DNA from: Methanothrix sp.
GTDB lineage: Archaea > Halobacteriota > Methanosarcinia > Methanotrichales > Methanotrichaceae
NCBI GenBank assembly: GCA_026394505.1
Contig: JAPKYC010000300.1
Span: 1-54,056, forward strand
DNA length: 54,056 nucleotides
Direction of reading: 5' to 3'
How positions within the stretch are numbered: position 1 is the stretch's first letter; each line of letters opens with the position of its first letter. Shown one piece after another: positions 1-54,056 of this stretch. The notes beneath the pieces are model-generated. The model worked only from the letters and a program-made list of their open reading frames with translations. It was not told the origin of the DNA and did not search any database. Position numbers and translations under genes: made by a program.

Positions 1-2
1 TA

Positions 3-125
3 TTTAGAGAATACTATGATGTAGACACAACAATTTTAGTATGTGAGACAAAATTATACCAAACTTTGGTGGCAATAGGAAGATGTGTGCGATCATGGTC
101 ATTAGAAAAGTTGAAAATCACTTGA
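3..125 (+). CDS. 3' end of an AT-rich ORF entering from outside the window (possibly a transposase tail)
   Basis: Open frame FREYYDVDTT...SLEKLKIT* to TGA 123-125; AT-rich; followed at once by TTTCTAGAAAGTGCCC, which looks like an IS terminus. Confidence 0.3.
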   Translation, partial: FREYYDVDTTILVCETKLYQTLVAIGRCVRSWSLEKLKIT

Positions 126-216
126 TTTCTAGAAAGTGCCCTCTGTCCTTCTGGAAGTATAATCCTTTGCCGGCTTAATGCAAAAAGTGATATATTTTCC
201 AGTCGTTTTCAGGTTA

Positions 217-1155
217 ATGGCTTTAGTCATAGGTCACCGGGCTGCCGCGGCCCTGGCAGCCGAGAACACCCTGGCGGGCATCAGGGCAGCCGCTTTGTGC
301 AAAGCCGACTATGTGGAGTTGGATGTAAGGCTCTCTCGCGACGGCGAACTGGTCTTGATGCATGATGAAAGGGTGGACAGAACCACCAATGGCAAAGGAT
401 TGGTTGAAGATCTCAGCCTGGGGGAGCTAAAAGACCTGAAGATAAGAGGCAGCGACGATCGGTGCATGGAAAGCCAGCGGATTCCAGCGCTAAAAGAGGC
501 CGTATCTCTGGCAGGCGTGCTTGGCCTGGGCCTGGTGGTGGAGATGAAGGAAGAGGGCCTGGAAGGATTGATGGCCGAGGCTCTCTCGGGCAAAAAATGC
601 ATTGTGACCTCCTTTTACCATAGCAGCCTGCGCGAATTATCGGACATCTCCCCACTGAAGACGGGCATCATCATCTCATCGCTGCCCATAAATCCTGTGC
701 AACTGGCCCTTTGGGCAAAAGCAGCAGCTATTTTTCCGAAGCGAGTCAATGCCAGGCTCTTCAAAGAAGCCCATCAGCAGGGGATAACGGTCTACCCCTG
801 GACCGTCAATAGCAAAGAAGAGGCGAGCTGGCTCCTCCGGCTAGGGGCCGATGGACTGGTAACCGATGATCCGTGCTTGATCCGGGAGATAGCCGACCAG
901 CCGGTGCAGGCTACAGGCAAAGATAATTGCCAGTATTATCCCTGCCACCACTTCCCTGATCAGGACTGCACGCACTGCTTCTGCCCCTTATACCCATGCA
1001 AGGATGAAGAGCTTGGCAAGTATGTGAGAACTAAAAAGGGAAAGAGGTTTTGGAGCTGCATCAACTGCCAACTGGTGCACCGCCCCCATGTGGCCGCATA
1101 TCTGGCACAGCACCCGCATGCGACCACATCCGAGCTGAAGGTCCTGCGAGAATGA
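217..1155 (+). CDS. Glycerophosphodiester phosphodiesterase fused to a C-terminal Cys-rich small (Zn-binding) domain
   Basis: IGHRAA, ENT, ELDVRLSRDGELVLMHD, WTVN and GLVTDDP GDPD motifs; C-terminal CQYYPCH...DCTHCFCPLYPC...WSCINC..VH; ATG at 217 preferred over the ORF-track start. Confidence 0.9.
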   Translation: MALVIGHRAAAALAAENTLAGIRAAALCKADYVELDVRLSRDGELVLMHDERVDRTTNGKGLVEDLSLGELKDLKIRGSDDRCMESQRIPALKEAVSLAGVLGLGLVVEMKEEGLEGLMAEALSGKKCIVTSFYHSSLRELSDISPLKTGIIISSLPINPVQLALWAKAAAIFPKRVNARLFKEAHQQGITVYPWTVNSKEEASWLLRLGADGLVTDDPCLIREIADQPVQATGKDNCQYYPCHHFPDQDCTHCFCPLYPCKDEELGKYVRTKKGKRFWSCINCQLVHRPHVAAYLAQHPHATTSELKVLRE

Positions 1156-1239
1156 AATCCATTGCCAATTATCCATTGCCCGGAAAAGGCCTGTACCGAC
1201 GGAAAGCTTTATGGATACCTGAGGGATAATACAAACCTC

Positions 1240-1713
1240 ATGAGACATATCATACTTGTGCTATTTGCTCTGGTAGCTCTGGGTGGGCTATTGCCTGTTA
1301 TTATGGCCCAGCAGCCATCGACAGTTTTAAAGGATGACCTTGCCGCTATGCCGGAACCGGCTGATTCCGCCCTGTTGACCACACCTTCTATGGCCGCTTT
1401 CCTCAATGATAGCTGGGCGCCGACTCCCTTTGTAGCTCCGCTGGCAAGCCAGGCCACTGGGGTGCAGAGGAACATGACCCGCAACAACACGACCCTGGAT
1501 AGCTCTAACTATGCCATTTATGATTTCCTGAATGGTAATTACACCTCATCTGCACCCGCATCTCCAGTTTACACTGCCAGCGCAGCCGGAAAGGATAAGA
1601 CGGTAGCCTGGACAGGCGAGAGCATCTATGAGTTTTTGAATGATGTATGGACTCCTACCACAGCCGTCCAAACATACCCGCAGTCTCCCTATAAGCTGCA
1701 CCAGATGAATTAG
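1240..1713 (+). CDS. Secreted hypothetical protein with three FLN[DG]x[WY] repeats
   Basis: Signal peptide MRHIILVLFALVALGGLLPVIMA; repeats SMAAFLNDSWAP, AIYDFLNGNYTS, SIYEFLNDVWTP; NxS/T sequons. Confidence 0.75.
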   Translation: MRHIILVLFALVALGGLLPVIMAQQPSTVLKDDLAAMPEPADSALLTTPSMAAFLNDSWAPTPFVAPLASQATGVQRNMTRNNTTLDSSNYAIYDFLNGNYTSSAPASPVYTASAAGKDKTVAWTGESIYEFLNDVWTPTTAVQTYPQSPYKLHQMN

Positions 1714-1730
1714 AATCGGATGGCAGGCGC

Positions 1731-1754
1731 TCGTCTGGGCTGCCTGTCAGACGA
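1731..1754. terminator. Possible hairpin between convergent genes
   Basis: TCGTCTG(1731-1737)...CAGACGA(1748-1754) inverted repeat between stops at 1713 and 1758. Confidence 0.3.
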
Positions 1755-1757
1755 ATC

Positions 1758-3506
1758 TTACGCTTTTTTGCCCGTGTACCTCTTGAGATAAAGGCTCACT
1801 ACATCATAAGGAATGGTATGCTTCTCCAACCGGAGATGATTGGCAAGGCCCTCCGCTTCTTTGCTGTAAGAGCCGGCCACCTTTTCGGCGTACTTTATGC
1901 CGTCAGCAGTGAGCATGTATTCGTATCGCTGCAGCCACTGTCCATTCAGCTCATAGTGTCGCTCGTCCTGATAGATCATGCCGTTGGCGACCAAAATCTG
2001 AATGTCTTCGAAGAGCCGCTCGCTGTAGGGAAAGCCATAGTCGGAGTGAAAAGAATAGTCAAAAAGGCCGCATAGGCCAGGCGGGCCCAGATCCTTTATC
2101 CTGGCCACGGTGCGGTAGAGCCAGGTTATGTTTCTGATCCTGGGAACGAGGATCTTCTGGCCGTAAGTCTCGGAAAGCATTTGATGCAGGGAATAAAATA
2201 GCAGCAGTAGCCCGTCGATGGGAAGGTAACTCTCGGAGCGAATAAAGGATAGCAGCCGCAGCGCCTGGCTCCTCACCTCCTCCAGTGATATCTTTGGCCT
2301 ATCGTCCGAGAAGAAGGAGATAGCGATCTGGCGGGTTAAAGACTTGACCAGGCCCGCCGCTAAGGCCGATTCGTCATAAAAAAATCCATTGGCCTCTGTT
2401 CTCATGGATCGAGGCACTCCGCTGCCCACGGTAACATCCACCAATGCCCCGTATTTTTTGCCGAGGGCGTCCTCGAAGAGCTTTCTCATGCGCCCGTGGC
2501 GGGAAACCGTGGAGAGAGCCATTCTGATATCCGGCGACAGAGACCTGTGGTCAAACCTGGCCGCCAGGGGAAAAACTCTTCCATATTTTATGCGCGCCAG
2601 AAGATCTCGGGAGGTGCTGTCCCCCTTCTGCCGGATGAAATCCAGAAGATCGGGGTCCGTATACTCCCGGAAGAATAGAACAATGCTGCTTTCGGCCTCA
2701 TTTGCATCCATCCGGCTCAGGGCGCGCTCCAATGCGGCCAGCAGCATGGCCCGGATGGATTGAACGGCTGGATGGTAGATGAGTGCATTATAGTGATGGG
2801 CCCTTGCAATGAGCATCGACTCGGCCGCGGTCTGGGACATCTCGGCCCGATAGTCGCCCTGCCCCGCCAGCACAATGCGATCATTGCTAATGGTGAGGGC
2901 CTGCAGGATCTGATCGGTATCCACGAGGCCCAGGGAGACGCCCGAGTGGTGCGAATCGCGCAGAAGAAAGTCAATTCTGTCTGCATCCAGATCGCCCACG
3001 ATGATCTGGCCCAGCGGAGCCCTTGCCCCTGAAGCTATGTCCGCGACCTCTCGAAATAATTCGTCGGCATCGCCAAAATCTCTCTTGGCAACCTGCAAGG
3101 CCTCCTCTCCGAAGGGATGAGCCGCTATGATCTGGCGGGTGAACTCCTCATGTCTGGAAACACGCCTGCCTGCCAGAGTGGGCTGTATGTCCGGGTTTCG
3201 GCTGAGAACGCCTTCCACGGCATGGGAGAGGGCCGAGTGCCCCAGATCGTGCAAAAGCCCGGCGAGGCGCACTTTTCGCACCTCTTCCAGAGAGAGGCCT
3301 AAGTGCTCGGCCATCCGTCCGGCCATGTACATGGTTCCCAGAGAATGCTCAAACCTGCTATGGCTGGCTCCGGGATAGACCGTCTCCACCAGACCCAGTT
3401 GCTTAATTCCCTTCAGCCGCTGCATCGGCCGGGACAGGATAAGATGCCCCTCCAGCTCATCTATCCGGATTGCCCCATGAACGGGGTCGCGAAGAGTGTC
3501 AAGCAT
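1758..3506 (-). CDS. HD-domain phosphohydrolase (SAMHD1/YwfO-like dNTPase) with a C-terminal YwgA-like winged-helix domain
   Basis: RDPVHG, QRLKGIKQLG, HSRFEHSLG, LLHDLGH..LSH, DADRIDFLLRDS; C-terminal YSFHSDYGFPYSERL...RYEYMLTADG. Confidence 0.9.
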   Translation of the reverse strand: MLDTLRDPVHGAIRIDELEGHLILSRPMQRLKGIKQLGLVETVYPGASHSRFEHSLGTMYMAGRMAEHLGLSLEEVRKVRLAGLLHDLGHSALSHAVEGVLSRNPDIQPTLAGRRVSRHEEFTRQIIAAHPFGEEALQVAKRDFGDADELFREVADIASGARAPLGQIIVGDLDADRIDFLLRDSHHSGVSLGLVDTDQILQALTISNDRIVLAGQGDYRAEMSQTAAESMLIARAHHYNALIYHPAVQSIRAMLLAALERALSRMDANEAESSIVLFFREYTDPDLLDFIRQKGDSTSRDLLARIKYGRVFPLAARFDHRSLSPDIRMALSTVSRHGRMRKLFEDALGKKYGALVDVTVGSGVPRSMRTEANGFFYDESALAAGLVKSLTRQIAISFFSDDRPKISLEEVRSQALRLLSFIRSESYLPIDGLLLLFYSLHQMLSETYGQKILVPRIRNITWLYRTVARIKDLGPPGLCGLFDYSFHSDYGFPYSERLFEDIQILVANGMIYQDERHYELNGQWLQRYEYMLTADGIKYAEKVAGSYSKEAEGLANHLRLEKHTIPYDVVSLYLKRYTGKKA

Positions 3507-3508
3507 AC

Positions 3509-3907
3509 CTATTTTGAAGCCAGCTTCATTATAGCTGCCGCCAGGTCTCCTTTAGCCTCCTGCAGGGCAGCTTTCACCTCCGGCAAATTCGCGCCCGTTT
3601 GAGATGCTACCAGTTGCACGTCCGAGTCCGGGATCTCAATGGGGGGCTCTTCTGCCGTCTCCTGGCCCGCGCTGGATGCGGCGCGCTCAGCAGCATCCCC
3701 TGATATCTGGTAGCTTCGTGTGCCGTGGGAATCCATGATCGCGACAGAGGGATTGGTTATGACAATCTCCTTGTCGGGCATGCGAATGATGACCTCGGAG
3801 ACGTTCTCAAGCTCATCGATATCAATGCCCATGTTCTTTAGCATGCCTTTCATCTTCTTGGGGCTCATGCCGCCCCTTCCGCCTAATCCTCCTAGTCCTG
3901 GAAACAT
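3509..3907 (-). CDS. nac: Archaeal nascent polypeptide-associated complex protein
   Basis: MSPKKMKGMLKNMGI, V.EVIIR, and C-terminal UBA-like DVQLVASQTG...ALQEAKGDLAAAIMKL. Confidence 0.95.
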   Translation of the reverse strand: MFPGLGGLGGRGGMSPKKMKGMLKNMGIDIDELENVSEVIIRMPDKEIVITNPSVAIMDSHGTRSYQISGDAAERAASSAGQETAEEPPIEIPDSDVQLVASQTGANLPEVKAALQEAKGDLAAAIMKLASK

Positions 3908-4045
3908 ATTATCACCATTTTCTCAGAGGTGATTTATGTAGGTAAAGATATCTGTCAGATAATGATCCCAACCTTTGCCGGCTTAGCGCAGACCTGGTGA
4001 AGACCGACCGGTGGTCCGACGAGGAATTTATTAGGGTGCAGGAAA

Positions 4046-4407
4046 ATGAGAATGACAGAAGCGGAACGGAAAAAGCTGCTGGCCAGTCTTCATCATTTTT
4101 TGGTATGGGTAGGTGTGAAAGAACCGGAGGAGCTGCAGATCGATGGCAATGGTCTATTGAGCGAGATGGAAAAGCTCCATCAGACGGAAAAGGATCTGCC
4201 TCCTGAAATTCATGCCGGGCAGGGCAGAGTAGAGCAAAACAGGCAATAGAGATTCACGATGAAGCTGCAAGTATAATTAGAACGCTTCTGGACCTCAAGG
4301 ATCTCCTGAAGAAGAGAGAACACGGCATTGAGACTGAGGACGGCGCGGAGGACTTGGTCCGGCGAAAGGTCGATGAGGCGAAGAGGCGGAACAAGTTCAT
4401 GGATTAA
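4046..4407 (+). pseudogene. Frameshifted, internally deleted DUF5788-like gene
   Basis: The frame MTEAERKKLLASLHHFLVWVG.. stops at TAG 4247-4249; the -1 frame continues KQAIEIHDEAASIIRTLLDLKDLL...VDEAKRRNKFMD* (TAA 4405-4407), resembling the family C-terminus as I recall it. Confidence 0.6.
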
Positions 4408-4471
4408 TCGTATATGGTCGCAAAGCCCAAGGGGTAGAGATATTTACCCCTTCGTGAAAGAAAGGCTCTTA

Positions 4472-5146
4472 ATGAAACTTGCAATTACCATTATCACGGT
4501 GCTGGCGGCGATATTCGTTCTGCCGGCGATGGGAGAATCGGCGCAGTTCTGGTACGATCAGGCAAATGGGTACTACATCTCGGGTGACTATGAAAAAGCG
4601 GCTGCAAGCTATGATAAAGCCCTGGAGCTGGTGCCGAACAGCACCGTCATGTGGAATTTTAAGGGAAAAGTTCTGAGCATGCTGAGCCGCTATGAGGACG
4701 CCATCTCTTGTTTTGAGAAATCTCTTGCCATCAACTCCGCCAATCCCGAGTCTATGAACCTGAAAGCCATTGCCCTCTCCCAGGGATTAAATAAAAACAG
4801 TGAGGCCATTGCCATCTTCGACCAGATCCTGCAGGCAAATGCCTCATATTTCGATGCCTGGATAGGAAAAGGCATGGCCCTGGGCAATGAAGGCAACCTT
4901 TACAGCTCCCTGGAATGCTTTGAAAAAGCCACCCAAATAAAGCCCCAAGATCCTACCGGCTGGAATAATAAAGGAGTCGTCCTGCGGGAAATGGGAAGAT
5001 ATCAGGATGCTTTGACCTGTTTCAACAATGCTCTCACCATTGACTCCTCTTATGAACCTGCCCGGCAGAACCGAGAGTTAACCCTGCAAGACATAGATCA
5101 GAACCCTCAGGCCGACCCAAGCCAGAGCACGCAGGATATGTTGTAA
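4472..5146 (+). CDS. Secreted tetratricopeptide repeat protein
   Basis: Signal peptide MKLAITIITVLAAIFVLPAMG; about 5 TPRs (AWxxKG..L...G.Y..A..CF..A..I.P). Confidence 0.9.
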   Translation: MKLAITIITVLAAIFVLPAMGESAQFWYDQANGYYISGDYEKAAASYDKALELVPNSTVMWNFKGKVLSMLSRYEDAISCFEKSLAINSANPESMNLKAIALSQGLNKNSEAIAIFDQILQANASYFDAWIGKGMALGNEGNLYSSLECFEKATQIKPQDPTGWNNKGVVLREMGRYQDALTCFNNALTIDSSYEPARQNRELTLQDIDQNPQADPSQSTQDML

Positions 5147-5247
5147 GCCGGCAAAATTATATTTTTTGGCTACCTCTATTATTTCATGAAATCAGGCAAT
5201 AGCTTAAAATAAATGTTCGACAATCATCGATCTGAGGTGATGGATAA

Positions 5248-5739
5248 GTGATCCGTCTGATGATCATGGCAATGATTCTGATTTCCGGGGTGCAAGGGAT
5301 GCCCCTGGACTATGCCGGGGCCATGAACAACGCCGGCCAAAAGGATATCCTCACTGTTAAAAATTATGATACCGGCGCATCATTGACCGAATCTTACACT
5401 GACATCGAGCACCTGGAGCGAAATACAGAGGTCAATAGCAGAGCTTATGGGACGGGATCTGCTGCATCTGATGGGAATGGGCCAGATGCCGGCAGCCCGG
5501 CAAACGGGGCCGGTAGCCCGGCAGGCGGGCTTGAGGCCAGCATCTACTCTAATGTCATAGGCAAGGCCCACATTGCCTGGCAATCTTTCGATCCGAGTGT
5601 CTCCAGCAAAGGCCGTCATCAGCTCTTGGGCCGCAGCGTGGAGGATCTGACCGGAGTATTCTCCATTGAGAAGTTCATACAACTGTGGTCCGGCAGCCGT
5701 CCTGGGGAGATAAGCGTGGACTGGCTGCCCTGCTCTTGA
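5248..5739 (+). CDS. Secreted hypothetical protein
   Basis: GAGGTGA RBS upstream; signal peptide; C-terminal RSVEDLTGVFSIEKFIQLW motif. Confidence 0.7.
   Translation: MIRLMIMAMILISGVQGMPLDYAGAMNNAGQKDILTVKNYDTGASLTESYTDIEHLERNTEVNSRAYGTGSAASDGNGPDAGSPANGAGSPAGGLEASIYSNVIGKAHIAWQSFDPSVSSKGRHQLLGRSVEDLTGVFSIEKFIQLWSGSRPGEISVDWLPCS
5488..5529 (+). repeat. 21-bp tandem duplication (AGSPANG/AGSPAGG)
   Basis: gccggcagcccggcaaacggg followed by gccggtagcccggcaggcggg (3 mismatches), in frame. Confidence 0.75.
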
Positions 5740-5815
5740 ACCAGAACAAACTTAAAAAAGAAAGTTATTAATAGCCCGCCGATGAACCATTGGTGTACCA
5801 GGGGGATTTTTGGTT

Positions 5816-6292
5816 ATGGAGGTTCTGATTAAGAGATCGGCGCGACGCAGGAAGACCATCCAGGCCAGAATGGTGGGGGGAAAGATGGAGGTTCTGGCAC
5901 CCGCCTCTATCTCAGACGCCGTTTTGCAGGGTCACATAGAAAAACTGCGCACTCGACTGGAGAAGCGGGTCTACCCAAAGGATGACGCCCATCTGCATGA
6001 AAGGGCCAGCCTTCTAAACAGCAGATACTTTCAAGGGTTTCTGACCTGGAACAGCATCCAGTACTCCGGAAATCAGGAGCGCAGGCGCGGGTCCTGCAAC
6101 TGTACCGCCCGGACCATTCGCATCAGCAGCAAGCTGGCCAGTCTTCCTCAGTGGGTTGAAGATTATGTGATTGTGCACGAGCTTGCCCACCTTCTTGAGC
6201 CCAACCACGGCAAGAGGTTCAAGGCACTGGTGCATAGATACACTCTGGCGGAAAGAGCCATTGGATTTCTCATAGCAATTGAGACTATGTAA
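5816..6292 (+). CDS. YgjP/DUF45-like zinc metallohydrolase (M48-like)
   Basis: RSARRRKTI N-terminus, RGSC, DYVIVHELAHLLEPNHGKRF (HExxH...H). Confidence 0.9.
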   Translation: MEVLIKRSARRRKTIQARMVGGKMEVLAPASISDAVLQGHIEKLRTRLEKRVYPKDDAHLHERASLLNSRYFQGFLTWNSIQYSGNQERRRGSCNCTARTIRISSKLASLPQWVEDYVIVHELAHLLEPNHGKRFKALVHRYTLAERAIGFLIAIETM

Positions 6293-6339
6293 CCAATTCC
6301 ATTACCCGTCCGACAGGGAAAAATCTCGCGCCAAAAAAG

Positions 6340-7452
6340 TTACGCTTCCGCCTCTCCCATCAGCCTGTCCACCAGCCACTCTGGCTCGAACTTCACCAGA
6401 TCGGGATAGGTCTGGCCTATGCCCATAAAGAGCACGGGCTTGCCGGTGATGTAGGCGATGGAGATCGCAGAGCCGCCCTTGGCGTCGGCATCCGTCTTTG
6501 TAAGAATGGTGCCGTCGATGGGCACCGACTCATTGAAGAGGCGCGCCCGCTCCACGGCATCATTGCCGGCTATTGCTTCATCTACGAAGATGAGCAGATC
6601 GGGCTTGGTCACGCGTACGATCTTTCTCATCTGGTCCATGAGATTGATATTGGTGTGAAGCCTTCCCGCCGTATCCGCCAGCACCACATCCTTGTTGTGC
6701 GCCCTGGCATATTCGATGGCGTCAAAGATCACAGCCGCCGGATCGCCGCCCGTCTTGTGCTTGACGACTTTCAGGCCCAGGTTGTTGCCGTGCACCTCCA
6801 GTTGCTCAATGGCACCGGCTCGGAAGGTATCGCCTGCGGCCAGGACCACAGAGTAGCTCTGGTTCATCAGATACCTGGCCACCTTGGCGATGCTGGTCGT
6901 CTTTCCCGTGCCGTTCACACCTACGAAAAGAATCTTGACGGGCTTTTCTTTGCTCTTGATGTATTCGTCAAAGTCCAGATAATTCCTGGAAAGAATCGTT
7001 AAAAGAGCATTTCGCAGCGACTGCTCGGCGATGGCGCCTGTGTCCGCGCCGATTTTTCTCTTCTTTCCCACCAGATCGCCCTTAACCTCTCTGATGATCT
7101 CTTCCGCCACGGGCAGGGCCACGTCGCTTTCCATAAGGGCCATCTCCAGGGCCCACATGGGCTCTTCAAGATCCTTTTCTTCCAGGATTACTTCCTGCTC
7201 AAATATCAGGCTCTGGGCCTTTTCCAGGAAGGTGAATCGGCTCTTAGGCTTGTTGTCGGCAACACCATGGGGAGGATTTACGGGGGAAGCACCGGATAGA
7301 GAAGCGCTGATTGCTTTGCAATCGGCTTCCAGGCCCTTTCCACTCTCCGCGGGCGTTTCACCTTTCTTCTCGGCTAAGGAGACCTTCTCGGCAATTTTGG
7401 AGGACAGAGCCTCTTTGAAGCCGGAGAGCTTCTCTTTGAAGCGACTAAACAA
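6340..7452 (-). CDS. ftsY: Signal recognition particle receptor FtsY
   Basis: GVNGTGKTT, DTFRAGA, DTAGR, TKTDADAKGG, GIGQTYPDL; TTG start at 7452 overlapping the pfdA stop. Confidence 0.97.
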   Translation of the reverse strand: MFSRFKEKLSGFKEALSSKIAEKVSLAEKKGETPAESGKGLEADCKAISASLSGASPVNPPHGVADNKPKSRFTFLEKAQSLIFEQEVILEEKDLEEPMWALEMALMESDVALPVAEEIIREVKGDLVGKKRKIGADTGAIAEQSLRNALLTILSRNYLDFDEYIKSKEKPVKILFVGVNGTGKTTSIAKVARYLMNQSYSVVLAAGDTFRAGAIEQLEVHGNNLGLKVVKHKTGGDPAAVIFDAIEYARAHNKDVVLADTAGRLHTNINLMDQMRKIVRVTKPDLLIFVDEAIAGNDAVERARLFNESVPIDGTILTKTDADAKGGSAISIAYITGKPVLFMGIGQTYPDLVKFEPEWLVDRLMGEAEA

Positions 7453-7909
7453 CCCCTTCGCTCCCTGGGCCATGCTGATGCTGCGCTGCGCTCGCTTCAA
7501 ATTGCTGCATTATGGCCTGGATCTTCTGCATCTCTTGATCGATCTTGGCAAGAACAACATTAAGCTTTTTAGATCCCTCAAGAACTTCCGCTTTCCTAAC
7601 CTTCAGAATATCCTTAGCCTCGGCTGCGGTCTTTTCAATGCTCACGCCCGCGCCCACATTCAAAACTACTATCTCCTTAGAGGCGAGGCTTCCGTGAATG
7701 AAAGATCCAGATCCGATGGGAACGAGAATCTCCTGTCCGACCTGTGCCGTGTCCAGGGCCTCTACGGCAACCAGTGCCCTCTCCAGGCCCTCAGCCGTGA
7801 TCTGTGTCAGACTGAGCTGCTGCATGATGCCGTCCGCCTGGGCCTGATACTGCTGATATGCGGCCAGGAGCCTTCTGACCTCTTCCTCGCCTCCAGGAGC
7901 GCTACTCAA
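7445..7909 (-). CDS. pfdA: Prefoldin alpha subunit
   Basis: Coiled coil - EILVPIGSGSF - VVLNVGAGVSIEKT - coiled coil; conserved position between L18Ae and ftsY. Confidence 0.95.
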   Translation of the reverse strand: MSSAPGGEEEVRRLLAAYQQYQAQADGIMQQLSLTQITAEGLERALVAVEALDTAQVGQEILVPIGSGSFIHGSLASKEIVVLNVGAGVSIEKTAAEAKDILKVRKAEVLEGSKKLNVVLAKIDQEMQKIQAIMQQFEASAAQHQHGPGSEGVV

Positions 7910-8090
7910 CAGCCAACACCTCGTCTATCTTGATGAGGTTCCTCTTCAGGCCGTGTTCGCTTCCCATGAGGGAATAGACTTTATTTACGGCATTTTTCTC
8001 GTTCTGGCTCTCTACAACCTTGCAAAAGGGCAGCCAGGTCTTGCCGACAAGTCCTCCCTTGTACTTTCCTTTGATCTCGAAATTGCTCAC
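7902..8090 (-). CDS. rpl18a: 50S ribosomal protein L18Ae (LX)
   Basis: F.K...S.NE..A...VYSLMGSEHGLKRNLIKI; synteny. Confidence 0.93.
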   Translation of the reverse strand: MSNFEIKGKYKGGLVGKTWLPFCKVVESQNEKNAVNKVYSLMGSEHGLKRNLIKIDEVLAVE

Positions 8091-8118
8091 TATTCCACCC
8101 CTACTATATTAAACAATA

Positions 8119-8784
8119 TTAAACCAGGAAACCCAGTGCGTCCTCGATGCGCCCCAGTTCTGGGCCAGAGGTCCCAATTCCGGCGAAGTAACCATGGCTG
8201 TTGGCCAGCACTCCTGAGCCCACCAGCGGCGAGCCGAGGTTCACTGTGCCCACGTCCAAAGGCAGCTCGAAGAGCCCCTCTAAGACGGCTATCTCCTCCA
8301 CGGAGATGCGCGGGTGCACGAGGAGACCCCGATTGGTTGCCACGCCCGCCATTCCCACGGTCTTCAGGCCACCGATGGTGCCTTTCTCCACCTTCACGCC
8401 TAAAGTCTGCTCTACCGTCTCGCAGGCCTTGATAGACAGCCCCGGATGGACCAGGGCAGCGCTGTCGTTGACCAAAATCACATTGCCCGCGGCATTGATC
8501 CTGGCCGGCAGTCTTGCGACCCGGCCGTGTTCGCGAAGAATATCGAGCTCTTCATTTCCGGCATGATGGGTAACCACGAAGCCATTGCTGTTGGCGGCAA
8601 CCAGAGACCCCAGGACGGAGCCTACTCCGGCCAGCACCTGCACGATCGGCACTTTCAGCCCGGCCTCTAGAATCAGCTGGTCCGCTTCGCCAACTTCCAG
8701 CGGCACGAGTACAACCTTCTCCGTGCATCTGGCAAATACTCCGAGAAGGCTGCTTCCTGCTATCTTCAATCGCTTATCTGTCAC
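8119..8784 (-). CDS. eif6: Translation initiation factor 6 (aIF6)
   Basis: GSLVAANSNG, AGNVILVND..ALVHP, GTVNLGSPLVGSG..ANS, TSGPELGRIEDALG; probable GTG start at 8784. Confidence 0.96.
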   Translation of the reverse strand: MTDKRLKIAGSSLLGVFARCTEKVVLVPLEVGEADQLILEAGLKVPIVQVLAGVGSVLGSLVAANSNGFVVTHHAGNEELDILREHGRVARLPARINAAGNVILVNDSAALVHPGLSIKACETVEQTLGVKVEKGTIGGLKTVGMAGVATNRGLLVHPRISVEEIAVLEGLFELPLDVGTVNLGSPLVGSGVLANSHGYFAGIGTSGPELGRIEDALGFLV

Positions 8785-9040
8785 CAGCAAACTCCGCCTC
8801 AACCCCGCCGTCTTCGAACTTGACAGCGCGCACCCTTACGCGCCGGGGAGGCTTCATATCGCCTCTGGCCCAGATGACTTCGCTCAGGCCGGGGTCGATC
8901 TTTATATTATTCTTTGCCACCTTCATATGCCGGGCGAGGTAGGTTCTAATCTCGGTTATGGCCCGGTTGGACCTTCTGTAAATGGGAGCGCATTTGACTA
9001 TACCCAGGGGTATGGTGTAAACTCTTTCTGTGTCCGCCAT
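8774..9040 (-). CDS. rpl31e: 50S ribosomal protein L31e
   Basis: ERVYTIPL, RAITEIRTYLARHMK, IWARG..KPPRRVRV. Confidence 0.96.
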   Translation of the reverse strand: MADTERVYTIPLGIVKCAPIYRRSNRAITEIRTYLARHMKVAKNNIKIDPGLSEVIWARGDMKPPRRVRVRAVKFEDGGVEAEFAGDR

Positions 9041-9042
9041 GT

Positions 9043-9195
9043 CTATCTCTCTAAGCTGCTTCTTCTCCAATGTCGTCTCTTGGGATGAGTAACTACCTGC
9101 CTCATGGTCTTGACAATGACCCAGGAGGGTACCCTACGATTCTGATTGAACGCCTTGGCAAGCCTGATCTTCTTGCCCTTTAATTTCTTGGACAA
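9043..9195 (-). CDS. rpl39e: 50S ribosomal protein L39e
   Basis: [23 protein letters not shown]...[12 protein letters not shown]; TTG start. Confidence 0.96.
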
Positions 9196-9790
9196 ATCTC
9201 TTCCTCCGGATAACTCTGGTGTGCGTATGATTGGTGGGGAAGATCCCATCGACCTTAGCCTGGCCGTACCTCTCTTTTAGCGCATATCTCAGGCCCACCT
9301 CGAAGTCCGAGGCGGGATACCTCTCGGATAGCTCTTCCTCAAAGTCCAAATAGCGCGAAGCCATGGCCCGGATGGTCTTTTGACCCAGGCCCGCCAGGGG
9401 TCTTAAGTATTGCATGTGCAACCGGTCTTCCAGGCTTCGGATAGCGCTAAAGCCCATTTTGGGTGCGCGATCATCCCGCCTTGTCCCGTCCGCTACAAAT
9501 TCGCACTCTTTCGCTACAGTTTCTACTGCAATAGGATGAACATAATTGAGAGCATCATTGGGATAGCCCGTGCAAAGCAGTATCTCCAGGGCCTTTTCCA
9601 GGACGCCATCTTCAAAGACCACCCTCCTATGAAGGTGGTCCAGCTCTCGGGCGGCATCAGCCGCTCTCGTCCAGGCATCGTCGTGGCCGAAGCTGAAGGT
9701 GACAAGCTCTATCTCGTCAAAGAACGGTTCGAGAAGAAGAACCGCCAGGCTGCTATCTTTTCCGCCGGAAAATAAGACTACAACCTTCAT
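9134..9790 (-). CDS. PP-loop (adenine nucleotide alpha hydrolase) family protein
   Basis: [25 protein letters not shown]; conserved member of this archaeal cluster. Confidence 0.88.
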
Positions 9791-9802
9791 AATACGGCCG
9801 CT

Positions 9803-10144
9803 TTATCTCCTGGTTATGGTGATATCTCTCTTCGTGGGCTGGGCCTGCTTGAGGATCGCCTTGAGCTGCTCGTCTGTGATTGCGCCCCTCAGCCTGCCGC
9901 TCTGAGCGAGCATGATGAGCTGGCCTTCAATCTGAGAGACGAACTCAGGCTTGGTCATGCGTATCGCATTGAGCCGCTCCCGGGCTTCGGGGGTGAGGAT
10001 GGTCCGCATCAAGTTTGCCTTCTTGGCCTCCATCTCTTGCTGGGCCTGCTCTTGCTGGGCCGAGGCCATCTGCGAATCCATCTGCTGTTTTTGGATCTGA
10101 TCCATCCTCTTTCGTCTTAAATCTGCAAGCTCATCATCAGCCAT
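9803..10144 (-). CDS. PDCD5/TFAR19-like DNA-binding protein
   Basis: [49 protein letters not shown]. Confidence 0.95.
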
Positions 10145-10167
10145 ACTTTTTCAGTCCTCGCCTCGCT

Positions 10168-10632
10168 TTATGCCGAATCGGCAGCAGGTTGTGCTGCTGG
10201 TGCCGCCGAGCCTTGCATCTTGCTTCTGATCTTATGGGCTACCCCATCAAGGTATGCCTGACCCGCGGGGGTCATTTGGCGTCCCTTCTTTAGCTTCTTC
10301 ACGTAGCCGGCCTTCTCCAGTTGCTGGAGGGACTCTCTTGCCACTGAGCCGCTGCCCTTGGCAAAGAATCCTGTAGCTACGCCCTTGCGGTGTTTTCCGC
10401 CGTAGAAGCTTCTAAGGCGGGAAACGCCCACCGGGCCGTCGATATATATTCTGCGTAGCACTGATGCGCACCGCACAAACCACCAGTCGGGATTTGTGGG
10501 GGCCATCTCCCTATTTACCCCAGTCTTGGCAAACTCAGCCCATTCGGGGGGCTGAACCTTGCCCGCCGCCTTTAGCTCCTGGGCCACGGCAGCTATTAAG
10601 TCATGGGGAGGTACGTCGTAAACAGTTGTCAA
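10168..10632 (-). CDS. rps19e: 30S ribosomal protein S19e
   Basis: TTVYDVP, PPEWAEFAKTG..RE..P, WWFVRCASVLRRIY, GPVGVSRLRSFYGG; TTG start with GGAGG RBS. Confidence 0.97.
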   Translation of the reverse strand: MTTVYDVPPHDLIAAVAQELKAAGKVQPPEWAEFAKTGVNREMAPTNPDWWFVRCASVLRRIYIDGPVGVSRLRSFYGGKHRKGVATGFFAKGSGSVARESLQQLEKAGYVKKLKKGRQMTPAGQAYLDGVAHKIRSKMQGSAAPAAQPAADSA

Positions 10633-10687
10633 ATCCTTCAATCCTCCAAATGATAAGGAACAAACCAGAACCCTTACGCAGAAACAA

Positions 10688-10703
10688 GTATAAATGCTTT
10701 TTC
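10688..10703 (-). promoter_or_regulatory. BRE/TATA promoter of the rps19e operon
   Basis: Minus strand GAAAAAGC-ATTTATAC about 55 nt upstream of the start. Confidence 0.6.
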
Positions 10704-10774
10704 CGAAGCTTTCTTCCCGGCGGGAATTATTTGAGGCGATTTTCCTCTCAACAATTTCATTCCCAGCGCTTTCC

Positions 10775-11915
10775 GGTGGTCTACCTAAATTAAGTTTATA
10801 TATCTCTTCTTCGAATAACATAGTCGGGGAAGGCAATGAAAGAGAATCAGTTGGTTTCACCAGGTTCATTTTGTTGGAAGAGAGATTGTCCTGACTATGG
10901 CCGCGTGAATCATGGAAATTTGGTCAAGTACGGCAGAACTGCTAAAGGCACGCCGCGCTTGAAATGCAAGACATGCGGGCATGTTTCTGTAGTCAATAGG
11001 GGAACAATATTCTGCGGTCGCCACCATAGTCCTGATACCATTGTGGATTGTTTAGCGCTGCTTGCAGAAAGGAACAGTTTGGCTTCTATTCATAGAACTA
11101 AAGGAATTAAGGAGGAGACCGTTATTGATTGGCTTCGCGAAGCGGCCAACCATGCCGAAGAAGTAGAAAAAATTATGCAGGCCAAATACAATTCAGTTCG
11201 AGTTCAACTCGATGCCATGTGGTCTTACGTAGGCCATAAAGGTGAAAAGGGGGGCGTCCTGAAGAGGCCGATCGAGGTACTTTCTGGCGAGGCACAGCTA
11301 TTGATGCAGATACGAGATTAAGGGTAGGCAGAGCCATCGGAAAGAATGAAGGCGAGGTTGCCCTGGCCATGATGTCTCAGATCAAAGAACGCGGCAATCC
11401 TGAAAGACCGCCTGCAATAGCAAGTGATGGCAATGACAGTTACCCAGAAGCGATGCTTGAGACTTGGGGAACGCTGCCGGAGTACTCAGGAAGAGGACGA
11501 CCCCCGACTCGAAAACAGCCACATCCGGAGTGGAAGTGCATCCAGGTGACCAAACATCGATCGGGCGGGCGGCTGACTGGCATCACTTATAATGTGGTCT
11601 ATGGCAATCCGAAAGAGGTTCGTGATCTGATGGGTCTTAATACAGCTTACGTTGAAAGAACAAATCTGACTTCTCGGCAGATGAATGGTCGGATGGTTCG
11701 AAAGACTCTATCATTTTCTAAAGAGGAAGAGATGCTCGAAGCATCTTGCGCTTGGGAAGATAGCGTTTACAACTTGATGCGACCTGTTAAATCATTACGA
11801 GTTGAGGTTAATGACGGACAGCGACGTTGGCACCAAAGACCTCCTGCTATGGCTGCAGGATTAACCGATCATTTATGGACAGTTGAGGAACTTATGATGA
11901 AAGTAGTGGTTCCTG
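10775..11915 (+). mobile_element. IS1-family insertion sequence; right end apparently truncated
   Basis: Putative left end GGTGGTCTACC at 10775; two-frame transposase; no matching right inverted end seen after ...KVVVPE. Confidence 0.8.
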
Positions 11916-12022
11916 AGAGGAAATCTTGCTTTGATCTGTTCCTCGATGGTTGCCATTTATTGTCCCCTCAATCAGCAGGCGAGCCAAGACCAGCCCCCTC
12001 TGCCATCAGCTTCGAAGCATAA
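10836..12022 (+). CDS. IS1-family transposase, orfA (Zn ribbon + HTH) fused to orfB (DDE) by a -1 frameshift
   Basis: C..RDC...CKTC Zn ribbon; [30 protein letters not shown]; slippery AAAAGGGGGG at 11245-11254; -1 frame open from 11246 ([20 protein letters not shown]..). Confidence 0.88.
11926..11956 (-). pseudogene. Stub of a truncated gene ([10 protein letters not shown]), resembling the N-terminus of a DRG/OBG-type GTPase
   Basis: Strong GAGGGG RBS, ATG at 11956, 10 plausible codons, then runs into the IS. Confidence 0.4.
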
Positions 12023-12032
12023 TAGAATATGC

Positions 12033-12749
12033 CTAAAAGAATCTTGATGCCAGGCTGTGCCTCGTCTCGCAGATATCCGCAGCCCAACAGGCCGGGCAGG
12101 GTGCGTCCTCGGGCCGGTCGGGAAGCTGCCCCTCTTTTATCAGCCTTATTCTGTCTCGAATGCGCAGCACTCGCGCTCTATCCACGCTATGGATCTCAGC
12201 GGCTCGTACCAGGCCAAAGCGCGGATACTCCACCAGTCCTTGATTTATATGAGTCCTGTTCTTCTCGCCTAAAAGCAAAGCATAGCCCGCCAGCATGAGC
12301 CTGTCTCTTTTCCAGATGCCGTCCTCTGGGGCTTTGCCAGTGCGGATGAGAGAAGGAGTGCTGCCCGGTGCCAGACGGTCCAGCCGGCCCGAAAGGCCTA
12401 ACCTATCAGAATAGAGGTCAACCTCTGCCAGGCAGGGAAGCAGAAGGTCCAGGTGCCCGGCCAGGCCCTGGGCAATACCGGCAATCTCTCCTTCCAGCTC
12501 CCGGCAGGCCGGTTCCATCTCATGCGGCTCGATCTCATAAACCAAAGGCAGCTCATCTTCCAGCCTGGCCAGGATCTCTTTGAGTTGGCCTTCCAGATCT
12601 TTTTTTTGGGAAAAAGAGAGCATGAGGCTGCGCAAGAGGATCTGCCTGGCATCGATCTTTTGGGGCATCTTTCCCATGTTTTCAAAGTAAATCAGCCGGG
12701 GGCAGCGCAGATAGAGGCCTATTTCAGAGATCCTGACGAGAGTTTTCAT
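12033..12749 (-). CDS. Solo Cas4-like (Dna2/Cas4 PD-(D/E)xK, Fe-S) protein with degenerate catalytic motif
   Basis: YLRCPR, LSGRLDRL, LAGYALLL, C-terminal CPAC...IC; no cas genes or array in the window. Confidence 0.85.
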   Translation of the reverse strand: MKTLVRISEIGLYLRCPRLIYFENMGKMPQKIDARQILLRSLMLSFSQKKDLEGQLKEILARLEDELPLVYEIEPHEMEPACRELEGEIAGIAQGLAGHLDLLLPCLAEVDLYSDRLGLSGRLDRLAPGSTPSLIRTGKAPEDGIWKRDRLMLAGYALLLGEKNRTHINQGLVEYPRFGLVRAAEIHSVDRARVLRIRDRIRLIKEGQLPDRPEDAPCPACWAADICETRHSLASRFF

Positions 12750-13998
12750 CAGTAGCTCTATGCATCTCATCTTTTAAAAATTTTATCTCATTTTCTTCGC
12801 TCAACGGTTCCGTTCGAATCTTGACCAGCCAGGCGTCCTCCCTTCCCTGCCCATAGGAGCTGGTTATGCCTGCCAGGGTATAGGAGCCATCTCTGCTCTG
12901 AATTACGAAGGTGCCGATATCGTCCGCGCTGCCTCCTAATGTCATAGACCACTCCTCGCGGCCTGAAGAATCGGTCTTAATGATAAGCGCATCTCTTCCA
13001 GTTTTTTTATTGTCTATTCTTCCTGCAATAACAAAACCGCCATCGTTCGTCGATTGCAGGGAAGAGGCCGAGCCACCCTGGTAAGTCCTCTCCCACAGCT
13101 TTTGGCCATCAAGATCCACTTTAATAAGAATGATCCTCTTCTTATCCGAGCCCGATTCCGTCCTGCCTACCACTACATAGCCATCGGCAAGCTCTACAAC
13201 CTGAAAGCCGGCATCATCCTGTTTACCGCCAAAGGTTCTGTTCCAAAGCTCATCTCCCAAGGAATCGGTTTTAAGGAGCCAGATGTCGTCTCCATCTTTG
13301 CCGAAGGATGCCGTCCGCCCTGTCACAATATACCCGCAATCCCGGCTCTGCAAGACGGACATGCCCACATCATCCTCCCGCCCGCCAAAGGTTTTATCCC
13401 AGATCTTGTTGCCCTGTCCATCGGTCTTCAGCAGCCAGAGATCCTTTCTTCCGCTTCCCAGCGATTGGGTGTATCCGGCAGTGATGTATCCTCCTTCATC
13501 GGTTTCATCCACAGACCACCCGCCATCCCCGGAAGAAGATACAAATCCGCCAAAGGTTTTATCCCAACTGAGGCTCCCATTGCCGTCCATCTTAACAAGC
13601 CATAAAAGCTCCTCTCCCATGGCAAAGGATTTTGTGCTTCCCGTGACAATAAAGCCGCCATCTCTCGTCTCTTGCACAAAGTATCCCACATCCTCTCCCG
13701 ATCCTCCTAAAATCCGGCTCCAGATGCATTTTCCCATTACATCGGTTCTGATCAGGAACAGGTCGCTTCCCTCTCCCCTGGATGCAGAATATCCCACCAG
13801 GATATTGCCGCCGTTCTCAGTCTCCTGCAAACACCAGGCCCCATCTCCGTACTGCCCCCCAAAGGTCGAATTCCACTCCTCCTGAGGATCGGCTGCCATA
13901 GCCGAAAAGTAGCCCGGCAGGACAGGGAAAATAAAAATACAAGCAATGAATAAAAAGGCGATCGATCTTATCCGTTTGGGAAAGCTACTGCATTTCAT
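12724..13998 (-). CDS. Secreted beta-propeller repeat protein
   Basis: Signal peptide; about 7 repeats of W..TFGG..DD.G..V..T.DGG.I..G.T.S...G..D.WL.KTD..G. Confidence 0.85.
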   Translation of the reverse strand: MKCSSFPKRIRSIAFLFIACIFIFPVLPGYFSAMAADPQEEWNSTFGGQYGDGAWCLQETENGGNILVGYSASRGEGSDLFLIRTDVMGKCIWSRILGGSGEDVGYFVQETRDGGFIVTGSTKSFAMGEELLWLVKMDGNGSLSWDKTFGGFVSSSGDGGWSVDETDEGGYITAGYTQSLGSGRKDLWLLKTDGQGNKIWDKTFGGREDDVGMSVLQSRDCGYIVTGRTASFGKDGDDIWLLKTDSLGDELWNRTFGGKQDDAGFQVVELADGYVVVGRTESGSDKKRIILIKVDLDGQKLWERTYQGGSASSLQSTNDGGFVIAGRIDNKKTGRDALIIKTDSSGREEWSMTLGGSADDIGTFVIQSRDGSYTLAGITSSYGQGREDAWLVKIRTEPLSEENEIKFLKDEMHRATDENSRQDL

Positions 13999-14013
13999 TC
14001 TCGGCCCCGCGAC

Positions 14014-14511
14014 TTAATCGACGCCCTGGTCCTGGAATTTGACAGTCTTGTCCATCTCGAAGTTCCCGCTCAAAAACATGCGGGAATCTATGCCGCTTTT
14101 GCCCATCTCATGCCGGGAGGCGGTCATGCCGTAGTAGCCGTTGAAACTGCCCTTGGTGCTGGATCCAACATTTGATGAATTGCTTAATGAGCTGTTGATG
14201 CTGATAGTTGAATTAACTGTAGTTGAATTATTGAGGGTGAAATTGCCAGGTGGGCTATTAGACACATTGTCTTCATTGGGCTTGGTAGTAAGCGGCTCAC
14301 TCTTCTTTTCTGCCCTCTCCTGCGTCCAGGAATCAAGCCTGACCAAAGCCTCAGCCATTTTATCCTCCACCTTTTTGGCGTCTGTTCCGGGTGTAAAGAA
14401 AACGGATCCGTCCAGCCCGAGGATACTCGGGGAATCTGATTTGCTGGATGCCGCTTGCAGTAGAGCTGCCGCTGCCACAACCATAAATAAAATTACTATG
14501 ATCCTCTTCAT
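14014..14511 (-). CDS. Secreted hypothetical protein with Asn/Ser-rich linker
   Basis: Signal peptide MKRIIVILFMVVAAAALLQA; clustered NxS/T; C-terminal FLSGNFEMDKTVKF. Confidence 0.75.
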   Translation of the reverse strand: MKRIIVILFMVVAAAALLQAASSKSDSPSILGLDGSVFFTPGTDAKKVEDKMAEALVRLDSWTQERAEKKSEPLTTKPNEDNVSNSPPGNFTLNNSTTVNSTISINSSLSNSSNVGSSTKGSFNGYYGMTASRHEMGKSGIDSRMFLSGNFEMDKTVKFQDQGVD

Positions 14512-14635
14512 AATCCCCACCTTTCGTGCTGCCTTGATTAATCAAGTCCCCAATACAATTTTAACTTTTCTATTTCGCTTTTCAATTTCGCCCTGTGGAT
14601 AGCATTTATCTCTTCCTAAGTTTCATCCTTTTTTT

Positions 14636-16930
14636 GTGTACCTGGACTATTTCCCTTATGAGTCCCTCCGGCCCTACCAGGATAGGATGTTGGACGCGGT
14701 CTATGATGTGGTGGGCAAAGGCGATCATGGTGTGCTGATGATAGACGCGCCCACCGGCACAGGAAAGACGAGCTGCATTTGCGCGGTTTTAGCTGCAGCT
14801 TCAGGGAAGACCGTAGTTGCTGTGCGAACGGTATCTCAGATAGATATCTACATCGACGAGGTAAACAAGATCTGGTCGAAGACCCGGCACAGGCCGGAAA
14901 TAGCCTATATGGTAGGCAAGCAGAAGACCTGTCCCCTGGAAGATGAGTTTCGCGGGGAGAGCGTTTATGCCGGATGCTCCCGACTTCGAGAGTGGACAAA
15001 AAATTATGTCTCCTCAAGGATCGGCAAAAGCAGTGGAAGCATCTATGACCCTGCCTCCGACAGTATTCCCGAGGAGGAGCCCGGCTATCGGACCTTCTGT
15101 CCCTATTACCTGAGAAGCAGAGAGGGCTTCGAGCTGAACGGGACCGTTCACTTCCGGCGTTCAAGTCGTGCTCTGGATGTAGTGGAGGGCTTGAAGAAAA
15201 GAATCACACCTCCATCCCGACTTTCGGAGTCCTGCCAGGGAATCTGTCCTTACGAGATCATGAGCCTCTATGCTAAAAATTGCGACATGGTGATCATGAA
15301 CTATTCCCACCTCTTTTCCCCCGACTTTCAAGATATCATCTTTTCGTGGCTGGAGATGGAATCAGAAAAGGTTTCTCTGATCATCGATGAGGCGCACAAC
15401 CTGGGCGATGCTGTGCGGGCCATGAACTCGCGCCAACTTTCCATGCGCATGATAGATCTGGCGGAAAAAGAGGTAGAGAGGTTCGAGAGCACACTTGGCC
15501 AGGCCCGGCTGGAAGAGACCCGAGAAAAGGCTTCCTGGAGACGGGAGGGAATTAAAGTTATACGCCTTCTTCTTCCCAGGCTGAAGAGATTTTTGATGAG
15601 CAAGCAGGAGAGGATGCAAGAAGGAGAGGCTCTCTTGGACGCAGATTTATTCCGCACCTTCCTTTACGATAGTATCGATGATATTGATGAAGCGCTATCC
15701 AATTTCTCTGATGTTGCCGTGGCTGTAGCCGAACTGAATCTGGCGGAAGGCGATCGCGAGAACCTACAGGGCGACATTCAGCCCAGTTTGGCAATGGTGC
15801 TGCTTTACCTCAGGGATGTGGAGAGCGCGGAAAAGGATTCATCCTATCAGAGAAAGATTGTTGTGAGCAGTTCGGGCGGCCGTAAATTTGCGCGCCTGGA
15901 GGTCAACAATATCGATCCTGCCGCCAATATCCGGCGCATCACCGATAACATCAATGCCACTATTATGCTCTCCGGCACCTTCTCGCCCCTGGAGGCTTAT
16001 GAGCTGTACTGTCTCGGCGAGGAGGGCAGGGCACAAAAGCTCAGTCTGCCCAATCCCTTTCCCAAAGAAAACCGCTTGCTTTTGGCGGCAAAAAAGGCGA
16101 CTACTCAACTGGAGATCAGGGAAGATGCGGACAACAGGGAAGAGATATCCGGGCATATAAGATCGATAATAGAATGCGTTCCCGGCAATGTGGCCATCTT
16201 CTTTACCTCCTACCCCATGATGAACAATTACAGGGAGATATGCCTATCTTCCTGCCGAAAGGTGGGAAAGAAGCTGTGCGTCGAGCCCCGCAGCTCGGAT
16301 GAAGTGCCCTCTATTTTGCAGGAGTTCTTCCGCCTGGCCGGGCGGGGCGGAGGCGTCTTGACGGGTGTATGCGGGGGAAAGCTGGCCGAGGGAATTGATT
16401 ACAAGGGGGAGGCTCTGAATGGTGTGGCGGTAGTGGGCCTGCCCCTGGCTGCATACGATGAGATTCAAAAAGAGATCAATGGCTACTATACCAGAAAGTA
16501 TGGCAGAGCCAAGGGAATGCTCATCGCCTACACCCTGCCGGCCGTCAACCGGGGATTGCAGGCCGCCGGTCGGGTCATTCGCGCTGAATCGGAAAGGGGG
16601 GTGCTCTTGTTCTGCGATCGCCGGTTTGGGGATGACAGCCTGGGCGGCGTCAATGGATTTTTGCCAGATTGGGTGAAAGGGGAATTGACGTTAGTAGATG
16701 CAAAAGAGGGGCGGGAGATTATTTTAAAAAAGATCGCGCAGTGGAAGACTGAGAAATCTCCCCAGAATATGACAAGCCATGAGGAGCTGCAAATGCCAAA
16801 GGGAGCCAAGACAAGAAAGCCGGGCAAAAGAGATCTCCGGGAGCTGGCCAGGTCGCTGGGACTGGGGAGCGCCTCTGCCAAGGAAACTGCCGCAAAATCA
16901 AAAACTGCAAAAAAAAGTTCGGGCGATTGA
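14636..16930 (+). CDS. Rad3/XPD/DinG-family ATP-dependent DNA helicase
   Basis: RPYQ (Q motif), APTGTGKT, Fe-S Cys, IIDEAHNL, SGT, LAEGID, QAAGRVIR, DRRF. Confidence 0.95.
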   Translation: MYLDYFPYESLRPYQDRMLDAVYDVVGKGDHGVLMIDAPTGTGKTSCICAVLAAASGKTVVAVRTVSQIDIYIDEVNKIWSKTRHRPEIAYMVGKQKTCPLEDEFRGESVYAGCSRLREWTKNYVSSRIGKSSGSIYDPASDSIPEEEPGYRTFCPYYLRSREGFELNGTVHFRRSSRALDVVEGLKKRITPPSRLSESCQGICPYEIMSLYAKNCDMVIMNYSHLFSPDFQDIIFSWLEMESEKVSLIIDEAHNLGDAVRAMNSRQLSMRMIDLAEKEVERFESTLGQARLEETREKASWRREGIKVIRLLLPRLKRFLMSKQERMQEGEALLDADLFRTFLYDSIDDIDEALSNFSDVAVAVAELNLAEGDRENLQGDIQPSLAMVLLYLRDVESAEKDSSYQRKIVVSSSGGRKFARLEVNNIDPAANIRRITDNINATIMLSGTFSPLEAYELYCLGEEGRAQKLSLPNPFPKENRLLLAAKKATTQLEIREDADNREEISGHIRSIIECVPGNVAIFFTSYPMMNNYREICLSSCRKVGKKLCVEPRSSDEVPSILQEFFRLAGRGGGVLTGVCGGKLAEGIDYKGEALNGVAVVGLPLAAYDEIQKEINGYYTRKYGRAKGMLIAYTLPAVNRGLQAAGRVIRAESERGVLLFCDRRFGDDSLGGVNGFLPDWVKGELTLVDAKEGREIILKKIAQWKTEKSPQNMTSHEELQMPKGAKTRKPGKRDLRELARSLGLGSASAKETAAKSKTAKKSSGD

Positions 16931-16968
16931 CTTCCAGAAAAGACCGAGGAGACTCGTAAAAAGCATGG

Positions 16969-17313
16969 CTAATCGATCTGAGCCGTCTCCAGCACGTTCA
17001 GAGGTATGGCCCCCAGGGCTTTACCAATAGAGGATTTGGCTATGCGCCCGGCATGCTCCTCAGTTTCTGCATTAAATATCTTGATCTCAAAGAGCAGCGC
17101 CACCAGGGCCGTGCTGGCGACGAGAAATACGCCAGGCAAAGGCTCGCTGCACTCCGGGCAGTCCCACTGGCCCATCTCGACCTCAACGAAGTCCATCTTT
17201 CTCTGATTCAATCGCTTGCCGGCTTCCGAGATGGCCACACCGATGGCGTCGTCTTCGGTCTTGACATCTCTTACCAGCCAGGCACCTTCCAGAAGGACAT
17301 TGAAATTCGGCAT
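16969..17313 (-). CDS. DUF555 (UPF0212) protein
   Basis: AW.VRDV...DDAIGVAISEAGKRLN, CPEC, FNAE..EHA.RIAKS.IG. Confidence 0.9.
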   Translation of the reverse strand: MPNFNVLLEGAWLVRDVKTEDDAIGVAISEAGKRLNQRKMDFVEVEMGQWDCPECSEPLPGVFLVASTALVALLFEIKIFNAETEEHAGRIAKSSIGKALGAIPLNVLETAQID

Positions 17314-17368
17314 TCAAAAAGGCCTTGGAGGACATATCATATAGTCCTTGTGATGATCAAATAACCGT

Positions 17369-18136
17369 GTGTTAATAGTATACAACAGAAAATATGAGCA
17401 AAGATACCCGGCCAACCCTGTGGAAAATCCGGATCGTGTGCGACTGCCGGCAGTTGAGCTGCGAAAGCTTGGCTATCAGTTCATAGAGCCGTCGCCCTGC
17501 AGCCTGCTGCAAATCAGCATAGTCCATGGCAGAGAGCATATCAATCGCGTAAGAGGGAGCGGTCACTTTGAAGCGGCGTCGCTTGCGGCTGGCGGAGCCA
17601 TGGCCGCAGCCGAGCTGGCCGTACAGGGCGAGCCCGCCTTCGCGCTGGTGCGCCCACCGGGGCACCATGCCGCGGCCAACCGAGCCTGGGGAATGTGCTA
17701 CTTCAACAACATGGCCATAGCCGTGCAGAGGATAAGGCCGAGGGCGAAGCGAGTGCTGATCATTGATATCGACCTGCACTATGGAGACGGCACAGTGAGC
17801 ATCTTTCGGGGAGACAATGATGTAAAGATCTCGAATCCGGGATCCGTGGATGCAAACTTCGATTACCTGACACTGGATGCCGGAGGATATCTGAGACAGG
17901 TCGAGGCGGCCCTTCATGGATTCGATTTCGACATAGTTGGGGTCTCAGCCGGTTTCGACACTTACATCGAGGATTGGGGCGAGCTTCTCTCAAATGACGA
18001 TTTCTTCCAAATTGGCAGAGCTATCCGAGAGGCAGCGGAGAAAAATTGCCAGGGGAGGCGCTTCGCCGTTCTGGAAGGCGGATACCATGCCCACTTAAGG
18101 TGCAATATTGCCAATTTCATCCGGGGATTTGAGTGA
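17369..18136 (+). CDS. Histone deacetylase family protein
   Basis: ENPDR, RPPGHHA, GMCYFNN, DIDLHYGDG, SAGFD, LEGGY. Confidence 0.95.
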   Translation: MLIVYNRKYEQRYPANPVENPDRVRLPAVELRKLGYQFIEPSPCSLLQISIVHGREHINRVRGSGHFEAASLAAGGAMAAAELAVQGEPAFALVRPPGHHAAANRAWGMCYFNNMAIAVQRIRPRAKRVLIIDIDLHYGDGTVSIFRGDNDVKISNPGSVDANFDYLTLDAGGYLRQVEAALHGFDFDIVGVSAGFDTYIEDWGELLSNDDFFQIGRAIREAAEKNCQGRRFAVLEGGYHAHLRCNIANFIRGFE

Positions 18137-18175
18137 CAACTCCTATGCCCATCTCGATAATGTCCCTATGCTTAT

Positions 18176-20479
18176 TCATTCCTTCCGGATGATCCAGAAC
18201 CACATCTCGAAGTCACCACCGCGCTTGCCGTCGCCACTGGGCAGGATGAGATTATTGGACGTCTCGCGGTCAGGCGTTCCAAAGGCCTCTCCATCCAGGT
18301 AGTATCTCCTGGGCGGATTTTCTGACCAAATAAAATTGCCTTTGAGAATCAGACGGGCTAGTAGGCAATCGCCAATCTCATCTTTACGCATCAGATCTAG
18401 CAGCCTATTCAGCCAAGGAATCGTTATATTCGTTGGTTTCCATATGAAGCCATTATCAATAGGCACTATAGAACTATTCAAGACAATTTGCTGGAATCCA
18501 ATTAGTTTATTACCCCATAATTCCCGGTCGACGTTATTTATGGGAAACGGCATATCTATCGTTAAAAAGAATGGCGCTCGGCTTGGCGTTTGCATATTTA
18601 GCTTCTCATTAGAATCGTCTAGGTAAAATAATATTTTTATGCCCTCACGTAGTTCGTCAGGAAACACCGTACCATCATTGAGCAAAGGTCGTTCACCTGG
18701 TACACCTATTGATATCCTGTTGATGCGAATGCGAGGCTCTCCTCTGCATAGATTGGTGATTGCCTCCTGGACGGTCTTTACCCGGGACATGCTTGGACAC
18801 TCCTTTGGATCAAAGGAGACATCAGAGGCTATGCTGAGGTTGGCGTTGAAGAATATGGGCAGACCCAACTGATTATTGTTCTTATCCCTTAATGTGGCAG
18901 TTAATCGTCCCGGTTTTGAAGTTCCCAACGTCCATGTACACCTGGCTATGCCGTCTGGCCCGGTAAACGTATCCGATTTAATGCTATCACCGCTGCTGCC
19001 CTTATCCTCCAGCTCAAACTTGACAGGGGCATTGGCCACCGGCAGTCCTCCATTTGCTACTCCTACCTGAAGCTCTTCTGGGAGTTCGCAGCCAGGCATG
19101 GCCTCCTGGCCATCTCCTCCCACATAAAACATGCTTATCATTCCGGTGAGTGGTGGAAAGACGCGCCGACAATCGATTGTTTTCCCTATTGCCTTTTTCA
19201 ATCGTGGATCAAAGCTCCAATTTATCATAGCCAGCCTGCAATAGTGGTGAATTATGCCCATGGGTGGCGCCTTCACCAGATCATCCACTTTGCCAGTGGT
19301 TGTGCGTGCTGCGAAGACCCAGTAATCACCAGTCTTGAAGTTGCCACCCGAGAATTGAATCCTTATTCCATCCTCCAGCTCCAGGTCTATTGGGGCTGCG
19401 GCAGTGACGAAAATGGCATCGCTCTTCTGGTCCCATCTGCGGACCTTGGGGTGAATATCAATATTCTTCTCTAAGTATTCTGTTTTTCTACTTGCATATT
19501 TTGAAATGTCCTTGCTCAAGATAACAGTCAGAGTTGAATCATCAATATCCTCCTTGACCTCCGCCATGATTCCTGGCTTGCCTGATAACTCATCCACATC
19601 ATCCAGAACTTCGACCCAGTCTCCCTTGTGCAGAGTAAGTATCTGGTCTCTTCCCAGGCGCTTCAGAGAAAATCTATAATAATCATTTGCATCAAACTCA
19701 GAGATGGGAAAGGCAACAGATCCGTTATCTCTTGACCACTTGAATGTGGCCCCGCCTTGTTTTCCTCCCTCATGGATCTCCACCCGGTAAAGGCGGTTTT
19801 CAATGCCAATGTAGCCCCCAGACTGCCCAATCTCACATGGACGCTTGGGATCTTTTGAAGGAACCACATTTACAGTAAGTTGGCCGCCACTGGGTTTTAT
19901 TAGATTATTCCATTTATTACTATCACTATGGCAATCACTGACTTCCGCACCTTCCAGGATCTTCACCTGCCATACAGTTCTTACACGGGTAGTGGTATCC
20001 GGTCCACCCAGCGCCTCCTCTCGGATTTCTGGATCCTCTATTGTGGTGATATGGCGCTGCCACACCTCCAGATACACCAGATCAGTGCGGTTGCCTGTTG
20101 TTGGTGGCTTAATCTTTCGCGGATTCGGACAGTCGGGCTGATTATAATAAGAAATAGGATTTGCTGGATCGTCATCCAGCTCGCAGAGAATGCCATCTAC
20201 ATAAATCCTGCCTGGAGATATTCCCAGATCAGTGATCTTGTCGGGTTTTATTGCATCTTTTTTGGGTGATATCTTAAAGCCGCCCCCCCCTGTTCCATCT
20301 ACATTCTTTGGAACGCCCGAAGAGCCGATGAGGTCTTTAGACTCCTTTTCAATTCGGTTCTGGACGATTTCAGCTTGCTCATTCCAATCGGCATCCAGAT
20401 CGACTCTTCCTTGCTGCCTGAGAACTCTGGTGTAATGTTTCTTGGATTTGTAAGTAAACCTCGTGAAGTCTCCCTTCAT
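18176..20479 (-). CDS. DUF6519 eCIS baseplate/fibre-like protein with an Ig-like domain
   Basis: MKGDFTR...VLRQQGRVDLDADWNEQ, GRIYVDGILCE, ENRLYRVEIH, FKWSRDNGS, GDYWVFAART; Ig-like YVGGDGQ...TGPDGIARCTWTLG. Confidence 0.88.
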   Translation of the reverse strand: MKGDFTRFTYKSKKHYTRVLRQQGRVDLDADWNEQAEIVQNRIEKESKDLIGSSGVPKNVDGTGGGGFKISPKKDAIKPDKITDLGISPGRIYVDGILCELDDDPANPISYYNQPDCPNPRKIKPPTTGNRTDLVYLEVWQRHITTIEDPEIREEALGGPDTTTRVRTVWQVKILEGAEVSDCHSDSNKWNNLIKPSGGQLTVNVVPSKDPKRPCEIGQSGGYIGIENRLYRVEIHEGGKQGGATFKWSRDNGSVAFPISEFDANDYYRFSLKRLGRDQILTLHKGDWVEVLDDVDELSGKPGIMAEVKEDIDDSTLTVILSKDISKYASRKTEYLEKNIDIHPKVRRWDQKSDAIFVTAAAPIDLELEDGIRIQFSGGNFKTGDYWVFAARTTTGKVDDLVKAPPMGIIHHYCRLAMINWSFDPRLKKAIGKTIDCRRVFPPLTGMISMFYVGGDGQEAMPGCELPEELQVGVANGGLPVANAPVKFELEDKGSSGDSIKSDTFTGPDGIARCTWTLGTSKPGRLTATLRDKNNNQLGLPIFFNANLSIASDVSFDPKECPSMSRVKTVQEAITNLCRGEPRIRINRISIGVPGERPLLNDGTVFPDELREGIKILFYLDDSNEKLNMQTPSRAPFFLTIDMPFPINNVDRELWGNKLIGFQQIVLNSSIVPIDNGFIWKPTNITIPWLNRLLDLMRKDEIGDCLLARLILKGNFIWSENPPRRYYLDGEAFGTPDRETSNNLILPSGDGKRGGDFEMWFWIIRKE

Positions 20480-20494
20480 ACTCTTCCTCCAAAA

Positions 20495-23080
20495 TCAAGT
20501 TACGTAAATGATTCCTGCTTCCAAACCAAAGGGCAGATACTCCTCCAGCCTGATGCGCAGATTGGCCTCCCTCTGGGGTTGCAACAGACTGCCAAATGCC
20601 CCCATCTCCGAGCCATCCTCAGCTCCTGTCCTGATCTCCTGTGCGCAGTTCTGGCTGAGCTGGGCATAAGCGGGATTGCCGTAACGAACCGAGGTGAAAG
20701 AAGGCCTCATTCGAGCATAGACAGCCTTTATCTCATCCTCTTTAAGTTCTCCTTTTATCTCTTTAGCCGCGTCCAATGCCATGTCAGGCTGGCAGTGATA
20801 TCGGCGGGGCGTCTTTGAATTCTCCGGAACATAGCTGAAACGGACGCATCCTGCCTGCTGCCTCTCGGAATGCACAATATCTGTAAATATCACGTCGCAA
20901 GCCAGCCTCAACTCTTTAACATGGACCTTGCCAAAGACCGTAACGCGTTCAAGACTTGCTTGTGGGCCTGGTTGATCTTTTCCGCCAGAGACGGTTGCAG
21001 GCTTGGACTGACCGATGGAAGTCGATGCCAAGCTTGACCCTGGGGTATTCAGAAGATCGACGAGTTTCAGCTCCTCGGCAGTCGTCTTATCAGTCTCTGT
21101 GGTCTCAATGGCAACTAAGCTTGGGACTCCAGGCATAATTACTAGGTTGACATCAACTGCATCTACCCGTGTCTTTCTAAAAGCTGGACTGGAGTGTGCC
21201 TCTCTGATGGCAGCCTGAAGGAGGGATCGAGCTTCTTCAATATCAGCCACTATTCTATGCTTGAATTCGGCCAGAAAAGGCCCTTCCTTGCCAATAGTTA
21301 CATTTACTGCTGGTGAATCTGAGCTAATCGTCGGCCAGGGCGAAAGGATTCCAGAGACCAGTGCAACAGGTGGCTTAACGCTGCCTGCGTTGATATTTCC
21401 AGTGATCCCTCCGTCGATGATGCTATCTATCGCCGTAAGCTCCACCATTCCTGAGGGAAGGGCCAGCGATCCCACAATGCTGTGATCGATAAGCAGATGC
21501 AAATTGGTGCATTCATCCTCGACCCTTATGCTCGCCTCATTAGGGCTCTTCGGCTTCCCGTCTTCACGTAGACCTAGCCCTGGAACCAGAGTGCCGTGTA
21601 CGATATTCAAATTTTCCAGGCTGCCCTTGACATGAATAGCTCCTTCTATCAATAATCCATTTAGCGTCAGCTCCGCTCCAGAGTCTGCGGCGATATTGAG
21701 AATGCCGTCGTTCTTAAGCTTAAGGTGCGGCCGTTTTCTATTATCCGCCCTGATGGCCAGCCATTTTTTCTCTGGCAATTTCAGAGATATACTCTCTTCA
21801 TAGGTGGCATTATCTAAGATGGTAATAACGAATTTGCATTTATCATCCTTGGATGCTTTCTCCCATTCCTCTAATGCTTTTTGAAGAGTCTTAAATTGGA
21901 ATTTGCCCAGTCCATATTTAGAGACCAAAATCTCATTTATTTTCTCAGGTTCAATGTCAACATAAAGAGTGTCGTTGATAATATTAATAGAGTCTCTGCG
22001 CTCATAGGGGCCGCCGCCCAGGTCCGCACTGAAGCCATAGTTGTAATAGACCCCTACATCCCCCTTCGGCTCGTCGCCGCATGAAAAAGTGATGCGTCCC
22101 ATCTTTACATCGACCGCGACCTTTTTGCCGTCCGCTGTTATAGATGGTGGCCTGTCCCAGTTGCTCAGGTCCTGGGATACAATAGCTGTCGAAGGCACGC
22201 CCTCTCCATCCTTAACAATGTATAGACTGTGATTGGCTTCATAATAGTCGTCAATTCTGGGGCCGAAGGCCATGGGCCGGATCGGCCCTGGCAGGTTGAT
22301 CTCCCTGGACAGCCCGGCCTCATCAGTCTCTGGCTCATGCTTGTTGAAGATGGGAGCGGTGTTTCCCAGGGGGCTGAAGTGATAACCGTAGGCGTGAGGA
22401 GGTTCAGACTGGCGCGCTTTGATCAAATCATGAGGCTTCCCATCCGAAGGGTCTCCGACGATTCCTACAGGATAGTCTCTGAGCCTCCAGAAGAAGAATC
22501 CTATCTTGCGAATGCCATACCATCCCTCCGTGCGGCCGATACTGCGAACATCCACAGAGTGGCTAATGATATCTAAAGGACTATCTAGGAGATCCAGGGC
22601 ATCAAGATTGCGTAAGTTGACGGTTCCAACCCGGTCCACAGCGCTAGGATCAGAGTCCCCAGGATTTGGTGCTATTTCGTATCGCTGATGGTTGAGGTTC
22701 TGCGTCCAGCCCAAGAGTTCGAAGAAAGGAACAATATGTGCCCCCCAGCCCGTCACATCCCTGGCCATCTCCTCCAGCATGGGAAGCGTGCCCTTTCTCC
22801 TGCGATAGTAGATGGTCTTCGCCACATCAGCCCTGCGCCGAGCGCCTACCTCATGGAGCGGATTGTTGCCCACCAGATCGGCAATATAAGGAATAACCCA
22901 CTCACGACAGGTCTCTATGAAGAAGTCGTCCCAGAGACCGTCTATGTCCTTCTTTATTATATCCGCCTGCTCTGAGATTATATCAAGAAGGCCTTTCAGC
23001 TTATAGCCCTCCTTTTCATCTCTCAGCCGGTAGGCGACCGGCAAGAGTTCGTACAGGTCGATGGCCTTCTTTCGGTTCAT
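20495..23080 (-). CDS. eCIS baseplate wedge / phage tail I-like protein
   Basis: LYELLP..YR.RD, FIETCREWVIPYIADLVG, RRKGTL..LE; C-terminal GCVRFSYVP..S.TPRRY.CQP, YAQL, GSEMGAF, RLEEYLPFG. Confidence 0.82.
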   Translation of the reverse strand: MNRKKAIDLYELLPVAYRLRDEKEGYKLKGLLDIISEQADIIKKDIDGLWDDFFIETCREWVIPYIADLVGNNPLHEVGARRRADVAKTIYYRRRKGTLPMLEEMARDVTGWGAHIVPFFELLGWTQNLNHQRYEIAPNPGDSDPSAVDRVGTVNLRNLDALDLLDSPLDIISHSVDVRSIGRTEGWYGIRKIGFFFWRLRDYPVGIVGDPSDGKPHDLIKARQSEPPHAYGYHFSPLGNTAPIFNKHEPETDEAGLSREINLPGPIRPMAFGPRIDDYYEANHSLYIVKDGEGVPSTAIVSQDLSNWDRPPSITADGKKVAVDVKMGRITFSCGDEPKGDVGVYYNYGFSADLGGGPYERRDSINIINDTLYVDIEPEKINEILVSKYGLGKFQFKTLQKALEEWEKASKDDKCKFVITILDNATYEESISLKLPEKKWLAIRADNRKRPHLKLKNDGILNIAADSGAELTLNGLLIEGAIHVKGSLENLNIVHGTLVPGLGLREDGKPKSPNEASIRVEDECTNLHLLIDHSIVGSLALPSGMVELTAIDSIIDGGITGNINAGSVKPPVALVSGILSPWPTISSDSPAVNVTIGKEGPFLAEFKHRIVADIEEARSLLQAAIREAHSSPAFRKTRVDAVDVNLVIMPGVPSLVAIETTETDKTTAEELKLVDLLNTPGSSLASTSIGQSKPATVSGGKDQPGPQASLERVTVFGKVHVKELRLACDVIFTDIVHSERQQAGCVRFSYVPENSKTPRRYHCQPDMALDAAKEIKGELKEDEIKAVYARMRPSFTSVRYGNPAYAQLSQNCAQEIRTGAEDGSEMGAFGSLLQPQREANLRIRLEEYLPFGLEAGIIYVT

Positions 23081-25587
23081 GGACGTTCCTTCCAAATTCC
23101 CACATCATCTGGTTCAAGATCGATAACAGCTATCTCTTTGGGATAGACGAAGAGATGATCCTGAACCAGATCTGCATTCTCTTTGTCACCCTCTTTATGG
23201 AACTTAACACCGCGACGCTTCAGATCTGTCAGATAATCCCTAAACATGAGCTCAATAATCCTTACTGCTTGCGCTCCCTCTACCTTCTGGAGCAGGGAGT
23301 ATATATCGCTCAAGTGAACAGGCCTTCCGAGGTCTTGATTCTGAAAAGAAAAGTAATCCTTGAGGGATTCTATTGCCTTCATCCTCACTTTTTCTTCATC
23401 ATAATCGACCTTTGCCATTATCTCTGTCACCACCTTTATTTTCACCTCATCGTAATCCTCCACTCTAAGAGCGCGGTTTAAATCCCGACGGGCATTCAAG
23501 TACTCCATAAGAGACTTCTTTGTAGCAGGATCGATCTTTTTATTATCCCCTGCTACAATCAGATTAACCAGCTGTTTCTCTCCATCCCACTTCCGGCTGG
23601 CTCTGGCTTTAGCTACACCAGGATACTCCCTGGCTGCATCCTCAAAGTCCCTGAGAGACACTATGCGCTCGAAAGTGCGAACTGTATTGGGCGCATTGCG
23701 TCTGGCATCCTTCAAAGATTCGGGATCGTCGCCACCTGCCGCATCAGCCGGATTGGTTACACTTTTAAGGCCGACAGGACGGTCGAGAAGGGTAGTGAGT
23801 GTTCTGGGCTTCACATTGCCTTCTCGGCCCAGGCCCTGGCGATAGCTGGCTACAATATTATTGCGACCAGTGGGAAGGCGGGCACCATTTATGCCATCGC
23901 CAAAATGTACAGTCATTTTGCCTTCGGCATCCATCGAGGTGGTGTAGATTCGCTCCTTAGGCTCGCAGCCATAGAAATTCCTTTTCTCGTGCCACTCCAC
24001 TCCATCTACTCTCAACTTCAGGGTGCTGGCAGAACCATGAAGCTTTCCAGAATCCGGAACAAAAGTAACCCGAGGTTTGTTTGGCGAAAAGGATTGGAAA
24101 ATATTGGATGAATCGCCATCGCCCATAATTTCGTTCTTTATTTTTTCGCCGTGAGTCGCTCTTCCAATATTGCCGTAGATACGCACCGTCTCAATCTTAT
24201 ATGTCTTTTTTAGATCATCTTTTAGATCCAAAGAGGTTTGCATTTTTTCACTGTCATTATCGACCCGATCTACCTGAGCTACTTCAATTCCAGGATCGTT
24301 AGAGCCATCAGCCGTTTCTCCTGTCAAGATCAAATTGCGACCTGCTTCCAGATCCGGATAGTACCCGTCTAAAACCAATCTCTTCCCTGCATTCAGATTT
24401 TTGATTCGCGACTCCGCCAGCACTAATGGTTCGCTCTGCGCCATTATGAAAGTCTCTTGCACCGGGAAATAACTGAGATTTTCGCCTTCGACAGTCAACC
24501 TGCTTACCTTGGAGTTGAGCATATACCCAGAATGAGTTGTCTCAATTACGTCTTTGACTTTGTATATCTCCACATATTTTTGATAATCCGTCTTCTTCGG
24601 GTTCGTTGTTATCAGAGCGATCCAGCTCTCCGGACTGATAGTATTATATACACTATCCAGAAAAATATTTTTATCTTCAGACAGCTTGTCATCCTTCCAG
24701 TCGGTTTGAGGCCTTAGATCCGTTGGCATGAAATTCCAATCTGGAGCATTAAACCCAAAGGGCCATGTCTGTAGTCTAAAGACAAATAATTCAGGTAAAG
24801 ATGGTGGCTTTGCATACTTATCGCCAAGTCCCTTTTTCCATTTAATTGTCGTGGTCTTATTTTGTGAATCAACCTGAACATCCGTTATTCTTCGGACATC
24901 CCAATTTTCATTGGCCGGGTCATTACTCCTCTCCTTTCCAACTACCAATATGTAATTTCCCACAGCAATACCATTATTGATACCTTTCACTATAGCTTCA
25001 ACAGAACCCGCTCCCAGGATAAATGGCTCAACTGTATGCAAACGTATCTCGTTTAAGCTGCCAAAAGCCTTTATCGGCACTGAAGTCTCGAACTTCTGAG
25101 GCTTCTCGTTTTGACCGGGAACGCTCTGAATGCGCAGCCCCTCCGGAATCACAACCTCTTTTCCCTTATCCGCAGTGAAGGCAAGCTGGGCAGTAGCAGC
25201 CATTCCCGGTCCTGGCTTGTAGTCCAGGAGCGCCGCCATCTGCAGAACCGACTCAAAATGCAGGGCTGTTCTCAGGAATGCTTCGTTGGCTATGCGCTCC
25301 TGGTAGAAGGTCAGGATGTCTGCCAGATAAGCCCACATCTCTATGAGAGCGATGCTATAGTCGTCACTGCTGCGGGAAGTCAGTTCTTTGAGAAGGTATG
25401 CCTCCCTGCCATCAACCTCGAACTTCAATCCTATGGCATCAATCATCGCCTGGCGGAAGCTGGCATAGGTCCCTACGCGATAGCTTATCGCAGAGATGCC
25501 AGGAAGATTCCTGATCTCTTCAGGGGTAGCAGGAACTGGCGCCTGGCAGCATCCACAGGTATCCCTTGGGATATCTTTTAAGCTCAT
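23077..25587 (-). CDS. Baseplate J-like assembly protein
   Basis: YRVGTYASF, DILTFYQERIANEAFLRTA, LLDYKPGPG, FGDG.NGARLPTG..N..A.YRQGLG..GNV, RIVSLRDFE. Confidence 0.9.
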   Translation of the reverse strand: MSLKDIPRDTCGCCQAPVPATPEEIRNLPGISAISYRVGTYASFRQAMIDAIGLKFEVDGREAYLLKELTSRSSDDYSIALIEMWAYLADILTFYQERIANEAFLRTALHFESVLQMAALLDYKPGPGMAATAQLAFTADKGKEVVIPEGLRIQSVPGQNEKPQKFETSVPIKAFGSLNEIRLHTVEPFILGAGSVEAIVKGINNGIAVGNYILVVGKERSNDPANENWDVRRITDVQVDSQNKTTTIKWKKGLGDKYAKPPSLPELFVFRLQTWPFGFNAPDWNFMPTDLRPQTDWKDDKLSEDKNIFLDSVYNTISPESWIALITTNPKKTDYQKYVEIYKVKDVIETTHSGYMLNSKVSRLTVEGENLSYFPVQETFIMAQSEPLVLAESRIKNLNAGKRLVLDGYYPDLEAGRNLILTGETADGSNDPGIEVAQVDRVDNDSEKMQTSLDLKDDLKKTYKIETVRIYGNIGRATHGEKIKNEIMGDGDSSNIFQSFSPNKPRVTFVPDSGKLHGSASTLKLRVDGVEWHEKRNFYGCEPKERIYTTSMDAEGKMTVHFGDGINGARLPTGRNNIVASYRQGLGREGNVKPRTLTTLLDRPVGLKSVTNPADAAGGDDPESLKDARRNAPNTVRTFERIVSLRDFEDAAREYPGVAKARASRKWDGEKQLVNLIVAGDNKKIDPATKKSLMEYLNARRDLNRALRVEDYDEVKIKVVTEIMAKVDYDEEKVRMKAIESLKDYFSFQNQDLGRPVHLSDIYSLLQKVEGAQAVRIIELMFRDYLTDLKRRGVKFHKEGDKENADLVQDHLFVYPKEIAVIDLEPDDVGIWKERP

Positions 25588-28010
25588 TTTCCACCCAGCA
25601 TATTCAGTCTCAGAACACCATTCTCAGGAAAGTTTCGATCGTTATTCATTTGCACTATCTCCAGGCGGCCCAGAGGAATTCTACCGGATTTCAGGTCGCT
25701 CTTTGAGGGCTTTCCATAACGCTGAAATATCTTGACCATCGCGAAATCCACCCCATCTATGGCCTCCATGGCATGGTAGAGCTGGCTTATATACAGCGGC
25801 TGGCCGAAGGTGAAGTTGTCGGGATGAAAGAAGCCCAAACTGCCGTCTGGATTTATCTGATCGCTGAGGGCAAAACGCAGCGCCTCCTCGACATTGCTTC
25901 TGAAGTAATCCCGGTCCACACAGATATCGAACTCTATTTCCAGGGGCACGTAGATGGGACCATCTATCTCAATATCATATCCTGCCTGAGAATAGCTGGC
26001 GATCCACTCCTTTAACTCATTTTTTAGTTTGAAGTCAACTTCCTCGATGCGGCGAGGATCGACAGTGACAAAGACTGTATGCCAGCTCCCTGTCCACCTG
26101 AAGGTTGCAATCGCTTTGGAGATCTTAGGATGTCTCTCAGCAATGCGGGCATAATCCTCCTCTGTGACCGCCCTGCACAGCTCTGCATGGAAGGCAGCGG
26201 GGGCAATCAGTTTCGCCTTCTCCATGGGCTCCGGATCCATCCCACCCCAGGCAGGAAGAGGATTGCTTAAAGAGGATATATCCGGGAAATTTTCGCAATT
26301 CTCAGGCTTTATAATATGAGCAAATGATCCTGGCCCAACGTTGCCGATCCTTCCCACGCCCACCCTGTAGGTGATGCTTATGCTACTATCAGACTTGTTA
26401 GATCTATTATATGTTGGAGCCATGCCGTACTCTCCGTCACCGAAGCGAATCGCGGCGCGGCCTTCGCTATCATTCTCTACAACGAAGTGGGGATCAAAAG
26501 GCCCGCTATTCAATAGATTAGGCATAACAGGACTCCAGTCCTGTAAGGCCATCTTTAACTCAACGATTTGCGGCTTTGCCTTATGTGGATCAAGTTCCAT
26601 TAGCTGGCTCACAGAGCTTTCATTATCAGGCTCAATGCGAAAGCTGAGAGGCCCCTCATTGAGGCGAATGCCGTGGGCTCGCCGTTGAACCTCGTGTGCA
26701 GGCGCCTCGGGCCCTGGATGGCTCTCTGCCTTCCCGACCTCGCAGCCGTGATCTGCAAGCACTAGATTGCCTCGGGCTATACTTGCTGAGGTAATAAGCT
26801 CGCCATTCCGCAAAAAGGATATACAGAGAGGAAACTGCAGCCTGTCAGCGTCATCCCAGGTGACTCTTGTTATATCGGCCTGTGAATCCTTTAGCTTCTG
26901 CGGCTCCTCTTTGATCATCACAACCTGTCGCCGCCTCAAATTGGCATCCTCTTTCTGTCCCGTCTCCAGTCCTTTCACCTCTTCAAAGAGGAGAAAATCG
27001 CCTTTGTGCAGGACTTCAGTCAAATCGCCCGCTAAGTCTGCTGAAGTCGCACCGCGAGGCAGGCAGCATCTTTCATCGCCCCATGTGTGGATCTGGATCT
27101 CATTTAGGATCTCGTGGAGGTGGACATCCCTCATCGTCTCGAAGACAACATTGGCAGTACAGATCGCTTGCTTCTTCTTCTCCAGGTCGGCAAGAATCAC
27201 GGACCCAGGAGGGCTTGTCTCAGAACCTAAAGGCCTGTCGATTTGTGTTAGCACCTGGGTTCCCTTGGGCAGGAGTCCTTTCTTGATCACGGCAAAATGA
27301 ATAAAGGCACGAGCGCTGGCTCCATCGTGCATTCGATAGTCTATGAGGTTTGCATGCCTGCGAACAGAGATGCGTTGGCGGGCGGTCTTCAGATAGGCCT
27401 CATTGGCAACTGCGTCCTGATAGTAGCTCAGTTGATCTGCAGCATAAGCCAGTAGCTCCAGAAGCGTAATTCCCAGGTCTGCCTCATGCCTCTCCGTCCA
27501 GTCCGGCACAAGCGATGGTATTAAGTCTATCAGTGCCTGGCGAAAGCTCGCATAGTCCTTGGCCATGTAATCTATGAGAGGCTCCATTCGTCTCTCCTTT
27601 GGACAGAGCTGGCCTGGCCTGCAATCCAGATGACTGAAGCAGCCTTGCTTGAAGCTGAAATTGCACTGGCAGTACACCGGATCCAGGCTACTAATGGTAA
27701 GCGTGTAAAGGGAGAAATCGCCTGGTTTATCTACTTCGACTATGAGGTGTTTATCCTCTTGACGTCCTCCCTGAATTTTGATATCCCTAATTCGAACTCC
27801 GCCGGAGATCCGGATCAGCTTTTGTATCTGCGCAGGTAGATCCTGCTGGTTCTCGAACTCCTCTGGCAGAGCATCATTGAGGAAAAAGACTTTGATCTCT
27901 CTTTGGGATTCCAGGCTTTCAGCCGACACCTCGATGTAATCAATGCCTATGATATTCTTTTCTAATCTGCGTTTCTCGCTTTCGCAATAGAGATCTCGGT
28001 TATGCACCAT
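25584..28010 (-). CDS. Baseplate J-like assembly protein
   Basis: GIDYIEV, GDFSLYTL, IDYMAKDYASFRQ, LSYYQDAVANEAYL.TAR, FGDGEYG, RAVTEEDY, WTGSW. Confidence 0.9.
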   Translation of the reverse strand: MVHNRDLYCESEKRRLEKNIIGIDYIEVSAESLESQREIKVFFLNDALPEEFENQQDLPAQIQKLIRISGGVRIRDIKIQGGRQEDKHLIVEVDKPGDFSLYTLTISSLDPVYCQCNFSFKQGCFSHLDCRPGQLCPKERRMEPLIDYMAKDYASFRQALIDLIPSLVPDWTERHEADLGITLLELLAYAADQLSYYQDAVANEAYLKTARQRISVRRHANLIDYRMHDGASARAFIHFAVIKKGLLPKGTQVLTQIDRPLGSETSPPGSVILADLEKKKQAICTANVVFETMRDVHLHEILNEIQIHTWGDERCCLPRGATSADLAGDLTEVLHKGDFLLFEEVKGLETGQKEDANLRRRQVVMIKEEPQKLKDSQADITRVTWDDADRLQFPLCISFLRNGELITSASIARGNLVLADHGCEVGKAESHPGPEAPAHEVQRRAHGIRLNEGPLSFRIEPDNESSVSQLMELDPHKAKPQIVELKMALQDWSPVMPNLLNSGPFDPHFVVENDSEGRAAIRFGDGEYGMAPTYNRSNKSDSSISITYRVGVGRIGNVGPGSFAHIIKPENCENFPDISSLSNPLPAWGGMDPEPMEKAKLIAPAAFHAELCRAVTEEDYARIAERHPKISKAIATFRWTGSWHTVFVTVDPRRIEEVDFKLKNELKEWIASYSQAGYDIEIDGPIYVPLEIEFDICVDRDYFRSNVEEALRFALSDQINPDGSLGFFHPDNFTFGQPLYISQLYHAMEAIDGVDFAMVKIFQRYGKPSKSDLKSGRIPLGRLEIVQMNNDRNFPENGVLRLNMLGGK

Positions 28011-28019
28011 GCTCCTCCT

Positions 28020-28394
28020 CTATATTTCACCCAGAGGTGCAGCGAACTGTTCTTTATGCTTCTCGCCTGAGTCCAGCCTGGTATAGGCCACATCCACAAT
28101 CATGCGATGCTCCTGGTTCTCAATCTTAACCCACTCTATGGTTATCACATCGGATAGCCAGCGTAAAAGAGCACCTTGAACCAAAAATTGAGTCGCAGTC
28201 GCCAGCACATCGCTGTTGGGCATAAAAACCAGTTGCATTAAGCCGCAGCCGAAGTCGGGTCTGTTGACCCGTTCTCCTGGGCTGGTAAAAAGAATCTGAA
28301 AGATCATATCCTTCACGTGATCATCAAGATTGGTGACTGCAGTACGGCCTTTGCTATCGAAATGAAAAGGGTAGTCGAGGTAATATGAGTTCAT
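28020..28394 (-). CDS. GPW/gp25 baseplate protein
   Basis: YPF, QILFTSPGERVNRPDFGCGL. Confidence 0.95.
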   Translation of the reverse strand: MNSYYLDYPFHFDSKGRTAVTNLDDHVKDMIFQILFTSPGERVNRPDFGCGLMQLVFMPNSDVLATATQFLVQGALLRWLSDVITIEWVKIENQEHRMIVDVAYTRLDSGEKHKEQFAAPLGEI

Positions 28395-28411
28395 GATTCA
28401 ACTTCCAGGTT

Positions 28412-28921
28412 TTATTTTAATTCAAATACGGCAAACGCAACGTATCCGTTCCCATCGTGAGCCTCAACCAAGTGATAGCCTTTGGCAGCTTCTCCTGGCG
28501 GCATAAATGTAAATTGGAACTTTCCATTTATTCCATTCATTGCATGGATGTTTTTTGGACTATCCCATATCAAGGTGACATTAGTAGAGCTTGTTGGGAA
28601 GAAATTTGCATCAGCAGTCACATTTGTATTAATATCGCCAGATGATGGGGTTAGCTTAAGAGTAGGCGACTCAATATGGACGAGTTGCGCCGAATATAGG
28701 CCCGTGAAGGTGTTTGTGAATTCTTTTTCATTGTCCTTCAAGTAATCAAGCAGACCCTGAGCGATAGCTGCAAACAGAATCCTCCTATCAGCCTTCCCTG
28801 TTTCAGGCAGCAATTCACCTTTAACTGCCAGCCATTCCAATTTAAGGGCATTCTCTATCGATTCTGCAAGGCTGTCCTTAAATGATGAGTCGGGAGTTGA
28901 TGAACCTGCCTTAAGTGTCAT
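28412..28921 (-). CDS. Hypothetical eCIS protein between spike and gp25
   Basis: GGAGG RBS; helical N-half (DRRILFAAIAQG), Ig-like C-half; no PAAR motif. Confidence 0.7.
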   Translation of the reverse strand: MTLKAGSSTPDSSFKDSLAESIENALKLEWLAVKGELLPETGKADRRILFAAIAQGLLDYLKDNEKEFTNTFTGLYSAQLVHIESPTLKLTPSSGDINTNVTADANFFPTSSTNVTLIWDSPKNIHAMNGINGKFQFTFMPPGEAAKGYHLVEAHDGNGYVAFAVFELK

Positions 28922-28942
28922 TCACCTAAATCCTCCTATTCT

Positions 28943-29665
28943 TCATCCCGTTCTTACCTTCGTGGAGAGCAGTGCCGGCGTGGGCGGTGGAAGAGGGGGC
29001 ACCGGAGGCGCAGGTGTCACCGGAAAGACTCCCAGCGCCATCTCTCCCGGGTGCATGTGCAATTGATATATCATCACTATCTGGTTCAGATACGAGAGAA
29101 GCTGGTCTCCGAAGACAACCGGATGGGGCGCGTTCTCCACCAGCTCTATCTGGGGTGCCTCCACCACTGCCTTGGTCGCCCCTTTGATGGTGATCATCCC
29201 CTGCTGCACTTTTATCTCCAGCATATTGCTCCCGCCATCATCGCTCACAGTGATGGTCTGGCTGTTGTCGTTCAATGTGACCATCAGCCCCTGGTCGCTT
29301 CGAACGATCTTCATGGGCGGCGTGGCTGCTGTTCCGCTATTGTCCTTGGGGGGCTGATCGCGTCCCCACCAGCATCCGGTCCATATTGGTCGAGAGAGGT
29401 CCCCAGCCTCAAACTCCATCCACACACCGGCCCCCGCCGGTGGGATTGTGAACTGGCCTACGCCGTCCCCGGCATAGGGAACGCAGGGCTCTGCCCAGTA
29501 TGTGGAAACGTCAGCGCCCACTTCCGGGACGTGGGCCTGGATGCGGCCTCTGTTCTCCGGATCGTCGATGGAACTAACTGTGCCCCGATATTTGCCGTAG
29601 AACCTTTGCATCTGCAGATGCAGTCCATGTCTGTCAGAAGTCATCTGAATAGCGATCATCTCCAT
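28943..29665 (-). CDS. Spike protein (phage baseplate assembly protein V / gp5 OB fold) with HxH tip
   Basis: FYGKYRGTV...DPENRGRI, WAEPCVPYAG, P..G.GVWMEFEAGD..RPIW.G; C-terminal HMHPG and Pro-rich tail. Confidence 0.92.
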   Translation of the reverse strand: MEMIAIQMTSDRHGLHLQMQRFYGKYRGTVSSIDDPENRGRIQAHVPEVGADVSTYWAEPCVPYAGDGVGQFTIPPAGAGVWMEFEAGDLSRPIWTGCWWGRDQPPKDNSGTAATPPMKIVRSDQGLMVTLNDNSQTITVSDDGGSNMLEIKVQQGMITIKGATKAVVEAPQIELVENAPHPVVFGDQLLSYLNQIVMIYQLHMHPGEMALGVFPVTPAPPVPPLPPPTPALLSTKVRTG

Positions 29666-29688
29666 GTGATCTCGGTCATTTTTTCCTC

Positions 29689-30768
29689 TTAGAGGCCCAG
29701 GGCATTTCTCCGGAGGACAAAGCGCTGTGTATAGCCGCTACCATCGATTGAGTGAAGGACGCTCTCCACGAAGTAGGTGCCGCTGAAGAGCTGGCCGGCT
29801 CCGTGCACATCAACCGTCCTCTTGGCCCGAAGGATTGATCCGTAGTCCACTGTGCCAACCTCACCTTCGGCCTTGATCGCCCAGGAGGCGCGGTCAACTT
29901 CTGCCTGGGCATAGGTCTGCAGCTCACATGTCAGTGCCAGGCCTGTACGGCTGAGAAGAACGAGGCGCTGCCGCTCGCTGCCAAGCGTAGGCTGAGATCC
30001 GAGCGCAGGCAGAGATATGCTTGTGGCGGACGCAGGCTGGTCTGAGAGGGTCTCTGTGTCCAGGCCAGTGATCTGAGCTGCTGTCGGTCGGAGCATCTCG
30101 TGGCGCAGCCGAAAAGCTCTGACATTAGTTGCCCCGGCCATATTGACGAATAGCGGATTCTGGGGGCTATCTTCGAGCCTGGGGGGATGAAAGTGCCCCT
30201 CCAGGACGCCGGTCAGTGCATTGGCCTCTACATAGCACTGAAAGCCGTTTCTCCAGGCCAACTGGCGGAGAAAGGCGATATCCGTCCCCTTCTGAAAGAC
30301 CGTCTGCTCCGGCTCCTGGCGGGTCCAGCTCGTCTCCTCCACATTCGGAGCGAAGCCGTACTCATTGAAGACCTCTGAAGCGATCTGGCTGTCCGACATG
30401 TTGGCCCAGGCTCTGACCTTCTCCTCCAGGTTCATGAGAACGGATGGATCCAGGGCGACGATGCTCATGCTCGAACCTCCGGGATCGCTGGAGAGATCTG
30501 CGCTGACCTCTATCACATGGGCCACGATGAGCGTCTCAGAATGGTTGTCAACATTGACGAGGACCTTGATGCTGTCCAGCCTTTGGAAGATATCGTCGTC
30601 GAGCACCGTCCAGCCGGAGCCGTCCTCTGAAACTGCCACAGCCAGCCGAAGCCGCAGAATGCTCGCCATCTCCGAGTGGTCCTCAAACTCAATCTGCTGG
30701 ACTGCAGCCAGGAGATCCGATCCGGCGGCCAGGTCGTTGATCATCAGTTGGTAGGATATATCGCTCAC
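29689..30768 (-). CDS. Phage late control D / gp27-like baseplate hub
   Basis: W.NMSDS.IA, FQKGTDIAFLRQLAWRNGF, G...FSGTYFVESVLHSI...YTQRF. Confidence 0.88.
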   Translation of the reverse strand: MSDISYQLMINDLAAGSDLLAAVQQIEFEDHSEMASILRLRLAVAVSEDGSGWTVLDDDIFQRLDSIKVLVNVDNHSETLIVAHVIEVSADLSSDPGGSSMSIVALDPSVLMNLEEKVRAWANMSDSQIASEVFNEYGFAPNVEETSWTRQEPEQTVFQKGTDIAFLRQLAWRNGFQCYVEANALTGVLEGHFHPPRLEDSPQNPLFVNMAGATNVRAFRLRHEMLRPTAAQITGLDTETLSDQPASATSISLPALGSQPTLGSERQRLVLLSRTGLALTCELQTYAQAEVDRASWAIKAEGEVGTVDYGSILRAKRTVDVHGAGQLFSGTYFVESVLHSIDGSGYTQRFVLRRNALGL

Positions 30769-30793
30769 GGCTTTGTTCCTCGGACTATCCTGG

Positions 30794-31069
30794 TCATGGG
30801 TGGGGGATCAGTATCCTCCGACCCGGCCTGGCCACGAGATCATCAGGCCACAATGCATAGTTGGCATCGCAGATGGCCCAGAAGCGCTCCGGGTCGCGAT
30901 AGAAGCTGTGAGCTATATGATCCAGACGTTCGCCCTCACGCACTGTATGGACGGCTGCGGCCTTTGGAGGGGGGATGAAGCGGATCTTTTTGTAGAGAAT
31001 AGTCCTGCCTTCTCTATCCATTATCTGGTGGTTGCCCACGCTCTGGTAACGGCTTGTTTTGAAGAACAT
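30794..31069 (-). CDS. LysM/tail-X-like baseplate protein
   Basis: SRY, HTVREGERLDHIAHSFYRDPERFWAICDAN, PGRRILIP. Confidence 0.88.
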   Translation of the reverse strand: MFFKTSRYQSVGNHQIMDREGRTILYKKIRFIPPPKAAAVHTVREGERLDHIAHSFYRDPERFWAICDANYALWPDDLVARPGRRILIPHP

Positions 31070-31082
31070 GGCTTTTCCTTCC

Positions 31083-31760
31083 TCAGAATGGCAGCATGGA
31101 TGTTATCTGCTCCACACTGCTGGCCAGATTGAGCCTGGCCAGCGCCTCTTTTTGAGACTGATATGCAATGTAGACATCCCTGCCAAGGCTCGTCTGTTTC
31201 AGGTCATCGTTTGTCAGGACCTTCATCCCCAGGGTGACCTTCGCCCGGAGGGGGTTAAGCTGCTGGTCGAAGGCCTGCTCGGTCACCGAGAAGCTTGTCA
31301 CCCGCACAGGCACAACGCGGGACTTTCCCCAGACGAAGAGGGTGAGGGGCAGTTTGCTGGAGGTGATCTGAGCGCCGCCCTGGCCGCTTAGAAGCTCTAT
31401 CTTCACTCTCTGCGCCTGGGAAGGGTAGAGGAGCATCTCCAGGGCGGCGAGTGCCGGGTGAATGCCGAACTGGACTGTGTGGGGATGAAACGCCGGCTCT
31501 GAGAGCTGGTCTGCCGCGTCCAGATCGACTGTGATGTTGATTGTCTCCACAGGCGGGCCCGTAACGACGTAGGCCTCCTCCCTGGCAGAGCCTTTCTGAT
31601 CTGAGCTCTGCCGGGGTATCCTATCAGTCAGGTTGCGGCTGAGCTGCTCGGGGTTGTACTGGAAGACGATCACATTTGGCACAGGCCCCAGAAAGTGCGA
31701 TGGAAATGAGACCAGAGCGCCCTTCTGGAGCCTGGGACGGAGGGGGAAGTCGGAGGACAT
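31083..31760 (-). CDS. CIS tube-initiator-like protein
   Basis: LQKGAL, FQYNPEQLSR, LFVWGKSRVVPVRVTSFSVTEQAFDQQLNPLRAKV. Confidence 0.85.
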   Translation of the reverse strand: MSSDFPLRPRLQKGALVSFPSHFLGPVPNVIVFQYNPEQLSRNLTDRIPRQSSDQKGSAREEAYVVTGPPVETINITVDLDAADQLSEPAFHPHTVQFGIHPALAALEMLLYPSQAQRVKIELLSGQGGAQITSSKLPLTLFVWGKSRVVPVRVTSFSVTEQAFDQQLNPLRAKVTLGMKVLTNDDLKQTSLGRDVYIAYQSQKEALARLNLASSVEQITSMLPF

Positions 31761-31770
31761 AGGTTTACCA

Positions 31771-33114
31771 TTATTTCTTCTTTTTACTCTTTGCAGGTTC
31801 TATCCCAGCAGCTTTGTAGACCATTTGCTGGTGGACTGCATCTTCTTCGCCAGGACGATGCTTTCTGCTATGTAAAAAGTGGATGCAGAAATGCCCAGGA
31901 TATTTATTGTCTTCATGGTGATTCTTTAGGGTCATGCCTTTTTCAAAATTTTTGATGCCGCTCTTGCCAAATCCATGCGGACAACCATGCTGAGATGCGG
32001 CGATTTTTCTGCCCTTAATTGGATCCGCATCAATCGTAATTATAATGGCTCTTCTGGTCCATAATTTGTGAGGGGTTTGTTCGCACCAAGCCACAAAATC
32101 TCCTTTGAAATTGTAGATATCTTTCAAGATCTGCGTATCTGCTGCCGAAATGGGATAGATATCCGCATGAGTATCAACGGATATTGCTTTTGCCATATAT
32201 GATTTTTCGGCTCCAATATCGGTGACAATAGCAGTGCCTCCGGGTTTAAAGAACTTGATGACCTCTTTGATATCCAAGAGATCGCCTGCCTCTTTTGCCT
32301 TAATTTGGGAGGATTCCGGCACTTGTTCACCTTTTTGCTGTCTCTGTATAGGAATTAGAGCAACTTGGCCACTATTCCTTGAAGTCTGCTGAACTACATG
32401 AGTCAACTCATGCGCCAACAACTTATCTCTTGCTTCGCGTTTCGATGATTGATTATTCTCCCCAACTACAATGTCATTGCCCATTGTGTAAGCTTTGGCA
32501 TTCAATGCCCGCGCCGTCTCTACTGCCTGCTCATCAGCATGCACCCTCACATGGCCGAAGTCGTGCCCAAACCGAGGTTCAAAGAATCCACGCGCCTGCG
32601 GTGACAGAGGCTGCCCGCCTCCCCGCATGGATCGAATCTGCGCCTCCAGCCCCCGGCTGACCTGTTTTGTCTCTCCGCTTGGCCCCTTCCTCTGGACAGC
32701 TTCTTCTTCCTCCTCCTCAGGCCCCGCCTGGCGCTGGACTAGTGACGTAATCTGCTCGGCTATCGGCTTCGCCTGAACCTTCTCCTCCTCTTCCTCATCA
32801 GGCTGTCTCTGCACCACCTCGCACTCGAGGCAGGCTCGATGCACTTGCTTTTGGGCAGCAGGCTCAGGCATGCTCATCACCTGCTCTGCCACCCGATCGG
32901 CCTCGCGCTCGTACTCGTCGCCGGGCTCATTTACGATGAGCTTCGCCTGGAGGGCTCTGGAGAGGAGCCGCTGCTGCACCGCCTGGTTGCCGATGGCCTT
33001 CTGATGGGCAAGGAGCGGACTCAGGGCAGGCTGGGGCCTTGCCCGATGTAGCCTCGCAGGACTTGCCGATTGGCTCCTCGCGGATTGGGTCTGGCGATGT
33101 GAAATCTCGAACAT
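31771..33114 (-). CDS. DUF4157 cargo protein C, with a putative cell-wall-acting His/Cys domain
   Basis: GNQAVQ, QAKL.VNEPGD.YE.EAD, GGQPL...FEPRFG.DF..VRVH, LLAHELTHVVQQ; C-terminal THADIYP...WTRRA...IAASQHGCPH...GHFCIHF..S. Confidence 0.85.
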   Translation of the reverse strand: MFEISHRQTQSARSQSASPARLHRARPQPALSPLLAHQKAIGNQAVQQRLLSRALQAKLIVNEPGDEYEREADRVAEQVMSMPEPAAQKQVHRACLECEVVQRQPDEEEEEKVQAKPIAEQITSLVQRQAGPEEEEEEAVQRKGPSGETKQVSRGLEAQIRSMRGGGQPLSPQARGFFEPRFGHDFGHVRVHADEQAVETARALNAKAYTMGNDIVVGENNQSSKREARDKLLAHELTHVVQQTSRNSGQVALIPIQRQQKGEQVPESSQIKAKEAGDLLDIKEVIKFFKPGGTAIVTDIGAEKSYMAKAISVDTHADIYPISAADTQILKDIYNFKGDFVAWCEQTPHKLWTRRAIIITIDADPIKGRKIAASQHGCPHGFGKSGIKNFEKGMTLKNHHEDNKYPGHFCIHFLHSRKHRPGEEDAVHQQMVYKAAGIEPAKSKKKK

Positions 33115-33168
33115 GCTTTTGCCTATTATTGTCCTGTTGAATTTCTTTCAAATTTAAATAATAATACT

Positions 33169-33798
33169 TTATATCTCAGGAATCTCAGCCTCAAAATCCT
33201 GCCAAATCCTATTATCATCACGGCAATTATATGTCCGACAGACAACAGGCCGGTTCTCATAGATGGTGCATCTTTTGCCATCCATATCAAAGTGGATACA
33301 ATATCCTCTCTCAGAGACGGCCACAGTGAAAGGCATACCATAATTACATTGAACTATGCCCTCCTCAAGGTCCTGAGCAGAGAGCGGGACGCTCAGCATG
33401 CAACAACGACCTTTGCACAGATCCATGCGCTTTGAGCAGTTTACGGATACAGATTGAACACTATATTTATCGGGAGTCGGATCCAAGACAACTTGAAGAG
33501 GATCTCTTGCGAACTCTTCTTCCAGGGATCTGCGAGACATTTCTCTTCTCTGGCCAAACTCCCTGCTACTGATAAAACCCTTTGAGATCAATAAGTCAAT
33601 TAATGCATTTAAATCAACCATGGTCTCCAAGTGCTGCATCTTGAGCTTCATAGACATGACATTAGTGAACTTCATGCCCTCAGTTATTTGATTCATGAAG
33701 TCGCTCTTAGGTTTGATCTCGTTATTTATCATAATATTATTTAAAATTGTACCCTCTCCATCCATATCATCATCTCCTTGATTATGGTGCCGACTCAA
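33169..33798 (-). CDS. YkgJ-family (CxxCxxCC) Zn/Fe-chelating protein
   Basis: C.KR..LCKGRCC, YCIHFD...RCTIYENRPVVCRTYNC; start may be at 33765. Confidence 0.85.
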   Translation of the reverse strand: MSRHHNQGDDDMDGEGTILNNIMINNEIKPKSDFMNQITEGMKFTNVMSMKLKMQHLETMVDLNALIDLLISKGFISSREFGQRREMSRRSLEEEFARDPLQVVLDPTPDKYSVQSVSVNCSKRMDLCKGRCCMLSVPLSAQDLEEGIVQCNYGMPFTVAVSERGYCIHFDMDGKRCTIYENRPVVCRTYNCRDDNRIWQDFEAEIPEI

Positions 33799-35572
33799 TC
33801 GGCCTTTTCACATAATTCATCTTGCTCATGTCACATGGATCCCTTAATCCTGGGATCTCCTTTAAAATGCTCTCTTTCCTCTTTGGAATTTCCATATGAA
33901 TACTTTTTTTGCAGAATTTATTCATCCCTACTATGATGTATTTCGACCCTGCATGCTGTACATAAGGGAATGAGTTTTTCAGATTGTCCACAGCAGACTT
34001 ATAGCCAGGATGCTTTTGCTTCATTTTCAAATTAACATCATTGATCATGCCCCAAGCTCGGCGCGCTACATCCATAAATTCTGTTGCTAGCTTGTCCTTC
34101 ATTTGCTCGTTCGTTTTCCTTCCCGATCCATGACCAAGGAAAATATCTTTATTTCCCGATCTCTCGACGAGCACTGCGTTCTCCAATCTCCAGGCGTTGC
34201 CAATTTTCTCATTGATGAGGTCATAGGCAGGATGATTCCAGAAGACCGCATGATCACCAATGACCAAATCCTTCTCAGAAGAAGGCGTTACTGTTTGCAG
34301 ACTTCCAACTCCGGGCTTCTTAGGAGGGCCCCCCAAGTAGAGATCCGCGAAAGCATTCCATTTGAGGCGTATCTTGTCCGAACCATATTTCTTTATCCGT
34401 TTGTTGAATTTCTCCTTTCCCAGTGTCTCTGCAAGTGACCTATAGTGGACAAGCGACAATAAATAGTCGCAATGGAGCAGCGTTCTCTTATGAGGCGGTT
34501 GAGGTTTGAACAGTTTCACTATAGCATTATATGGATCTTTCCTGCCTTGAGCACTCAGCCTCCACGAGTAACCCTCACTTGTATGATAATCCGGAAATGG
34601 TGCATCATCATTGAAAACTTTATGTCTATCTATGCGTTTAAGCTTTTTGATTTTCCCTCTCTTCTTCAGATCTTTGCGCTCACTGTAATTATCGATGACC
34701 TTGGGCTCCCAGTAATCCCGTGCATCATAGTTCACCCTTGGCCCAAAATACAAAGACGGTCCTGTAAATGGATAGCCGAAGGCATTTCTGCTCTGTGATT
34801 CTATCATATAGCGCGTTGTACCAAGGCGTTTCTTGACCTCCCTCTCAAGCTCAGATTCGTTCGAGAAATCAAATGCATCCCCAGCTGCAGCCATGTCCTC
34901 TACGATATTTTTTGCCTCTTTGCTGCGCCCCTTCCAATCCACAGACTTTATAAACTTCAGCCGTTCCACAGAAGTCGTCAGCTTCTTATTCAGAACCACC
35001 TTCCGCTGGACGAGATTTTGTGCGTATCTCCTAATAGCGAGGTCAGTTCTCATGAGTTCCGGGCTGGACTGTTGAATGGTATGAGTCAGCTCGTGAGAAA
35101 GGAGCTTCTTGCCTTCAGATGTGTTTGGGGAATAGTAGCCAGAACCGAATGCGACATCTTTTCTCGTAGTAAAAGCTTTGGCGCCAATCACCTCAGCTAG
35201 TAGAGCCGCTGGACGATCCGTATGAATGCGCACGTCCTTGAAGCGGTATCCAAACCTCGGCTCAAAGAAGTTGAGGAGCGAAGCTGGCAACGGCATTCCG
35301 CCGCCTTTCATGATATTGATTCGGGCTTCCAGATTGGGCCACATCTCCGGCATTTTGTCATGTATGGATTTTGCATGGAGGACGAAGTCAACCTTGCCCT
35401 GGATCTCACTGGAACGTAGCAGCCCTTGCGCTGCTTGATTACCAAGAAGTCGCATCTGGACTGGCAGTAGGTTGGGTGCATTAGCTGGCGAGTACATTGA
35501 TTTATCATGTCTCGTAGTGCCACTTTGATGGTTTAGACGCGAAGTGCTCTGTGTTCGCCTAAATTGTGACAT
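33782..35572 (-). CDS. DUF4157 cargo protein B, with a Tgl-like transglutaminase domain
   Basis: GNQA, FEPRFG..F.DVRIH, LLSHELTHTIQQ; then AI..LF...LHCDY...Y..L....G...FN, DLVIGDH..FWNHP, WRLENAV, FLGHGSG. Confidence 0.8.
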   Translation of the reverse strand: MSQFRRTQSTSRLNHQSGTTRHDKSMYSPANAPNLLPVQMRLLGNQAAQGLLRSSEIQGKVDFVLHAKSIHDKMPEMWPNLEARINIMKGGGMPLPASLLNFFEPRFGYRFKDVRIHTDRPAALLAEVIGAKAFTTRKDVAFGSGYYSPNTSEGKKLLSHELTHTIQQSSPELMRTDLAIRRYAQNLVQRKVVLNKKLTTSVERLKFIKSVDWKGRSKEAKNIVEDMAAAGDAFDFSNESELEREVKKRLGTTRYMIESQSRNAFGYPFTGPSLYFGPRVNYDARDYWEPKVIDNYSERKDLKKRGKIKKLKRIDRHKVFNDDAPFPDYHTSEGYSWRLSAQGRKDPYNAIVKLFKPQPPHKRTLLHCDYLLSLVHYRSLAETLGKEKFNKRIKKYGSDKIRLKWNAFADLYLGGPPKKPGVGSLQTVTPSSEKDLVIGDHAVFWNHPAYDLINEKIGNAWRLENAVLVERSGNKDIFLGHGSGRKTNEQMKDKLATEFMDVARRAWGMINDVNLKMKQKHPGYKSAVDNLKNSFPYVQHAGSKYIIVGMNKFCKKSIHMEIPKRKESILKEIPGLRDPCDMSKMNYVKRPIESAP

Positions 35573-35686
35573 AATTCTCTCAATGCTTACTTTCTTGCTG
35601 AACTAGTTGTCATGATCTTGAGGAATTAATCCATCCCTCATCTCGATCACTGCTCATCAATCACAAATCATAATTCCTTGGCCAAA

Positions 35687-37054
35687 TCATGCTATCCGAG
35701 TTGCTGTCTGTGATTCATCTGGAAGCGGAAAGTCTCCTTGGACCTCACAATCGCCTCGTCTGCATTTTCTGGTAGTCCCACGAATATGGCAGTTTCCATG
35801 TTCAGGATCTGTCCAGCATCTTTTTAAATTTGGCGTGCCAGAGACGTGAACATGCGTCGAGTTCACACGTGCACCTGAGAAGATTAAATGGGCTGCATCC
35901 GAATGCAGTCTGACACATCCATGTGACCAAGGACAGCCATCTACATGCTGATAATAGTGAAGAGCGATATGCCTGCAGCAATTGAATTCCACCCAATCTG
36001 AATACCTACTATGGCCTTTGTGGCAAACCGGAAATGGCCCGCCGATCGGAGTCAATGCGGAATTCTCTCGATTGGAATTATCGTTCTCGATATTACAGAG
36101 ACCGGCTCCTGTTGAGCATGGATGCGAATTTGAGCTCTCTCCATCACTATACCTCCAATCAACTGTTTGGCTGGTCAGGTGCACAAAAATATCCGTGATG
36201 AATCTAGATCCTCGCTGTCTCTCTCTTTGAACTCTATTTCCTTCGATTCTTAAGCTCTTTTGCTGAATAATATGCGTCAACTCGTGCGCCAGCAACCTCC
36301 TTCCCGCCACCGTCTCCGGCACATATTCCTCTTCTCCTAATACCACATTTCGGCCCACCGTAAACGCCCGCGCATTCACCGCCCTTGCCGCCTCCGCTGC
36401 CCTCGCATCCGTATGCACCCTCACCTGGCCGAAGTCTTGCCCGAACCTGGGCTCGAAAAAGCCACGCACATGCGGCGACAGCGGCTGCCCACTCCCTTTC
36501 AGGGATCGAATCTGCGCCTCCAGCCCGCGGCCGACCGCTCCACCGCCGGGCCCCTTCTTCTGGACAGCCACCTCTTCCTCCTCCGGCTCCTCCTGCCGCT
36601 GCACCTCGTCCCGCTGGGCCTGGACAGTCTCTTCCTCCTCCTTGTCGGGCTCCGTCTGGCGCAGCACCAACGGCGTGATCTGCTCAGCTATCGGCTTGGC
36701 CTGAATCTTCTCCTCCTCTTCCTCCTCAGGCTGCCTCTGCACCTCCTCCTCGCACTCCGGACAGGCCCTCTGCACTTGCTTTTGGGCCGCAGGCTCTGGC
36801 ATGCTCATCACCTGCTCAGCAATCCGGTCCGCCTCCTGCTCATACTTGTCCCCGGGCTCATTGACGACGAGCTTCGCCTGTATTATGCCGGAGCGAAGCA
36901 TGCGCTGCACCGCCTGATTCCCTAAAGGCCGCAGCCCTACAGGGACGGGGCCGATGGCATGCTCTGCAGTCGAATTTTCCGGCCCCCGCCTTGCAGGGCG
37001 CAGCAACTGGCCCTTGTTGGATTGCGTCCTTTTGACCTGAATCTCGTTCATCAT
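35687..37054 (-). CDS. DUF4157 cargo protein A, with a YkuD/L,D-transpeptidase domain
   Basis: GNQAVQR, acidic VQR repeats, LLAHELTHIIQQ; IFVHLTSQ, PCSTG, TPIG, IALH...SHGCVRL. Confidence 0.88.
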   Translation of the reverse strand: MMNEIQVKRTQSNKGQLLRPARRGPENSTAEHAIGPVPVGLRPLGNQAVQRMLRSGIIQAKLVVNEPGDKYEQEADRIAEQVMSMPEPAAQKQVQRACPECEEEVQRQPEEEEEEKIQAKPIAEQITPLVLRQTEPDKEEEETVQAQRDEVQRQEEPEEEEVAVQKKGPGGGAVGRGLEAQIRSLKGSGQPLSPHVRGFFEPRFGQDFGQVRVHTDARAAEAARAVNARAFTVGRNVVLGEEEYVPETVAGRRLLAHELTHIIQQKSLRIEGNRVQRERQRGSRFITDIFVHLTSQTVDWRYSDGESSNSHPCSTGAGLCNIENDNSNRENSALTPIGGPFPVCHKGHSRYSDWVEFNCCRHIALHYYQHVDGCPWSHGCVRLHSDAAHLIFSGARVNSTHVHVSGTPNLKRCWTDPEHGNCHIRGTTRKCRRGDCEVQGDFPLPDESQTATRIA

Positions 37055-37321
37055 CTAGCGATATTTCTCCAATAGCCCTCTGGCGATGCTTTCAGCCAGG
37101 CTTCTGGCCAGCCCTTCATCATCGTACGCCTGAGCCAATTGTATGGGCGGTACATCCAGTCGAGAGATCTCTTTGCCGACCAGGCCTTCAGGCAGTCTGT
37201 CCTGCGAAAGTCGGCGTTGCAACTCCTGTTCCAAGAGGGAGCCGAATAGTCCTGCTCGATCCGACCTCAGAGCAAATCCCTTGAGGACTATGCGATCGAT
37301 GCTCAAGTTGGTCTCTTGCAT
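37055..37321 (-). CDS. Small conserved eCIS accessory protein
   Basis: L.IDRIVL.G...LEQELQRRL...LARSLAESI; lies between the ATPase and the first DUF4157 gene. Confidence 0.7.
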   Translation of the reverse strand: MQETNLSIDRIVLKGFALRSDRAGLFGSLLEQELQRRLSQDRLPEGLVGKEISRLDVPPIQLAQAYDDEGLARSLAESIARGLLEKYR

Positions 37322-37359
37322 TGATTGTCTCCAGAATAGATCTTCTGTCAAGCCTTTCT

Positions 37360-39510
37360 TCAAGTGCAGTGCTTTCCCAGTTCCGCCTCTGTCACCAGCC
37401 TTCCGATCTTCGCATATTCCCTACGAGCGGCATGCATTATGTGCCCCATGCTTATCGCCGATCCCTCATCAGCAGCCAGGAAGGCTGCATTCAGGCTGAT
37501 GTTCCTGATGTTTCCTCCTGAGATCTCCATCCTGGCGAGCAGGTCATAGTCCAGGCCATCCAGATCTGCCTCCGGCGGAAAGGCCTTCTGCCAGATCATC
37601 AGCCTCCGGGCATAGTCTGGGAGAGGCAGATCGACGAGAAACCGCAGGCGGCGGAGGAATGCCTGGTCGAGAGCCGACTTCCTGTTGGTCGCCAGAATCG
37701 CCAGCCCGCTGTATTCCTCCATTCTCTGCAAGAGATAGTTTACCTCGATGTTCGCATATCTGTCGTGGCTGTCCTTCACCTCGGTGCGCTTGCCAAATAG
37801 CGCGTCGGCCTCGTCGAAGAAGAGCACAGCGCCACTGCTCTCAGCGGCGTCGAATATCCTCTTCAGGTTCTTCTCCGTCTCCCCGATGTACTTGCTCACG
37901 ACGCCTGCAAGGTCAATCCTGTAGAGATCCAGACTGAGATGACGGGCCAAGACCTCTGCAGCCATAGTCTTTCCTGTACCGCTCGGCCCGGAGATGAGGG
38001 CATTGATGCCACGGCCCCGGTTCAACCTCCTCCCAAAGCCCCAGTCATCGTAAACCCGTTGTCTGTTCTCGACCTGAGATGAGATCTCTTGAAGCTGCTG
38101 CAATGCATCAGATGGCAGGACGATATCGTCCCAGCAGGCCACGGGTGAGATCTTCTGGGCCAGATCGTGCATGTTCAATCCAGCCTGCTCCTTACAGGCC
38201 AGCCAGATGTCCTCAGCCTCTGGCACCGTTGCGCCACGGAGTCCGGCCTTCAACCTTGCGGTCTTGGCGGCCCGAACTGTATCATGAGGCCCAAAAGCGA
38301 ACTGCTCTGCTTCCTTTCCGAGAAGGCCGTCCAAGTGTCCGCCTTTGATCTGCAAAGCCTGCTTCCAGAGGTCGAGACGGTCTCCCGCATCAAGTCCTGG
38401 AACCTCGACCGACAGAGTCCCCCTCTCGAAGTGGCGGTGCCTCGTGCTGCCAATTATCATGAAGACCTCCGCCTGCTCAATGAACTCCATGGCTCTGGCC
38501 TCATTCTCCGGGGGGCCGCCATCAGGAAGCTCGATGTAAAATGTCGCTCCGGCGAGGATGCTCTCTCGTTCCAGCAACTGGACCATCTCCTGCAGATCGG
38601 CGCCCAGTGCCGGGAGCCTCGTGGTATCCATGCTGAAGATCTGGATTCCAAGGCGGCTGGAGATCTCAGCGGCCACAGCCCTCCTGCCAGTACCCTTCGC
38701 TCCGACGAGGTTAAGAGATGTGAGACAGCTTTCCCTCACCTCAGATTTCATCCACTGCTCAATGCTCTCCAAAAGGCGAAAATGAGAGTGAGTGAGAGGC
38801 GCAGGCGAAAGAGGCCTAAGCAATCCCAGGAGCTTCTCATCTGGATGGTTGAATCCAAGGATATAATCTGTAACCCTCTCATCCATTCTCAGCGGCTGAA
38901 GCGCCCAAGCCCCGGCTCCGGGATCGAGGACTATCAGGTGGAACCTTCGTAAAGTGGCCCCGGCCATGAGGCTCCTTCGTTCCTCCATCTCGGCCCCTTC
39001 TTCCCCAAAGATCTCCAGGGCCAGGCTGGGTGTTGGGTATTTTCTGTTTAGGTCGTCCTGAATATAGGCGATAAGCCTCTCGAAGGAGGGGTCCATCTCA
39101 TGGGCGAAGGCGAGGAGTAGCACATCCCTCTCGAATGATGTGAGCTGAAAGAGGTCTGCCAGGAGATCGAGGGGCAATTGAATCCCAGCCTCTGTAGCAG
39201 CCTCTCGCGCATCCTCTATACTCATCCCCACTTCAGCGAGGCACTCATCTATTCTGCAGATCTCAGAGCTCTTCTCGTAGAACTCCGCCTCGGCTTTGCA
39301 TCGCTCTGAAAGCAGCCAGTCGAACCTGTCATCGCTTATCACCATCCCTGTATAGCTTTGGAGTGGATCGCTCTTCCACTCATGCCTCAGCCACATAGCC
39401 CGGCGCTGTAACAGGAGCTTCAGCCGCTGCATCTCGCTCTGGATGTAGCCGCGGTTTAGATCTGCCTGGGTACTCTCTTGGGACCTGATCTCTCCCTGGA
39501 GGAAACTCAT
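37360..39510 (-). CDS. eCIS AAA+ ATPase (Afp15/Pvc15-like)
   Basis: N-terminal winged helix, degenerate first AAA (GAKGTGR), GPSGTGKT, VVSKYIGETEKNL, FFDEADALFGKR, DRYAN.EVNYLLQRME. Confidence 0.95.
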   Translation of the reverse strand: MSFLQGEIRSQESTQADLNRGYIQSEMQRLKLLLQRRAMWLRHEWKSDPLQSYTGMVISDDRFDWLLSERCKAEAEFYEKSSEICRIDECLAEVGMSIEDAREAATEAGIQLPLDLLADLFQLTSFERDVLLLAFAHEMDPSFERLIAYIQDDLNRKYPTPSLALEIFGEEGAEMEERRSLMAGATLRRFHLIVLDPGAGAWALQPLRMDERVTDYILGFNHPDEKLLGLLRPLSPAPLTHSHFRLLESIEQWMKSEVRESCLTSLNLVGAKGTGRRAVAAEISSRLGIQIFSMDTTRLPALGADLQEMVQLLERESILAGATFYIELPDGGPPENEARAMEFIEQAEVFMIIGSTRHRHFERGTLSVEVPGLDAGDRLDLWKQALQIKGGHLDGLLGKEAEQFAFGPHDTVRAAKTARLKAGLRGATVPEAEDIWLACKEQAGLNMHDLAQKISPVACWDDIVLPSDALQQLQEISSQVENRQRVYDDWGFGRRLNRGRGINALISGPSGTGKTMAAEVLARHLSLDLYRIDLAGVVSKYIGETEKNLKRIFDAAESSGAVLFFDEADALFGKRTEVKDSHDRYANIEVNYLLQRMEEYSGLAILATNRKSALDQAFLRRLRFLVDLPLPDYARRLMIWQKAFPPEADLDGLDYDLLARMEISGGNIRNISLNAAFLAADEGSAISMGHIMHAARREYAKIGRLVTEAELGKHCT

Positions 39511-39520
39511 TGTCTGCCTC

Positions 39521-40762
39521 TCATGGTATGACCAGGGCGCGCTCAGCCAGACCCTCCACACCATTCACACTAACCCTCACGAAATACTCCCCCATCATCA
39601 GGGAGGCCGGCAGATCGAAGGCTATCTTCTTCGGAGTCTTCGGATCGTATGCAATCGATTGTGTCACTGCATCCCCTATGATGGTCATGCACGCCCCCTC
39701 CTTCTGGGAATCAAAGAGCCTCTCTCCGGTGATCTGCAGCCTTCGCTTGTTAGGGCTGAGGGTGGTTAAAAGGAGGTCATCGATCTTTGGCACCAGCATG
39801 AATACGGCCATATTTGACTGCAGGGCAGAGTGCTCCATAGCGGGCTCTCCCATCATCAGGTCCACGACAACCCTCAGTGTCTTGGGCCCTGGCTGCAGAT
39901 CCTCGTGATCAGGGATGGGGACTAAAATCCGGTCCTCGGGGCCAGTCATGGCCTCGGCCTCAACAGAGCCCAGGAATACCCTTGATCTGGCCGGAAACTT
40001 GCCACCGCAGACGACCAGGGTGTCGCCTATGCCAGCATAAGGAGCCGTCCTCTGCCTGCCAGGATCACCCTTTATAATCACCCTCAATTCCTCTATCCAG
40101 GGCCTCTTAAAGGACGAGGCGTAGATCCTCGGACCACCAGATGGAAGGGCTCCTACAGGAATGGGGAGTCTCTTTGGCCTCTGGCTCTCTATCTGAATAA
40201 CGCTCACTTTGTAGGCCACAGATAGTCGGTAGGGCTTTACGAGCGCCGTCCAGATCTTTATCAGATCCTCAAGGCTCATTGGGTCCGGGTAGATCTTGAC
40301 ATTCTCGAACTGCCCCCGGAGACTGTCATCCAGGATGCTTTTTTGCAGACCTGCGGGCAGATTATTGTGGATCTTGTAGAGCCCCTCGGTTATGAGTGAG
40401 TAGTCGTGAAGAACCCTCATGGCATCTCCCAGGATTGTCTGAGCCTCTGAATCGCTGTCCTCCCCATCACCGAATGCTGTTAGCAGATAGTGCAAGTCGA
40501 GGGAGAGCATGGGAATACCCGATCCCGAAGCCAAGAGCATCTCCTGGTTCTTGAGATGAGGATTCTCAGTGACCCTATACAGAAACAGATTGACCCTTGC
40601 GCCCTCCCCAGCACCGGTCTGAACATCAGGAGGAGCTATCGTTACTGGGACCGCCTCAGCCTCCTTCGCATCCGTCTTCCTGTACTCCATCCTATCAGAG
40701 AGCAGGTTTCGAAGGGTGGCGCTCACCCCATTTAGAACTGTGTAGGTCCTCTGGTTGCCCAT
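39521..40762 (-). CDS. DUF4255 (Afp16/Pvc16-like) tail cap/terminator with C-terminal IPT-like domains
   Basis: VNLFLYRVTEN..L.N, LDLHYLLTAF, LG.AM..LHD, L.KIW, YRLSVAYKVSVIQI. Confidence 0.9.
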   Translation of the reverse strand: MGNQRTYTVLNGVSATLRNLLSDRMEYRKTDAKEAEAVPVTIAPPDVQTGAGEGARVNLFLYRVTENPHLKNQEMLLASGSGIPMLSLDLHYLLTAFGDGEDSDSEAQTILGDAMRVLHDYSLITEGLYKIHNNLPAGLQKSILDDSLRGQFENVKIYPDPMSLEDLIKIWTALVKPYRLSVAYKVSVIQIESQRPKRLPIPVGALPSGGPRIYASSFKRPWIEELRVIIKGDPGRQRTAPYAGIGDTLVVCGGKFPARSRVFLGSVEAEAMTGPEDRILVPIPDHEDLQPGPKTLRVVVDLMMGEPAMEHSALQSNMAVFMLVPKIDDLLLTTLSPNKRRLQITGERLFDSQKEGACMTIIGDAVTQSIAYDPKTPKKIAFDLPASLMMGEYFVRVSVNGVEGLAERALVIP

Positions 40763-40775
40763 GAGACAGACACCC

Positions 40776-41837
40776 CTAATACTCCCAGCTCATGTAGCTC
40801 CTGATCATATCATAACCCTGGAAGCCTGACGGCCGCTGCCCGGAGGGCTGTTTTGGCGGCGGAGCCTCCGCATGAATTTCCAGTGTGCCAATTCTCACAT
40901 GAACTGTGCCGGGCTCTTGAGGTGTGAGCTTCTCAGGAATATTCAATGGATGAATAGGCGATGCAATCTCCGCTGAACTGACCCGACAGGAGCCATCCTC
41001 CTCCAAAAGGTCAGAATGCGTCGGCCTTTGGTGACGCTCCACAGATGCAGCCTTCTCCTGGGCCCCCGACCTTTTATCCCCCTTAACTCCAAAAGCCTGC
41101 TGGTCCTCCTCAGAGGAGACCGTTGGGCGGGCCATCTCGCCGCCAATGTCGCTGGATCCAGCCAGAGGCTTCAGAGATCGGGATTGATCAAGATCTCCCC
41201 TGCCTCTGTGAAGGTCCTGATCTATCGGCAGGACCTTTGCGGGTGCTGGAGACTGCGGCAGGCCATCATCCAGCAGTGCCCTGGACTGCCCAGTGACCGG
41301 GACATGTGCATCATTGCTGGCATTACTAGCGGCATCATCGTATTTGGCCAGCGCATCGCCATCGATGACATAACCTGCTGTGGTTTTTTTGGCATTCATC
41401 GCGCCCTCATCTGTATAATCCCTGGCCCCGATCTCCCCAGTCTCATCCGCCTCAACAGAGGTCGGCTTTGCTGCATTCGCCCACCCTCCGCGAGAGGGCT
41501 CTAGCCATCTCTCGTCCGAACTCGCGCCCTCGGCCTCTCCTGGCGGCCTCTTCATCTCATCAGGCTGGTGGACCTCGGGTGTGCCGGGGCCGCTCTTCGC
41601 GGCCCGGATGATGTAAGTGGGCGCGGATTGGCCATCATTCGCAGCCCCAACAGGCATTTCCTGAGCATCACCCGTCTGAGATGGAGGCGGCTTAGACTGG
41701 TGCCCCGGACCCCTGCCTCCCCCTCTGATCGTGGCCGGCCCTGGCGCGAAATAAGGGATGAACCTAGGGCGAACGGCTAGGGTCTCCAGCCCTGCGGCTC
41801 GCAAGACGAGGGTGTGGATTAAATCTCCTCTAGTCAT
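40776..41837 (-). CDS. Largely disordered eCIS protein
   Basis: P/G/A/D/E-rich middle; short conserved-looking ends (VRPR....FAP; VHVRIGTLEIHAE). Confidence 0.7.
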   Translation of the reverse strand: MTRGDLIHTLVLRAAGLETLAVRPRFIPYFAPGPATIRGGGRGPGHQSKPPPSQTGDAQEMPVGAANDGQSAPTYIIRAAKSGPGTPEVHQPDEMKRPPGEAEGASSDERWLEPSRGGWANAAKPTSVEADETGEIGARDYTDEGAMNAKKTTAGYVIDGDALAKYDDAASNASNDAHVPVTGQSRALLDDGLPQSPAPAKVLPIDQDLHRGRGDLDQSRSLKPLAGSSDIGGEMARPTVSSEEDQQAFGVKGDKRSGAQEKAASVERHQRPTHSDLLEEDGSCRVSSAEIASPIHPLNIPEKLTPQEPGTVHVRIGTLEIHAEAPPPKQPSGQRPSGFQGYDMIRSYMSWEY

Positions 41838-42700
41838 CTCCTCTCCCTCTCCTCCTCGATTAGATCCAGGTATCTCCGCCTTCGTCCTGGCGATAGCCCG
41901 AGGATCTCATGTTCGCTCCAGTGATAATGAATGGCAATTGTGTGGACCTCCCTGTAGATGTGCTCAGACCTCATCGCCAGCTCCTGCGAGAGGTAGCCTG
42001 CTGTGTCGAATATCGTCGAGTACCGGCCATTGCAAAATGGACAGACCAGGTCGAGCCGGAGTTCAGACTGAGGGTCCAGATACGCCATGGCCTGAGAGAT
42101 CAGGCTGGCCAGCCGCGGGGAGATCTTCTCGACCGATCTACCCTCCCCATTGGAGATCTCCAATATGCAGCTACGAAGGAAAAGATCTGCTGCTGCCTCA
42201 TCATCCACGAGGGCCAATCCGGCGGCCGCCTCCTGGTCTGAGCCTGTTGGGAGACGGAAGCGAACTCTCCAGGATTGTCCGCCATCTTCAAAGACCGCCT
42301 CGTGATACCTGAGTTCACAAGGATAAGGGGAAAGGATAAGGCTGCTGGTCGAAAGCTCGATCTCCATAGTCTCGCCACAATCCCTGTTTGGGCAGACAAG
42401 GGTGCACTGCATCCTCTCCCCAAACATCAGCCTTCGCAAGTGGAGGAGCAGAGCTTCGCGGTCACCTGCGCAAAGGGATCGGATAAGATCTTCATCCACA
42501 TCATGCCGAGGCCCAATTCCTGCCAGGCATCTTGCAAGAATGGCAGTCGTCCATTGGGCAGGCAGAAAGCCATTGCCGATCTCATAGAGGAATGCCTCGT
42601 CATCTCCTGGAAGAAGGCGAATCCTAGCCTCCCGGAAGCATTCTCCATCGATCCAGCAGCCGCTCGGAAGAATGACATTCACTTCGTTGCTCATATTCAC
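41834..42700 (-). CDS. T4 gp26-like hub/tail assembly chaperone fused to a DUF6760-like C-terminus
   Basis: LP.G, GDREALLL.LRR..FG, CPNRDC, FRLPTG.DQ, DPQ, CPFC; YREVH.IA.HYHWSE.EIL.L...RRRRY. Confidence 0.8.
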   Translation of the reverse strand: MNMSNEVNVILPSGCWIDGECFREARIRLLPGDDEAFLYEIGNGFLPAQWTTAILARCLAGIGPRHDVDEDLIRSLCAGDREALLLHLRRLMFGERMQCTLVCPNRDCGETMEIELSTSSLILSPYPCELRYHEAVFEDGGQSWRVRFRLPTGSDQEAAAGLALVDDEAAADLFLRSCILEISNGEGRSVEKISPRLASLISQAMAYLDPQSELRLDLVCPFCNGRYSTIFDTAGYLSQELAMRSEHIYREVHTIAIHYHWSEHEILGLSPGRRRRYLDLIEEERERR

Positions 42701-43224
42701 GTCGGAGGCTCATTATAACTTGGCTCTGTGGGCTCTTTCACTTCGTAGTCCCTCTCCCAGCCCTCGTTCTCAAGCTTGATCGTCTCTATAGCCACGGCGT
42801 TGGCGCTGGCATCCAGAGCCGGAAGCGCCTGGTATTCGGAGACCCAGCAGCGAAAGACCTTGTAGGCAAGGACCTTTTGGCCGGCCTCGTTGTATACCTC
42901 TATGATTATGTCTTTGCGAAAATCTTTGAGGGAGACCTCAGAGCCAAGACCTGAGCCGTAGTTCCATACCTTGTTCGCCCACTTCTCAAACTCTGTATCG
43001 TGAGTGATGCCTCGCTCCAGAGTGATAGCATCGTACTTTGTCCTTCCGGGAGACTTCCGGTCACTGCTCGGATCGCCTCCCTCGCGATAGGTAACTGGAT
43101 CGGTCGTCCTCTTTAAAGCACCTACCTTGCTGACTCCCGCCACATATCTTCCTTCCCACTTGACCCTGAACTTGAACGATTTATATGGATCGAACCTCAG
43201 GGGATTGACGCTGAACTGTGCCAT
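42697..43224 (-). CDS. Tail tube protein (T4 gp19-like)
   Basis: RFDPYK.FKFRV, YREGGD, PGRTKY..ITLERG, RKD..I, CWVSEY, VAIE...L.NEGWE. Confidence 0.96.
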   Translation of the reverse strand: MAQFSVNPLRFDPYKSFKFRVKWEGRYVAGVSKVGALKRTTDPVTYREGGDPSSDRKSPGRTKYDAITLERGITHDTEFEKWANKVWNYGSGLGSEVSLKDFRKDIIIEVYNEAGQKVLAYKVFRCWVSEYQALPALDASANAVAIETIKLENEGWERDYEVKEPTEPSYNEPPT

Positions 43225-43233
43225 AAATCCTCC

Positions 43234-46200
43234 TCAAGTCTGAATCTGTCCAGCAATCTGCTGAATCTTGATTATTACAAACTCTGCCGGCTTTAGGGGG
43301 GCGAAGCCAACCAGGATGTTGACAATTCCCTTATCCCTGTCGGTCTGAGTGGTTGTGTCTTTGTCGCATTTGACAAAGTAGGCCTCGCGGGGAGATCCTC
43401 CCTGGAAGGCCCCTTTACAAAAGAGGTCATGCATGAAGGCTCCAACGTTCAGCCTGATCTGGGCCCAGAGCGGCTCGTCGTTCGGCTCAAAGACCACCCA
43501 TTTGAGTGCGCGAAAGAGGCTCTCCTCTATGTAGAGCGCCGTTCTTCGGATGGGGATATACTTCCACTCCGATGTCAGGACATCAGCCCCACGCAGCGTG
43601 CGGGCCCCCCAGACGACAGATCCGATTATCGGGAATGTTCTCAGACAGTTTACCCCCAGAGGATTGAGAAGACCGTTCTCCTTGTCGGTCAGCCTGTAGA
43701 CCAGGGAGTTCACACCTGAGAGGGTTGCATCCTGGCCTGCAGGAGCCTTCCAGACACCCCTCGTTGAGTCAGTCCGGGCGAAGATCCCTGCGATGATCCC
43801 ACAAGGCGGGAACTCTTTTAGCCTGTTCTCCTCCAGGGGATCACTCATAACCACCCGCGGGAAGTAGAGTGCAACGTTCTCTGATCTCAGGGGATCGAAG
43901 GTCCCAAGATCCTCCAGGGCTTTGTCGAAGTTGTTCCATGCCGTGGGGCAGTCGGCTATCAGGAACGCTCGATTCTGTTTGCAGAAGGCTGCGGCCTTGA
44001 CAAGCGTATCGACTTCCTCTGCTTCAGGGAGGCAGAGGAGGTTAAATATATCCACGTCCAGCAGGGCATAAATGCCAGTCTTCTTTGCCTCATTGCCCAC
44101 CAGGTCGATATCTTCAGGCTTTGAGCCATCATTGCCGGGCTTTGCCCCCTTCTGAGCAGCCAGAGTTTTGCCTGTTCCAAGCGTGTAGGACTTGACATTG
44201 GCTATGTTATCACTAAGATGAAGGTCGTTTGCACAGTTGTCGATGACGGCCTTTTGGATGCTCCACAGGGCTCCATCCCACTTGAGAATGGTCCCGAGGT
44301 CGCCAACTATCCAGATATTGCTGCTGTCTATGTATTTTATTCCACAAAAATTGCTATACATGCCCACTGGCAGCGGCTCAGGATCCCATTTCGTCCCTGT
44401 ATCTTTGGTCTTGATTACCGTAGAGTCATCGCCTACAGCCCATCCTTCATTAGCAGCATTGAAATACACACTTCGCAATGCGGAAGTGATGCCTTTTGGC
44501 AGGTTGATTTTATTGGTCGTTAGTTTTCCTAATTGATCATTGACTATGTGCAGAATTGTGGAGTTCTCACCTACAGCCCAGATATCATCTGCAGACCTTG
44601 CATGGATGCCATAGAGATTAAACTCCACACCTTTGAGGGAGAATGTCTCCACTTTTAGCTTCATGTTACTTTCATCAATTGTGAACTTGGCGATGAGGCC
44701 ATTCTCGCCTGCTGCCCATGCCTCATCTGAAACAGCAGAAATCGCCATTAGATTTGCCTTGAAGGTGGTTGGTGTGATGTCTGTTATCTCCACCCAGGTT
44801 TCGCCCTTGTCCTTGCTGTAGATGATCTTATTCTCGCCAACAATCCATCCTTTATTGCCAGAAAAGCTTACACTCCGCAATCCTGCAGCCATATTTGGCA
44901 TCGACTTTTCAGTCCATGTAACTCCTCCACCTGTTATGAGTAGGATCGTTCCCCTCTCACCAACTGCCGTCGCTGTACTTGCGTCAATGGAAGAAACACC
45001 ATAAAGATCCTCTTTAACACCTTCCTTGGATTTGCATGATGACCATTCTTTTCCGCCATCTTCAGTGTAGAGAATCGCTGCCTGTTCACCAACCGCCCAG
45101 CCAATTGTTTGGTTAAAAAATGACACAGCAGCGAGGTTCTTGAGGACCCTGTCGTTCTCTATCTTTATGACAGAGTTCTTATCTTCTGCTCCAGAGAGAA
45201 TCTGGATGGAGCTTCCTAGAATTTTACATGTTGTGCCCATAAAGCATGCAGACCCAGCCTGCTTGGCATTGATAGCCCTTATCTTGCTCTGTAATAACTT
45301 GGCTAGCTCCTCCAGATTATTGGGGAGAAGGTCCTTTCCATCTGCAAAGAGGCTGATACTATGTGGCCCGTCACCATCTATGCTCACTAGTATTTTGTTC
45401 TCTTTTTTGCTGAAAATGTTCTTAAAAACAATGTTGTTCAGATCTCCGCTGAGAGTCCCATTAGGAGCGGGGCGGATATGAGCAGCAGCATCTATTTCCC
45501 TGCCGCCGTTGGCGACTCCCAGGCCCAAGACCCTGGCCGCATCCAGGGTATCTGCGCTTGTGACCCTAACGAATGATTCTATAGATGCATCCCCTGAGGT
45601 GAGGATTAGTTCTCCCATTTTATTAACATCATAAGTGCACGTAAAATCTATGTAAGCTGGTGTCTTACCTAGTTTCTTCACTTCATTCTCAATGAGACCC
45701 CTCAGCTCATCCGGAGTCTTAGGCTTATTGATATCGTTCCCATCGTAGATCTTTACAGTTCTGGGTCCGTCATTCTCATTGAGGATTATCATGAACTGCA
45801 GGCAACCCTTGTTAAGTTTGGATAGATTAACAGGCGAGCCGCTGATGCTCTGGCCGTTTTTCTTAGCGACACTGTCGAAGGCCGCTTTTTTAATCTCAAC
45901 ATCTATTATATTTGAGGCACTCTTGAGGACATTTTCAGCGCTCCGCTTGGAGAGAGGATTCATGGAAAGGCCTATGTAGAACTCAGATCTGCCCGTGATC
46001 ATATCTTGAATACTTAGATTAAATGTGCTCTGAGGATGGGCCGTCATGTAGTCCACCGTGATCGTTATTCCATTAGCCCACTCACCGGGGTCCTTTGCAA
46101 AAACATCCAGGACATCAGAGCCTGCCAAGCTTTTAAGGGTAATTCTGGCCTCTGAAGCAGTGTTTTTCTCAGTTACACGAACAACAATCGCCCTTTCCCC

Positions 46201-46431
46201 GCCGTTCAAAAAAAATTGTTGTACAGCGTAGCTGAGCGGGCTATCCCTTGATAGTCCGCCGAATTTGCGCTCGAAGTCCGCGAAACTCAGCACGTCCTGG
46301 GCCTTGTTCAGAGGCCCCATCTTCGTGTAGCCCACAAAGGCCGTTACCGATGTGCTGACGCCCATAATGGTTCGAACACCGCTGGGGATCTCTTCAATAT
46401 ATACTCCTGGATATGTCAATTGTGCCGGCAT
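43234..46431 (-). CDS. Contractile tail sheath protein with large insertions (two related modules plus a 7-blade beta-propeller)
   Basis: TYPGVYIEE, FFLNGG, ALYFP, RGVWKAPAG, LNPLGVNCLR, WGARTL, WKYIPIRR, VFEPN, GFAPLKPAEFV. Confidence 0.96.
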   Translation of the reverse strand: MPAQLTYPGVYIEEIPSGVRTIMGVSTSVTAFVGYTKMGPLNKAQDVLSFADFERKFGGLSRDSPLSYAVQQFFLNGGERAIVVRVTEKNTASEARITLKSLAGSDVLDVFAKDPGEWANGITITVDYMTAHPQSTFNLSIQDMITGRSEFYIGLSMNPLSKRSAENVLKSASNIIDVEIKKAAFDSVAKKNGQSISGSPVNLSKLNKGCLQFMIILNENDGPRTVKIYDGNDINKPKTPDELRGLIENEVKKLGKTPAYIDFTCTYDVNKMGELILTSGDASIESFVRVTSADTLDAARVLGLGVANGGREIDAAAHIRPAPNGTLSGDLNNIVFKNIFSKKENKILVSIDGDGPHSISLFADGKDLLPNNLEELAKLLQSKIRAINAKQAGSACFMGTTCKILGSSIQILSGAEDKNSVIKIENDRVLKNLAAVSFFNQTIGWAVGEQAAILYTEDGGKEWSSCKSKEGVKEDLYGVSSIDASTATAVGERGTILLITGGGVTWTEKSMPNMAAGLRSVSFSGNKGWIVGENKIIYSKDKGETWVEITDITPTTFKANLMAISAVSDEAWAAGENGLIAKFTIDESNMKLKVETFSLKGVEFNLYGIHARSADDIWAVGENSTILHIVNDQLGKLTTNKINLPKGITSALRSVYFNAANEGWAVGDDSTVIKTKDTGTKWDPEPLPVGMYSNFCGIKYIDSSNIWIVGDLGTILKWDGALWSIQKAVIDNCANDLHLSDNIANVKSYTLGTGKTLAAQKGAKPGNDGSKPEDIDLVGNEAKKTGIYALLDVDIFNLLCLPEAEEVDTLVKAAAFCKQNRAFLIADCPTAWNNFDKALEDLGTFDPLRSENVALYFPRVVMSDPLEENRLKEFPPCGIIAGIFARTDSTRGVWKAPAGQDATLSGVNSLVYRLTDKENGLLNPLGVNCLRTFPIIGSVVWGARTLRGADVLTSEWKYIPIRRTALYIEESLFRALKWVVFEPNDEPLWAQIRLNVGAFMHDLFCKGAFQGGSPREAYFVKCDKDTTTQTDRDKGIVNILVGFAPLKPAEFVIIKIQQIAGQIQT

Positions 46432-46763
46432 TAATATTCGCCTCTTTTCATCATAATCTTTCGAAATGCTGTAACCAAGATCTCACCATCAGAAAGCTTC
46501 CCATCTGATTTAATTCCGTCAACCTCAATTAGAAATCTCTCGATAGCTTCGTAATCCATTTTCTTAATCTCTGCAAACTTCATTGCAGTAATCTTCAATT
46601 CCTTCTTGGAAGAATACCTCTTAGGCATCTTTCCCTCTAAAGAATCGAAAATAAGCCCACAATTCCTGTGCCCAATTGTCGAAGTCGAAGGATTTGCAGA
46701 TGGTTTGATATATGCTTTAAATGTGCAACCTTCAACGAACTCGCCACATTCACATAGAATCAT
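46431..46763 (-). CDS. Small Cys/His protein, first gene of the eCIS operon
   Basis: MILCECG...IGHRNCG; GGAGGGG RBS; stop overlaps the sheath ATG (TAATG). Confidence 0.75.
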   Translation of the reverse strand: MILCECGEFVEGCTFKAYIKPSANPSTSTIGHRNCGLIFDSLEGKMPKRYSSKKELKITAMKFAEIKKMDYEAIERFLIEVDGIKSDGKLSDGEILVTAFRKIMMKRGEY

Positions 46764-46796
46764 TCGAACCCCTCCAATAAGGCCAAGAAGAAAGGG

Positions 46797-46815
46797 CTCC
46801 TCTCATCGAGAGGAG
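46797..46815. promoter_or_regulatory. Inverted repeat in the eCIS leader
   Basis: CTCCTCTC-atc-GAGAGGAG, 34-52 nt upstream of the first gene. Confidence 0.45.
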
Positions 46816-47379
46816 TCTCATAGCCCAGGTGCTCGCTCCAATAATGCAAAGAATTACCTTAATCTATCTGAATATTCTTAACGGCATGCTATTTATCCGT
46901 TTCGGAAGATTTCAATAAGTGCTGTAATTCTCAACTGTGATCGAATGAACTGATATTGATTGACTTTCTGTCCACTTGTAGGGGTTCACTCCATGTGGCA
47001 ATGTGGCCTAAATGTCATCACTATGCAGTCTCCCGCGTGCGTGTGCCTGCGCGTGCCTGCGGGCGCACGTGGCCGCTCGGACGGGGGGCCGCCGGAGCCG
47101 CAGAGTGTGTATAGGGCTTGCTTCAATTGGGCTGTAGGCATGGTCTTAATTAGAATGAAGATCCACATTTGATGGAAAAAATATGCAGACCTCTACAGCC
47201 ATCATCCTTGCCATAGTTTTGCACATATTTCTTGATAAAGCTAATCCCCCTCAATCGTCTCTTTAGAATAACAGGGATTGATATATAAATAATAATAAAA
47301 ATTGTGAGTTTAATGGAGATATCAGCACCTACAGCTTTGCTGGGGGTGCGTCGCCGCTCGTTTGCCTAAATAGAAAAAT

Positions 47380-47781
47380 TTAAAATAGAGTCCCCTTCGG
47401 CTCCTTGACCAGAGCCACGGGCCTTCCCGATAGCTGGGCCAGCAGCCAGGGATCTACATCCAAGCTGGTCGGCGCCTGAAATTTGCCTGAATCCGTTCGA
47501 TTTATGATGATGGGAGTATAGTCCGCAAAGCTATTGGGATAATACCATTGAGGCTCAGTTCCCGGTGGGTAAAGTGTGCCGTTATGAAGCTTGAATCCCT
47601 TGGGCGCAGCCCCCCAGTTCCAGAGATTGTTGGCAATCTCCAGGGTACTTATCGGCTGAGTCCCGTACTTCTCCAGCCACGATTTCCCAAAGTCTTCGCC
47701 GACACTTTGAAACCCATAAGATAGTGGTATGCATATGAAGCTCAGGCATATGCAGATAATTGCGAAAGATGTTGCTTTCAT
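47380..47781 (-). CDS. Secreted hypothetical protein
   Basis: Signal peptide; VGEDFGKSWL, LWNWGAAPKG, DPWLLAQLSGRPV. Confidence 0.75.
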   Translation of the reverse strand: MKATSFAIICICLSFICIPLSYGFQSVGEDFGKSWLEKYGTQPISTLEIANNLWNWGAAPKGFKLHNGTLYPPGTEPQWYYPNSFADYTPIIINRTDSGKFQAPTSLDVDPWLLAQLSGRPVALVKEPKGTLF

Positions 47782-47803
47782 CTAATTTCCCCCAAAGCTT
47801 TTA

Positions 47804-48142
47804 TCAATAACCCATGTGGTTCATTCTGAGGACGGCATAGGTCTGGGCGCTCTTGGGATCATAATTGGGCGGCAATGGAGCCTTAGGTGGCTTAGAACCC
47901 CAATCGGAGAGATTTCTTGAGGCATTTGTCAGATTTTGCAGCAATAGGTTTCCATCGTCTCCGCCAAGATGCAGGGCAGAAGCGTCCTGCGAGAGGTTAA
48001 TCGATGAATTGCTGGTCGAATTGTTTGTCAATCCTCCTAAGAGCAGATTTCCATCCCTGCCTCCCAGGTTGACCATTGATTTGCTTTGGGCCAACAGGAG
48101 CAGCGCTATCATTACTACAGGGATCAATATCAATCGTTTCAT
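47804..48142 (-). CDS. Secreted hypothetical protein with two LGGxDGNLLL repeats
   Basis: Signal peptide MKRLILIPVVMIALLLLA; NLGGRDGNLLLGGLTN / HLGGDDGNLLLQNLTN; LSDWGSKPP. Confidence 0.75.
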   Translation of the reverse strand: MKRLILIPVVMIALLLLAQSKSMVNLGGRDGNLLLGGLTNNSTSNSSINLSQDASALHLGGDDGNLLLQNLTNASRNLSDWGSKPPKAPLPPNYDPKSAQTYAVLRMNHMGY

Positions 48143-48144
48143 TT

Positions 48145-48720
48145 CTAGCAAACCTCGCCAAAGACCTCAAAGTATGCCTGCTCATGCTTGCAAGCTGGGC
48201 ACTCCTCCGGAGCAACATTTCCCTCATGCATATAACCGCAATTGCGGCATCTCCAGACAACCTTGCCGCTTCTCTTGAAGACAACGCCCTCATCAAGATT
48301 CTTTTTCAGGGAGAGGTACCTTCTTTCATGCCCCTTTTCGGCGACGGCTATGTTGAGGAAGGTTGTAGCAATCTCTGGCAAGCCCTCAGACTTGGCGATA
48401 TCTGCAAAAGATGGATACATCTCGGCATATTCGTATCGCTCGCCTTCTGCTGCCCCTTTTAGATTGGCATCAGTACCTGCAATGACTCCTGCGGGAAAAC
48501 GTGCGGAAACTTCTGCTTCTCCGCCCTCCAGCAGCTTGAAAAGCACTTTTGCGTGCTCCTTTTCATTGTCGGCAGTGTCAAGGAATATGGCAGCAATCTG
48601 CTCGTAGCCCTCTTTTTTTGCCTGAGAGGCAAAGAATGAATATCTATTTCGGGCCTGTGATTCTCCAGCAAATGCTGTCATCAGATTTTTCTCGGTCTTG
48701 GTACCTTTGAGGCTCTTCAT
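48145..48720 (-). CDS. rbr: Rubrerythrin
   Basis: AFAGESQARNRY, EKEHA, GERYE, EKGHE; C-terminal WRCRNCGY...CPACKH. Confidence 0.96.
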   Translation of the reverse strand: MKSLKGTKTEKNLMTAFAGESQARNRYSFFASQAKKEGYEQIAAIFLDTADNEKEHAKVLFKLLEGGEAEVSARFPAGVIAGTDANLKGAAEGERYEYAEMYPSFADIAKSEGLPEIATTFLNIAVAEKGHERRYLSLKKNLDEGVVFKRSGKVVWRCRNCGYMHEGNVAPEECPACKHEQAYFEVFGEVC

Positions 48721-48767
48721 TCTTGCATCACCTGAAAATGGTTTGCTCACTATGCATGTCATTGGTA

Positions 48768-48778
48768 TATCTATGCTT
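48768..48778 (-). promoter_or_regulatory. Putative promoter AAGCATAGATA upstream of rbr
   Basis: The identical 11-mer also lies upstream of the second rubrerythrin (51287-51297). Confidence 0.5.
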
Positions 48779-48943
48779 CGGAGGCAACGGGCAGCGATTC
48801 ACGACAGGGGTACGATTCAAACCTTGGGAACAGAGCCTATGAGTGGGCCGTCATCTTTTTAACTATTTCCGTGGCTTTCGGAATACGAGGCCGAACGCAA
48901 GGATAAAAGTTGTAGCAGCACCGGGCCCACGTGCAGGTTTTTC

Positions 48944-49192
48944 ATGAGAGACGGATGGATTAGAAGAAGGATTGTATGGTACCTGAAGAAAAAGCAAGTT
49001 TTAGCGTGGCGGGCTAAAAGGAGAGGAGGGTGTGTCCGGTGCGGCAGATGCTGTGAGCTGTGCCTCGCTCATGACGCTAAAAACAAGCGCTGCAGGATCT
49101 ACCGTATTCGGCCCAGCATATGCAAAGCCTTCCCGCTGACGCCTGAGGATTTAAATAATATTTATACCTGCGGATTTCATTTTAATAAATAG
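48944..49192 (+). CDS. Small YkgJ-family Cys-cluster protein
   Basis: CVRCGRCC..C...RCRIY..RPSICKAFP...CGF. Confidence 0.8.
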   Translation: MRDGWIRRRIVWYLKKKQVLAWRAKRRGGCVRCGRCCELCLAHDAKNKRCRIYRIRPSICKAFPLTPEDLNNIYTCGFHFNK

Positions 49193-49222
49193 AGATTTCG
49201 GCTCTGGAATGTGATCTCTGCC

Positions 49223-50131
49223 TCATATCACCTTCTCCAGCTCATCCCTCTTGAGCATATGCACCTCTAACATGTGATGGGGATGATAGCGTGTCTTCGC
49301 CTCGCGGATGCCCTCCACGCCCATGTCGCTCTCCCGGTTGATGTAAATGTAATCTCTGGCCAGGATCCTGGCTGTCTCGGCATTGACGGCCCGGTAGATC
49401 CCTTTGCAATCGGGAAGGCCCTTCTCGAAATGCACCAGTGCCGTATCATTATTCAGCCCCTCAAAGAGGGACATGGCCCCGATCTTGCCATTGGCCCGGA
49501 TGGCAATGCCAAAGATCTGCAGCTCTTCATAATGAGATAAGGCCAAGGACACTGCCTCTTTTTCGCTGGCGAGCACCGGATCTGAGTCGCAGTCCTTCCA
49601 GTCGCACCATAGATCCAGGAAATCTTTGATCTCGTTGAGATTCTCTTTGCTGATCATCTCCATCTGGGGCATGCAGGTCTTCTGGAATTTGTTGAGCTGA
49701 TGCCGGATGGTTAGATATTTCTTGCCCGGCAATTCCGCCAGATCCGAGGCCAGATAGACATATTCAAAGTACTTTCTCTCCGCATGAAATGGCAGATCGG
49801 GATAAAGCCCTTCCATCCACTCTTTCGTCTCCGGGTCCAGGATTACGAAAGGATGCTCTTCCCCGCTCTCGGCGGCAAGCCTCAGGACGTCTGCGAGAAG
49901 CTCGGGATTTCTGGGACCAATGGGCGGACGGTAGCGCGTCATTTCCGCAATGGTGCTGCAAAGGACCAGGCAGCCTTCCCGGTAGGCGTACCTGTAATGA
50001 GCATAATCATTCCAGCAGACCATGTTGGTGAAGGTGTTATCGCTGTGAACCTGGTGGTAACTCTGGTAATGCTTGCGGAAGAAATCCCGGTCCGAGAGAG
50101 AGATGGGCTTGAAGTCGGCGGCGCTCAGCAT
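49223..50131 (-). CDS. DUF2156 (phosphatidylglycerol lysyltransferase C-terminal-like) protein
   Basis: EYVY...DL..L.GKKY...R..LNKF, VHFEKG, YINRESDMGVEGIREAK..Y.P. Confidence 0.88.
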   Translation of the reverse strand: MLSAADFKPISLSDRDFFRKHYQSYHQVHSDNTFTNMVCWNDYAHYRYAYREGCLVLCSTIAEMTRYRPPIGPRNPELLADVLRLAAESGEEHPFVILDPETKEWMEGLYPDLPFHAERKYFEYVYLASDLAELPGKKYLTIRHQLNKFQKTCMPQMEMISKENLNEIKDFLDLWCDWKDCDSDPVLASEKEAVSLALSHYEELQIFGIAIRANGKIGAMSLFEGLNNDTALVHFEKGLPDCKGIYRAVNAETARILARDYIYINRESDMGVEGIREAKTRYHPHHMLEVHMLKRDELEKVI

Positions 50132-50577
50132 CCTTTTGTCTCCTCATGAAAGAGCATGGGCACATGTCTGGGCATGGGTGCAAATCCCAGGGACCTATAA
50201 AACTCCTCTTTGCCTGGCTCCGCTATCAGGCCTATCCAGGTGATCTTGCGAGAACTGCACTCCGCTAAAAGCGTGGTGAGAATCATTGTTCCTACACCCC
50301 GGCTCCTCTTGTCACCCCGCACCACCAGATCCTGAATATAAGCATCTGCAATTCCATCGGAAATCACACGGCCCATACCCACTGCCCTGCCGGTAGAAAT
50401 ATCAATCGCCACGACGAATAGAAAGCTTCCCCGGATCAAATCATTGATTTTGCTTGCATCCATCTCCTCCTTCCACCAGCCTGCGGCTCGATAGAGTTCC
50501 ACTATCTGTTCCTCCTGCCAGGATTGCACGAGATCGACCCTGAATGAATTTTCTTTCTGCAATTTGTCTTCCGTCAA
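50125..50577 (-). CDS. GNAT family N-acetyltransferase
   Basis: VGMGRVISDG..DAYIQDLVV...RSRGVG, FYRSLGF. Confidence 0.92.
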   Translation of the reverse strand: MTEDKLQKENSFRVDLVQSWQEEQIVELYRAAGWWKEEMDASKINDLIRGSFLFVVAIDISTGRAVGMGRVISDGIADAYIQDLVVRGDKRSRGVGTMILTTLLAECSSRKITWIGLIAEPGKEEFYRSLGFAPMPRHVPMLFHEETKGC

Positions 50578-50746
50578 TTTAGGCTTCTTCTGCGCAGTCT
50601 TCGTCTGTTCGTTATCTTATCCACTTCAAGATCATTGCTCATAGTAATGTCTTGTGGGCCTCAAAGCTGATAAAATTGTAAGGCGAGAGGAGACTCATCC
50701 TTCCGTCCTCTCTCTGAAATAGAATTTCTTGAATCTATTCTCTGGA

Positions 50747-51244
50747 TCAGTCCACTCTCAGGAAGAGCTTTCCTATGGCTCCGCAGACGGGACAGACACC
50801 AGGCGCTTCTCGCTCCACGGTATTGCCGCAGTAGGGGCAGACGTAGTAGGGGAAGGTCTCCTGGCTGGGGCTCAAGTTGCCTAAGAGCTTCCGGTAGAGT
50901 TGGGAGTGAATCTTCTCCACCTCATTGGCATAGTGGAAGGATGTTTCTGCCGCCTTATTGCCTTCCGCCTTGGCAGCCATTATCATTTCCGGATACATCG
51001 CTTCCCATTCCTCGTCCTCTCCGGATATGGCCGCCTGCAGGTTCTCTTTGGTGGACTTGATGCCTTTTAAAACTCGCAGATGATTTACGGCGTGAACCTC
51101 TTCTGCTGCTGCCGCAGCCCGGAAGAGCCTGGCTGCCTGGGCAAATCCTTCTTTATCCGCCTTGGCTGCAAAAGCGCTGTACTTGCGATTGGCCTGCGAC
51201 TCGCCGGCAAATGCCTCTTTTAGGAATTTCTCTGTTTTGGACAT
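50747..51244 (-). CDS. Rubrerythrin family protein
   Basis: AFAGESQANRKY, EEVHA, EKIH; YYVCPYCG...CPVCG. Confidence 0.95.
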   Translation of the reverse strand: MSKTEKFLKEAFAGESQANRKYSAFAAKADKEGFAQAARLFRAAAAAEEVHAVNHLRVLKGIKSTKENLQAAISGEDEEWEAMYPEMIMAAKAEGNKAAETSFHYANEVEKIHSQLYRKLLGNLSPSQETFPYYVCPYCGNTVEREAPGVCPVCGAIGKLFLRVD

Positions 51245-51286
51245 AGCTTGGAACCTTCCTTTGCGGTATCCTTCTTTTTGCTTATC

Positions 51287-51297
51287 TATCTATGCTT
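51287..51297 (-). promoter_or_regulatory. Putative promoter AAGCATAGATA upstream of the second rubrerythrin
   Basis: Same 11-mer as 48768-48778, at a similar distance from the start. Confidence 0.5.
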
Positions 51298-51456
51298 TTC
51301 GAGATCATGTCTGAGAACTCATGGCGCAGGTCGTCTGCCAGGCGTTCGATGACCTTTGCTCCCCAGCCGTCCTGTGCCTGACGCACCAGAATCTCTTGCA
51401 TTAGAATTTCGCTTGACATCTATCAACCGCCCCCCAAACTTAAAACCTATCTCCCC

Positions 51457-52317
51457 TTACCGCTTCCACTTGACGCTATCGCCCTTGACCTTTATTACCC
51501 CGTTCTTCTCCAGCGATCTGGCCAGCTCCGTAGCCGCGCTGCTGCCGTCTATCTCCAGCAGATCTCCTTTGCTCTCCATCCTAAATTCGCATCTCTCCCG
51601 GAAAGCCTTCATGTCTACCCTACCAGGCGTCGGCTCTTCCAGATCAAAGATGAGCTTTCCCAAAAAGACAAGGCGCATGTATTCCCTTTCATATTCATCA
51701 CTAAACTCTTCATCCAGCTCCTCAGCGAGAACGGCAGAGAACTCATCAACGAAAATCTGAGCCCTCGGCTCAAGGGTGAAGACCGTGGTCGTCCTGGCCA
51801 GCTCGCTCTTTTCCTCCTCATCATCAAAGACGCGCAGGATGGGATCATCGAGTTTGCCGCCCACCTCTTCTCCAATCTCGATATCATTTCGGTCCAGGAC
51901 AAGATCGACAAAAGCGTCCGCATTGGACACATCAATCAGATCCGCCATTATTGCCTCGTAATTCTTCCTTCTGGCTTCCTGTTCATCCTCAGATAGATCG
52001 CCTTCAAAGGTCTCACAAAACAGCTTCCTCTTTTCGTTCACTTGCGGATCAATTTCCAGATGAAGCCTTTCCTGGAAGTCCTCGGGGCTGGCGCCTGCCG
52101 CCAGAACCTTTCGCAGGGCAATTATGTATCGTTCATACCTTGCATAGTCCTTTTCCAGCAGTTCTCCCTTCATCACACTCATCCGGCCCTCCAGGTAATG
52201 GAAGAGCTCCAGGTAGCTAATGGTGAAGGTTCTGATATCCACTTTCATTCCCCCGTGTTTAAGCCGGTCGGCGATGTCCCGGGCCTCATCCTCGTCGTAT
52301 TCTCCAAGCAAGAACAT
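51457..52317 (-). CDS. Acidic hypothetical protein with a possible C-terminal winged helix
   Basis: Long Glu/Asp-rich ORF; ends ELARSLEKNGVIKVKGDSVKW. Confidence 0.75.
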   Translation of the reverse strand: MFLLGEYDEDEARDIADRLKHGGMKVDIRTFTISYLELFHYLEGRMSVMKGELLEKDYARYERYIIALRKVLAAGASPEDFQERLHLEIDPQVNEKRKLFCETFEGDLSEDEQEARRKNYEAIMADLIDVSNADAFVDLVLDRNDIEIGEEVGGKLDDPILRVFDDEEEKSELARTTTVFTLEPRAQIFVDEFSAVLAEELDEEFSDEYEREYMRLVFLGKLIFDLEEPTPGRVDMKAFRERCEFRMESKGDLLEIDGSSAATELARSLEKNGVIKVKGDSVKWKR

Positions 52318-52487
52318 GATTTAGGGATACGCCTCGCATGCTTAAGAAGGTTTTTCAATGAATAATGTTCATTCAGGCTTCCGATCATAGTAAACACAAA
52401 TGCTAACCATGATCTAATCCATGAGCGCTCATGCAAAACATCTTTATCCCATCCGCTACAAAACTTCGCCCTCAGGCAGGGTGTCGG

Positions 52488-53534
52488 ATGAGAGAGGTAT
52501 TGCTGGAATCCCGAGATGACAGGCAGCATGTCTATCTGCCGGAGAAGTGCATCGGCTGTGGATCATGCGTGCAGATCTGCCCCAAAGAGGAGCTTGTCAT
52601 CGGCTCTGTGGGCGCGGTGGCCCGCGGGCTGATTGATAAAGATTTCATTGAGAAGAAAAGAAGCGGGGCCTGCGTTTTATGCGCTCTGTGCGCCCGCGTC
52701 TGCCCCACCGGGGCTCTTGAGGTCAGGACGGCTGGCAAGGCCGAAAAGGACGGGTCCTATCTCAACGTTGCATTGCAGCCCACGACTGTAAACGATAGAT
52801 GCGTGCACTGCGGCCTGTGTGTCGATGTTTGCCCGCAGGGCTGCATTGAGATAAAAGACCGGCAACTGGCGGAAGACGGCAGCCTGAGGCTGGAAGGCAA
52901 GACCATCATCGACCTCGACCGGTGCGTGCACTGCGGCTGGTGCGCCCAGGTCTGTCCGGCGGGAGCCATAACCTTCCAAAAGCCCTTTGCTGGCCAGTTC
53001 TCCCGAGACGAAAACGTCTGCCAGGCCTGCCGGACCTGCGTTAACACCTGTCCCGCTCATGCCCTCTTCAATAAAGAGTGGGGGCCGGGCGAGATCGTGG
53101 AGAAGGTGAGCCACAGGAAGGATGCCTGCATCTACTGCGGAGCATGCGAAAATGCCTGCCCGGTTGCAGCCATCTCCGTTCAGAAGACGGCAATCATTCC
53201 CGAGATGAAAGGAAAGAAGGCTCTGGAGAAGAAACTGAGTGCTCCTGCAGCCAGGCCCACATTGACCTCCGTTCTTAAGACCGATGAGGATGCCTGTCTT
53301 GGCTGCGGAAACTGCGTCATTGCCTGTCCGGTCAATGCCCTCTTTGATCCCTATCTTGCCGCCGGCCATCTCAACGAACTGGATGAAAAACCGCTTCTGG
53401 AAGTATTGAACGGTACAGTCCGAGTTGTGAATCAGGAGGTCTGCGGCTCCTGCGCCACATGCAGCATGATCTGCCCGGTAGAGGCCATATGGCTTACGCG
53501 AAGGGAGGTGGCCTGGAATGGCTGCTACTACTAA
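52488..53534 (+). CDS. fmdF: Formylmethanofuran dehydrogenase subunit F (polyferredoxin)
   Basis: Eight CxxCxxCxxxCP motifs; directly upstream of subunit A. Confidence 0.9.
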   Translation: MREVLLESRDDRQHVYLPEKCIGCGSCVQICPKEELVIGSVGAVARGLIDKDFIEKKRSGACVLCALCARVCPTGALEVRTAGKAEKDGSYLNVALQPTTVNDRCVHCGLCVDVCPQGCIEIKDRQLAEDGSLRLEGKTIIDLDRCVHCGWCAQVCPAGAITFQKPFAGQFSRDENVCQACRTCVNTCPAHALFNKEWGPGEIVEKVSHRKDACIYCGACENACPVAAISVQKTAIIPEMKGKKALEKKLSAPAARPTLTSVLKTDEDACLGCGNCVIACPVNALFDPYLAAGHLNELDEKPLLEVLNGTVRVVNQEVCGSCATCSMICPVEAIWLTRREVAWNGCYY

Positions 53535-54056
53535 TACAACTACTATCAGAAACGGCTACGTATTCGATCCCCTCAATGGAATAAACGGCGATGTTTCGGA
53601 TATTTTCATAAAGGACGGAAAGGTGGTCTCCAGCCTCACCAGCGCGGAGCAGAGGGATGCCATGATCATCAACGCCACGGGAAAGACGGTCATGCCTGGG
53701 GGCGTGGACTCCCATTCTCACGTGGCCGGAGCCAAGGTCAATGCCGGCCGGCTCATGCGCCCCGAGGATCACTACAAATCGGTGCGGACCAAGACGGCCT
53801 TAACCCATTCGGGCAGCGGCTACACCGTCCCTTCCGTTTACAAGCAGGGCTATGACTATGCAGCCATGGGCTACACCACAGTCTTTGAGGCAGCCATGCC
53901 GCCTCTCGAAGCCCGCCACACCCATGAGGAGATGCGCTCCACTCCCATTCTGGATATGGGCGCTTACCTGGTTTTAGGCAACAACTGGTTTGTCATGCGT
54001 TACCTGAAAGAGGGAGATGTAGAGAAGGCAGCCGCCTATGTGGCCTGGATGATGAG
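53518..54056 (+). CDS. fmdA: Formylmethanofuran dehydrogenase subunit A (5' part; runs off the window)
   Basis: My translation: IRNGYVFDPLNGING...VMPGGVDSHSHVAGAKVNAGRLMRPEDH...YAAMGYTTVFEAAMPPLEARHTHEE; GGAGGTG RBS; absent from the ORF track because it has no stop in the window. Confidence 0.95.
   Translation, partial: MAATTNTTTIRNGYVFDPLNGINGDVSDIFIKDGKVVSSLTSAEQRDAMIINATGKTVMPGGVDSHSHVAGAKVNAGRLMRPEDHYKSVRTKTALTHSGSGYTVPSVYKQGYDYAAMGYTTVFEAAMPPLEARHTHEEMRSTPILDMGAYLVLGNNWFVMRYLKEGDVEKAAAYVAWMM

Follow-up and report, generated by a model that had tools for sequence, protein, structure and literature searches.

Operon organization and genomic context

In the window (the whole stretch of 54,056 nucleotides analysed), 22 co-oriented open reading frames without internal stops form an operon on the minus strand, running from position 46763 to 18176 over 28.6 kb (Table 1). 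Intergenic gaps range from -44 to +114 nt, all 22 frames are open, both ends of the operon are spanned by contigs from a second sequencing run of the possible source study, and a strain variant in the fibre gene is an in-frame 3-nt insertion. The flanks are archaeal housekeeping genes and the host genome encodes McrA. The operon is real, unbroken and located in a methanogen chromosome, the host likely belonging to the family Methanotrichaceae. The earlier note's reading of an intact eCIS operon in a methanogen is borne out by gene content, frames and McrA; in line with a host that has no peptidoglycan genes, its genome, which is 78% complete, gave no Mur ligase or PBP matches.

Table 1 Features of the operon and its leader, listed from the upstream end
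Feature	Positions	Strand	Basis or remark
Kink-turn-like RNA hairpin, 47 nt upstream of first gene	46812..46839	-	sequence level
110-aa Zn-finger-like protein (CECG...HxxC plus helices)	46431..46763	-	tracks CIS loci, Methanosarcinia
Sheath, 1065 aa, with inserted YCF48/BNR beta-propeller-like region	43234..46431	-	
Tube (T4 gp19-like, Afp1/5)	42697..43224	-	Pfam/NCBIfam
T4_baseplate/DUF6760 protein, likely assembly chaperone	41834..42700	-	
353-aa low-complexity protein, no family match	40776..41837	-	
Cap/tail terminator (Pvc16_N)	39521..40762	-	
Afp15-like WHD+AAA ATPase	37360..39564	-	
102-aa conserved gene between ATPase and cargo slot, no family match	37055..37363	-	
Cargo 3: DUF4157 + YkuD L,D-transpeptidase-fold tip (His366, Cys380)	35687..37054	-	
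Cargo 2: DUF4157 + Tgl-like cysteine enzyme tip (Cys368, His481)	33782..35572	-	
CxxCxxCC protein within cargo slot	33169..33798	-	
Cargo 1: DUF4157 + unnamed His/Cys-rich beta-barrel domain (GHFCIHF)	31771..33114	-	
Tube initiator, Afp7-like (CIS_tube)	31083..31760	-	
Small LysM-type baseplate gene	30794..31069	-	weak matches, below cut-offs
Baseplate hub (Phage_GPD)	29689..30768	-	
Spike (Phage_base_V), HxH tip at end	28943..29665	-	
169-aa gene between spike and gp25, no family match	28412..28921	-	
Baseplate wedge gp25	28020..28394	-	
Baseplate J-like 1	25584..28010	-	TIGR02243
Baseplate J-like 2	23077..25587	-	TIGR02243
Tail protein, likely Tail_P2_I-type fibre adaptor	20495..23095	-	TIGR02242 weak, E=0.001
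Tail fibre DUF6519 (eBAP5)	18176..20479	-	E=5e-62

Gene families were assigned by Pfam and NCBIfam profiles. The eCIS set of tube, sheath, hub/spike, gp25, baseplate J, Pvc16 cap and Afp15 ATPase lies in a single cluster, and the 22 operon genes gave no Pfam or NCBIfam match to capsid, portal, terminase or T6SS membrane-complex genes. A hydropathy scan of the 22 operon proteins, covering linked genes only, revealed no multi-pass membrane protein. Judged by gene content, the operon is an eCIS-type contractile injection system (CIS) with three DUF4157 cargoes. The profile-based subtype check proposed in the earlier note points to the eBAP5 (DUF6519)/Tail_P2_I type, with a Tail_P2_I-type adaptor, itself weakly assigned, preceding the DUF6519 fibre.

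The operon has in common with eBAP5/Tail_P2_I eCISs (Geller 2021, PMC8213781; PMC12923769) the tube, sheath, hub, spike, gp25 and baseplate J, as well as the cap, ATPase, DUF4157 cargo and DUF6519 fibre behind the tail adaptor. Unlike eBAP5 eCISs, it has an archaeal host, an HxH-tipped spike, a propeller insert in the sheath, and a leader made up of a kink-turn-like hairpin and the 110-aa gene, and it lacks PAAR (PF05488), which is absent from the operon and from the 78%-complete genome, with no room for it between spike and gp25. A weak terminase-small-subunit match (E=0.006, below the cut-off) lies 7 kb from the operon, adjoining an IS1 fragment.

The tube is 79–86% identical to tubes from many bacterial phyla. 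The top match of the sheath among solved structures is 9EZM, followed by 8BKY/8BL4, which we take to be the Streptomyces CIS sheath; the closest solved sheath is probably the haloarchaeal one (9EZM). The next-best matches, an ATPase that adjoins an actinobacterial one in the ATPase tree, and the fact that no holin or lysin gene was seen in the operon would fit a particle that, like the one in Streptomyces, acts inside its producer, whether to bring about regulated cell death or to remodel filaments. Such a role seems very improbable, as a fibre gene is present, the operon has no transmembrane protein like the CisA described in the available part of PMC12237407, and a wall-directed cargo would have no substrate in the host.

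Cargo proteins and their C-terminal domains

Each of the three cargoes carries a DUF4157 (eCIS_core) domain with an HExxH motif, and their C-terminal tips are mutually unrelated, in agreement with the earlier description of three DUF4157 proteins with different C-termini. The tips are swapped segments whose GC content (0.43, 0.44 and 0.47) is below that of their carriers (0.58, 0.50 and 0.61). In the operon, no small immunity-like gene comes after either of the two putative wall-directed cargoes.

The tip of cargo 3, residues 282–455, matches Pfam YkuD (PF03734) with E=1e-6, above the cut-off. None of the 14 relatives departs from its histidine and SHGC motif, and each of them is a DUF4157 fusion. 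The model is of middling quality (pLDDT 64.7); its best 10 Foldseek matches listed are all L,D-transpeptidase-family chains, as are the best 50 listed in a structure search (Z 9.7–12.7). The His–Cys spacing, 14, departs from the published consensus. According to this model, the tip has the YkuD L,D-transpeptidase fold with its catalytic His and Cys intact. The same type of fold occurs as an injected anti-bacterial enzyme in the T6SS effector Tlde1/Tae5 (PMC9638812; bioRxiv 2020.02.18.954545), from which cargo 3 differs in scoring as YkuD rather than Tlde1_dom (no match to that profile at E<=0.01, and Tlde1a absent among the matches listed), in its His–Cys spacing of 14 versus 10, in being fused to DUF4157 and in having no immunity gene.

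Relatives of the cargo 1 tip are mainly from Bacillota, and some are fused to PG-binding, LysM or SH3 domains; its link to peptidoglycan is circumstantial and would run through these fusion partners alone. The cargo 1 model (pLDDT 88) reaches a best Z of 6.6, to PilZ-like barrels, and no Foldseek match at E<=0.001 was found. PDB profile, Foldseek, VIA and Atlas searches gave no significant match that would identify the domain as a divergent L,D-transpeptidase or as another known enzyme, which does not imply a new fold.

The tip of cargo 2 matches Pfam TGL (PF20085) with E=6.5e-8, above the cut-off, and scores far below the cut-off of the NCBIfam Tgl equivalog. Its Cys and His align with Tgl positions 116 and 200 (4P8I alignment, E=0.87 alone), presumably the catalytic Cys and His, and it is predicted to be a Tgl-like cysteine enzyme without a cell-wall link. 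EAT14 of Chitinophaga rupis (Danov 2024, PMC11297309), which is toxic in the cytoplasm of E. coli and yeast in a Cys/His-dependent manner, likewise joins DUF4157 to a transglutaminase-like tip, although that tip is Transglut_prok (PF09017) rather than TGL. The neighbouring CxxCxxCC gene was rejected as cognate immunity to the Tgl-like tip, since the loci fetched contain two homologues of it, both without an accompanying TGL match, and none is found beside the two closest Tgl cargoes (downstream cover only 0.7–1 kb).

The earlier statement that two of the three cargoes act on peptidoglycan was thus too strong, because cargo 3 alone is demonstrably of peptidoglycan type, at the level of its modelled fold; the case for cargo 1, whose fold is not YkuD-like and has no clear match, is circumstantial, and that for cargo 2 is unsupported.

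Leader module

The hairpin and the 110-aa gene constitute a leader module that tracks CIS loci throughout Methanosarcinia (79/90 versus 17/211 genomes) and is conserved across archaeal families. The 110-aa protein was not found in 78 bacterial loci or 5 bacterial genomes, nor in two genomes from a different family within the phylum; the module appears, so far, to be archaeal only. The protein has no match in Pfam, NCBIfam, PHROGs, PDB sequences or Atlas, and is likely to be a regulator or assembly factor.

Under the k-turn rules of PMC6298567, 26 of 49 leaders contain, at the sequence level, a standard k-turn with C-stem, 3-nt bulge, tandem G:A/A:G and C:G at -1b:-1n. In these hairpins GA occupies 2n/1n in 25 of 26 cases, and the bulge ends in U in all 26 and reads GAU in 14; Rfam gave no match. 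The L7Ae-bound 5'-UTR k-turns described in the available parts of PMC6298567 and PMC5539422 likewise have a 3-nt bulge, tandem G:A and C:G at -1b:-1n, whereas here the hairpin heads a CIS operon and lies, across leaders, 42–147 nt before the start codon, a distance at which simple masking of the ribosome site would not be expected. The operon may be controlled by an L7Ae-type kink-turn together with the 110-aa protein, and the conserved leader gives an entry point to the manner and timing of their activation, as well as a marker for archaeal CIS loci. Neither the module, whose hairpin lies outside the interval covered by the earlier note, nor the commonness of the system in family and class was recorded in that note.

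Distribution and exchange with bacteria

The cap gene has a patchy distribution, occurring in 38 of 105 family genomes, and frameshifted CIS copies exist in relatives (for example, genome G009), as would be expected of a silent, recently acquired or decaying island without current function. This is the least probable of the explanations considered, given the 22 open frames, the in-frame fibre variant, the leader module conserved across families, and the presence of a CIS beside the same deacetylase gene in genomes G108 and G019.

Cargo within the family is hypervariable, with 103 tips falling into 97 clusters and 80 of 100 tips lacking a Pfam match. Other family tips include M23+M15, NlpC/P60, Hydrolase_2, Tlde1, OmpA and PG_binding_1, and toxin-type tips are represented by Ntox44, EndoU and CDI nuclease. 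Of the 301 Methanosarcinia genomes, 4 gave a YkuD match. In three of these the match belongs to a DUF4157 fusion within a CIS locus; the fusions are intact, with catalytic residues, in three separate methanogen lineages, and one also carries PG_binding_1 in the same chain. The fourth match lies on a bacterial-looking contig. Dataset EV4 of Danov 2024 holds one Methanothrix DUF4157–Ntox44 row, with DUF4157–PG_binding_1 as its neighbour, and no archaeal YkuD cargo among its 15 YkuD places.

The ATPase tree (FastTree) requires 7 archaea/bacteria label changes and does not support a single vertical origin of the family's CISs; one family cargo is 55% identical to an Anaerolineaceae cargo. These archaea show no enrichment of peptidoglycan-type tips over same-type bacterial eCISs (11/100 versus 7/79, p=0.80; catalytic tips alone, 5/100 versus 1/79, p=0.23), and such tips may therefore be passengers from bacterial donors. 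PG_binding_1, present in 58 of 301 Methanosarcinia genomes and accompanied by DUF4157 in 1 of 30 loci fetched, was ruled out as a CIS-specific methanogen marker; because it is common outside CIS cargo, domains of this kind are no proof that bacteria are targeted.

The repeated exchange, the match in cargo mix and share to bacterial loci, the many tips without a Pfam match and the haloarchaeal top sheath match would all suit a system, T6SS-like or free, whose targets are other archaea or kin and whose peptidoglycan tips are short-lived passengers from a shared bacterial DUF4157 pool. The CIS of Halogeometricum borinquense, an archaeal T6SS, is also an archaeal CIS with DUF4157 cargoes, which are secreted CIS-dependently, and its demonstrated targets, which it kills, are archaea (available part of Zachs 2024, PMC11566945). 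We nevertheless regard an archaeal or kin target as unlikely here, since three methanogen lineages retain intact DUF4157–YkuD fusions. In addition, the Halogeometricum system has a six-helix membrane anchor (Hbor_38620) and toxin–immunity pairs, whereas the present operon encodes no such membrane protein and includes peptidoglycan-type cargo.

Proposed target and mode of action

On balance, it seems somewhat probable that a complete particle loads the three DUF4157-tagged proteins and fires them into other cells, including bacteria, where the YkuD tip acts on peptidoglycan. Because the gene set is unbroken and one payload has a wall-enzyme fold with catalytic residues, the predicted injection needle is likely aimed at least partly at neighbouring bacteria, which it may kill. 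The weapon against bacteria proposed earlier is a reasonable inference, strengthened by the two further DUF4157–YkuD fusions in other methanogen CIS loci, and weakened by the same cargo mix in bacterial eCISs.

A search for RNA data found none for positions 37000–46900. Expression of the operon would lead to assembly of a contractile particle into which the DUF4157 proteins would be loaded, by analogy to haloarchaeal and bacterial systems; the particle may be released free and bind through its DUF6519 fibre. In bacteria, the YkuD-fold tip would be expected to cut peptidoglycan stems or link them wrongly, as an L,D-carboxypeptidase or transpeptidase like Tlde1. The arsenal is likely to be mixed, as the Tgl-like tip would act on proteins of any cell type.

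Manipulation or tethering of syntrophic partners without killing, through wall softening for contact or electron transfer, has been proposed for ANME CISs (available parts of PMC9012536 and bioRxiv 2024.05.23.595608), and the propeller insert of the sheath could be adhesive. Such a function seems quite improbable for a family in which Ntox44, EndoU and CDI nuclease tips occur and cargo turns over like polymorphic toxins.

More tentatively, and with less confidence than in bacterial targeting by this operon, it is possible that methanogens of the Methanosarcinia domesticated bacterial eCISs for use as weapons across domains. About a third of species would carry such a system and reload it from a shared pool of DUF4157 toxins that includes peptidoglycan enzymes, having repeatedly acquired unrelated operons and placed them under one archaeal L7Ae-type kink-turn and Zn-finger module.

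Methanogen CISs, DUF4157 toxins and bacterial DUF4157–YkuD proteins are already in print. The PLTS/CIS loci of Methanomethylovorans, Methanosarcina and ANME are known from genomes (PMC9012536; bioRxiv 2024.05.23.595608; Danov 2024 Dataset EV4), and none of their effectors is known to have been tested; no published description of an archaeal DUF4157–YkuD protein or of the leader module was found in the literature searched. Archaeal peptidoglycan hydrolases (PGHs; Strock 2025, PMC12352652) are likewise archaeal wall enzymes directed at bacteria. In that study sheath-bearing genomes show a modest enrichment of signal-less PGHs (P=0.059), targeting of bacteria by archaeal injection systems is called untested, and the terms 'transpeptidase', 'DUF4157' and 'Methanothrix' are absent from the main text; the available part of PMC11566945 describes methanogen CISs as unexplored. 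A peptidoglycan-type enzyme on a CIS cargo tag, in a host without peptidoglycan, allows a direct and cheap test of bacterial targeting. Methanotrichaceae are major acetate-using methane producers, so antagonism to neighbouring bacteria would bear on the ecology of digesters and sediments. A metagenome motif scan yielded one short contig with tandem DUF4157 genes.

The injection operon and its host

The operon is real and intact. Window positions 18176–46763 (minus strand) hold 22 open genes, all co-oriented, with intergenic gaps of -44 to +114 nt. By Pfam and NCBIfam, these genes encode a sheath, a tube, a chaperone-like protein, the Pvc16 cap, an AAA ATPase, three DUF4157 (eCIS_core) proteins, Afp7, a LysM protein, a hub, a spike, gp25, two baseplate J proteins, a tail protein and a DUF6519 fibre, bearing out the intact-looking eCIS operon with three DUF4157 proteins described in the earlier note. 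DUF6519 is the eBAP5 fibre anchor (PMC12923769). The three DUF4157 matches are the only ones in the host genome, and none of the operon proteins has a convincing transmembrane segment. Neither the operon nor the rest of the host genome (78% complete) has a PAAR gene. Its spike terminates in an HxH motif, an ending found in 1 of 43 spike homologues of the fetched loci (that of the relative G108), most others finishing with a common GALxV-type tail. HxH tips of P2-type spikes bind iron. The arrangement of a PAAR-less, HxH-tipped spike followed by a small unknown gene (28412–29665, minus strand; L192:16773–17790) is shared only with G108 among the loci checked. The sheath (43234–46431, minus strand) contains a YCF48/BNR propeller-like insert at residues about 440–720, unmatched in the other fetched loci and elsewhere in the host genome.

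Misassembly of the operon region is unlikely: archaeal housekeeping genes lie on its flanks, contigs of a second run, which shares its study with the possible source run, bridge both ends, and the same deacetylase gene also adjoins a CIS in the relatives G108 and G019. The host genome encodes an McrA 82% identical over 395 aa to that of Methanothrix sp., which makes Methanotrichaceae its probable family; at 78% completeness, it has no match to a Mur ligase or PBP. To the left of the operon, the ribosomal-protein region is broken up at 10836–13998 by an IS1-like fragment, a gene for a Cas4/PD-(D/E)XK nuclease and one for a beta-propeller protein. Two partial McrA copies, 98% identical, on contigs C163 and C190 of the host bin (L134, L137) possibly reflect a strain mixture.

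Cargo and leader features of the operon
Feature	Window coordinates	Strand	Description	Pfam E-value
Cargo 1	31771–33114		DUF4157 + tip without Pfam match	
Cargo 2	33782–35572		DUF4157 + TGL tip	TGL, 6.5e-8
Cargo 3	35687–37054		DUF4157 + YkuD tip	YkuD, 1e-6
110-aa gene	46431–46763	-	Zn-finger-like (CECG...HxxC); first operon gene	
Kink-turn-like hairpin	46812–46839	-	Conserved motif upstream of 110-aa gene	

Cargo tips

Two of the three cargoes had been proposed to act on peptidoglycan. Cargo 3 is credible as a predicted peptidoglycan enzyme, no peptidoglycan link was found for cargo 2, and cargo 1 is connected by association only. Thirteen relatives of cargo 3, from 35 candidates, are all DUF4157–YkuD proteins in which His366 and the SHGC Cys380 are invariant. 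The top 10 Foldseek rows for its predicted model (pLDDT 64.7) are L,D-transpeptidases and L,D-carboxypeptidases, with structural matches reaching Z = 12.7 and an rmsd of 2.9 Å over 106 residues. Tlde1 provides a precedent for this transpeptidase fold as an injected toxin (PMC9638812; bioRxiv 2020.02.18.954545). YkuD matches occur in 4 of 301 Methanosarcinia genomes: the host, G374 (DUF4157–PG_binding_1–YkuD), G406 (DUF4157–YkuD, immediately downstream of the CIS ATPase) and G035. In G035 a LysM–YkuD-type gene lies next to a response regulator; their short contig (L209, G035:C110) is likely to be bacterial contamination of that bin. DUF4157–YkuD is already among the predicted Bacteroidetes effectors of Danov 2024 Dataset EV4, where none of the 15 YkuD places is archaeal (PMC11297309).

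The close relatives of cargo 2 are DUF4157 cargoes in two proteobacterial loci (44% and 33%). Its Cys368 and His481 align with the catalytic residues 116 and 200 of Bacillus subtilis Tgl. EAT14, its nearest tested analogue, is lethal to both Escherichia coli and yeast when in their cytoplasm (PMC11297309).

The tip profile of cargo 1 gathered 923 relatives among 1477 candidates of 72–286 aa. Among the 120 matches listed, 15 carry PG_binding_1, LysM or SH3, and Bacillota account for 17 of the 18 rows that name a taxon; a wall-related role, by association, is plausible. Invariant columns comprise six or seven His, one Cys and two Asp, including H40, H104, H132, H136, H143, H152, C134, D23 and D42. 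The model is a confident small beta-barrel (pLDDT 88) to which structure comparison returned no clear match. In another DUF4157 protein, P0016, the tail behind the cargo 1 domain looks lysozyme-like by eye.

On balance, anti-bacterial use of the CIS is marginally favoured. The cross-domain question becomes directly testable. Literature searches on Methanothrix/Methanosaeta contractile injection, DUF4157–YkuD, archaeal antibacterial CIS effectors and contractile injection with L7Ae returned no methanogen CIS with tested cargo and no leader of the kind described below; these loci may be listed in the dbeCIS paper, in the supplementary tables to PMC8213781 and to PMC12923769, among supplements on bioRxiv or in subscription papers. 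The supplement files of PMC12352652 that were searched gave no match to Methanothrix or eCIS_core, and PMC9230969 lists one Methanothrix sheath. Related work includes PMC8213781, PMC11566945, bioRxiv 2024.05.23.595608, bioRxiv 2026.07.27.741052, PMC9012536 and PMC12210884.

Distribution and cargo turnover

Within the 105 Methanotrichaceae genomes, DUF4157 occurs in 40 and Pvc16 in 38; across the class, Pvc16 is present in 90 of 301. Gene order is kept across loci, with a variable cargo slot between the ATPase and Afp7. Loci fetched around most, not all, DUF4157 matches gave 111 distinct ORFs, of which 11 were excluded for a short or broken tail; the resulting 100 family tips and the window's 3 formed 97 clusters. 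Pfam matches at E ≤ 0.003 were obtained for 20 of the 100, 11 being peptidoglycan-related (several under curated cut-offs) and others nucleases and peptidases. A bacterial set of 79 tips from 53 loci (flanks cut at 10 kb) had 19 with matches, and the peptidoglycan-related share did not differ (archaeal 11/100 versus bacterial 7/79; p = 0.80). GC content is lower in the tips than in their carriers. The ATPase tree (FastTree only, 88 rows), in which the window ATPase groups with those of G108 and G028, needs 7 changes between archaea and bacteria, of which well-supported branches force at least 4. Given the variable slot, tip clusters, tip GC and ATPase tree, the CIS looks like a polymorphic-toxin platform repeatedly exchanged with bacteria.

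One Tlde1-like family tip (L024:718–1503) is 55% identical to a tip from an Anaerolineaceae MAG (L076:11880–12707), a sequence identity that suggests that groups living together exchange cargo. The family also has a second CIS architecture (L188–L189, L191, L195, L198, L202–L204), with a short cap first, several tube genes and sometimes two sheaths; it also bears the 110-aa gene, and both types coexist in several genomes. The G009 locus (L036–L037), with several structural and cargo genes frameshifted, is likely a decaying copy. In one methanogen genus, 32 of 40 genomes encode a conserved protein of ~310 aa with PG_binding_1 that is not linked to DUF4157 (L219–L242).

A leader module heading CIS operons

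The hairpin reads as a candidate kink-turn heading CIS operons across Methanosarcinia; the literature searches returned no description of the class-wide module that it forms with the 110-aa gene. It lies 42–147 nt upstream of the start. Its strict pattern occurs in 26 of 49 upstream regions; the opposite strand gives 1 of 49, and 30 shuffles a mean of 0.8 (maximum 3). In regions of other families, fetched once the pattern was known, it is present in 15 of 20. The inner stem changes from C-G to A-U in two rows and the outer stem appears as G-C, G-U or A-U, with pairing kept but selected for by the pattern. A looser pattern gave 14 matches in five complete genomes and none in the reversed control: the leader is the sole match in G350 and in G469, two of three matches in G058 precede its two 110-aa gene copies, and none of the five in G019 is the leader. 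The hairpin has no Rfam match; its features agree with the k-turn rules in PMC6298567, and it may bind L7Ae and have a regulatory role.

The 110-aa protein matched no known family, Pfam included. Among class genomes, 79 of 90 with Pvc16 have a homologue, versus 17 of 211 lacking it. Outside the family, 44 genomes have both genes, and in 36 of them the homologue is no more than 12 kb from the cap gene; kin in either count are not independent. The gene accompanies two different CIS architectures and turned up in none of the 78 bacterial CIS loci and 5 whole bacterial genomes searched. An orphan second copy in the host (G000:C128:3012–3320) sits, away from any CIS gene, beside a transposase-like gene.

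What the first reader, a model, noticed from the sequence alone, without database searches (positions are those of the whole stretch)
35687..36205. DUF4157 cargo A ends in a YkuD-type L,D-transpeptidase
Seen: IFVHLTSQ...PCSTG...TPIG...IALH-x10-SHGCVRL (catalytic Cys codon 35915-35917), 11 Cys in the C-terminal region, no signal peptide. Established: YkuD enzymes cross-link or trim peptidoglycan, and an L,D-transpeptidase-fold T6SS toxin family (Tlde1) exists. Inference: with no substrate in the host and no Sec route, it is probably an injected cell-wall toxin. The His-to-SHGC spacing is shorter than the canonical motif.
Basis: partly seen in the sequence, partly recalled or inferred. Interest (0 to 1): 0.85.

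Follow-up and report, generated by a model that had tools for sequence, protein, structure and literature searches.

The report
Methanogen injector carries anti-bacterial wall enzyme
A methane-making archaeon, in whose genome no peptidoglycan-building genes were found, has a gene inside its phage-tail-like injection cluster for a protein tipped with an intact L,D-transpeptidase-type domain, which likely gets fired into bacteria to damage their cell wall; no archaeal injection system has yet been shown to hit bacteria in the papers searched.

Summary
Confirmed. ORF 35687-37054 (-), 455 aa, is an eCIS_core (DUF4157) carrier plus a YkuD domain. His366, His378 and Cys380 are intact, and the fold matches solved L,D-transpeptidases (Z 15.0). 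It sits in the cargo slot of a near-complete contractile injection locus in a Methanothrix genome in which no Mur ligase or PBP was found. The short His-x10-SHGC spacing is the family norm (134 of 152 relatives) and also occurs in PDB 4LPQ, so it is no defect. The architecture is known in bacteria (EAT6). This protein is not a Tlde1 member. What is new is the host. Three of 392 Methanosarcinia genomes carry this tip, from three separate branches of a mostly bacterial family. Eight of 69 other Methanothrix cargos carry peptidoglycan-directed domains (M23, VanY, NlpC/P60, PG_binding_1, OmpA-like). Best reading (0.6): an injected, Tlde1a-like stem-peptide trimming enzyme aimed at bacteria. Against: bacterial members show no immunity gene, EAT6 was toxic without a reported export signal, and loading, activity and target are untested.

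The parts
35687..37054 (-). Cargo A, 455 aa: acidic carrier N-terminus, eCIS_core/DUF4157 (aa 191-267), YkuD tip (aa ~286-408), Cys-rich tail (aa 413-436)
35831..36199 (-). YkuD/L,D-transpeptidase-fold domain (aa ~286-408)
   Evidence: Pfam; AF2 pLDDT 90.4; Foldseek; VIA Z 15.0 to 4xvo
35915..35917 (-). Cys380 codon, predicted nucleophile of S-H-G-C
   Evidence: Cys in 98 of 98 aligned rows
35957..35959 (-). His366 codon, predicted catalytic base
   Evidence: His in 98 of 98 aligned rows
36254..36484 (-). eCIS_core (DUF4157) domain of cargo A
33782..35572 (-). Cargo B: eCIS_core + TGL (Tgl-like transglutaminase) tip
   Evidence: TGL 32.6 bits, cut-off 23.7
33169..33798 (-). CxxCxxCC protein directly after cargo B, overlapping it by 17 nt
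31771..33114 (-). Cargo C: eCIS_core + His/Cys-conserved beta-barrel tip related to exported Bacillota proteins; no YkuD match
37360..46431 (-). Upstream eCIS block: sheath with beta-propeller insert (43234-46431), tube (42697-43224), T4_baseplate protein (41834-42700), Pvc16 (39521-40762), AAA ATPase (37360-39564)
18176..31760 (-). Downstream eCIS block: CIS_tube, LysM, GPD hub, VgrG-like spike, gp25, two baseplate-J-type genes, tail-like protein, DUF6519 (eBAP5 fibre anchor per PMC12923769)

Best explanation
This Methanothrix gene encodes a DUF4157 carrier fused to an intact YkuD-family catalytic domain inside a contractile injection locus; the protein is likely loaded into the particle and injected into bacteria, where it would attack peptidoglycan stem peptides and weaken the wall. 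Shown: domain layout, conserved His366/His378/Cys380, position in the AAA-ATPase-to-CIS_tube cargo slot, no signal peptide, no Mur ligase or PBP found in the host. Predicted: L,D-transpeptidase fold. Inferred: (1) loading through the DUF4157 carrier; (2) delivery to the target's wall compartment; (3) His366-activated Cys380 cuts the bond between residue 3 and D-Ala4 of tetrapeptide stems. With no anchor or substrate-binding domain, the acyl-enzyme is most likely resolved by water or a free D-amino acid (trimming or exchange, as in Tlde1a) rather than by productive 3-3 cross-linking. That depletes cross-linking substrates and causes swelling and lysis. The archaeal producer would need no immunity protein because it has no substrate.
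For: Pfam YkuD above cut-off. All 36 Foldseek rows shown and the top 20 VIA rows are YkuD-fold enzymes. Only 2 of 33 conserved family columns deviate, against a median of 4. Export route is either-or: 0 of 100 relatives with the DUF4157 HELxH motif have a hydrophobic N-terminus, against 9 of 52 without it. 31 of 36 bacterial loci have DUF4157 in the same ORF, and 30 of 36 have eCIS genes in the fetched flank, 5 of them by the ATPase only. Relatives fuse the domain to PG_binding_1, Tse3_N or a polysaccharide deacetylase (1 each of 42); the archaeal G312 protein is DUF4157 + PG_binding_1 + YkuD. No Mur ligase or PBP in G000 or in 5 of 5 near-complete relatives, so a role on the host's own wall is unlikely. 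8 of 69 same-genus cargos carry other peptidoglycan-directed domains. Three separate acquisitions in Methanosarcinia (AU p 5.8e-6). DUF4157 proteins are secreted in a sheath-dependent way in a haloarchaeon (PMC11566945 section 10). EAT6 inhibits E. coli but not yeast (PMC8213781 section 12).
Against: No shared immunity-like ORF follows the gene in bacterial producers, which do have peptidoglycan: of 36 loci, 10 are followed by CIS_tube, 12 by another DUF4157 gene, 8 by no ORF of 100 aa or more (3 of these at a contig end) and 6 by mutually unrelated ORFs. Tlde1a has such an immunity protein. EAT6 was toxic from pET vectors with no export signal reported, whereas Tlde1a is toxic only in the periplasm, so EAT6 toxicity does not prove wall attack. 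The tip is rare: 3 of 123 DUF4157-positive genomes in the class and 0 of 69 other Methanothrix cargos, which also fits a transient passenger. The window protein has lost a Cys kept in 85 of 98 rows (L334). The only archaeal CIS tested so far kills other archaea. 55 of 69 same-genus cargo tips have no Pfam match, so bacterial targeting is not shown to be the rule.
Confidence: 0.6

Rival explanations
1. The domain is injected and active but uses its Cys-His pair on a non-wall substrate, such as a protein or a cytoplasmic peptidoglycan precursor or recycling peptide; the target could then include archaea.
For: EAT6 was toxic without a reported export signal. No immunity gene in bacterial producers. 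Neighbouring cargo B is a Cys-dependent acyl-transfer enzyme. 12 of 42 relatives scanned carry a weak Peptidase_C15-like second domain.
Against: Every characterised structural neighbour acts on peptidoglycan stems (substrates recalled). PG-binding fusions occur in the family, including archaeal G312. EAT6 did not kill yeast.
Confidence: 0.15
2. The enzyme acts on bacterial peptidoglycan but not lethally: it loosens the wall locally to help tube entry or co-injected cargos, or modulates a syntrophic partner.
For: No immunity gene needed even in bacteria. PMC9012536 proposes either symbiosis or defence for such loci in ANME archaea. Some haloarchaeal DUF4157 cargos were not toxic in the host tested.
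Against: Tips are swapped on a shared carrier in a fixed slot, the pattern of polymorphic toxins. Sister cargos include nuclease-type tips (Ntox1, Ntox44, Endonuclea_NS_2).
Confidence: 0.12
3. The gene is a passenger in a horizontally acquired cassette and has no use in the archaeon.
For: Rare and patchy. Tip GC3 is 0.41 against 0.67-0.71 for two host genes. A fourth archaeal DUF4157-YkuD gene (G331) lies in two overlapping frames. One family Cys is lost.
Against: The frame is intact in a second sample. Conserved columns are kept better than the family median. The carrier and several machine genes are closest to same-genus homologs, so the tip appears grafted onto a resident system. Three independent gains.
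Confidence: 0.1
4. Assembly or binning artefact: a bacterial eCIS joined to an archaeal contig.
For: Metagenome-assembled genome, 78% complete, 310 contigs. No laid contig spans the whole stretch.
Against: Depth is about 9-10 across the locus and 8-12 on flanks in run X1, which may be the source. A second sample (X2, same study) bridges both junctions (18015-18777, 45767-47491) and the tip-carrier join (35824-37354). ATPase, hub, spike and Pvc16 are closest to other Methanothrix loci. DUF4157 occurs in 27 of 59 genomes of the genus.
Confidence: 0.03

Closest known systems
EAT6 (Parafilimonas terrae eCIS toxin; PMC8213781) and the Bacteroidetes DUF4157-YkuD predictions in PMC11297309 supplement 7
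   Same: DUF4157 + YkuD-like architecture, eCIS locus, no signal peptide; EAT6 inhibits E. coli. Three of 15 YkuD rows shown are DUF4157,YkuD proteins.
   Different: Bacterial hosts. The Bacteroidetes sequences shown have His-x7-SHGC, a spacing absent from the 152 relatives here, so they are probably another subfamily. Its substrate is untested.
Tlde1a / Tlde1 family (PF10908, DUF2778), T6SS effectors
   Same: L,D-transpeptidase fold used as an injected wall toxin; shortened His-to-Cys spacing (H121, H129, C131); disulfide-rich.
   Different: No PF10908 match for the window tip; VIA Z 6.6 against 15.0 for housekeeping enzymes; T6SS rather than eCIS; has an immunity protein; found in proteobacteria.
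Housekeeping L,D-transpeptidases (YkuD PF03734; PDB 4LPQ, 4XVO, 5BMQ, LdtMt2) and L,D-carboxypeptidases Csd6/Pgp2
   Same: Fold and catalytic motif; 4LPQ has the same His-x10-SHGC spacing.
   Different: These are exported or anchored and act on the cell's own wall (recalled). This protein has a DUF4157 carrier, no signal peptide and a host without peptidoglycan genes.
Archaeal peptidoglycan hydrolases (PMC12352652)
   Same: Bacterial-origin wall enzymes in archaea, patchy and shuffled; the paper notes a weak link of signal-less ones to sheath genes (P = 0.059).
   Different: That survey needed catalytic plus wall-binding domains and tested M23 proteins. YkuD, DUF4157 and Methanothrix do not occur in its main text or in 12 of 13 supplements searched. 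It states that CIS action on bacteria remains untested.
Halogeometricum borinquense CIS (PMC11566945)
   Same: Archaeal CIS with DUF4157 cargos secreted in a sheath-dependent way.
   Different: Membrane-bound and contact-dependent, kills archaea, has toxin-immunity pairs. 'Peptidoglycan' does not occur in its text.

Membership tests
[quoted passage not shown] | Profile score above the curated cut-off | tested here: met
   29.8 bits whole protein, 32.8 tip, cut-off 23.4
[quoted passage not shown] | Catalytic His and [S/T]HGCh Cys | tested here: met
   His366 and S377-H-G-C380-V; His and Cys in 98 of 98 rows
[quoted passage not shown] | YkuD fold | tested here: met
   Predicted model pLDDT 90.4; VIA Z 15.0, rmsd 1.7 over 106 residues to 4xvo; Foldseek E 1.5e-6 to 4lpq
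[quoted passage not shown] | Textbook spacing HXX14-17[S/T]HGCh | tested here: not met
   Spacing is x10. It is not obligatory: 4LPQ shares it and active Tlde1a is shorter
[quoted passage not shown] | Activity on tetrapeptide stems (cross-linking, trimming or exchange) | not testable with these tools
   Needs a muropeptide assay
Tlde1 (PF10908 / DUF2778) | Match to the Tlde1 profile | tested here: not met
   No match at E <= 1 or E <= 0.1; 1 of 38 family members at E 0.086
Tlde1 (PF10908 / DUF2778) | Adjacent immunity gene and T6SS locus | tested here: not met
   Cargo A is followed 114 nt later by cargo B; the locus has eCIS markers
DUF4157-carrier eCIS cargo (EAT class) | N-terminal eCIS_core domain with a variable C-terminal tip | tested here: met
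   E 3.7e-31; carrier 57% identical to cargo C, which has an unrelated tip
DUF4157-carrier eCIS cargo (EAT class) | Inside an eCIS locus (sheath, tube, baseplate, spike, Pvc16, AAA ATPase) | tested here: met
   the same slot holds other tips in G028, G450, G012, G032, G440
DUF4157-carrier eCIS cargo (EAT class) | Loaded into particles and toxic to a target | not testable with these tools
   Needs particle proteomics and toxicity tests
EAT6 subfamily | Sequence similarity of the tip to EAT6 | not tested
   EAT6 sequence was not in the text or supplement rows seen

The most novel reading that the evidence does not exclude
Methanosarcinia run anti-bacterial injection systems. Methanothrix and relatives have repeatedly grafted bacterial wall enzymes (YkuD at least three times; also M23, VanY, NlpC/P60) onto their own DUF4157 carriers and fire them into neighbouring bacteria, needing no immunity genes. 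That would be cross-domain killing by an archaeal contractile machine, in the main acetate-using methanogen of sediments and digesters.
Probability: 0.45. Interest if true: 0.85.

Novelty: new variant of a known kind. Interest (0 to 1): 0.62.

Why it matters
[quoted passage not shown] A cargo whose only known substrate class is peptidoglycan, in a host without it, points to the target's domain from sequence alone and gives a cheap test: one gene and one Cys-to-Ala control in E. coli. DUF4157 occurs in 123 of 392 Methanosarcinia genomes, so a positive result would bear on how methanogens compete with or manage bacterial neighbours. It also defines an uncharacterised His-x10-SHGC effector family spread over many bacterial phyla.

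Tried and rejected
Single-sequence search of the tip against PDB sequences found nothing; a family profile and the fold searches did. The idea that cargo C's GHFCIHF tip is a second YkuD enzyme was dropped: profile comparison probability 0.16%, no Foldseek match at E <= 0.001, best VIA Z 6.7 to split-barrel/PilZ-like folds, no L,D-transpeptidase among the rows shown; a missing match does not prove a different fold. 'No immunity gene, hence an archaeal-only safe toxin' was dropped as evidence, since bacterial members lack one too. The closest clade was not found in genome contigs and gave one 3-kb metagenome contig without eCIS genes, so its hosts are unknown; the carrier best hits are archaeal for P0002, P0003, P0005, P0007 and L021 and narrowly bacterial for P0004 and P0006, a hint only. 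Cys co-variation could not assign disulfides because the close clade dominates. No RNA holder was listed. G035's weak 28-residue match and the G222 YkuD hit on a 2.9-kb contig were not followed up. Earlier findings of this scan: nothing. Paper searches with no hit: YkuD+archaea+eCIS; archaea+YkuD+peptidoglycan+toxin+methanogens. Methanothrix+contractile injection gave 3 listed papers; in the one searched, no peptidoglycan or DUF4157. No complex was folded, as no binding claim is made.

Full report
OBSERVATION. The quoted stretch is the end of a 455-aa ORF at 35687-37054 on the minus strand. Pfam gives eCIS_core (DUF4157) at 191-267 and YkuD at 289-390, both above cut-off. The N-terminus has no hydrophobic signal stretch. 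An AlphaFold2 model of residues 281-455, built on 98 aligned rows, has mean pLDDT 90.4. All 36 Foldseek rows shown are L,D-transpeptidase-fold entries. VIA gives Z 15.0 to a Mycobacterium smegmatis L,D-transpeptidase, 11.8 to the carboxypeptidase Csd6 and 6.6 to Tlde1a; the first unrelated row is at 3.6.

HOST AND LOCUS. Members of the 90%-identity cluster of a window housekeeping protein are labelled Methanothrix sp., and the genome has McrA. Runs that hold the stretch are labelled freshwater sediment where a label is given. The window carries a near-complete eCIS locus at 18176-46431: sheath, tube, Pvc16, AAA ATPase, three DUF4157 cargos, CIS_tube, LysM, hub, spike, baseplate and DUF6519. 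DUF6519 is described as a tail-fibre anchor in PMC12923769 (passages). Cargo A is the first cargo after the ATPase; the same slot holds other tips in five same-genus loci inspected. The assembly holds. Run X1, which may be the source, covers the locus at depth 9-10, like the flanks. Sample X2 of the same study bridges both junctions and the tip-carrier join. ATPase, hub, spike and Pvc16 are closest to other Methanothrix loci among those fetched, while tube and sheath are closest to G367 and to bacterial loci. No Mur ligase or PBP was found in this 78%-complete genome or in five near-complete relatives; the controls rang in all 10 named bacteria.

THE FAMILY. A search of 1.84 billion representatives gave 160 proteins at E <= 0.001. 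With the hits, I held 152. Of these, 99 match the DUF4157 core and 134 have exactly ten residues between His and SHGC; 6 lack the motif. PDB 4LPQ has the same spacing and Tlde1a's is shorter (PMC9638812 passages), so the short spacing is no defect. The window protein departs from 2 of 33 conserved columns, against a median of 4; one departure is loss of a Cys kept in 85 of 98 rows. None of 100 relatives with the DUF4157 motif has a hydrophobic N-terminus, while 9 of 52 without it do (many are fragments). A genome scan gave 44 loci: 36 family members from Actinomycetota, Acidobacteriota, Pseudomonadota, Cyanobacteriota, Bacteroidota, Nitrospirota and others, plus 8 distant Methylocystis-type genes. 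Of the 36, 31 have DUF4157 in the same ORF and 30 have eCIS genes nearby. No shared immunity-like ORF of 100 aa or more follows them.

ARCHAEAL DISTRIBUTION. DUF4157 occurs in 27 of 59 genomes of the genus and 123 of 392 of the class. The family profile finds full-length tips in 3 of those 392: this genome, G312 and G367, plus one weak 28-residue match not followed up. G312's protein is DUF4157 + PG_binding_1 + YkuD among six cargos; G367's follows the ATPase directly. In a quick tree of 178 domains (15 rows dropped for a missing motif or a truncated domain) the three fall far apart. In a 50-row subset picked by hand after seeing that tree, without the Methylocystis rows and two long branches, one clade is rejected (AU p 5.8e-6, LG+G4). 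Separate gains from bacteria are the simplest reading, though the tree is unrooted. G331, from another family of the phylum, has a DUF4157 gene whose YkuD part, which the family profile does not match, lies in an overlapping frame. The window tip has GC3 0.41 against 0.75 for its carrier, and the carrier's best hit is a same-genus cargo: a foreign tip on a resident carrier. I fetched cargo regions from 22 of the 26 other positive genomes of the genus and scanned 69 of 74 core-bearing ORFs (5 had almost no tip). Fourteen had a second Pfam domain, and eight of those, in seven genomes, are peptidoglycan-directed: OmpA-like x3, PG_binding_1 x2, M23, VanY, NlpC/P60. The M23, VanY and NlpC/P60 catalytic motifs look intact (motifs recalled). 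None had YkuD, and 55 had no assigned tip.

MECHANISM. Shown: architecture, residues, locus, absence of a signal peptide and of host peptidoglycan genes. Predicted: the fold. Inferred: loading through DUF4157, as DUF4157 proteins are secreted in a sheath-dependent way in H. borinquense (PMC11566945 section 10); delivery into a bacterium; Cys380 acylation on tetrapeptide stems with release of D-Ala. I favour trimming or D-amino-acid exchange over productive cross-linking, by analogy with Tlde1a (preprint 10.1101/2020.02.18.954545 passages); sequence cannot settle this. The many cysteines may form disulfides in an oxidising target compartment, as Tlde1a has two; this is untested. Confidence 0.6. 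Rivals: non-wall substrate 0.15, non-lethal wall remodelling 0.12, passenger 0.10, artefact 0.03.

PRIOR ART. The architecture is known. EAT6 is a 370-aa DUF4157 + YkuD_like protein that inhibits E. coli but not yeast (PMC8213781 section 12 and supplement rows). DUF4157,YkuD proteins from Bacteroidetes appear among predicted toxins, one of them in the first row with score 0.998 (PMC11297309 passages and supplement 7). None of the 15 YkuD places in that file is archaeal. Archaeal wall hydrolases are known (PMC12352652 section 6 and passages), but YkuD, DUF4157 and Methanothrix do not occur in its text or in 12 of 13 supplements. CIS loci in methanogens and ANME are known without a shown target (PMC9012536 and preprint 10.1101/2024.05.23.595608 passages). 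Searches found no paper joining archaea, YkuD and eCIS or toxins. The library lacks most subscription papers, bioRxiv supplements were closed, some supplement files were cut, and eCIStem could not be seen, so an unnoticed listing is possible.

VERDICT. Real, and correctly read. A YkuD-family member and DUF4157 cargo, not a Tlde1 member, though it likely works like one. New variant of a known kind: the novelty is a peptidoglycan-directed cargo in an archaeal injection system, recurring across Methanosarcinia, which makes an open question testable. Interest 0.62.

Noticed in passing
window 31771-33114 (-), tip aa ~256-447: Cargo C's tip belongs to a large unnamed family (1936 hits; the named ones among the 120 listed are Bacillota hypotheticals, and the two checked have signal-like N-termini) with invariant His and Cys residues. 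Confident beta-barrel model without a clear structural match. Possibly another envelope enzyme from Firmicutes.
   Followed up: partly
window 33782-35572 and 33169-33798 (-): Cargo B carries a Tgl-like transglutaminase tip (PF20085) and is overlapped by a CxxCxxCC gene, the only non-DUF4157 gene in the cargo slot and so a candidate immunity or activator. EAT14 has a different transglutaminase family.
   Followed up: partly
window 43234-46431 (-): The 1065-aa sheath protein has a Ycf48/BNR-type beta-propeller inserted around aa 450-575.
   Followed up: no
L085:7704-10112, L098:5698-7986, L101:341-2314, L103:1-1062, L110:4833-6944: Other Methanothrix DUF4157 cargos carry M23 (+M15_4-like), VanY, NlpC/P60 and PG_binding_1 domains.
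   Followed up: partly
L112:9580-11259 (G312) and L113:9120-10349 (G367): Two more archaeal DUF4157-YkuD cargos; G312's has PG_binding_1, G367's has GHGC in place of SHGC.
   Followed up: yes
L114:1420-2875 (G331): After an AAA ATPase, a DUF4157 gene and a YkuD-bearing ORF with long His-to-Cys spacing overlap in different frames; the flanks are housekeeping genes.
   Followed up: partly
L115:9359-9997 (G229): Stand-alone 213-aa YkuD-matching ORF among archaeal housekeeping genes, without DUF4157.
   Followed up: no
P0014, P0021, P0037, P0040, P0045, P0049, P0054, P0064, P0082, P0099, P0148, P0150: A large group of long relatives has a weak Peptidase_C15 (pyroglutamyl peptidase-like) match after YkuD, 12 of 42 scanned.
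   Followed up: no
G000 contigs C163 and C190: Two McrA C-terminal matches on different contigs of the genome; duplicate operon or strain mix not examined.
   Followed up: no
window 12033-13998 (-) and 10836-12022 (+): A Cas4/PD-(D/E)XK-like gene with an unassigned 424-aa neighbour, and weak IS1-transposase and terminase-small-subunit-like matches, lie near S19e.
   Followed up: no
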